A DNA stretch of 38,185 bases from an uncultured Deinococcales bacterium (lineage in GTDB: Bacteria > Deinococcota > Deinococci > Deinococcales > JAAFIG01): assembly GCA_964244895.1 (NCBI GenBank), contig CAXTKV010000022.1, positions 1-38,185 of the forward strand. The letters are read 5' to 3'. Below are positions 1 through 38,185 of this stretch, piece by piece. Numbering within the stretch: position 1 is the stretch's first letter; each line of letters begins with the position of its first letter. Under the pieces are notes generated by a model. It saw only the letters and a list, made by a program, of their open reading frames with translations, made no database searches and was not told the origin of the DNA. A program made the translations under genes and the position numbers.

Positions 1-964
1 CACCGCCCACCTCGCCGAGTTTTTCCCAGCGCCGCCCGGCGCCGGTGAAGCTCAACAATGCGTCCCTCGCGGTCTCGAACGGGATTCCCGCCCGATCCGC
101 CACGGCGAAAGCCGCCAGCGAATTGAGGATGCTGTGTTCACCCGGCACGGCCAGTTCGACCCGTCCGAGGGTCTCGCCGCGCACCTCCAGGTCATAAGAA
201 GCCGTGCCGCGCTCGAGCGTGATGCGCGTGGCGCGGTACATCGCGCCGTCCAAGAGGCCGTAGGGGATGGTCTTCAGGCCGTTCAGCATGTCGGATAAAC
301 CCGGCCAGTCGGCGCAGTGGACGACGACTTCCGCGTTTTCCGCGAAGCGCCGGAAGGCCGCGTGCAATTCCGCGACGCTGGCGTGATAGTTGTTCCTGAC
401 ATCGCCGTCCAGGCCGACGTGGTCGTCCTCGACGTTGGTGATGACCGCCGTGCGCGGGCTCATGCGCTGAAAGAACGCGTCGGATTCGTCAATTTCAGCG
501 ATGAAGTGATTTCCCTTGCCGAGCTTGGCGTTGCCGCCGATGGTCTCGAGTTCTCCGCCGACCACGACGGTCGGTTCCAGCATGGCCTTCACGAACACGT
601 GCGCGATCATGCTGGTGGTGCTGGTCTTGCCGTGCGTGCCGGTCACGCCGATGCCGTCAGCGCCGCGCATCATCTCGTCCAGCAGTTCGATGCGGCGAAT
701 CACGCGTTTGCCCGCCTCGCGCGCCGCGCTGACTTCCGGGTCGTCGCTCGAGATCGCGGTCGAGGTCACCAGCACGTCCACGTCCGGCGCGATGTGCGCG
801 GCGGCGTGACCCTCGAAGATGCGCAGGCCGCGCGTCTCGAGTTGCTTGGTCAAGAGGTTCAGCGCGACATCGCAGCCGGAGACGGTATCGCCGCGCTCAA
901 AAAGCATCTGCGCCAGGCCGCTCATGCTGATTCCGCCGATGCCCATGAAGTGGTAGTGGCTCAT
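1..964 (-). CDS. murC: UDP-N-acetylmuramate--L-alanine ligase, 5' part; runs off the window edge
   Basis: Manual translation from ATG 964 gives MSHYHFMGIGGISMSG, GTHGKTSTTSM (P-loop), EIDESD and TNVEDDH. Lies downstream of murG in the dcw cluster. Absent from the ORF track because it is truncated. Confidence 0.95.
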   Translation of the reverse strand, partial: MSHYHFMGIGGISMSGLAQMLFERGDTVSGCDVALNLLTKQLETRGLRIFEGHAAAHIAPDVDVLVTSTAISSDDPEVSAAREAGKRVIRRIELLDEMMRGADGIGVTGTHGKTSTTSMIAHVFVKAMLEPTVVVGGELETIGGNAKLGKGNHFIAEIDESDAFFQRMSPRTAVITNVEDDHVGLDGDVRNNYHASVAELHAAFRRFAENAEVVVHCADWPGLSDMLNGLKTIPYGLLDGAMYRATRITLERGTASYDLEVRGETLGRVELAVPGEHSILNSLAAFAVADRAGIPFETARDALLSFTGAGRRWEKLGEVGG

Positions 965-1083
965 CGCGCGCCCTCGGGTCCGGAGTATTCGGAAACACCG
1001 TCCAGGAAGGCGTTCGTTGATTTTAAAACGGGTGCGTAGAGGACGATGTTGTCGTCATGAGCCCGCGTTGTCGAATGCCTCAT
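961..1083 (-). CDS. Putative 40-aa bridging ORF containing repeat units (MRHSTTRAHDDNIVLYAPVLKSTNAFLDGVSEYSGPEGAR)
   Basis: Its ATG overlaps the murG stop (TGATG) and its TGA overlaps the murC ATG (ATGA). Read manually. No evidence for a protein product. Confidence 0.35.
   Translation of the reverse strand: MRHSTTRAHDDNIVLYAPVLKSTNAFLDGVSEYSGPEGAR
995..1050. repeat. Degenerate palindromic repeat doublet
   Basis: acaccgtccaggaagg, an AT-rich spacer, then tgcgtagaggacgatgtt. Confidence 0.6.
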
Positions 1084-2276
1084 CACGATTTCCCACCCCC
1101 GACCTGCACGCTGCCCGAGCGAGCGCTCGAGCCCTGCACGGCCTTCAGCACCAGTTCCGCGAGCCGTTCGGCGGCTCCTTCAGGACTGGCCTCGAGCGCC
1201 GCCGCCCGCATCGCCTGGTGGCGTTCGGGTCGCAAGCAAGACACCATACCCGAGGAAAGCGGGGTCGGCAAGCCAGAATCCCTCGACTCCGACGCACTCG
1301 GGATGCTTTGCGATTCAGCCTCGAGATCGCGCTCAGGCACGCAGATTCCGGCACCTCGAGCCTGCACAGCGAGCGCGTTTCTGGTCTGGTGATCCTCCGC
1401 GCTCGAGGCGAGCGGAATCAGGATCAACGGCACGCCGTGGTAGGCGGCGTCGCTGATCGTGCTGGCTCCGGCGCGCGTGATGCCCAGGTCGGCGGCGCTC
1501 CAGGCGACGGAGCCGTCCACGAATTCGATGCACTGATACCAGGGCAGGTGCTTGACCCGCTCCTGAAGCTGACTCAGCCGCCCGCCTCCCCGACCCGTCT
1601 GGTGCAGCACCTGGACGCCCTTGCCCTCGAGCGCTCGCTCGAGGATCGGCGGCAAGAGCGCGTTTAACAGCAGCGATCCCTGCGAGCCACCGATAATCAG
1701 CACGAGCGGCTTGTCGGGCTCGAGCCCGAGCTTTTGCAGGGCTTCAGTTTTGGGGACGCGCACCTCGCGCACGGGCATTCCGACCCAGACGGTCTTACCG
1801 CGCGGCAGTTCGTCTTGCGCGGTTTTCTCTGCCAGCGCGATGGTCTTCGCGAAGCGCGCCAGGAATTTCGTGACGATGCCGGGTCGGGCGTTCGAGTCGT
1901 GCAGCACGAGCGGCACGCTGCGCAGGATCGCGGCGGCAGCGCCCGGAAAGGACGCGAAGCCGCCGAAGCCCACGACCGCGATCGGGCGCTCGCGCCCGAC
2001 GATCTTGAGGGCATCCGCGAAGCCTGCCATCGCCCGCAGCACGGCTCGAGGATCGGGGCTGGATCGGTCGAGCTTGCCCGTGCGGACGCCGAAGAATTTC
2101 AGGTTTTCTCTCGCCGCGATGCTTTCTTCCATGCCGCCCGCGCCGCCGATGATCGCGCTCGAGAAACCGCGAGCGGAAAGCGCGCGCGCCAGCGCCACCG
2201 CCGGAAAGATGTGACCGCCCGTGCCGCCCGTGGCGAGCAGCACTGTCGGGTTGTGGGGCGCGGCGGTCGTGGTCAT
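1083..2276 (-). CDS. murG: Undecaprenyl-PP-MurNAc-pentapeptide GlcNAc transferase
   Basis: Motifs TGGTGGHIFPA, GFGGFAS, GGSQGS, TRAGASTI and DHQTRNA; dcw position. Confidence 0.97.
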   Translation of the reverse strand: MTTTAAPHNPTVLLATGGTGGHIFPAVALARALSARGFSSAIIGGAGGMEESIAARENLKFFGVRTGKLDRSSPDPRAVLRAMAGFADALKIVGRERPIAVVGFGGFASFPGAAAAILRSVPLVLHDSNARPGIVTKFLARFAKTIALAEKTAQDELPRGKTVWVGMPVREVRVPKTEALQKLGLEPDKPLVLIIGGSQGSLLLNALLPPILERALEGKGVQVLHQTGRGGGRLSQLQERVKHLPWYQCIEFVDGSVAWSAADLGITRAGASTISDAAYHGVPLILIPLASSAEDHQTRNALAVQARGAGICVPERDLEAESQSIPSASESRDSGLPTPLSSGMVSCLRPERHQAMRAAALEASPEGAAERLAELVLKAVQGSSARSGSVQVGGGKS

Positions 2277-2330
2277 GGGCTCCGTTTGATGGTTTCCGAT
2301 TGAGGCTCGAGTCGAGGGCTTATGGGCGCG

Positions 2331-2388
2331 AAGACCGTCTGGGACGAAGTATTTTCGATGTATAAACCATTGCGTGCTGGACGGTGTT
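2331..2388. repeat. Palindromic repeat doublet
   Basis: aagaccgtctgggacga ... ttgcgtgctggacggtgtt between ftsW and murG. Confidence 0.8.
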
Positions 2389-2446
2389 GATGAGCTTCGA
2401 GGGTTCTACCGTGCGGGGCTTAAGGCAACGTAAACGCGCCCGCATT

Positions 2447-3583
2447 TCAGTCATCCCCCGAGGCCATCAGCAACCCCGACGCGCCGCTCGTCTCGCTCGA
2501 GCGCAAGACCCTGGAAGCCGCCTGAATCCAGCCGAAGGCCACGCCCAGCGCGATCATGCTCGAGCCGCCGTAAGAGACCATCGGTAGCGTCATGCCCGTA
2601 TTCGGCAGATTGCCGATGCTGACGCCCAGGTTGATGACCGCCTGCGAGACGATCATCAGCGTGCCGCTCGCGGCCAGCACCGCCATGACCTGCAAGTCCG
2701 TCTGGCGCTCGGGGTCGCGGCTGGAAGCGGCCAGCCTGGAAACGGACTCGGAGGTCTTGAAGCCCACGAAGAGGATCAGGCAGAACATCGCCACGATCAC
2801 CGCCACGCCGATCAACCCGGTCGCGTGCGCGATCGGCGCGATCACGAAATCCGTGGACGATCCGAAGAAATTCGGGCGCATCGGCACGTCCGGCCCCAAC
2901 CCGATGATGCCCGCGCGTTCCAGCACGCGCTTGGTGTTGCAGACCTGGAAGGCGTACCCCTGGCAGTCGATCTCGCCCTGGATGGTGTTGTAGAAACCCT
3001 CCAGGCGCTGTCCGACGTAGGGGAAGGCCTTGATCACGACCTGCGCGGTCGGCACGGCCAGCATGGCGGCGAACAGCAAAATCGAGAGCAACCTGAACAG
3101 GCCGATGCCCGCGATGAACATGACCGTCACGCCCAGCAAGAACACGAATACGCCCGCCGAAACGCTCGGCGCGAGCACCACCAGCCCGGACGTGAGCCCG
3201 ATCACCAGCACCGGGCCGACCAGCTTGTAGTCCAGCCCGCGCCGCGTAAAAAAATTGGTCAGGTACAGGATCAAACCCAATTTGGCGAACTCGCTGAACT
3301 GAATGTTGGCTGGCCCCAGATCGATCCAGCGCGCCACCGAACCTCCGCCGCTGACGCGCGCCAGGATCAATGTGGCCACCAGACCGACGATGGTCAACGT
3401 CCAGAATTGCGGCGCGAAGCGCACGAAGGCCTGCGGTTTGGCCCTCGAGACGATCAAGGTCACGACCATCGCCGCCAGCGTGTAGACGGCGTGGCGCGGC
3501 CATTCCTCGGGTTTGGCGGTGGCCACCCCGACCCAGCCGAGCCCGACGAGCGTGAGTTGCGCCAGCAAGAGCGTCATGTTCAT
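2447..3583 (-). CDS. ftsW: SEDS-family peptidoglycan polymerase FtsW
   Basis: Multi-pass membrane protein with RWIDLG..QFSEFAK, TDFV and PNTGMTLPMVSYGGSS. Start set at ATG 3583, which overlaps the murD stop (ATGA). Confidence 0.93.
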   Translation of the reverse strand: MNMTLLLAQLTLVGLGWVGVATAKPEEWPRHAVYTLAAMVVTLIVSRAKPQAFVRFAPQFWTLTIVGLVATLILARVSGGGSVARWIDLGPANIQFSEFAKLGLILYLTNFFTRRGLDYKLVGPVLVIGLTSGLVVLAPSVSAGVFVFLLGVTVMFIAGIGLFRLLSILLFAAMLAVPTAQVVIKAFPYVGQRLEGFYNTIQGEIDCQGYAFQVCNTKRVLERAGIIGLGPDVPMRPNFFGSSTDFVIAPIAHATGLIGVAVIVAMFCLILFVGFKTSESVSRLAASSRDPERQTDLQVMAVLAASGTLMIVSQAVINLGVSIGNLPNTGMTLPMVSYGGSSMIALGVAFGWIQAASRVLRSSETSGASGLLMASGDD

Positions 3584-4890
3584 GGTCTTCCCCCCAGCCT
3601 CGAGACGGCGTCCCTGAAGGCCGCACCCCGCGCTTTGTAATCGCTGAATTGATCGAAGCTCGTGCCGAGCGGCGCGAGCAGAACTGAACCACCTCGAGCC
3701 CGTTCCAGACCGACCTGAACGGCCTTTTGAAGCGCGAGAACGCCGTCCGGGTCGCTGCAATTGACGACCGCGATTCCGGCTGCCGCGAACGGCTTCGAGA
3801 ACGCCTCGCCCGCCTCGCCGAAGCGCAGGATCACGGCGACCTTGCGCCTGGCGACTTCGAGCAACGGATCGAGTTCCGCGCCCTTGTCGCGCCCGCCCAG
3901 AATCCAGGCGATCGGCGCGGGCGCGTTCTCGAGCGCGGCCTGCACCGCGATGGTGCGCGTGGCGATGGAATCCTCGATGAAGCGCGTACCGTCGATCACA
4001 GCGATCGTCTCGAAGCGTCCGGGCACGCCGGGGAAATCCAGCAGACCCCTTCGCAGCGCCTCCGGCAAGACGGGCACGCCGATGCGCTCGAGGTAGAGCA
4101 TCGAGGCGATCACGGCCAGACGCGCGTTCATCGGGTGCTGGTGCGCGGGCAGCTCCGAAAGCTCCAGCACGACCGTTCCGTCAATCATCGCGATCGGCCC
4201 GGATTCGGGCGCGCGGATGACGCGAGCCTGGGTTTCGCGCGCCAGGGACAGACTCGCCGGGATCACCAGCGCATCGTCGGGCAAGAGGTTCTCGACGATC
4301 ATCCACTTGGCCGCGTGGTACGCCTCTAAAGACCCGTGATCCGTGACGTGATCCACGCCGATGTTCGTGATCACCGCGATGGACGGCCTGTAGGACACGA
4401 TCCGCTCGAGTTGAAACGAACTGAGTTCCGCGACCACCACCGACGCTTCGCGCGCGACCGTCAACAAGGGCGGATCGAAGTTGCCGCCCGGCAACGCGTT
4501 GACACCCTGCGCTTGCAGCAGGTGCGCGATCAGCGCGGTCGTGCTGCCCTTGCCCGCCGTGCCCGTCACCCCGATGGTCGGCGTGGGCAGCGTGCGGTAC
4601 GCCAGTTCCGCCTCGCCGATGGTCTCCAAGCCCGAGTCGCGCAGCTTGACCAGATCGGGGTTGCGGTACATCACGCCCGGTGCGGCCACGACCAGATCGA
4701 ACTGTTGCGCACCCAGGCTGGTGGCGCGCGGAAAGCCCCTCGAGATCGCCTCCTGTGCGCCCAGCGGCGCCTCCGTCTGGTCGAACCACGCACCCGTCCA
4801 GCCGAGCTGCTCGAGGTGCCGCACCACGCCCAATCCCGAGCGCCCCAGCCCGTAGATCAGCACGCGTCTGGGTGTCAGGTCGAGCTTCAC
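3580..4890 (-). CDS. murD: UDP-N-acetylmuramoyl-L-alanine--D-glutamate ligase
   Basis: Motifs GLGRSG, GVTGTAGKGSTT, ELSSFQL, ILGGRDKG and SFDQF..Y..RG..F. Confidence 0.95.
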   Translation of the reverse strand: MKLDLTPRRVLIYGLGRSGLGVVRHLEQLGWTGAWFDQTEAPLGAQEAISRGFPRATSLGAQQFDLVVAAPGVMYRNPDLVKLRDSGLETIGEAELAYRTLPTPTIGVTGTAGKGSTTALIAHLLQAQGVNALPGGNFDPPLLTVAREASVVVAELSSFQLERIVSYRPSIAVITNIGVDHVTDHGSLEAYHAAKWMIVENLLPDDALVIPASLSLARETQARVIRAPESGPIAMIDGTVVLELSELPAHQHPMNARLAVIASMLYLERIGVPVLPEALRRGLLDFPGVPGRFETIAVIDGTRFIEDSIATRTIAVQAALENAPAPIAWILGGRDKGAELDPLLEVARRKVAVILRFGEAGEAFSKPFAAAGIAVVNCSDPDGVLALQKAVQVGLERARGGSVLLAPLGTSFDQFSDYKARGAAFRDAVSRLGGRP

Positions 4891-5147
4891 GGCCTCACCC
4901 CAGATTCGCCATTTACGAGAACACCGTGCTGGACAGCGTTTTCTCGAGTCTCGAGAACACCGTCCCAGACGGTGTTCTCGAATTTCGTCCCTCCCAACAT
5001 CGTTGGGGTGGCTCGAGCATCAGCCTCTCCGATGCGAGAGACGGAGGGGTCGCTGTGAGACAATCCTCTTTCCTCGAGTTGACCGTTCCAGACGGTCTTC
5101 CTCTGGCCTCGAGCATTCCCGATGGTCAGACGCCAACCCCGAGTCAT
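4887..5147 (-). CDS. Putative 86-aa bridging ORF built largely from repeat units
   Basis: ATG 5147 overlaps the mraY stop (ATGA) and its TGA overlaps the murD GTG (GTGA). It is the C-terminal part of track ORF 4887..6272. Confidence 0.4.
   Translation of the reverse strand: MTRGWRLTIGNARGQRKTVWNGQLEERGLSHSDPSVSRIGEADARATPTMLGGTKFENTVWDGVLETRENAVQHGVLVNGESGVRP
4919..5099. repeat. Cluster of three palindromic repeat units
   Basis: Perfect 14-bp arms TCGAGAACACCGTC-cca-GACGGTGTTCTCGA at 4951-4981, with further units at 4919-4940 and 5081-5099. Confidence 0.9.
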
Positions 5148-6079
5148 CGCGGCGTCACCCCCGTGCGGATCGCCCAGGCGAGCGCCGTGCCGACGGCGGT
5201 GATGACCCAGAAGCGGCTCGTGACCTTGCCCTCGACCCAGCCGATCAGCTCGAAGTGGTGGTGGATCGGCGTCATCCGAAAAATACGTTTGCCCTCGCCC
5301 AGCGCGCGTTTGGTGTACTGGAAGTACGGCACCTGAATCATCACGGACAGCACTTCCAGGATCGGGATGATCGCGGCCAAAGGCAGCACCCACATCCAGC
5401 CCTGCGTGATGTACGTGCCCGCCAGGATGCCGCCCAGCGCGTGCGATCCGGCATCGCCCATGATGATCGAGGCGGGTCTCGAGTTGAACCAGAGGTAACC
5501 GATCAGCGCGCCGATCGTGATGCCCGCCAGCGGCGACCCGACGATCAAGGGCACCAGCGCGATGGCGACCACGCCCGCCGCCAGACCGTCCAGACCGTCC
5601 GTGAAGTTGACCGCGTTGGCCGCACCGATCACCACGAAGGTGTAAAGCACGATGTCCAGCCATTGCCGTCCGGCGTGCGAGAAATCCCTGGCGACGACCA
5701 CGGCGAAGATGAACGCCACGATGAATTGCAGCGGAAACTTGACCCGCGCGGGCATCCCGCCGCGCACGGTGGCGCCCATCAATTTTGATCGCACCAGCAG
5801 GTAATCGTCGGCGAAACCGATCAGCCCGAGCGCCATGCTCATCACCACGGTCGCCCAGCCTTTGGTGTCCGACTGACCCGGAATCCCGACCAGCGCGAAC
5901 CAGACCGCGAAGATCACGAGCGTGAAGGCCACGCCGCCCATGGTGGGCGTGCCCTCCTTGATCAGGTGTCCCTGCGGCCCGTCCTGGCGCACGCGCTGAC
6001 CCCAGCCCCTGGACTTGGCGACGCCCTGAAACACACCGACCGCGACCCAGGACACCAGCGCGGAAATCACCAGCTTCAC
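5144..6079 (-). CDS. mraY: Phospho-N-acetylmuramoyl-pentapeptide transferase
   Basis: Motifs KEGTPTMGG, GFADDY, NAVNFTDGLDGL, MGDAGS and FRMTPIHHHFEL. Confidence 0.97.
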   Translation of the reverse strand: MKLVISALVSWVAVGVFQGVAKSRGWGQRVRQDGPQGHLIKEGTPTMGGVAFTLVIFAVWFALVGIPGQSDTKGWATVVMSMALGLIGFADDYLLVRSKLMGATVRGGMPARVKFPLQFIVAFIFAVVVARDFSHAGRQWLDIVLYTFVVIGAANAVNFTDGLDGLAAGVVAIALVPLIVGSPLAGITIGALIGYLWFNSRPASIIMGDAGSHALGGILAGTYITQGWMWVLPLAAIIPILEVLSVMIQVPYFQYTKRALGEGKRIFRMTPIHHHFELIGWVEGKVTSRFWVITAVGTALAWAIRTGVTPR

Positions 6080-6975
6080 GGCGCACCGCCGAAAGGAATT
6101 CTCGCGAGTCTCTCGAGAATTGCACGTCCGGACTGGGGCGGGCTGAAGACCTCGAGCGCGGTTCTGGACAGGACAGCCACGGTGTCCTTGTTGGCGGCAA
6201 TCGCGAGCGGTACCGCCTCGAGCCCGGCGCTGGCCACGACCGAACCCCGATAGACCGCCTCGAGCGCCGCACCCTGGGCGCGGTAGGTGATGCTGTTGGC
6301 GCGGGCGGCGGGGCGCGGCAGGAATTCGTAACTCAGGTCGGTCGGCACGATGTTGTAACGCGAGGGTTCAAACGGAATGCCGGGGTAGATGCGGTCGATC
6401 AGCGTCGCACCGTTCTCGTCCAGGCGGTAAACCAGGCTCTGGTCCTGTGCTTCGCTCAGCACGTAAGTGACTTCGCCCGCCTCGAGCACATCGCGCACGA
6501 TGCCCGGAAGTTGCGCGATCTGCGATCCGCCGTAACCCAGCACGGTGCTGGCGGTCGTGAAGATGTACTTCGACGAGAGCCGCGCGGGTCGTCCCGGCAG
6601 GCTGATGCTTTCCGGCACGCCCAGCCCGCGCTGCACCAGTCCCGCGCCCGGCAACGCCACCCACGGCGCGCCATCGCGCCACGCGACGCTCGAGACGAGG
6701 CTGGACGGCGCGAGGCGTTCCGGGCTGTAAGCCGGTGGCAGGGCCGCGAAGGCGTTGCCGGCGATGGCCCACGCGATCTCGCCGCGCGCGCTCAGGCTCA
6801 GGCTGGGTTCCAGGTCGCGCACGGAAAGCGCCGGGGCGCAGGCCGTCACGCTCAACGCGAGGCCGAGCGAGATGGCTGAAAGAAGCTGGGCAGCCCGCGA
6901 TCTCGAGAACACCGTCCCGGACGCAAATTTAAAAACGCGTCCCAGACGGTCTTTTTGCGTTTCAGAGGCGCGCAC
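6076..6975 (-). CDS. Uncharacterised lipoprotein within the dcw operon
   Basis: GTG 6975 is preceded by GGAGGT at 5-nt spacing and overlaps the murF end. A hydrophobic stretch ends in lipobox-like VTAC. Its stop overlaps the mraY GTG. Confidence 0.75.
   Translation of the reverse strand: MRASETQKDRLGRVFKFASGTVFSRSRAAQLLSAISLGLALSVTACAPALSVRDLEPSLSLSARGEIAWAIAGNAFAALPPAYSPERLAPSSLVSSVAWRDGAPWVALPGAGLVQRGLGVPESISLPGRPARLSSKYIFTTASTVLGYGGSQIAQLPGIVRDVLEAGEVTYVLSEAQDQSLVYRLDENGATLIDRIYPGIPFEPSRYNIVPTDLSYEFLPRPAARANSITYRAQGAALEAVYRGSVVASAGLEAVPLAIAANKDTVAVLSRTALEVFSPPQSGRAILERLARIPFGGAP
6902..6953. repeat. Palindromic repeat doublet inside the 5' coding region of the lipoprotein gene
   Basis: ctcgagaacaccgtcccggacgca-aatttaaaa-acgcgtcccagacggtctt. 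Confidence 0.85.
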
Positions 6976-8266
6976 GGATGACCTCCGAGAGCTTGCCCAG
7001 ACCGATCCGCAAGGAACCCTTGACCAGCACCGTGTCCGAGGGCTCGAGCAGGGCGGTGACTTCCGAGATCGCGTCCTGAACGGTCGGCAATGCGATGGCG
7101 CTCGCGCCGGATTCGCGGGCAGCCCCCGACAGAACGCCCGCCCACTCACCGACGGCGATCACGACCTGCGCGACCCGTCCGGCGCGTTTGCCGATCTCGC
7201 GGTGGTAGGTTTCGCTGGCCTCGCCGAGTTCGCGCATGTCGCCCAGCACGGCGATCCTGCGACCCATCTGGCGCTCCAGCACGTCCAGCGCGGCGTTGAC
7301 GGACAGCGGGTTGGCGTTGTAGGCGTCGTCGATCAGCGTGTAGTGGCCGCGCTCGAGGCGCATCCGTCCGCCGGGAACATCCACGTCCGCGATTCTCGAG
7401 ATCGCGCCCGGAAGCGGCAGGCCGAATTTCTCGGCCAGGCTCAGCCCGAGCAGGCTGGCTTCAGCGACCTTTTCGCTCGGGCTCGAGACCCGCACGCGGT
7501 GACCGCGAAAGCTGTAGCTGGCCTCGGAGTCGGTCAACTCGAGCTGATCGCCCCGGAAGCTCGCGTCCGCGCCGAAGCCGTAGGTCTCGAGGTCGGGGTA
7601 ATATGGGGCGCACGACTCCGAGACGAGTCCCGCCCGGCCCGCGAAGATGCGGCCTTTTTCAAAAGCCACACCCTCGAGCGATCCCAGAAACTCGAGGTGC
7701 GCCGGGCCGACCGACACGACCGCGCCCAGGTCGGGATTGACCAGTCGCACCAGTTGATCCATCTCGCCGATGCGGTCGATGCCCATTTCGATCGCGTGCG
7801 TGGAATCGGGCCGCACGCTCGAGAGCAGGTAGCAGGCGATGGCGTTCAGGGTGTTCAGGTTGCCGGGCGTCTTGCCGCAACCGAGCGCGGCGGCCACGAA
7901 TTCCTTGGCGGTCGTCTTGCCCGCCGATCCGGTGATGCCGACGAGCCGCGCGCCCGACGCGTCGCGCCAGTTTCGCGCCCAGCCGTGCAGCGCGTTGGCC
8001 GCGTCACCGACCCGCACGCTCCGAGGGGCATCCTGGTCGGTCAGCACGAACGGCGCGCCCTGTTGCAGCGCCTGGTCTATGAAAGCGTTGCCGTGCGTGG
8101 TTTCGCCCGGCAGGGCGGCGAAGGCCGTGTTCGGGTCGGCGTTTCTCGAGTCCCAGGTGATGGCCTGGGCGGGTCTGGCGTCGCTGGAGACGGAGTGCAA
8201 ACCGAAAGCGGCAAACAGGTGCTGGCTGGCCTGAGGATCGAGCGGGTTGGGGTTCGCTCGGGTCAC
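6962..8266 (-). CDS. murF: UDP-N-acetylmuramoyl-tripeptide--D-Ala-D-Ala ligase
   Basis: Motifs WDSR, GITGSAGKTTAKE, GNLN, IEMG, DDAYNANP, LGDMRELG and VLVKGS. Confidence 0.96.
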   Translation of the reverse strand: MTRANPNPLDPQASQHLFAAFGLHSVSSDARPAQAITWDSRNADPNTAFAALPGETTHGNAFIDQALQQGAPFVLTDQDAPRSVRVGDAANALHGWARNWRDASGARLVGITGSAGKTTAKEFVAAALGCGKTPGNLNTLNAIACYLLSSVRPDSTHAIEMGIDRIGEMDQLVRLVNPDLGAVVSVGPAHLEFLGSLEGVAFEKGRIFAGRAGLVSESCAPYYPDLETYGFGADASFRGDQLELTDSEASYSFRGHRVRVSSPSEKVAEASLLGLSLAEKFGLPLPGAISRIADVDVPGGRMRLERGHYTLIDDAYNANPLSVNAALDVLERQMGRRIAVLGDMRELGEASETYHREIGKRAGRVAQVVIAVGEWAGVLSGAARESGASAIALPTVQDAISEVTALLEPSDTVLVKGSLRIGLGKLSEVIRARL

Positions 8267-8427
8267 ACATTCACCGCCCCGTTTGGCGTGAGTGAAGTGA
8301 GTGCGTTGTGTAACAAGCTCATCGGGTCATCCTAACCAGTCGCGTGAGTGAACTCCAAGATTCGCCTCTGGCATCCTTTCGGCGGGCACCGCATTGGTGG
8401 GCAGCACACGTCAATACCGTCCAGAAC

Positions 8428-9914
8428 TCACTTCTTGGCCTTGATGTCCTTCGGCGCGATGCCCCAGTGGGCCAGCACTTCCTCCGCGATCTCGCGGAAG
8501 ACGGGCGCGGCCACCAAGGATCCGTGAATCTGCTTTTTCGGGTTGTAGATTTCCACCACCATCGTCACGCGCGGTTTGTCGCACGGAAAGAAGCCCGCGA
8601 AGATCGCGCCGAAGACATCGCTCGAGTAGTGACCGTTGATGGCCGTCTGCGCCGTACCCGTCTTGCCGCCGATGCAGTACCCCGGGATCACCGCCAGGTG
8701 CGGCAGGCCGTCCTCGACGGCGGCGCGCAGCATGTCGCGCGTGGTGCGGGCCGCCTGGACGCTCAGGATGCGTTTGGACGGCGCAGCCGGCCCGCCCTCG
8801 ATCAATCGCGGCGGGATCAGCAGACCGTCGTTCATCAGCACGCTGAAGGCGGTCGCCAGTTGCAGCGTCGTGGTCGATTCGCCCTGACCGAAGGTCGCGG
8901 TCGCGTGATCGATCGGTCGCCACGTCCGCCAGTCGCGCACCAGCCCGCGCGCCGGCGATGCGCCCTCGAGCTCGATCGGTTGGCCGAAGCCGTACTCCGT
9001 CAGGTACGCGTGCAGGGTCTGGGCGGACAGACGGTTTTCGGTCAGCTTCGAGATGCCCACGTTGGATGAATATCGCAGGACTTCCTTGAGCGTCAGCACG
9101 CCCTTGTGCCTGATCGCGTCGTTGATGATGTGACCCGTGACGTTGCGCCACATCGGGGCCTCGACGGTCGTGTCCGGCGTGGCCGCGCCCTCGTTGACCA
9201 GCGCCGCCGCGACCAGGGCTTTCATGGTCGAACCCGGCTCGAACTGGTTGCGGAACGGACGGTTCAACCACTGCGCACCGTCGTAACGCTCTCGGCGTTC
9301 CGGGTTGAACCGCGGGTAACTGGCCACCGCCAGCAGGCGTCCCGTCCCCGCCTCGAGCGCCACGACGCTGCCCGCGTCGGCGTTCTGGTCGAGAATCTGT
9401 TTTTCCAGGGTGGCCTCTGCGGTCGCCTGAATCGTCGGGTCGATCGTCAAGGTGACATCCTGACCCGCGCTGAGGGTTTTTTCAGAAAAATACTCGACGC
9501 CCTCTAAACCCTTATCTCGGCCCTTGAATCCCAACACCTGACCCGCCAGCGAACCCTGAGGGTAGCGCCGCACCTGTCCCGCCAGCAGTTCCGCGCTCGA
9601 GATGCTCGAGTCGCCCTTGCGGGGCTCGAAGCTTTCAGCCATGACGGTGCCGTCGCGCAAGCGAATCGTTCCGCGCAGGTGGCCGGGCGTGACGGTGGCT
9701 TCGGCCAGGTTCCATTCCAGTCGGGCGTAACTGACCATCAGCGCGCCGACCGCCAGCACCATCAGCGCGCCCAGGAACCGCACCCGAGAACCGATCACCT
9801 GCGGCCCGGAGAGTTCCGGGAAGACCATCTGGGACGCATTATCAGGAATGCCGTCCTGGACGGTACTCTTGGCTTGCGTCTGGGCTTTGGCGGGCTGACC
9901 TGGACGTTCGCGCG

Positions 9915-9924
<10 letters not shown>
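8428..9924 (-). CDS. ftsI: Class B penicillin-binding protein (FtsI/PBP3-like transpeptidase)
   Basis: Catalytic motifs STMK (SxxK), SSN (SxN) and KTG, plus an N-terminal TM helix. Start set at ATG 9924, overlapping the ftsL end. Confidence 0.92.
9821..9866. repeat. Palindromic repeat doublet inside the ftsI coding sequence
   Basis: aagaccatctgggacgca-ttatcagga-atgccgtcctggacggtac, translated as STVQDGIPDNASQMVF. Confidence 0.85.
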
Positions 9925-11556
<1,632 letters not shown>

Positions 11557-11703
11557 GGCCAACTCCTGAGCTGAAGTGAGAACGGAAGTGTCAGTCCAGT
11601 GGTTTGGGGGCTGGCTCCCACCAACTCCCACCCGGAATCCCCTGACTCGAGTTCAAGAACATTGAGCATTGCGCCTGGGAAACGGGTTTTGTGCAACGCA
11701 GTG

Positions 11704-11765
11704 ATGGTAACACAAGTCTCCCACCATTTACCACCAATCTCCACTTTCTCTCCACCTCAGGCCAC
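11704..11765 (-). promoter_or_regulatory. dcw promoter (extended -10 TGTTACCAT) with an array of putative MraZ boxes
   Basis: GTGG (plus-strand ccac) at 11721, 11731, 11741, 11752 and 11762, a ~10-nt period, directly upstream of TGnTACCAT at 11712-11704. Confidence 0.75.
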
Positions 11766-11827
11766 TTTTCAGGCTTTTGTATCGGCGCGACCACCCGAGA
11801 ACCTCGCCAGGACTCGAGCATCAAAAA

Positions 11828-12089
11828 AACATCATTCTGGACGATGTTTGATGCGCCTCAGAAGTACCGTGGGGGACGGTCCTCTCGAGCGTCATCCTGA
11901 GATACGAAGCTCGAAAAGAAGCTACTTTATGCGTCTGGAACAGTAAAATCCGAAACCCAAGACTCGAGCGGACGCGTTCCCCACAGATTCCCAACGCAAC
12001 TCGGGTTCTCCCCACCTCGCCCCACGAATCGAGCCGCGATCAGCAATACCGTCGTGGACGCGTTTCCTAAATCACGTCCAGGACGGTCT
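11828..12089. repeat. Cluster of about five degenerate palindromic repeat units
   Basis: Units at ~11828-11848, 11864-11881, 11929-11945, 12044-12063 and 12073-12089 (cacgtccaggacggtctt). Confidence 0.75.
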
Positions 12090-12101
12090 TTTTGGTACAC
12101 C

Positions 12102-12130
12102 AAGACGAAACCCCGCCATCTCTGACGGGG
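12102..12130 (-). terminator. Probable intrinsic terminator of rnpB
   Basis: CCCCGTCA-GAGA-TGGCGGGG hairpin followed by TTTCGTCTT on the minus strand. Confidence 0.65.
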
Positions 12131-12527
<397 letters not shown>

Positions 12528-12531
12528 CGAA

Positions 12532-12540
12532 AGTGTAGCA
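12532..12540 (-). promoter_or_regulatory. Extended -10 promoter of rnpB
   Basis: TGCTACACT a few nt upstream of the RNA 5' end. Confidence 0.7.
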
Positions 12541-12682
12541 CCTGAGGGCGGACTTTCACCCTCGAGCGAATCGAGAAGACTCGTTTGCGCGAGCTCTCGA
12601 GCCAGCGCGACAGCGGTCGCACCTCCTCAGCATGACGGTGCGATGACTCGGGTAAAGACGCGAAGCTCGAGACAATGCGCCT

Positions 12683-15600
12683 TCAGAAACGAAACGCCAG
12701 ACCCAACCGAATCGTCACGCCGAAACGCTTGTCGCCGTCCGTCACCTGCTGCAAGGAGGTCGTCAACGATGTCAGGCTGGAAAAGTTGTACGACGCGCTG
12801 ATTTCGGAATTGTTGATGCCCGCGTCCGCGCCACCGAGCTGAATCGGGATGAACAAGCGCAGGCTGAAGCGGTTGTCGTCGGTGGTGTAATTCAGGTTGA
12901 CCACGGTGCGCCCGGTGGTGTCGATCTGGTATTGCAGGTACACCTGGCGGTTCAGATAGCCGCCGAAACTGAAGGCGATTCCGACCTTGTTGCGCTCATC
13001 CTGGGTCAGGTTCTGATCCAAGAGATCGAGCACGTTGGTCGAAATCTGCACGTCGATGCCGGTGGCTTGCCGGAAGGCGCGCGTGAATTCGCTCAGCACG
13101 AACACGTTCAGCACGGTGTTCAAGGCGCTCTGGCCGAATCCCACCAGCGGATCGAGCCCTCTGGAACTGCCCAGCGTCGCCAGGCCGTAGAGTTCGGCCT
13201 GGGACAGACAGTTCGGGCGGGTCGAATCGGCGTTGGTCGGGCATGGGCCGTTCTCGTCGTACTGCACCAGGTTCGTCTCGAGATCGTAACGAATCTCGCC
13301 CAGCGCGTTGCGCGTGAAGCGCACCGTGATGTCCAGATCGACCTGGAAGCTCCGCCTGTTGGTGGACGTGCCCGTGCGAACTTCCGTGCGGCCTTTGGCG
13401 CGCACCAGCGGCAGGATGCCGTCCACCGGGGTGAAGGTCGCGCTGGAACTCTGGATGGCGTAGGTGTACGGCCCAATCGTGAGGCTGCCCTTGTTGCCCG
13501 TCCCTTCCAGGGCACCGTTCAATTGCGGATTGGAGGCCGTGCCCGTCAGGAGCAACTGGCCACCCACTTCGACGTTGGCGAAGGATTCCTGCAAGCGCAA
13601 GCCGCTGGGCGCGTTGATCCGCACGCCCTCGAAACGCACGCGGTCGTAGATCGAATCGCGGCGGGGCGCGTCCGATTCGGACAGCGAGACGGCTTTGGGA
13701 TCTTCGGGTTTCTGATCGGTCGCGTCGCGGTTGGCGCTCGAGGAGGCCAGCACGCGCGCGATGTCCGCGCTGCCCGTGATGACGTAATCGCGACCCTGGC
13801 TGACCAATCGCAAATCCGCGTCCAGCAGGCTTTCGCGCACGAAGTAGGTCGGCACGGCGAACTCGAGGTTCTTGCCGGAAAAACGCAGGTCGAGCTTCGG
13901 CGAGATGTTGCCCGTGAGCGTGAACGGCCCCTGACCTTTCTTTCCGGTAACGTTTAGCTTGAAGCCGCCGGATTGACCGGAGGCTTCCGCCACGACATCC
14001 TCGAAACGCCCGACGGGTTTGATGTCGAGCGCACCGACCGCGCGGGCGGACAGTCCCTCGAGTTGAATCGGGTTGAACGACGCGATCCTGGCGCGCAGGG
14101 TCGTGTCCAGCTTCGCGCCGAGCGTCTCGTCGGAGGTGATCGCGCCCGAAAGCTCGAGCGCGCCGTCCTGGAGCGATCCGTTCAATGATTTGGCAGCCAG
14201 GTTGATGCTCGCGAAACGCGCGCGCAAATCTTCGACGCTCAACTTGGCGCGCGGGTTGAGGTAATCGCCGCTGAAGGTCAGTTTGAGCGTCCCCCGCGCG
14301 CTCGGATCGACATCCTTGAGGGCTGGGATCAAGGCCAGGATCGGCGAGAAGGTCGTGTCCTTGAATTCCAGCGACAGGTTGACCCCGTCCGGCGCGTACT
14401 TGCCGGAACCGCGCCACGAGCCCGCACCGTCGAGCTTCAGATCGTCCAGTTCAATGCCGCCCTTGCGATAGTAAAGCGCCCCCGAACCCTTGAGCGTGTC
14501 CCCGCCGCCGGTCAGTTCGACCTTCTCGAGCGCCAGGCGCAGATTCCCGTCCAAGGGGCGCGCCAACGGCAGGGTGTAGCGCGCCAGGCCGCTGACCAGC
14601 GCCGCGCCGGGCAGCGGGCCGGTGAACGCGCCCAGCAGGGCGTGCAGGGGCGTGCGGTTGAGGTCGAGGCGTCCGGTCAGTTCGCCGCCCGTGATGACCC
14701 CGCTCAGGAACGAATCGCCGTAATTCGCGTCCGTGCTGCGGGCGTTGACATCGCCCAGCGTGCCCGAAAAGCGCAAGTTGCTGGTGCCGGAGGCCGTACC
14801 GGACAGGCTCAGGCGCACCTTGACCGGATCGCCCGTGGCGGGCAGGGTCAATTCAGGAATCGCGAGCTGAAAGGTCGAAACTGCGTCCGAAACCTGCACC
14901 ACGCCCGAAGCGCGACCGCTGACGTACGGTGCGACCGCCTTGAAGGGCGCGATGTCCTCGAGCCGCACGGCGTCCAGTCGCGCCCTGGCCGAATACCCGA
15001 TCTCGCCGGGGGCGCGACCCGTGTAGGCCTGAAGGGCCGGGATCACGTCGGACAGTCCGCCCGTCGCGTCCTCGAGCGTGACGCGCCCGCCGAGCGCTTC
15101 GGCCACGCCATCCGCGCGGAAGCTGTCCCCTTCCAGCGCGACATTGCCCGTCAGGCTGGCCTCGATGCCGGAGACGTTCAGTCTGAGGGCATCCAGCTTG
15201 ACGGTTCCGCGCACGCCGTTTGCGCCGAGTTCCAAGTCGCCGTCGGCGCTGCCGCGATCCTGGGTTTTCAAACGCACCTGAGCCGTTCCCGTCCAGCGGT
15301 TCTGGCGGCGCGTCAGGTCAGCCTGGATTGCACCGGGCGATCCCTTGTAGTCCAGGCGGGCGCGTTCGGACTGTCCGGGCTGGTTGGCGTAACTGACCGC
15401 GCCCGTACCGTCGAAGACCCAACCGACGATCGGCACGGCCAAAGGCGTCTCGACCTCGTTCCAGGTGAGCGCCGCCGTGCCATCGAAACCGAAGGAACCG
15501 GTGCCGCGCTTCAGGTTGGTTTCTATGGCGATCAGGCCGCCGTAACCCGCCAGCCCGAGCGCACCCAGATCGAGTCCGTCCGCGCGCCCCGTCAACCGAT

Positions 15601-18600
15601 CCTGGGTGAGTTTCAGCGTGCCCGAACGCGTTCCGTCCGAAAGTTCGATCTGGCCATTCAGCGCGCCGCCCTGAAGCGCCAGATCCACGATCGCGCGCGC
15701 CGCGTTGCGGCTGGCGGTCAGCTTGGCTCGCGGATTTTGCAGCGTGCCGCTCGCGTCGAGCGTCAACGCCGTCGCACCGGAGGTGTACTTCAAGCTGCCT
15801 TTGATCGCGCCACCCGAGAGTTCGATGGTTCCGCTGCCGTTTTCTGGCCCCTTGTCCGGGTTGGTCAGCCCGACGCTGGCCGAGAGCGGGCTGAGCTTTG
15901 CCCCCAGATCGAGCTTGACGCCCGCGATCAGGCCGTTGCCCTGAAGCTGGGGCGCGCCAAACGGCCCGAACAGTTTCAGTCGCAGCGTGCCCGCGTTGGC
16001 GTCTTCGGCAGCCGGATTCGCTGCGGCAGGCGTGGTTGGGGTGCCGTTCTGGGCGGTATTCGCGGAGGCTTTATTTTCAATCGGCACGTTTTCCAGTGCG
16101 CCGCGCGGCAAACCGCTCAACTCGAGATCGCCGTCCCAGTCGCCGTTCGGTTTGCCGGTCGCCCGCACCTGCAGCGGCAACCCGCCGAGCGCACCCCGCA
16201 GGTTCGCCTGGATACCGCCGTCGTAGCGTCCGTCCAATGCACCGTTCGCCCAACCTTCCAGGGCACCATTGAAGCGCACGTCCATCGCGTCCGTTTTTCC
16301 CTGCGCGTCCAGGCGGATGCGCAGGCCGCCCGCGCTGATGGGGAGCTTCTGAAGGTTGAGGTTTTGACCGTCCCAGACGGCCTTTCCGCCATCGTAGGAC
16401 GCCGTCAGGGACAGGGGTTTCTCTTGCCCGACCGCCAGGTCGCCGTTCAGCTGGGCATCGGCCAGGCTGACCCCGGCGTACCCAGCGCTCTCCAGCCGCC
16501 CCGTCAGGTTGGCCTGGGGTCGCGTCAGGGTTCCAGCCAGCTTGATGGCACCGACCGCGCTTCCCTGGGCATTCTCGAGCAGCTGAATGAGGTTCCCACC
16601 GAATTTCAGATCGCCCGTCAGTTTCGGCTCGAGCGAACCGGCTCGGGCTTCGAGCCTCACCTCGCCGCTTAACATCTGGTTGCCGAGGCTGTAGCGCCCG
16701 TCGCCCTGAGCCTTCAGATTGAAGCTCGAGAGCGCTTTTGGCAAGTTGGTTTCTAACTTTGCATCACCTTCGAGCTTCGGCCACGCGCCCTGCAATTGCG
16801 CGTCCAGCCCGTACCCGCGCCAGCGTCCCGAGCCGCGCAAACCCAGATGCGGGGCGGTGCTTTTCAGGTCGTGCGCCTCGAGCGTGAACCGTCCGGTGGC
16901 CGCGCCGCCCAGCGCGATTTCTGCGCTCAGCGCCGGATCGAGCAATTTGCCCGATGCCCGGACGTTCGCGTTGGCGGTGATGTCCGTCGATTTCGCGCCG
17001 AAGGCCGTCAGGTTGAGCTGACCGCTGACATCGGGGTCGATGAGCGCACCGCGCAATTCCAGGTTGGCCGCCGCCCGCCCGAGCAACCCGAGCCCGAGTT
17101 GGGCGAGGTTCGCGCCGTTGAGCGCGACCTTGAGCGCGTCGCCGCTCGCGCCGAGCTTGCCGGTCACGCGCGCCTGAGCCTCCAGCGCACTGAGATTCAG
17201 GTCGGCCTCGAGCCGCTGGCCTTTGAGGTTGGCGCCGCTTATGTTGACGCTGCTCAGGTTGGCGCTGCCGGTGGCGCTGATTGCACCGATGGTCTCGAGT
17301 ACAGCTTTCAGATCCAGTCCCGTGGCGCGCAGCGTCCCGTCGCGGCTCGAGGCGCTGAACGCGCCGCTGGCGTTCAGGTTTTGCAGCGGCGCGGGCAGGA
17401 TGCTCGAGTCGAGCGCCAGTTGGCTCAAGCGTCCCTCCGCGTTCCAGTCAGCACCATCCAGCGCAGCGTTAAGGTTAATGCCGTCCCCAACGATGTTCCC
17501 ATTGACTTTGCCGTCCAGGTATCGCGCGTTCAGGCTGGCCTCGAGCGCTCCCGAAAGGCGACCATCGAGCCTGAGCGTCGGCGCGTTCCAGTCTCCAGCG
17601 AGCGCGCCCGTGGATTCGATCCACAGCGCGTCCGGCTTGCCCCAGAGCGCCCCCACGTCGAAGCGAGAGAGGCGCAGCGCACCATCCAGCGGCCCGTCCA
17701 GCCGCGCGGGCAGGCTGGCGGTCAGTTTCGCACCGCGCCAGTCCAGCCCGACCTCGAGCGCACCGCGTCCCGTCAGGCTGGCGTTCAGGGGGCGGCCCAT
17801 GACCTCGCCGCGCGTGTTCAGGCCGCCGTCGAAACCGCCCTGTTCGTTCCAGCGCAAGCGCCCCTTGACGGGCAGGTTCGCGCCCGACCAGATCACGGGC
17901 GCGTTCAGGGCCAGATCGAAATTTTCCAAGCCACCGCCCGCAGCGTTCGGGATCGTGCCGCGCAGGTTGCCGTTGAGCCGTTCACCGCCCAATCCGATGT
18001 CGAAAGCCTCACCCTGAAGGCTGGCGGTGATGGTCGTGCCGGGCGCGATCAGCCCGGTCTTGGCGGCGTCCAGGGTTCCCGTCAATTTGACGGACGGTTT
18101 CTGGAGCGTCCCGGTGACGCTGCCGCCGATCTTGCCGGGCGCGTACCCGAGCGTGCTGCTGCCCTCGACCTTCAGCCCGAGTTCCGGCAGCACGCCGCCC
18201 GTGGCGCGCAGGTCCAGCCCGTCGCGTTTGGCCATGATCGCATCCAGGTTGAGCGCGCCGCCGTCAAACGTGGCCGCCCCGGTCACATCGAAACCCGCGA
18301 CCGAAGCGCGCAGATCGTGCGCGCGCACGCGCAGGTTGCGCCCCTCGAGTTCCGCGCTCAGGTTGCCGTTCACGCCCGCGATTTCGTTCAGGTCGGTGAT
18401 TCCCAGGTGACCCGTCAAGCCGACACCGTTCGCGTCCAGTGTGCCGTTTGCACTACCGCTGGCCGTCGCCCAGGTCGCATTCAGATTAAGGGCATCACCG
18501 GAGACGTTGGCGGTCAGGCGCGCGCTTTTCTTCATGAACGTTCCCTCGAGCGAGAGTCGCGCGTCGCGCCGCTCGTTCAGCTGCCCGCGCAGTTTGCCAT

Positions 18601-21600
18601 CCAATCCATCGAGCTTCAAGGTCGCGTCCGCCAGCGGGTAGAGCGGCCCGTTGACGGCGAATTTCAGATCACCGGGCAATATCCCGGACAGCGCCGCACC
18701 CAGGTTGCCATCCTGGAGCTCGACCATGCCCGCGCCGCGCACGCCCTCGACTTCTGCGCCGTCCAGCACCAGCGCCGCCTGACCGCGCTCGATCGACCAT
18801 CCCGGCAGGCTGGCCGCGCCGCGCGCCCTGCCCTCGGCGCGCAAACCGATCAGGCGCAAAATCCGCAAATCCAGGTCGATCTTCGGCGCGTTCAATCCGT
18901 TCCGGTCGGCCTCGAAGCGCGTTTTCGAGCTCTGCGCTCCGGTGCCCAGCCCGACCTCGCCGCTCGCGTTCCACGTTCCCTGATTCCACGCGCCCGTCAC
19001 GGACAGAGACGCCGCTTGATCGTCCACGCGAGCGTTCACCAGCGCGCCCGTGCCGCGCAACGAGAGCGGTTCTAGCGAGCCGTTGGCCGTGAACACCGCC
19101 CTGCCGGATTGCACGCGGGCGCGCAGGTCGGCGGGCAACGCGCCCGAAGCACCTTTCAGGTCGATCCCGCCCGTCAACGCGATCTCGCGCCTCGAAACAG
19201 AACCCGCCAGCGCGATCGGTCCGCGCGTCTCGAGGTTGGCGGTCGGGTCGGTCAGCGCGCCCGCCAGCGTCACGTCCGCGCGACCCAGACCGTCCCAGGC
19301 GCGGTAGGCCAGGCTCAGGCCGCCCGACCAGCGTTGATCATCGAAGCGCACGCGTTCGTCGTCGCGGCGCAATTCGAGGCGCAGTTCCGACCCGATACGG
19401 GCGGTGAGTTGCGCCCGGACTGGCTCGAGTCTGGCCGTGCCACCCGGCAATCCGATCTGGTAGGCGCTCACCTCAACCGTGCCATCCGCCTGAAGACCGT
19501 CTGAGACGCGAATCGTTCCTTGCGTCTGGAACGGTGTCTGCGGCGTGGAGCGCCACGATGCGCCCGTCACGGACAGCGGGAAGCGCCAGCGTTGCGCGTT
19601 GACCTCGAGCGGTACGGGGCCGCCCAAGGCGCCATCGAAACGCCCGTCGTCGCGCCAGTTGGCACTGACTGGCAATCCCGCCAGTTGACCGTCGATACCA
19701 CCTTCGATCAGGCTTTTCTCGAGGCTCAGGGAACCGCTCAGATTGCCGTCAGCGCCGATCAGACCGCCCGGATTGAAACCGTTCAACTCGAGCTGGCCCT
19801 GAGTGTCCGACGCGAATTTCAGTCTCGCCAGGCCGCCGCTCGCGTCTTTGACCGACGCGCTCAGTCGGTAGTCGGCGCCCTGACCCTCGAGCGCGCCATC
19901 GAGCATCGCGGCGGGTTCGCCCAGACTGGCGCCGAAGCTCAATCCGTAACGCAATTCCGGCAGGCTGGCGCGACCATCGAGGGTGATCGTCGTGGACAGG
20001 TTTTCCGGCAGTTTCAGGCCCGCCGCGACCTCGAGCAAGCGCGTCGGCGCGCGACCGCGAAGGCGCAGATCGGACCACGGCCCGGAGGCGTTGAGACGCC
20101 AGTCCCGACCCGTGAGCGCGAGTTGCGCGTTCCCAGTCCAGCCCGCCTGCGGTTTTTCGAGGTTCAGCCCGAGCGCACCGCGCAGGCTGCCGCTGATGAG
20201 CTCATCCTTGACCGTTCCCGTCAGTGCAGCCCGCAGGTCCGTCTCGAGCCTGGAATTGGCCAGCTTGAGCGCGGCGATCAGCGGTGCGGCGCGCAGCACG
20301 CCTTCCGGCCTTCGACTGAAGGCCAGAGCCGCGTTCAGGTTCACGTCCAGCTCGCCGTCGGGCGCGAGGCCAGCGCGGATCGTGTAGCGCTCGAGTTCGA
20401 TGTCCTGCCCTTCCAGACGACCATTCAGGCGCGCCCCACTCGCCGAGACCTCGAGCCGTCCATCCTTGAATGTGGCGCTCCCGTTCAGGCCGCGCAACAG
20501 AATCGGCTCGTCCCGGTAACGCCCCTCCAGATCGCCCGCGTAGTGCGCTGTGAACGCACCATCCCGGAAGCTCACCTGGGTCAGCGACAGCATCCGCGAA
20601 GTACCCGGAGGTGATCGGACGAATCCAGACGCGCTGATCGCGCCGTTCCGCACGCGCCCACCCAGGTGAACGCGCGGCTTACCCAGATCGATTCCCGCCG
20701 CGCTCAGCGCTTCCAAGCCCGGTAGTTCGTCCGCGAGGGCACCGTCCACCGTGAAACCGATGCTCGAGAACGCGCCCGTGGCGCGCGCCTTCAGACCGCG
20801 CCACGATGCGCGCGCGTCCAGACCGGGCAGCACCTGCCCTTCGAGCGAGAGCCCAGAAAAGGTTCCGCCCGTCACCCGAGCGCTGGCCGTGACGGCGCTA
20901 CCGCGCAGCACGGCTCGACCGGACACGGGGAAGTCCGCGTAGCGACCGCTCAAAACCGCGTTCCCGATGGTCTTGTTGAAATCCACAGAGACCGACCCGG
21001 ACAGCTTCCCTCTGGCATTGGGCGGCAAAATCGCGTCCAGCGCGGCCAGATCGAGGCTGCCGGAGGCGACCGGTCGCCCATCCTGAAGGCGCAGCCGCAC
21101 CGTCCGATCCGCGCCGCTCGAGATCGTGCCCGAGACGGCGAGCGCCTCGTTCAAATCGACCTGGATCGTCCCGGAAAGCGGCGCGCGAAGTCTGCTGGTC
21201 GGTCGCACCTGGAGCTTCAGCGCCAACGGTTGCAGCGTTCCGGAACCGTTCAGACGCGCCGTGATCGCCTGATACACCAGGTTGCCGTCCAGCGAAACCC
21301 GATTTCCGTTCGCCGTGGCGCTGATTTGCCCGAGCGACCCGACCCCGCGCAACTGCCCCGACAGCTTCCCACCCGCGATGCCGTACCGCAGGTCGCCGAC
21401 GAGCTTCAAGTCCTGACCGATCGCGCTCGCGCGCCAGCCGTTCGGTCGCGCCCGGATCGCGTCTCCGTCGAAGCCCAGACTGATTTGCGGCGCATCGAAG
21501 CTCGCCGAGATGGTCGATCCGACCGACACCGAGAACGGCCCGGCCACGGGATCAAAACTGACCCCGCCCGCACCGATGTTTGAAACCGCCAGCCGACCAT

Positions 21601-23296
21601 CGAAACGGTTGACCGCCCCGAGCGCATACTTTGCGTTGCCTGTCACCCGAGCGCCCGTCTCGAGCGCCAGGTTCTCGAGTTCGACCCGACCGGAATTCAG
21701 GTCACCGACCAGGCGCACGCTGCCATTCCGAGTTGAACCGAGCCGCGCGTCCACGCCCAGACCATCGCCGCGCTGACGAAGCTGCGCGGTTCCAGCGAAT
21801 TCTCGAGCCGTGACGCCCGGAATGGTGGCGTCGACGCGGGTCAGATCGGCGCTGATCAGCAGCGCACCGATGCGACCAGTCGCGGTGGCCGTGCCGGACG
21901 CGGAGTGCGCCAGCGGAATCGGCGCTCTGAGGTTCTGAAAGGCGCTCCGGATCGTCCAGAGTTGCGCGGGCGTCATCGCGCCCGTTGCGCGCAGGTTGCC
22001 GCCCAGACCGCGCCCTCGGGCTTCGGCTTCCAACGAACCGTTGCGTTGCACGCGCAAACCGCCGCTGATCGCCACGGGCGCACCCAGCACCCGATCCCCG
22101 ATGATTTTTGCGCTCACGTCCGTCGCTCCGAACTGCGACGCGATGCTGGCGGTCACGCCGACCGACCCATCGATCAGCCTGGAATCGACCTTGACGTCGG
22201 CCTCGAGCCGATCGCCGGGCGTGATGAAGGCGTAACTGGCGCGCAGGTTTTCCATCGGGAATCCCGTCACGTTGGCCGCATCCCGGTCGTCGAGCTTCAG
22301 CAAACGGGCGTCACCCTCGAAGCGTAGCTTGTCAAAACGCCCACCGCCGCGCACGGTCACGTCCAACGCACCCGAACCTTTCAGCCCGGTCTTGAAGGCC
22401 GTCAGCGCCTCTTGCACGCGCGGTTTCGCGCCGCCGGTGACGGTCAATTTCTGACCCACGGTGTCCACGCTGAGGGCAACCTTCAACGCACCACCCAACA
22501 CCTTGCCCTCGAGCCCGCCCTCGATCACGCCGTTTGCCCGGTGCGTGACGGGGCCGTTCAGGTCGGTCAGGAACACGCCGGGCACGCCCTCGAGCGCCCC
22601 GCCCACGATCTTGCCCTCGCCGGTCAAGGAGCGCGGCGTGATTGTGTAACGCGCCTGGACGCGCCCGCGCTCGATGCCTTTGAACCAGTAGCGCGCGATT
22701 CGCGCGTCCAGATCGCCGTCCAGGCTGACGCGAAAATCCATGTCTTCCGGCACGCGGTAGCTGGCGTCAACGATGCCCGCACCGTCGTCGGTTTCCAATT
22801 TGAGGCGGGCTGAACCGTTCCAGCCGGGGCCGGGCGCGTTTTTTTGTTCCAGAACAGTGGCGCGCACGTCCGGGATCGACCACGCCCGACCGTCCAGCAC
22901 GACCTTGACGCGCTCGAGTTCGATGCCATCCAGCACCAGCTTGACGGGCGCTTGGCCCTGACCGGCCTTGGGCAGTTTGCGCGGATCGAAACGCACGGTC
23001 GCATCAGCGATCTTGCCGCGCACGCGCACCTCGCGGCGCGTCAACAGCGCCCACGCGTCGTAGCGCACCTGCACGTCGCCCGCATCGGCCTGTAAGAAAT
23101 CGAGCGCGACACTGGCATTCTTGGCGTCGATGCCGGAAAAGAGGTTCCCGGAAACCTCGCCCGCCTGAATTTTGACGCCCGCCGCGCCCGCCAGAGAAAG
23201 CGCCCAGCGCAGAACCGCCGGGGTGCTCGAGACCGCAAAAACCACGATCCCGAGCACCGCGACGACCGTGAGCGCGATGGCGAGCTTCCGAAACAC
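12683..23296 (-). CDS. tamB: Giant translocation/assembly module TamB (DUF490) family protein, ~3537 aa
   Basis: N-terminal TM anchor, a long Gly/Leu/Ala-rich beta-repeat body, and a C-terminal DUF490-like region (LLLTGTASNPQLNG) ending in F. Start set at GTG 23296, 5 nt after TAGAAT. Confidence 0.85.
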   Translation of the reverse strand: MFRKLAIALTVVAVLGIVVFAVSSTPAVLRWALSLAGAAGVKIQAGEVSGNLFSGIDAKNASVALDFLQADAGDVQVRYDAWALLTRREVRVRGKIADATVRFDPRKLPKAGQGQAPVKLVLDGIELERVKVVLDGRAWSIPDVRATVLEQKNAPGPGWNGSARLKLETDDGAGIVDASYRVPEDMDFRVSLDGDLDARIARYWFKGIERGRVQARYTITPRSLTGEGKIVGGALEGVPGVFLTDLNGPVTHRANGVIEGGLEGKVLGGALKVALSVDTVGQKLTVTGGAKPRVQEALTAFKTGLKGSGALDVTVRGGGRFDKLRFEGDARLLKLDDRDAANVTGFPMENLRASYAFITPGDRLEADVKVDSRLIDGSVGVTASIASQFGATDVSAKIIGDRVLGAPVAISGGLRVQRNGSLEAEARGRGLGGNLRATGAMTPAQLWTIRSAFQNLRAPIPLAHSASGTATATGRIGALLISADLTRVDATIPGVTAREFAGTAQLRQRGDGLGVDARLGSTRNGSVRLVGDLNSGRVELENLALETGARVTGNAKYALGAVNRFDGRLAVSNIGAGGVSFDPVAGPFSVSVGSTISASFDAPQISLGFDGDAIRARPNGWRASAIGQDLKLVGDLRYGIAGGKLSGQLRGVGSLGQISATANGNRVSLDGNLVYQAITARLNGSGTLQPLALKLQVRPTSRLRAPLSGTIQVDLNEALAVSGTISSGADRTVRLRLQDGRPVASGSLDLAALDAILPPNARGKLSGSVSVDFNKTIGNAVLSGRYADFPVSGRAVLRGSAVTASARVTGGTFSGLSLEGQVLPGLDARASWRGLKARATGAFSSIGFTVDGALADELPGLEALSAAGIDLGKPRVHLGGRVRNGAISASGFVRSPPGTSRMLSLTQVSFRDGAFTAHYAGDLEGRYRDEPILLRGLNGSATFKDGRLEVSASGARLNGRLEGQDIELERYTIRAGLAPDGELDVNLNAALAFSRRPEGVLRAAPLIAALKLANSRLETDLRAALTGTVKDELISGSLRGALGLNLEKPQAGWTGNAQLALTGRDWRLNASGPWSDLRLRGRAPTRLLEVAAGLKLPENLSTTITLDGRASLPELRYGLSFGASLGEPAAMLDGALEGQGADYRLSASVKDASGGLARLKFASDTQGQLELNGFNPGGLIGADGNLSGSLSLEKSLIEGGIDGQLAGLPVSANWRDDGRFDGALGGPVPLEVNAQRWRFPLSVTGASWRSTPQTPFQTQGTIRVSDGLQADGTVEVSAYQIGLPGGTARLEPVRAQLTARIGSELRLELRRDDERVRFDDQRWSGGLSLAYRAWDGLGRADVTLAGALTDPTANLETRGPIALAGSVSRREIALTGGIDLKGASGALPADLRARVQSGRAVFTANGSLEPLSLRGTGALVNARVDDQAASLSVTGAWNQGTWNASGEVGLGTGAQSSKTRFEADRNGLNAPKIDLDLRILRLIGLRAEGRARGAASLPGWSIERGQAALVLDGAEVEGVRGAGMVELQDGNLGAALSGILPGDLKFAVNGPLYPLADATLKLDGLDGKLRGQLNERRDARLSLEGTFMKKSARLTANVSGDALNLNATWATASGSANGTLDANGVGLTGHLGITDLNEIAGVNGNLSAELEGRNLRVRAHDLRASVAGFDVTGAATFDGGALNLDAIMAKRDGLDLRATGGVLPELGLKVEGSSTLGYAPGKIGGSVTGTLQKPSVKLTGTLDAAKTGLIAPGTTITASLQGEAFDIGLGGERLNGNLRGTIPNAAGGGLENFDLALNAPVIWSGANLPVKGRLRWNEQGGFDGGLNTRGEVMGRPLNASLTGRGALEVGLDWRGAKLTASLPARLDGPLDGALRLSRFDVGALWGKPDALWIESTGALAGDWNAPTLRLDGRLSGALEASLNARYLDGKVNGNIVGDGINLNAALDGADWNAEGRLSQLALDSSILPAPLQNLNASGAFSASSRDGTLRATGLDLKAVLETIGAISATGSANLSSVNISGANLKGQRLEADLNLSALEAQARVTGKLGASGDALKVALNGANLAQLGLGLLGRAAANLELRGALIDPDVSGQLNLTAFGAKSTDITANANVRASGKLLDPALSAEIALGGAATGRFTLEAHDLKSTAPHLGLRGSGRWRGYGLDAQLQGAWPKLEGDAKLETNLPKALSSFNLKAQGDGRYSLGNQMLSGEVRLEARAGSLEPKLTGDLKFGGNLIQLLENAQGSAVGAIKLAGTLTRPQANLTGRLESAGYAGVSLADAQLNGDLAVGQEKPLSLTASYDGGKAVWDGQNLNLQKLPISAGGLRIRLDAQGKTDAMDVRFNGALEGWANGALDGRYDGGIQANLRGALGGLPLQVRATGKPNGDWDGDLELSGLPRGALENVPIENKASANTAQNGTPTTPAAANPAAEDANAGTLRLKLFGPFGAPQLQGNGLIAGVKLDLGAKLSPLSASVGLTNPDKGPENGSGTIELSGGAIKGSLKYTSGATALTLDASGTLQNPRAKLTASRNAARAIVDLALQGGALNGQIELSDGTRSGTLKLTQDRLTGRADGLDLGALGLAGYGGLIAIETNLKRGTGSFGFDGTAALTWNEVETPLAVPIVGWVFDGTGAVSYANQPGQSERARLDYKGSPGAIQADLTRRQNRWTGTAQVRLKTQDRGSADGDLELGANGVRGTVKLDALRLNVSGIEASLTGNVALEGDSFRADGVAEALGGRVTLEDATGGLSDVIPALQAYTGRAPGEIGYSARARLDAVRLEDIAPFKAVAPYVSGRASGVVQVSDAVSTFQLAIPELTLPATGDPVKVRLSLSGTASGTSNLRFSGTLGDVNARSTDANYGDSFLSGVITGGELTGRLDLNRTPLHALLGAFTGPLPGAALVSGLARYTLPLARPLDGNLRLALEKVELTGGGDTLKGSGALYYRKGGIELDDLKLDGAGSWRGSGKYAPDGVNLSLEFKDTTFSPILALIPALKDVDPSARGTLKLTFSGDYLNPRAKLSVEDLRARFASINLAAKSLNGSLQDGALELSGAITSDETLGAKLDTTLRARIASFNPIQLEGLSARAVGALDIKPVGRFEDVVAEASGQSGGFKLNVTGKKGQGPFTLTGNISPKLDLRFSGKNLEFAVPTYFVRESLLDADLRLVSQGRDYVITGSADIARVLASSSANRDATDQKPEDPKAVSLSESDAPRRDSIYDRVRFEGVRINAPSGLRLQESFANVEVGGQLLLTGTASNPQLNGALEGTGNKGSLTIGPYTYAIQSSSATFTPVDGILPLVRAKGRTEVRTGTSTNRRSFQVDLDITVRFTRNALGEIRYDLETNLVQYDENGPCPTNADSTRPNCLSQAELYGLATLGSSRGLDPLVGFGQSALNTVLNVFVLSEFTRAFRQATGIDVQISTNVLDLLDQNLTQDERNKVGIAFSFGGYLNRQVYLQYQIDTTGRTVVNLNYTTDDNRFSLRLFIPIQLGGADAGINNSEISASYNFSSLTSLTTSLQQVTDGDKRFGVTIRLGLAFRF
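16041..16060. repeat. Degenerate palindromic repeat unit inside tamB
   Basis: gtgccgttctgggcggtatt matches the ftsI-internal unit atgccgtcctggacggtact at 16/20 positions; translated as NTAQNG. Confidence 0.55.
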
Positions 23297-23432
23297 GCCC
23301 GATTCTACGTTCCCGGCGTGAGAACGCGCACGAAAAAGCGCGTCGGGTGAAGAAAATCTGAAGATGCTCGAACGCCGCCAGAGCGTGAGCGTCCGCGCCT
23401 TCGCGTCGCGTGGCGCGTGGTTTACTGGCGGC

Positions 23433-23723
23433 GTGAGCCAGCCGACCACCTCCAAACCGCGCCGCATGACGGCGCTCGTCAAGGGCGAGGTTCAGGGCGT
23501 GGGCTACAGGCGCTTCGTGCAGCGCCGCGCGCAGGATCTGGGTCTGGCGGGTTTCGCCGAAAACCTGACCGATGGCAAGGTCGAGGTCGTGGCCGAAGGG
23601 CAGACGGACGCGCTGGAATCCTTGCTGCACTGGCTTCGTCGTGGTCCGCCGCACGCCCAGGTGCGCGAGGTCGAAGTCCAGTACGCCGAAACGACCGGGC
23701 TGGCCGGGTTTCACATCTACTGA
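23433..23723 (+). CDS. acyP: Acylphosphatase
   Basis: Motifs [35 protein letters not shown] and GFHIY. Start is GTG 23433 or ATG 23466. Confidence 0.93.
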
Positions 23724-23768
23724 ACACCGTCCAGCACACGATATCGAATACGCGTGCTGGACGGTGTT
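23723..23768. repeat. Palindromic repeat doublet with perfect 15-bp outer arms
   Basis: AACACCGTCCAGCAC (23723-23737) and GTGCTGGACGGTGTT (23754-23768), starting at the acyP stop codon. Confidence 0.9.
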
Positions 23769-23922
23769 TCTCGAGGTTCGACTGCCCGAGAATCGCACCT
23801 TGAATCTCGAGAGTTCGGGGCGAATCTCGGGAGTTCGGGGCAAGCATCAGATTGACCCTCGAGAACGCCCAGAGACTTGATGGTCACCCTCGAGTATCCC
23901 ACTCAAAAACCCTGTTCCGTAG

Positions 23923-23950
23923 GGGTAACCCTCGCGGTTACCCTTCCTTT
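23923..23950 (+). terminator. Possible terminator hairpin between convergent acyP and the RecQ-family gene
   Basis: GGGTAACC-ctcgc-GGTTACCC followed by ttccttt. Confidence 0.45.
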
Positions 23951-24006
23951 GAGACGTCTCCGACGATGTTCGCAAATCGTTCAGCGACCTCGAGTTTTGC
24001 CTAGAA

Positions 24007-25917
<1,911 letters not shown>

Positions 25918-25960
25918 CGCGCTCAGCCTACCCGAGCGTTCGGGATTATCCGCATCAAAC

Positions 25961-26015
25961 AATGCGTGCTGGACGGTATTCTCAGGAGGACAAAGAACAC
26001 CATCTGGGACGGTGC
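25961..26015. repeat. Two palindromic repeat units
   Basis: aatgcgtgctggacggtatt and gaacaccatctgggacggtgc. Confidence 0.8.
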
Positions 26016-26032
26016 TCCTGAAAGCTCGAGTT

Positions 26033-27226
<1,194 letters not shown>

Positions 27227-27340
27227 GCCCGGAAGTCTACGCCCGAGTTCGCGTACATAACAGGTTCGAGAGTCCCGTCTCGGGCGATACACGGCTCCGG
27301 GCAGCAGCTTCGAGAATATCATCCGGCGCACGAACTCGAG

Positions 27341-27359
27341 AATGCGTCTGGGACGGTGC
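27341..27359. repeat. Single palindromic repeat unit
   Basis: aatgcgtctgggacggtgc in the divergent mqnC/ada gap. Confidence 0.7.
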
Positions 27360-27439
27360 TCTTGGCGCGTTTTCGGGACAAGAATTGAAACGAAAGAATC
27401 GGCTAGCGCCGCGCTCGAAGAGGGCGCAAAATACGTGGC

Positions 27440-28636
27440 ATGAACGCGCATCCATCGGAACGCAGAAACTACACCAGGCCCGAAATGATCGAGAGGATGT
27501 TCGTCGGTGACGAATCCGTCAAGGGCGATTTCATCGTGGCGGTGCGCACCACCGGGATTTACTGCCTGCCGACCTGCCGCCCACCGCGCAAGCCGAAACC
27601 CGAAAACGTGACGTTCTTCTGGACGCCCACCGAAGCCCGCACCGCCGGGTTCCGCGCCTGCAAATTGTGCCACCCGGACGAGTACCACATGGGGTTTGAC
27701 GTGGAAAAAACCCTGGCGGACGACCTGGTGGCGCGGGTCGCGGACGATCCGGGCGCGTACCGCAACGTCAAGGCGCTGGTGACGGCCAGCGGCCTCTCGA
27801 GCACCAAGCTCTTCGAGGTCTTCCGGGCGCAATTCGACGCGACCCCGCTCGAGATGCTGACCCGCCTGAGGATCGCCGCCGCCATCCGCGCGTTGTTGCA
27901 ATCCAATGCGCAGGTCACGGAAATCGCCTTCGACGTGGGCTTCGAGAGCCTGAGCGCCTTCAACCAGAATTTTCGCAAACACACCGGCATGACGCCATTG
28001 GAGTACCGCCACAACTTTCGCGGCCCGAACGCGAAACCCGCGAGAAAGGATCAACCCGTGAAAAGCCTGCAATTCGATCAATTCGAGTCACCCATCGGCC
28101 TGGTTTCGTTGGTCGCACAAAACGGCGCACTGGTCTTCGCGGATTTCGAGGGCGACCCGGCAGACGCCTGGGCGCGCATGAACAACCTGCTGGGCAAACG
28201 TTTCGGCGCGTTCGAGTTGCAACGCACGCCCGACCCGCACGGTTTCACCCGGAAGTTCAGAGCCTACTTCGCGGGCGATCTGGAGGCCCTGAAGGGCATT
28301 CCCGTAGACACCGGCGGCACGGAATTTCAACGGCAAGTCTGGAACGCCCTGCGAGAGATTCCGACCGGGGAAACCCTCAGTTACGGTCAACTGGCCGCGC
28401 GGTTGGGCAAGCCCGGCGCGTCCAGGGCGGTCGGTGCGACCAACGGATTGAACCCGGTCAGCATCGCGCTGCCTTGCCACCGCGTGGTCGGCGCGAACGC
28501 CAGCTTGACCGGGTACGCGGGCGGTCTGGAACGCAAGCGCTGGTTGCTCGAGCACGAGGGTGTGATCTTCGATGGCGCGAAACTCGGAGCATCTCGAGTG
28601 GAAACGACGCCGCAAGCGGGATTGTTTTCGGCCTGA
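27440..28636 (+). CDS. ada: Bifunctional Ada: Zn-binding methylphosphotriester domain, AraC HTH and O6-methylguanine-DNA methyltransferase
   Basis: VRTTGIYCLPTC...GFRACKLC; IAFDVGFESLSAFNQNFRKHTGMTP; GTEFQRQVW...PCHRVVG...GYAGG. Confidence 0.92.
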   Translation: MNAHPSERRNYTRPEMIERMFVGDESVKGDFIVAVRTTGIYCLPTCRPPRKPKPENVTFFWTPTEARTAGFRACKLCHPDEYHMGFDVEKTLADDLVARVADDPGAYRNVKALVTASGLSSTKLFEVFRAQFDATPLEMLTRLRIAAAIRALLQSNAQVTEIAFDVGFESLSAFNQNFRKHTGMTPLEYRHNFRGPNAKPARKDQPVKSLQFDQFESPIGLVSLVAQNGALVFADFEGDPADAWARMNNLLGKRFGAFELQRTPDPHGFTRKFRAYFAGDLEALKGIPVDTGGTEFQRQVWNALREIPTGETLSYGQLAARLGKPGASRAVGATNGLNPVSIALPCHRVVGANASLTGYAGGLERKRWLLEHEGVIFDGAKLGASRVETTPQAGLFSA

Positions 28637-28642
28637 GGTTGG

Positions 28643-28700
28643 AAAGACCGTCCAGTACGCGAAATTTCGAGATAGTAAATGTGCGTCCTGGACGGTCTTT
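28643..28700. repeat. Palindromic repeat doublet with perfect 13-bp outer arms
   Basis: AAAGACCGTCCAG ... CTGGACGGTCTTT. Confidence 0.88.
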
Positions 28701-28806
28701 TCGTGACGCTGGCCTCGAGCGACCGCGCACCTTCGGGTAAGAGTGATGTTTGAATACGCCCGGATCGCGTCATACCGACGCGACCCCGAGGCTGGAGGCT
28801 GAGCCC

Positions 28807-29688
28807 ATGAGACTGATCGACGTACAGCGCTTGCTGATCCTGGCCGCCGTGTGGGGCGCGAGTTTCATCTTCTTTCGGGTGATCGTGCCCGTGCTGGGGC
28901 CGATCGCGACCGTCGAGGTTCGTGTGGTGCTGGCCGGAATCGCGCTTCTGGCGTTCGCGGCAATCACCGGAGCCGACCTGGGATGGCGCGAGCGCTGGGT
29001 CTGGTACGCCATCGTCGGCGTTTTGAACAGCGCCATCCCGTTCGCGCTGATCGCCTTCGCGGAGGTGCGTCTGACGGCGTCGCTGGCGTCGATCCTAAAC
29101 GCCAGCACGCCGTTGTTCGCCGCGATCCTGGCCGCCGTTTTTTTCAAAGATCCACTCACGCTTCCCAAGATCGCGGGGCTGGCGCTGGGCTTCGGTGGCG
29201 TGGTCGTGCTGGTCGGTTGGAGCCCACTGGAACCGGGGTTGATGACCTGGCTGTCCGTGCTGGCGACCCTGGCCGCGAGCTTCTTTTACGGTCTGGCGGG
29301 CAACCTGGCGCGCGCCAGACTGAAGGGCGCTCCGGCGCTCGGGCTGGCGGTCGGATCTCAGGTCGCCTCGAGCCTGGTCTTGCTGCCGTTCTTGCCGTGG
29401 AACCCGCCGCTGGCTGCACCCGATCTGACGGTGATCCTCTGCGTTCTGGGCTTATCGCTGGTCTGCACGGCCTTCGCGTACATCCCCTATTACCGTTTGA
29501 TCCTCGATCTGGGCGCGACGCGAGCCTCGACCGTGACGTTTATCGTGCCGATCTTCGGCGTGCTGTGGGGCGCGCTGTTCCTGGGTGAAGGTGTCGGGGT
29601 CGAAAAACTCGTGGCCTGCGCGATCATTCTGGCCGGGGCGGGGTTGGTGACGGGCGTGATCGGTGGGCCGCGCGCGGTTCGGGCTTGA
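28807..29688 (+). CDS. EamA/DMT family transporter
   Basis: About 10 TM helices, LAAVWGASF, NSAIPF, SILNASTPLF and VTFIVPIFGVLWG; GGAGG before ATG 28807. Confidence 0.92.
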   Translation: MRLIDVQRLLILAAVWGASFIFFRVIVPVLGPIATVEVRVVLAGIALLAFAAITGADLGWRERWVWYAIVGVLNSAIPFALIAFAEVRLTASLASILNASTPLFAAILAAVFFKDPLTLPKIAGLALGFGGVVVLVGWSPLEPGLMTWLSVLATLAASFFYGLAGNLARARLKGAPALGLAVGSQVASSLVLLPFLPWNPPLAAPDLTVILCVLGLSLVCTAFAYIPYYRLILDLGATRASTVTFIVPIFGVLWGALFLGEGVGVEKLVACAIILAGAGLVTGVIGGPRAVRA

Positions 29689-29963
29689 ATTGGGCGCACG
29701 CGTCCATCCTCGAGTCGTGTTTCTCGAGGAACCCCAGAATGGGGGCCAGCCAAGATCGTGTGGCCGGGTTCTTGAGACCGCCGGGGCAGCCCGAGACCCT
29801 GAAATGCCGCGTCATCATCAAAGCACATCGTCCAGTACGCATTTCAGCGCTCGCGCGCCGGACGATCTTCTGGTGCGGCGCTCCGCGCCAGTTGGTCTCG
29901 AGAACAATTGCGTGGGGCACGCAAGGGTTTCGTGACGATCAGGGTTTCATACTGATCCGGTGA
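29685..29963 (+). CDS. Putative 92-aa bridging ORF spanning the EamA to HD-GYP gap
   Basis: TTG overlaps the EamA stop (TTGA) and TGA overlaps the HD-GYP GTG (GTGA). Contains a repeat unit (~29825-29842) and three CTCGAG sites. Confidence 0.3.
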   Translation: MNWAHASILESCFSRNPRMGASQDRVAGFLRPPGQPETLKCRVIIKAHRPVRISALARRTIFWCGAPRQLVSRTIAWGTQGFRDDQGFILIR

Positions 29964-31303
29964 GTTCCGATCCGCTCTCGAGCCTCGCCGAGGCCGCACG
30001 CCTCCTGCCCGCCGTACCGAGCGGACGCGTACTGGCGGCAGTCTGGAGTCTCGAGGGTGAACGCAGCGCGTTCAGGGCGCTCAAATCGACCAGCTTGCGG
30101 CTGGCCAGCATCCGCGATGCTTTCGACGCCATGAGTCTCTTGGACGACGTGCTGGACGAAGCTTTGAAGCTGGTCGATGCGGAACGCGGCGCGCTGGCGC
30201 TGGTCGATGGCGAAAAACTGAACGTGATCATCTCGAGGATGCGCGTGGACGGTGACGCCGGAAAACACGAGGTTCGCGTCTCGCAGAGCTTGCTCGAACG
30301 CGTCGTCTCGAGCGGCGAGGCGATCGTCACGACCAACGTCCAAGAGGACCCGAACTACGCGCCCAGCGCCAGCATCGAGGCGCTCTCGATCCGGTCGGTG
30401 CTGGCGGTTCCGTTGAGCGTGCGCGACCGCGTCATCGGCGCGCTCTATGTGGACACGCAGTTGACGCAGCGCAGCTTCTCGGACGCGGACGCTTCGATGC
30501 TGGCGACCTTCGCGGCTCAGGCGGGTACGGCGGTCACGATGGCCAGATCCATCCGCGACGAACACGATCAATACGTTTCTCTGGTCAAGACAATGCTGAA
30601 CACCCTCGACGCGCGCGATCCGTACACGGCGGGCCATTCCGCCCGCGTCGGCGAGTACACGCGCCGCCTGGCGGGGGCGCTCGGCTGGAAGGAAACCGAT
30701 CAGGAACGCGCCTTGTTCGCCGGCTGGGTTCACGACATCGGCAAGATCGGCATTCGGGATCACTACCTCTACAAAGAAGGGCGTCTGACCACCGAAGAGC
30801 GCCGCATCATCGAGGAACATTCAATCATCGGTGAGCGCATTCTGCGCACGGCCACGCGCGGCTTCGAGGAGATCCTGCCCGCCGTGCGCAACCACCACGA
30901 ACGCTGGGATGGTAAGGGCTACCCGGACGGGCTGGCTGGCGATGAGATTCCGGTGTTGGCTCGCATGGTCAGCATCGCGGATGCCTTCGATGCGATGACC
31001 ACCTCCAGACCCTACGCGCCGCGCCGCAACTGGGTCGAGGCTTTCCAGGTACTGCAGCACGAATCTGAGCATCAGTTCGACCCTGGGCTCGTTCCGGTCT
31101 TGATCGCCGCGCTCGTCGGCGAAAGGGAAGCCAACCTGGACGGCGACCCAGATCGCGTCCAGGCGATCGTTCCGGAAATGGAACTCGGCGACTGGTCGAA
31201 AAAAATGGCCAGCCTTTCTTCCGGCATCACCGTCGAGCGGCACGTGTTTCAACTCAGGTCGAACGCGGAACAAAAAGCCCTGCTCGAGCTGGACAAGATC
31301 TAA
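29960..31303 (+). CDS. GAF plus HD-GYP domain protein (putative cyclic dinucleotide phosphodiesterase)
   Basis: GAF (SIRSVLAVPL...IGALYVD), DPYTAGHSARV, HDIGK, HHERWDGKGYPDGL and ADAFDAMTTSRPY. Confidence 0.93.
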   Translation: MSSDPLSSLAEAARLLPAVPSGRVLAAVWSLEGERSAFRALKSTSLRLASIRDAFDAMSLLDDVLDEALKLVDAERGALALVDGEKLNVIISRMRVDGDAGKHEVRVSQSLLERVVSSGEAIVTTNVQEDPNYAPSASIEALSIRSVLAVPLSVRDRVIGALYVDTQLTQRSFSDADASMLATFAAQAGTAVTMARSIRDEHDQYVSLVKTMLNTLDARDPYTAGHSARVGEYTRRLAGALGWKETDQERALFAGWVHDIGKIGIRDHYLYKEGRLTTEERRIIEEHSIIGERILRTATRGFEEILPAVRNHHERWDGKGYPDGLAGDEIPVLARMVSIADAFDAMTTSRPYAPRRNWVEAFQVLQHESEHQFDPGLVPVLIAALVGEREANLDGDPDRVQAIVPEMELGDWSKKMASLSSGITVERHVFQLRSNAEQKALLELDKI

Positions 31304-31518
31304 GCGTTCCGCACGGCTTTCTGACGTTTCTCGCTCGAGAAGCGCCCTGAATATTCGCGGGGTCTTCGTGGTGCGGAATTTCGGAGCTTGACCTCGAGAC
31401 ATCCCGGCTTCTGGACTGCCCGGCCAGCACCTGGCGGGCGAGCCAACGCGACGAGAACGCGCTAGCATGGCGGTGTGAACCACCGCGACGACGATCACCG
31501 TCCTCTCGAGGTCATTGA

Positions 31519-31831
31519 ATACGCTGCGAGCCTCGCCGCCGGGCGCGCTCGGCGGCGTCGCACGAAGGGACGGCGCTCTACGCGGCGCTGATCGAGGAAG
31601 CACCGTTCGGCGTGTATCTCGTGGACGGCGCGTTCCGGGCGCGTGTTCGAGCGCTTTTACCGCGCCGATAAGTCGCGCTCGAGGGGCGACGGTCCCTGCG
31701 GGACGGGCCTGGGCTTGCCGATCGCGCGCCAGATCGCCAGGCAACTCGGTGGCACGGTTCATCTCGAGAGCGAGGTCGGGAAGGGCACAAAGGCCGTGAT
31801 CCGGTTACCCGTCATCGAAGACGATGCGTGA
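31519..31831 (+). pseudogene. Remnant of a PAS sensor histidine kinase
   Basis: One frame reads ALYAALIEEAPFGVYLVDGAFR (PAS start) and stops at TAA. Another frame from 31643 reads VFERFYRADKSRSR..GTGLGLPIARQIA..GGTVHLESEVGKGT (HATPase F/G2 boxes). No H-box or N-box. Confidence 0.75.
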
Positions 31832-31934
31832 AGGCTCGAGACGAAAGGCCCCCTGGACTCCTCGGGCGTCCGGGATCGAGCCGTCTCAACACCCTTCGGT
31901 GACTCGGACTGATTGATCGCGACGGGTATCTGTT

Positions 31935-32114
31935 GTTCCGTCCTGAACGATAAATTCCTTGATGCCGTCCGGATTGGTGTTCTCGATGATCCCGCCCGAA
32001 TTCGCTCCCGAGGCGCGGCTCATGATTTGACGACCGTCGCGGCAGTGGTAAACGACGAACCCGGAGCCGACAGCCTCCGGGTTCGTCTCGATGCGTACCG
32101 TACTGGACGGTGTT
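31935..32114. repeat. Palindromic repeat units downstream of tRNA-Ile
   Basis: gttccgtcctgaacgat (~31935), atgccgtccggattggtgt (~31962) and gtaccgtactggacggtgtt (32095-32114). Confidence 0.7.
32050..32087 (-). terminator. Hairpin terminator downstream of tRNA-Ile
   Basis: Perfect 13-bp stem gacgaacccggag/ctccgggttcgtc (32054-32087), followed by GTTT on the minus strand. Confidence 0.7.
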
Positions 32115-32118
32115 CTTT

Positions 32119-32195
32119 TGGTGGGCGATCCCGGACTCGAACCGGGGACCTCCCCGTTATCAGCGGGGTGCTCTAACCAGCTGAGCTAACCGCCC
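32119..32195 (-). tRNA. tRNA-Ile (anticodon GAU), 77 nt, CCA encoded
   Basis: GGGCGGTTAGCTCAGCTGGTTAGAGCA-CCCCG-CTGATAA-CGGGG-AGGTCCCCGGTTCGAGTCCGGGATCGCCCACCA. Confidence 0.97.
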
Positions 32196-32226
32196 ATCAG
32201 CGCACCCGAAAAATGGGGCGAAGCGG

Positions 32227-32255
32227 ATGGTATCACGCCCCCCAGAACGCGTCAA
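32227..32255 (-). promoter_or_regulatory. Sigma70-type promoter of tRNA-Ile
   Basis: TTGACG-17 nt-TACCAT with a TG extension. Confidence 0.8.
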
Positions 32256-32297
32256 GCGCGATCAGAAAGGACTCGTGAACACCCGTAAACGCCGGGT

Positions 32298-33071
32298 TCA
32301 GCGAGTGTTGGTCGGACTGGCCGCTGGGGTCGCGGTGGGTTGCTCGAGTGGCGTGGTGGCGCGGGCGCGGCGGCGACGGCGGCGGGTTGGGGTGGCGGTC
32401 GTGGTGGTGGTCGTGCCGTCCGGGTTGATGGTTTCGGTCACGGCGGGCGGTGGTGGTGGCGGCGCGGGCGGTGAGCGGAAGTTTTCCTGGTAGATGTTGC
32501 CGACGCTGTCCTTGACGACCACGGTCACGGTGCGGGTGCGCGGCACGACCCGGTAGAACGGCACGGTCTGCGCGGGCGCGATGTTGAGCTGAATGCCGTC
32601 CACGGTGATCTGCGCGACCTTGACGTTGTCTTTGGCCGTCCCGGTGATGGACACCGTGTTGATCTGGCCTTCGAGCTGAACGTTTTGCAAACTGGGTTTG
32701 GCCGTGTCCGAAAGCAGTTCCAGATCCCGTTCGGTGACCCTGCCGCTCAAATCCACGGCGCGCAGCGCATACGAGGTGCGACCGGGCTCGAGGCTGGCGG
32801 CGGTGAAGGCGAAGCGCACGAGTTTCTTGCCGCGCTGGTTCTTGAAGGCCGGATCGGAGAGCAGGTCCGTGTCGCCCACGTTGAGTTTGTTGATGCCCCG
32901 GTCGTCGTAGGCGTAACCCTTGACGACGGTTTTGGTGTTCGACAGGATCACGCCCGCCAGGGGTTGGGTGATGACGATCTGCGGGTTGAAGTTGTCCACT
33001 TCCCTCGAGCAACCCGCGAGGAAGACCAGGGGGGCGATCAAGACGAGGCTCGAGGTCAGGACGGCGCGCAC
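32298..33071 (-). CDS. Lipoprotein with probable Ig-like beta domains and a Pro/Thr/Arg-rich tail
   Basis: Signal peptide with lipobox LAGC and repeated xGxAxDDxxV patterns. GTG 33071 lies 6 nt after TATACT; in-frame ATG 33110 is an alternative start. Confidence 0.75.
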   Translation of the reverse strand: MRAVLTSSLVLIAPLVFLAGCSREVDNFNPQIVITQPLAGVILSNTKTVVKGYAYDDRGINKLNVGDTDLLSDPAFKNQRGKKLVRFAFTAASLEPGRTSYALRAVDLSGRVTERDLELLSDTAKPSLQNVQLEGQINTVSITGTAKDNVKVAQITVDGIQLNIAPAQTVPFYRVVPRTRTVTVVVKDSVGNIYQENFRSPPAPPPPPPAVTETINPDGTTTTTTATPTRRRRRRARATTPLEQPTATPAASPTNTR

Positions 33072-33150
33072 GCGGTCAGTATATGGGCTGTCGGCTGAGG
33101 TCATTCTCATCGTCGGGCGAAGGAGGGTTCCTGATCGGGATGGATTGGGG

Positions 33151-33206
33151 GAAGTCCGTCCTGGACGGACTTCTCGAGACTGCGTATTTTGCGTCCAGGA
33201 CGGTAT
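33151..33206. repeat. Palindromic repeat doublet
   Basis: GAAGTCCGTC-ctg-GACGGACTTC (perfect 10-bp stem) and ttgcgtccaggacggtat. Confidence 0.85.
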
Positions 33207-33216
33207 CCGTGAGCGA

Positions 33217-33726
33217 TCAACCCGGGTGAGAAGGAATCAAGTATTCGACGATCACCGCATCGCGCCAGACGCCATCGAGTTGCGCGTGCTTCTGGTAGAT
33301 GCCGACCTCGCGGAAGCCGAGGCTGGCGCACAGGGCGCGCGAGGCGGTATTTTCGGGAAAAATCCGGCTCAGGATCTTCCAGAACCCGGCTCGTTCGCAG
33401 ACCATCAAGAATTCCGCCACGAGCGCCCGTCCGACGCCGCGCCCGTGGGCTTCTGATGCGACGTAGACGCTAAACTCCGCGATGCCCGCATAGCATTCTC
33501 GGGCGCGGTAGCCCGAGGCGTGAACCCAACCCACGACCTGCGCGTCCCGTTCCGCGACCAAGAGCGGGAAACGGGCGGTGTCCTCGAACCACGCTTGTAT
33601 GTCGGCGGCGCTGCGTTCGCGCGTCTCGAAGGTGCTCTGGCGACCCCGGATGCCCTGGTTGTAAATCGCGGCGATGGCGGGTGCGTCCTCGGGCCGCGCG
33701 GGACGAATCAGAATGGTACGGTTCAT
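33217..33726 (-). CDS. arsN1: GNAT N-acetyltransferase, ArsN1 / phosphinothricin acetyltransferase-like
   Basis: IRPARPEDAPAIAAIYNQGI..TFET, EFSVYV..HGRGVG, IFPENTASRAL and GFREVG..KH..LDGVWRD; ars cluster context. Confidence 0.8.
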   Translation of the reverse strand: MNRTILIRPARPEDAPAIAAIYNQGIRGRQSTFETRERSAADIQAWFEDTARFPLLVAERDAQVVGWVHASGYRARECYAGIAEFSVYVASEAHGRGVGRALVAEFLMVCERAGFWKILSRIFPENTASRALCASLGFREVGIYQKHAQLDGVWRDAVIVEYLIPSHPG

Positions 33727-34973
33727 GGCTCAGTATGCGCGATGGCGAGGGCCGAGACGGGGTGTCGTCCGGCCTGCCAGATCGAGAGAGCGGAAATCCC
33801 GGAGGCCGCGGCCAGCACCCAGAGGGCCGGATCGTAGCGACCCGCCGCATCGTGTAGCACGCCGACACCCAAGGGCGCGAGCATCGCCGTGATCGAGGTG
33901 AAGGTCGTCAGGTTGCCGCTGATGCTGCCGTAGTGGGCTGAACCGTAGATCTCCGCGACCAGTGAAGCCTTAGCGAGCGACATTGAACCGTTCGCTAGCC
34001 CGAACGAGGCGGCGAAAACCCACGGTGCGAGCGGCCCGGAGATCACCAGCAGCGCGAGCATGCCCAGGCCGTGCAGTCCGCAAAAGACCGCGCTCAGACC
34101 GAACAAGGACAGCCGCTCGCTGAGGGGCGTGTAGACGATCCGGCCCGCCAGTTGCCACAGACCGATCGATCCGGCCACGGCGGCCACCAGGGCCGGACTG
34201 TAGCCCCGCTCCGACAGGAGCGCCACCAGGTGCGCGGCGGCGGCCACGACCGTCAGGCTCGAGAGGCTGAACGCGAGCGCCAGCCACCAGAAGGTCGGGG
34301 TACGCAGGGCATCGCGGTGCGTGATGCTCGAGGGGAAGGCCGCTTCAGCGTGCGCCTCGAGCGCATCGCCATCGGGCGCGAGGCCCATGTCCTGCGGACG
34401 GCGACGAATCACGAAAGCGTGGGCAGGAACGGTGGCCAGGGCCAGAATCACCGCCAGAATCGGCAGGGCCTGGCGCCAACCGAATTGGGCGATCAGCCAG
34501 GTGCAGAGCGGAATGAAGATCGTACTGGCGAGGCCCGCCGCCAGCGTCACGATCAGCATCGCGCGCGATCGGTGCCGTCGGAACCAGACGGCCAGCACGG
34601 TGAAGGCGACCGGATACTGCACCAGGCTCGAGGCGAGGCCAATACCGACCCAAAGCAGGTAGAAAACCCACAGATCGCGCACGAAACCCCAAGCCAACAC
34701 GAGCCCTGCACCCAGAATTGAGCCGAAGGTCATCAGGCCTCGCGCTCCGTGGCGATCCAGCCAGCGTCCGACCGACACGGCCACCACGCCCTGAACGAGC
34801 TGAGCCAACGAGAACGCCAACGAGGTCTGGGTGCGGTTCCAGCCGAGTTCGGCCTCCATCGGTTTGACGAACGCGCCGAACGCGTAATACAGCACGCCGT
34901 AGCCGACGGTCTGCGTCAGCGCCAACGCCCACGCGATCCGCCAACCGTAAAAGCCCGTTTTCGGGGCGCTCAC
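33723..34973 (-). CDS. MFS transporter, ArsK-like candidate
   Basis: 12-TM pattern, ALTQTVGYGVLYYAF, MFS motif A GRWLDRHGAR. GTG 34973 follows GGAG; ATG 35006 is an alternative start. Confidence 0.85.
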   Translation of the reverse strand: MSAPKTGFYGWRIAWALALTQTVGYGVLYYAFGAFVKPMEAELGWNRTQTSLAFSLAQLVQGVVAVSVGRWLDRHGARGLMTFGSILGAGLVLAWGFVRDLWVFYLLWVGIGLASSLVQYPVAFTVLAVWFRRHRSRAMLIVTLAAGLASTIFIPLCTWLIAQFGWRQALPILAVILALATVPAHAFVIRRRPQDMGLAPDGDALEAHAEAAFPSSITHRDALRTPTFWWLALAFSLSSLTVVAAAAHLVALLSERGYSPALVAAVAGSIGLWQLAGRIVYTPLSERLSLFGLSAVFCGLHGLGMLALLVISGPLAPWVFAASFGLANGSMSLAKASLVAEIYGSAHYGSISGNLTTFTSITAMLAPLGVGVLHDAAGRYDPALWVLAAASGISALSIWQAGRHPVSALAIAHTEP

Positions 34974-35095
34974 GCGCGCTCCGAACCGCGATCTCGAGGC
35001 CACCATTGATGGGAATACCGTCCTGGACAGTGTTTTTTGAAATCAAAAGAAATGCGTCCAGGACAGTATTCTCGGGTACGACAGCTTTTCGTCAC
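34970..35095 (-). CDS. Putative 41-aa bridging ORF (MTKSCRTREYCPGRISFDFKKHCPGRYSHQWWPRDRGSERA)
   Basis: GTG overlaps the arsN2 stop (GTGA) and TGA overlaps the MFS GTG (GTGA). Read manually. Confidence 0.35.
   Translation of the reverse strand: MTKSCRTREYCPGRISFDFKKHCPGRYSHQWWPRDRGSERA
35014..35070. repeat. Palindromic repeat doublet
   Basis: Outer arms AATACCGTCCTGGAC ... GTCCAGGACAGTATT (14/15 complementary). Confidence 0.88.
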
Positions 35096-35517
35096 CGGAG
35101 CGCCTTCGACATGGCGACAGCGGAATCCGGGCACGCACCCCGAAATTCCGGGCTGGCCTGAAGGCTTCGGGGCAACTCGGCGCGTTCCACGCGCTCGAAA
35201 CCGAACCGAAGAAAGTACGATTCCGCCGTCTCGGTCAGCAAGCTCAGGCTCGAGAGACGCCGGGTTCGCGCCATCTCCAGAATCGCGTCCGTCAGCCTCG
35301 AGCCGAGCCCGGCGGATCGGTGGTCGGGCGCGACGGCGACGGAGCGCAGCAATCCGGCCCGATCGTGAACTTCCAGGCCGGCGCAGCCGACGAGGCTGTC
35401 GCGGTCGAACTCGAGGGTGAAATGCGCGAGGTGATCCTGAACGCCGTCCGTCGGTAGGCCGCTGGCCTCGAGCAGCGCCAGCACGGCGTTCAGGTCTTCG
35501 GGGGTCGCGTCGCGCAT
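35092..35517 (-). CDS. arsN2: Arsenic-resistance N-acetyltransferase ArsN2 family
   Basis: LLEASGLPTDG, VGCAGLE..GLLRSVAV, LLTETAESYF..FGF and EFRGACPDSA. ATG lies 1 nt after the DUF6428 stop. Confidence 0.85.
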   Translation of the reverse strand: MRDATPEDLNAVLALLEASGLPTDGVQDHLAHFTLEFDRDSLVGCAGLEVHDRAGLLRSVAVAPDHRSAGLGSRLTDAILEMARTRRLSSLSLLTETAESYFLRFGFERVERAELPRSLQASPEFRGACPDSAVAMSKALR

Positions 35518-35518
35518 C

Positions 35519-36082
35519 TCAGCAGCACGTTGAGGCGGCACTCGGGGAATCAGCGCTCGAGGTCGCGCTGGATGACCCACAACAGGCTGGAGTGTTCGCC
35601 TCGAGCACCGTCAATTCCGCGAGTGCCGCGCGGCGGTCGTTGGCTTTGCAGGTCACGCGTGCGGATTCGAGCTGAACAATCAACGCGTCCGACTCGAAGT
35701 CAAAACCGCGCACGTTGTATTGGATCGCGGGTTCACCGTCATCGCCGTACTCGAAGCGGATTTCGGCCCCGGCGCGCACGGGAAGGCTGCCGGAAACGCG
35801 GTTGTAGATGGACATGAACTTTTCGACCTTCATATGACCTCTGTGCGCCTCACTGGGGCTGGGCATGAGTTGCACGATGGTCTCGTGCCAGAGGTTGCCC
35901 TGCCCGCCGCAGTCCATCGTTTCAAAGCTGGCGGCCTTCAGTTCCGTGACGTGATATCCGGGCTGGATGCGCCGCCCATCGAGGTCGAACACGAGCGCCT
36001 TCTTAGCGTGATCGGTCAGGCCCGAGAGAAAATCGCGCGTCGTGATGTTCGATGTTTTCGGGGTTTCCAGCGTGGCAGTCAT
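35519..36082 (-). CDS. DUF6428-like protein with C-terminal Cys pairs
   Basis: PGYHVTELK..DCGG..WHETIVQL, IRFEYG, TCKA and a tail ACC...TCC; AAGGAG Shine-Dalgarno before ATG 36082. Confidence 0.75.
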   Translation of the reverse strand: MTATLETPKTSNITTRDFLSGLTDHAKKALVFDLDGRRIQPGYHVTELKAASFETMDCGGQGNLWHETIVQLMPSPSEAHRGHMKVEKFMSIYNRVSGSLPVRAGAEIRFEYGDDGEPAIQYNVRGFDFESDALIVQLESARVTCKANDRRAALAELTVLEANTPACCGSSSATSSADSPSAASTCC

Positions 36083-36114
36083 GGCGTTCTCCTTGTTGGG
36101 CGCGAGGATGAAAG

Positions 36115-36130
36115 ATCGAGGATCATCGAT
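36115..36130. promoter_or_regulatory. Putative ArsR operator
   Basis: ATCGA-N6-TCGAT, matching the box at 36530-36549. Confidence 0.5.
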
Positions 36131-36147
36131 GTGTTTCCCCAAAAAAT

Positions 36148-36510
36148 TCAGCGACAACCGAGACCCGAGATGAACGCCCGCGTCACCTGAAGGCCGCGCG
36201 TATCGAGGTCGTAGTACATCCACTTGCCGCGCTTTTCGGCGCGCACCAGTCCGGCTGAAACCAGGCATTTCATGTGGTGACTGACCGTGGGTTGTGAAAG
36301 ACCCGTGATCTCCTCGAGATCGCAGGCGCAGACGCCATCGCCGCAGCAGCCCATCTGACCGCTCGCCAGGTGCGAGAGAATGCTCAGGCGCGCGGGGTCG
36401 GAGAGCGCCTTGAAAACCCAGGCCGCGCCTTCCAGCCCGAGCGCCAGGTGCTCATCGGAATCGTGCTCCATGCTCGGCTCGAGCCGGACGAGTTGAGGGG
36501 TGGCGGGCAT
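36148..36510 (-). CDS. arsR: ArsR/SmtB family repressor
   Basis: FKALSDPARLSIL, CCGDGVCACDL, LSQPTVSHHMK and RGKWMYY. Confidence 0.88.
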   Translation of the reverse strand: MPATPQLVRLEPSMEHDSDEHLALGLEGAAWVFKALSDPARLSILSHLASGQMGCCGDGVCACDLEEITGLSQPTVSHHMKCLVSAGLVRAEKRGKWMYYDLDTRGLQVTRAFISGLGCR

Positions 36511-36516
36511 GGGTGC

Positions 36517-36549
36517 AGGTTACACGAACATATCGAAGCTTGTCAATAT
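36517..36549 (-). promoter_or_regulatory. Leaderless promoter with overlapping ArsR-type inverted repeat
   Basis: TTGACA-18 nt-TAACCT-6 nt-ATG. ATATCGA-N6-TCAATAT (36530-36549) overlaps the -35. Confidence 0.75.
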
Positions 36550-36606
36550 GAAGTTTATCCTGGTGACAACATCGTCTGAAGCGCGTCAATAAAAATCCCC
36601 GAACCA

Positions 36607-37272
36607 TCAAGCTTCGCTCGTCTCGAGCCTGCCCAAGGTTTTAGGCTCGAACAGCCCGTTGACACCGACCGCGATCAACGCACCCACCACGGGCGCGAGC
36701 CAGTAAATCCAGTGCGCCGTCCACACGCCGCTCGCCAGCGCGGGGCCGAAACTGCGCGCGGGATTCATGCTCGCGCCCGTGATCGGGCCGCCCATCATCG
36801 CCTCGAGTCCCACGACAGCGCCGACGAGCGCACCCGCACCCGACCCACTCGAGCGGAGTGCGACCAAGATCAACCAGAACGTCAGCACGACCTCGAGCCC
36901 GAACGCTTGCTCGAGACTGCCGCGCGGCACGGTCGCGCCGATGTCGCCCTCGAGCCCGAAGATCGCGCGCAGCGCGAAGCCCGCCGCGACCGCACCCGCA
37001 AGCTGCACGATCACGTAAGGAACCGCATCCCGAGCTGGAAACCTGCGCGTCAGCACCAGTGCGAGCGTCGCCACGGGGTTGATGTGCGCACCAGAGATCG
37101 GCCCCAGCGCCGTCACAATCGCCGCGACCACGAGCCCAAAGGTGACAGCCACCCCCCAGTGCCCCAACGCGTTCGTCTGGGCCTGCACGACCGCCGCGCC
37201 GGGGCCGAAAAACACGAGCGCAAACGTTCCGACGAACTCGGCGGTCAGCGCCGGAAACGATCGAGGGTTCAC
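36607..37272 (-). CDS. MIP/aquaporin family channel (ars-associated)
   Basis: AEFVGTFALVF, ISGAHINPV and GASMNPARSFGPAL..HWIYW. Confidence 0.93.
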   Translation of the reverse strand: MNPRSFPALTAEFVGTFALVFFGPGAAVVQAQTNALGHWGVAVTFGLVVAAIVTALGPISGAHINPVATLALVLTRRFPARDAVPYVIVQLAGAVAAGFALRAIFGLEGDIGATVPRGSLEQAFGLEVVLTFWLILVALRSSGSGAGALVGAVVGLEAMMGGPITGASMNPARSFGPALASGVWTAHWIYWLAPVVGALIAVGVNGLFEPKTLGRLETSEA

Positions 37273-37709
37273 GCCCCGTTCCAGTTGGGCATTCGGGCGT
37301 CCCGCATGGCCAGAATCAGTTCCTCGATCACGGGTTTCTCGAGGTCGCGGACGCGGCGAAACGAGTCGAACTCGTCGGGTTGACCCGCCGGGTCGGGAAA
37401 ACTGTAATGCAGACGGGTCGTTTGCGCCGGGTAGACGGGGCAGTTCTCGGCGGCGCTGTCGCAGACGGTCAGCACGACATCAAAATTCCACGGATCAGGT
37501 ACGTCATAGAGCGTCTTGCTGGTGTGAGCCGCCAGGTCGATGCCGACCTCGCGCATCGCCTCAATTGCGCGCGGATTGACTCGCGTAGCCTTCGTTCCCG
37601 CACTCTGAACCTCGAGATCGAGACCGTGCAGCAGCGCAAAATGGCGCGCCCAACCTTCCCCCATCTGGGATCGCGCGCTGTTGGCAGTGCAGAGGATCAA
37701 CAGGCGCAT
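37269..37709 (-). CDS. arsC: Arsenate reductase, LMW-PTP (thioredoxin-coupled) family
   Basis: CTANSARSQMGEG P-loop, SAGT, VLTVCDSAAENCP and FPDP..FRRVRD. Confidence 0.92.
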   Translation of the reverse strand: MRLLILCTANSARSQMGEGWARHFALLHGLDLEVQSAGTKATRVNPRAIEAMREVGIDLAAHTSKTLYDVPDPWNFDVVLTVCDSAAENCPVYPAQTTRLHYSFPDPAGQPDEFDSFRRVRDLEKPVIEELILAMRDARMPNWNGA

Positions 37710-38053
37710 GCGGGATCTTTCATCAAATTGTTTTGTTGCGAATATGCTCCCTCAAGCGTTCGACAGTCCGGGATGTGCGAAAGGTCGGGCGCGTTTGCGA
37801 GCGCCTCGAGTACCGCACCGCCGAGGTGAAACAAGGTCGTGCGCTCGAGCGAGTAGACGCTCCAACGCCCATCCTGTGCGACCTTGACGAGTTGCGCGTC
37901 GCGCAGGACGGAAAGGTGATACGAGATCTTCGATTGCGCCAAACCGAGCGCCACCTCGAGCTCGCAGACGCACAGGTTGCGAGCGTGCAGCATCCGCAGA
38001 ATCTCGAACCGCGTGTCGTTGGAGAGAGCCTTCAGCACCTCGAGCGCATTCAC
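37697..38053 (-). CDS. arsR: ArsR/SmtB family repressor
   Basis: LKALSNDTRFEIL, LCVCEL, QSKISYHL and GRWSVY; TATATT lies 6 nt before the GTG. Confidence 0.9.
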   Translation of the reverse strand: MNALEVLKALSNDTRFEILRMLHARNLCVCELEVALGLAQSKISYHLSVLRDAQLVKVAQDGRWSVYSLERTTLFHLGGAVLEALANAPDLSHIPDCRTLEGAYSQQNNLMKDPACAC

Positions 38054-38115
38054 GCGATGAATATATCAAACTGAATCGGTTCGTTTGGTCATGGGTACGT
38101 CAAACTGAAAGAGGC

Positions 38116-38170
38116 ATGCCGTCCCAGACGATGTTTTTGAAACTCGACCGAGAGCGTCCTGGACGGTGTT
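38116..38170. repeat. Palindromic repeat doublet
   Basis: atgccgtcccagacgatgtt ... agcgtcctggacggtgtt, followed by ctcgag. Confidence 0.8.
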
Positions 38171-38185
38171 TCTCGAGAATCCCGC

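Follow-up and report, generated by a model that had tools for sequence, protein, structure and literature searches.

Short relay ORFs across inserted DNA at gene junctions of an uncultured Deinococcales bacterium: probable selection on reading frame rather than on peptide

What keeps a reading frame open across DNA inserted between two genes? The question is raised by the window analysed here, the whole 38,185-nt stretch at positions 1 to 38,185 (forward strand) of contig CAXTKV010000022.1 in assembly GCA_964244895.1. An initial annotation had described five gaps between co-directional genes, each holding a palindromic repeat and each bridged by one ORF that begins on the upstream stop codon and ends on the downstream start codon, and had proposed that ribosomes are relayed across the repeat in this way. 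A check of the sequence confirmed all five ORFs, open from start to first stop and with the overlaps described. A contig of ~91% identity aligns to window positions 3-2917 with 16 gaps. The features concerned are listed below, with SD values in kcal/mol.

2..964, minus strand: murC-type Mur ligase, downstream gene; ATGA start, SD -6.4 kcal/mol; runs off the window start
961..1086, minus strand: relay ORF 1; its stop codon overlaps the ATG of murC; supported case
993..1015, no strand: repeat unit within relay 1; PWM 17.5 bits
1083..2276, minus strand: murG (GT28), upstream gene
3580..4890, minus strand: murD, downstream gene; GTGA start, SD -6.0
4887..5147, minus strand: relay ORF 2, 86 aa; ATGA start, SD -9.9 inside mraY; supported case
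4919..4977, no strand: two repeat units within relay 2; a weaker third copy lies near 5078-5100
5144..6079, minus strand: mraY, upstream gene
28807..29688, plus strand: EamA transporter
29685..29963, plus strand: 92-aa ORF, EamA>HD-GYP; TTG start with SD -2.4; the one visible repeat copy is degenerate; probably a chance ORF
29960..31303, plus strand: GAF + HD-domain protein (annotated initially as HD-GYP)
32298..33110, minus strand: putative lipoprotein; no Pfam match; start at 33110 or 33071, SD at neither
33107..33220, minus strand: 37-aa ORF, arsN1>lipoprotein; TTG start, no SD; two repeat units at 33151-33208 lie within it; probably a chance ORF
33217..33726, minus strand: GNAT acetyltransferase (annotated initially as arsN1)
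33723..34973, minus strand: MFS transporter, downstream gene; GTGA start, SD -5.8
34970..35095, minus strand: relay ORF 5, 41 aa; GTGA start, SD -4.0, repeat doublet at 35013-35071; supported case
35092..35517, minus strand: GNAT acetyltransferase (annotated initially as arsN2), upstream gene

A gene caller blind to the relays placed the downstream start at 964, 4890, 29960 and 34973, the relay-predicted position at four of the five junctions; for the lipoprotein it called 33071, against 33110 expected from the relay. Relay ORF 1 encodes 40 aa from the ATG at 1083 (TGATG) or 41 aa from an in-frame GTG at 1086 (GTGA), with an SD of -9.9 inside murG. Its predicted folding is no better than that of shuffled sequences (z -1.0), and relay ORF 2 traverses several predicted hairpins (fold z -3.6). 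Repeat copies of at least 14 bits were recovered in four of the five gaps; the sole visible copy in EamA>HD-GYP, at about 29828-29840, is degenerate and scores below 12 bits. Direct -4/-1 overlaps make up 6 of the window's called co-directional junctions, and ftsW>murG and both gaps flanking the gene at 6962-8266 contain repeats and lack a bridge from the -4 position. None of the five ORFs has a Pfam match, an Rfam scan of the window returned RNase P and one tRNA and nothing else, and a promoter and terminator scan of 29500-35300 remained at shuffle level.

Genome-wide, with start sites as predicted by our own gene caller, 985 co-directional gaps contain the repeat, and 81 of these are strictly bridged from stop to start, whereas frame shifts of +1 and +2 leave 17 and 15 (binomial p 9e-17); among repeat-free co-directional gaps the figure is 32 of 732, against 16 and 10. 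Dinucleotide shuffles gave a concordant picture (gaps containing N, 10 of the 985 and 3 of the 732, were left out): the 179 gaps that begin and end with NTGA have lengths modulo 3 of 54/85/40, and 66 of the 85 in-frame gaps are open against 27.9 in shuffles, the out-of-frame classes lying near shuffle level (19.2 of 54 against 13.9 and 13.0 of 40 against 11.5). ATG/GTG starts with an SD in the upstream gene are bridged in 67 of 149 cases against 5.2 expected; SD-less starts (5/71 against 5.0) and TTG starts (3/109 against 6.3) are at chance. The excess is roughly five-fold overall and about thirteen-fold with an SD, and chance would account for about one strict relay in five. Since no excess is seen outside the class of ATG/GTG starts with an SD, the examples at murG>murC, mraY>murD and arsN2>MFS are supported, whereas the ORFs of EamA>HD-GYP and arsN1>lipoprotein, with TTG starts, weak or no SD and gene pairs that are not conserved, are probably chance ORFs. 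As a general condition for the persistence of the repeat between co-directional genes the relay did not hold: in 785 of the 985 repeat gaps none of the bridge classes tested is present, and of 82 overlap starts with a strong SD, 21 come to a dead end inside the gap, which counts against frame-keeping.

An SD of -4.4 or stronger accompanies 74% of the 81 relay starts and 73% of 245 direct -4 starts, as compared with 22% of convergent ends bearing the same motif (n=145). The NTGA/TGATG overlap with an SD in the upstream ORF is present at relays and absent in the two TTG cases. Genes downstream of relays possess their own SD in 81% of cases and could therefore initiate alone, which counts against hand-over. 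Predicted pairing of the downstream binding site is higher after relays in an SD-matched comparison, at 0.63 (n=61) against 0.55 (n=150 of 362; p 2e-4).

The proposal that selection acts on frame rather than on peptide is supported by codon changes, of which 9 were non-synonymous and 1 synonymous in a relay, against 15 and 51 in murG; peptide selection was looked for among the murG>murC bridges of relatives and gave no sign. The hexamer coding score is positive in 2 of 81 relays and, together with the absence of Pfam matches to the five ORFs, led us to reject relays as real small genes. The repeat is indeed read in differing frames and orientations, its 124 units being spread over all six frames (22/30/9 and 22/18/23).

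Orthologous junctions provide the comparative evidence. Relatives share ancestry, and counts across them are non-independent events; in the survey of their junctions, those with at least four loci are reported. Relatives lacking the insert were expected to show a direct overlap, and this was borne out at murG>murC, at arsN2>MFS and in a set of junctions that overlap in the relative G006. At murG>murC the overlap is direct in 10 of 20 relatives, and all nine same-family relatives with an insert bridge it, by differing sequences. Six genomes of one genus show five lengths at this junction (19, 91, 127, 133 and 268), all 1 mod 3 and open, in a series that includes a later insert of 141 nt; length changes thus kept the frame, as had been anticipated. 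The mraY>murD junction is gapless in all 13 relatives examined (12 at -4, one at -28), and arsN2>MFS is a direct GTGA overlap in G015 and carries a different 16-codon bridge in G006. Among 24 junctions that overlap in G006 and bear repeats here, one contains N and was excluded from the test, and 9 of the remaining 23 are strictly bridged against 0.5 expected. Eleven of the 24 match no bridge class, which counts against frame-keeping; by eye, about half of these retain a looser continuity and four to five have none. Enrichment is weak in the G006 sample itself (17/559 against 8.8) and not significant in that of genus g5 (strict 6/127 against 3.9), where gaps whose gene pair has no adjacent orthologs in the present genome gave 1/94 against 2.7. 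The nuo operon, a second conserved operon, could be placed in 18 of the 19 genomes of the family.

The repeat itself is a short palindrome with 2205 core matches in the genome, mostly intergenic and mostly outside relays, and is often arranged as an inverted doublet with a commonest spacing of 25 nt. The doublet was detected in none of 40 relatives and in one metagenome contig (1.5-kb).

Judging from these sequence comparisons, relay ORFs are probably throw-away frames across inserted DNA, selected for frame so that ribosomes still reach the downstream gene. The proposed course starts from the direct NTGA overlap seen in insert-free relatives. An insert entering at the coupled start, or immediately behind it, would have left the old SD and start with the upstream gene. 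Today a separate SD and start serve the downstream gene, and from the old start runs a junk frame that terminates at or close to the new one. Inserts and later indels that break this frame would be purged. A ribosome could then reinitiate at the old overlap, read through the repeat hairpins and end on the new start, where it would either reinitiate or free the binding site. The palindromic repeat would be a passenger, the frame not being encoded by it.

Two alternatives accept the bridges and assign them another cause. A relay may be a relic that once extended the downstream gene in frame at the N-terminus, shifted frame after an internal start arose and is open because it has yet to decay, which would account for the inherited SD and start; in-frame fusions of gap to downstream gene do occur (26 of 985 repeat gaps), and the dead-ending strong-SD starts fit as well. 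We nevertheless regard it as unlikely, because within one genus the frame has stayed open while nearly all of the sequence was replaced and its length changed repeatedly, relays reach 355 nt with several repeats stacked, and the strong-SD starts of repeat gaps comprise 43 strict relays as against 2 fusions. Protein extension was also rejected as the main alternative outcome, given the rarity of fusions and counts of 0/10 for a C-terminal repeat with overlap and 3/12 for an N-terminal one. Selection could otherwise favour ribosome coverage of the mRNA, against Rho termination, hairpin-dependent termination or RNase cleavage, with no hand-over involved. The downstream genes' own SD, the stable hairpins crossed, the relay ends tolerated at +7 to +16 in relatives and the presence of Rho in 39 of 40 relatives are all consistent with this. 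Coverage by itself would make no demand on where exactly the stop falls relative to the start; of 220 ATG/GTG overlap starts, however, 63 end at +4, where the null gives 11, and Rho has no match in this 91%-complete assembly; coverage alone is therefore doubtful, and coverage and hand-over may act together.

It is also conceivable that the two overlaps and the open frame are supplied ready-made, by a MIRU-type element or a target-site duplication; the MIRU model, in the available text of PMC12548453 and PMC3184786, would yield NTGA at both ends. Across 66 relays, however, identity around the two TGA ends shows no excess (mean 1.48 against 1.31) and the first bases of the two NTGA motifs are unlinked. 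Relay ends are also unlike flanking gene ends, the repeat lies a median of 34 and 40 nt from the ends of the relay and uses all six frames, and lengths vary from 52 to 355 nt. Automatic supply is accordingly very improbable, and target-site or junction duplication was rejected as the origin of both overlaps for want of an identity or first-base signal, although relay ends may carry an old, decayed 4-nt target-site duplication. Chance probably explains the two TTG cases, part of the repeat-free class and the expected one in five strict relays; as a general explanation it is refuted by the frame-shift null, the shuffles and the junctions overlapping in G006, and it would have to produce the five-fold and thirteen-fold excesses. 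Unrecognised small genes would be at odds with the missing Pfam matches and with a GC3 of 0.62 in relays against 0.83 in genes, so that chance or small genes together are scarcely credible.

The case for a broader class seems to us evenly balanced: on comparative grounds, relays might represent host-imposed frame-only genes, at least 60 here, with no encoding element and at the same junctions across genera despite near-complete sequence turnover, and MIRUs might be a special case of this general rule. If so, DNA inserted into a coupled junction would survive mainly where a ribosome can cross, and the distance rules of coupling would be open to measurement in nature from the range of end positions that are tolerated. 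Translated small ORFs with functionless peptides are predicted, which bears on small-proteome annotation. The comparison offers evidence for selection on translational coupling in core operons that single-pair reporter assays cannot give, recasts the 1997 MIRU proposal as a testable host-side rule and provides dozens of natural constructs to tell a reinitiation model from an RNA-unfolding model.

REP/REPIN sequences are recognised by a GTAG/GGAG tetranucleotide beside the palindrome and by an associated Y1 transposase (RAYT). In the accessible part of PMC3184786 they are short, lineage-specific, intergenic palindromes, often in inverted doublets. The repeat described here is likewise a short, lineage-specific intergenic palindrome of high copy number, but GTAG/GGAG is absent from its flank consensus and the 91%-complete assembly has no match to the Y1 transposase PF01797. 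Translational coupling by termination-reinitiation at NTGA/TGATG overlaps is treated in the available text of Huber et al. 2019 (PMC6728339); relays share this overlap geometry and the SD in the 3' end of the upstream gene, but would pass through two such overlaps in succession, separated by a non-functional ORF, with coupling deduced here from sequence.

The initial annotation knew of no description of such an arrangement; it is not new in kind, since MIRUs and integron attC mini-ORFs precede it. A literature search, with full text partly available, yielded neither a case from Deinococcota nor a genome-wide test of whether bridge ORFs are selected for frame. For attC short ORFs and the attI1 ORF-11, the accessible text of PMC8876359 (citing Jacquier 2009 and Hanau-Bercot 2002) reports that termination-reinitiation through a palindromic hairpin relieves a block to the next gene, the peptide sequence of ORF-11 being of little importance. 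Relays are similarly short ORFs across palindromic hairpins between genes, with translation proposed; the integron ORFs are parts of recombination sites, whereas relays belong to core operons of the chromosome, those for cell-wall synthesis among them, with no integron. MIRUs (Supply et al. 1997), as far as PMC12548453 and PMC3184786 could be consulted, are 40-100-bp, ORF-carrying units present in 40-50 copies per genome and flanked by tetranucleotide direct repeats; they insert at operon junctions, where the short ORF overlaps its neighbours at -4 spacing and was proposed to limit harm to downstream expression. Relays resemble them in overlapping the stop and start codons of co-directional neighbours and in occupying junctions that overlap directly where the insert is absent. 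They differ in that the ORF is not encoded by the repeat, which has about 2200 core copies, most of them elsewhere than in relays, and which relays read in every one of the six frames; in that the relay ends lie outside the repeat with no tetranucleotide duplication signal; and in that the same junction is bridged in relatives by unrelated inserts.

Short open frames running from the stop codon of one gene to the start codon of the next, across co-directional gaps that hold the repeat (relay ORFs), are more frequent than chance predicts throughout the assembly containing the window (G000). Genes were called across this assembly (5.12 Mb, 328 contigs, 4535 genes) with our own hexamer gene caller, built without any notion of relays. 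Strict bridges were defined, in co-directional gaps of 30–400 nt, as ORFs whose start overlaps the upstream stop at -4 or -1 and whose first stop overlaps the called start. They occupy 81 of 985 repeat-holding gaps, versus 17 and 15 in a frame-shift null in which one or two bases were inserted mid-gap and bridges recounted (binomial p 9e-17). Gaps without the repeat show a smaller excess (32/732 versus 16 and 10, p 5e-4), and real small genes may account for some of it. For the 179 gaps that carry NTGA at each end, lengths modulo 3 are distributed 54/85/40; 66 of the 85 in-frame gaps are open versus 27.9 in dinucleotide shuffles, bearing out the expectation that doubly coupled ORFs are commoner than in shuffled gaps, and the out-of-frame classes lie near shuffle level. 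Both frame length and openness add to the excess. The register of relay ends is sharp, with 63 of 220 ATG/GTG overlap starts leading to a stop at +4 relative to the downstream start (null 11.2) and nine at +1 (null 0.2). With about 16 of the 81 strict bridges expected by chance, the selected pattern is real and well supported at roughly 60–65 junctions genome-wide.

The whole excess lies at ATG/GTG starts with a Shine-Dalgarno motif (SD), 67/149 of which are bridged versus 5.2 expected; SD-less starts (5/71 versus 5.0) and TTG starts (3/109 versus 6.3) are at chance. Relay starts have an SD of -4.4 kcal/mol or better ahead of them in 74% of cases, direct -4 overlaps in 73% of 245, and convergent gene ends sharing the motif of these overlaps in 22% of 145. 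The downstream gene starts with GTG after 50/81 relays, 120/245 direct overlaps and 268/894 unbridged repeat gaps.

Within the window, all five small ORFs of the initial annotation (murG>murC, 961-1083; mraY>murD, 4887-5147; EamA>HD-GYP, 29685-29963; arsN1>lipoprotein, 33107-33220; arsN2>MFS, 34970-35095) lack internal stops, start on the upstream stop and end on the next gene's in-frame start. The gene caller picked the same downstream start at four of the five junctions, placing that of the putative lipoprotein at 33071. Pfam backs the identities of murC, murG, murD, mraY, EamA, the GAF-HD protein, both GNATs and MFS; the Pfam search gave no match for the five ORFs or the putative lipoprotein. 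The SD energy at the relay starts of murG, mraY and arsN2 is -9.9, -9.9 and -4.0 kcal/mol, respectively, and these three stand as examples of the selected pattern. The EamA and arsN1 ORFs begin with TTG (-2.4 and +0.6 kcal/mol, respectively), HD-GYP adjoins EamA in one of 13 relative loci, itself without a bridge, and the lipoprotein adjoins arsN1 in none of 11; these two are probably chance ORFs. Two RNA genes were also located:

12128-12526, minus strand, RNase P RNA class A
32122-32195, minus strand, tRNA

A 3599-aa open reading frame (12683-23482, minus strand) lies upstream of the cell-wall cluster. The frame holding a repeat copy at 9820-9918 (minus strand) begins at a TTG that overlaps the upstream stop and stays open into the gene at 8428-9828; it may be an N-terminal extension of that gene instead of a relay. 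At 31436-31831 (plus strand), fragments with a putative resemblance to a histidine-kinase ATPase domain at its C-terminus may be a decayed gene.

Orthologous junctions showed the anticipated direct overlaps where the insert is absent and, at murG>murC, length changes in multiples of three where it is present. At murG>murC, ten of 20 relatives have a direct overlap; all nine same-family relatives with an insert are bridged. Their bridges consist of sequences belonging to other repeat types; two have their end at +4 and seven at +16. In the remaining relative, a member of another family, an in-frame start lies on the stop. Gap lengths in six genomes of one genus (19, 91, 127, 127, 133 and 268, one with an extra 141-nt insert) are all 1 mod 3 and open; given their shared ancestry, these count as successive length changes, not separate origins. 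The mraY>murD junction is gapless in 13/13 relatives, and the 253-nt insert is therefore specific to this lineage. Both murD>ftsW and murB>ftsQ are direct in most relatives and bridged in four genomes each, two of these cases having a different frame and an ORF ending at +11. For arsN2>MFS, three relatives show a direct GTGA overlap (G015), a different 16-codon bridge (G006) and an ORF of 3 codons within a short gap (G005). Using 2.0 of the 5.1 Mb of G006 as reference, junctions overlapping there and repeat-holding in G000 carry a strict bridge in 9/23 cases (null 0.5) and a loose one in 12 (null 2.0); the reverse test gave 3/11 in G006 and 3/7 in genus g5 (nulls 0.8 and 0.5).

A quasi-palindrome of 13-14 bp, the repeat has 2205 core matches, mostly intergenic, and often forms inverted doublets at a spacing of 25 or 35 nt; the pattern of such doublets was counted 178 times in G000 and is present in none of 40 relatives. 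A Y1 transposase was not found in the 91%-complete assembly. Selection on frame rather than peptide, as proposed, agrees with the repeat being read in all six frames and with the murG>murC relay having 9 non-synonymous and 1 synonymous changed codons between relatives G016 and G008, versus 15 and 51 in murG. GC3 is 0.62 in relays and 0.83 in genes, and coding score is positive in 2/81 relays. Further repeat types at the same junctions comprise 7-nt tandem units in inverted arrays, and a palindrome flanked by GTAG (G000 contigs C93, C85 and C9; relatives' loci L010-L016 and L002-L003). The 5.12 Mb of G000 contain 21,883 copies of the hexamer CTCGAG. A chain of two steps fills the gap after the gene starting at 2431 (plus strand) on contig C223: a repeat-bearing relay leads into an ORF of 89 codons, seemingly a small passenger gene, whose end falls on the ATGA of the following gene.

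Relays would arise from a direct overlap, the state seen in relatives without the insert, by insertion of DNA at or just behind the coupled start. The SD and start are retained in the upstream gene, the downstream gene has a separate SD and start, and an open frame in register, without peptide constraint, joins the two; purifying selection on frame would maintain it. Relays may plausibly have formed stepwise, by way of an in-frame N-terminal extension. A design encoded by the element itself is disfavoured, as relay ends carry no duplication signal and tens of bases separate them from the repeat. We infer that relays pass ribosomes on to the downstream gene, either through reinitiation or because its binding site is unfolded. 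Several observations weigh against this reading: the downstream gene has its own SD in 81% of relays, 21/82 strong-SD overlap starts dead-end in the gap, and about 4-5 of 24 formerly overlapping junctions, judged by eye, lack continuity. The first of these is tempered by the binding sites after relays, for which more pairing is predicted than for SD-matched controls (0.63 versus 0.55). Enrichment is weak in the G006 sample (17/559 bridged versus 8.8; 13/71 versus 3.6 at SD starts) and not significant in g5 (6/127 versus 3.9, in a sample including dcw regions). Relays might also avert polarity, as initially proposed; Rho, present in 39/40 relatives, was not found in the 91%-complete assembly, which may be an assembly gap. 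Repeats do not in general need a relay to persist in operons, since no bridge class fits 785 of the 985 repeat gaps.

The arrangement, initially thought undescribed, has precedents. According to a 2025 review, mycobacterial interspersed repetitive units (MIRUs) apparently insert at start codons in such a way that an inner ORF is coupled with a spacing of -4, which probably keeps their influence on expression small (PMC12548453); a 2011 review also describes direct repeats of four nucleotides and an overlap with the neighbouring genes (PMC3184786). At attC integron recombination sites, short ORFs relieve a hairpin block via termination-reinitiation, as described in a review of integrons (PMC8876359). 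The literature searched, which covered few subscription papers, yielded no genome-wide selection test on bridge ORFs and no Deinococcota case. Relay ORFs work like MIRUs, yet they are not MIRUs, because tests for two defining MIRU features, an ORF encoded by the repeat unit in a fixed frame and a tetranucleotide duplication, found neither. They are known in kind and new as a variant.
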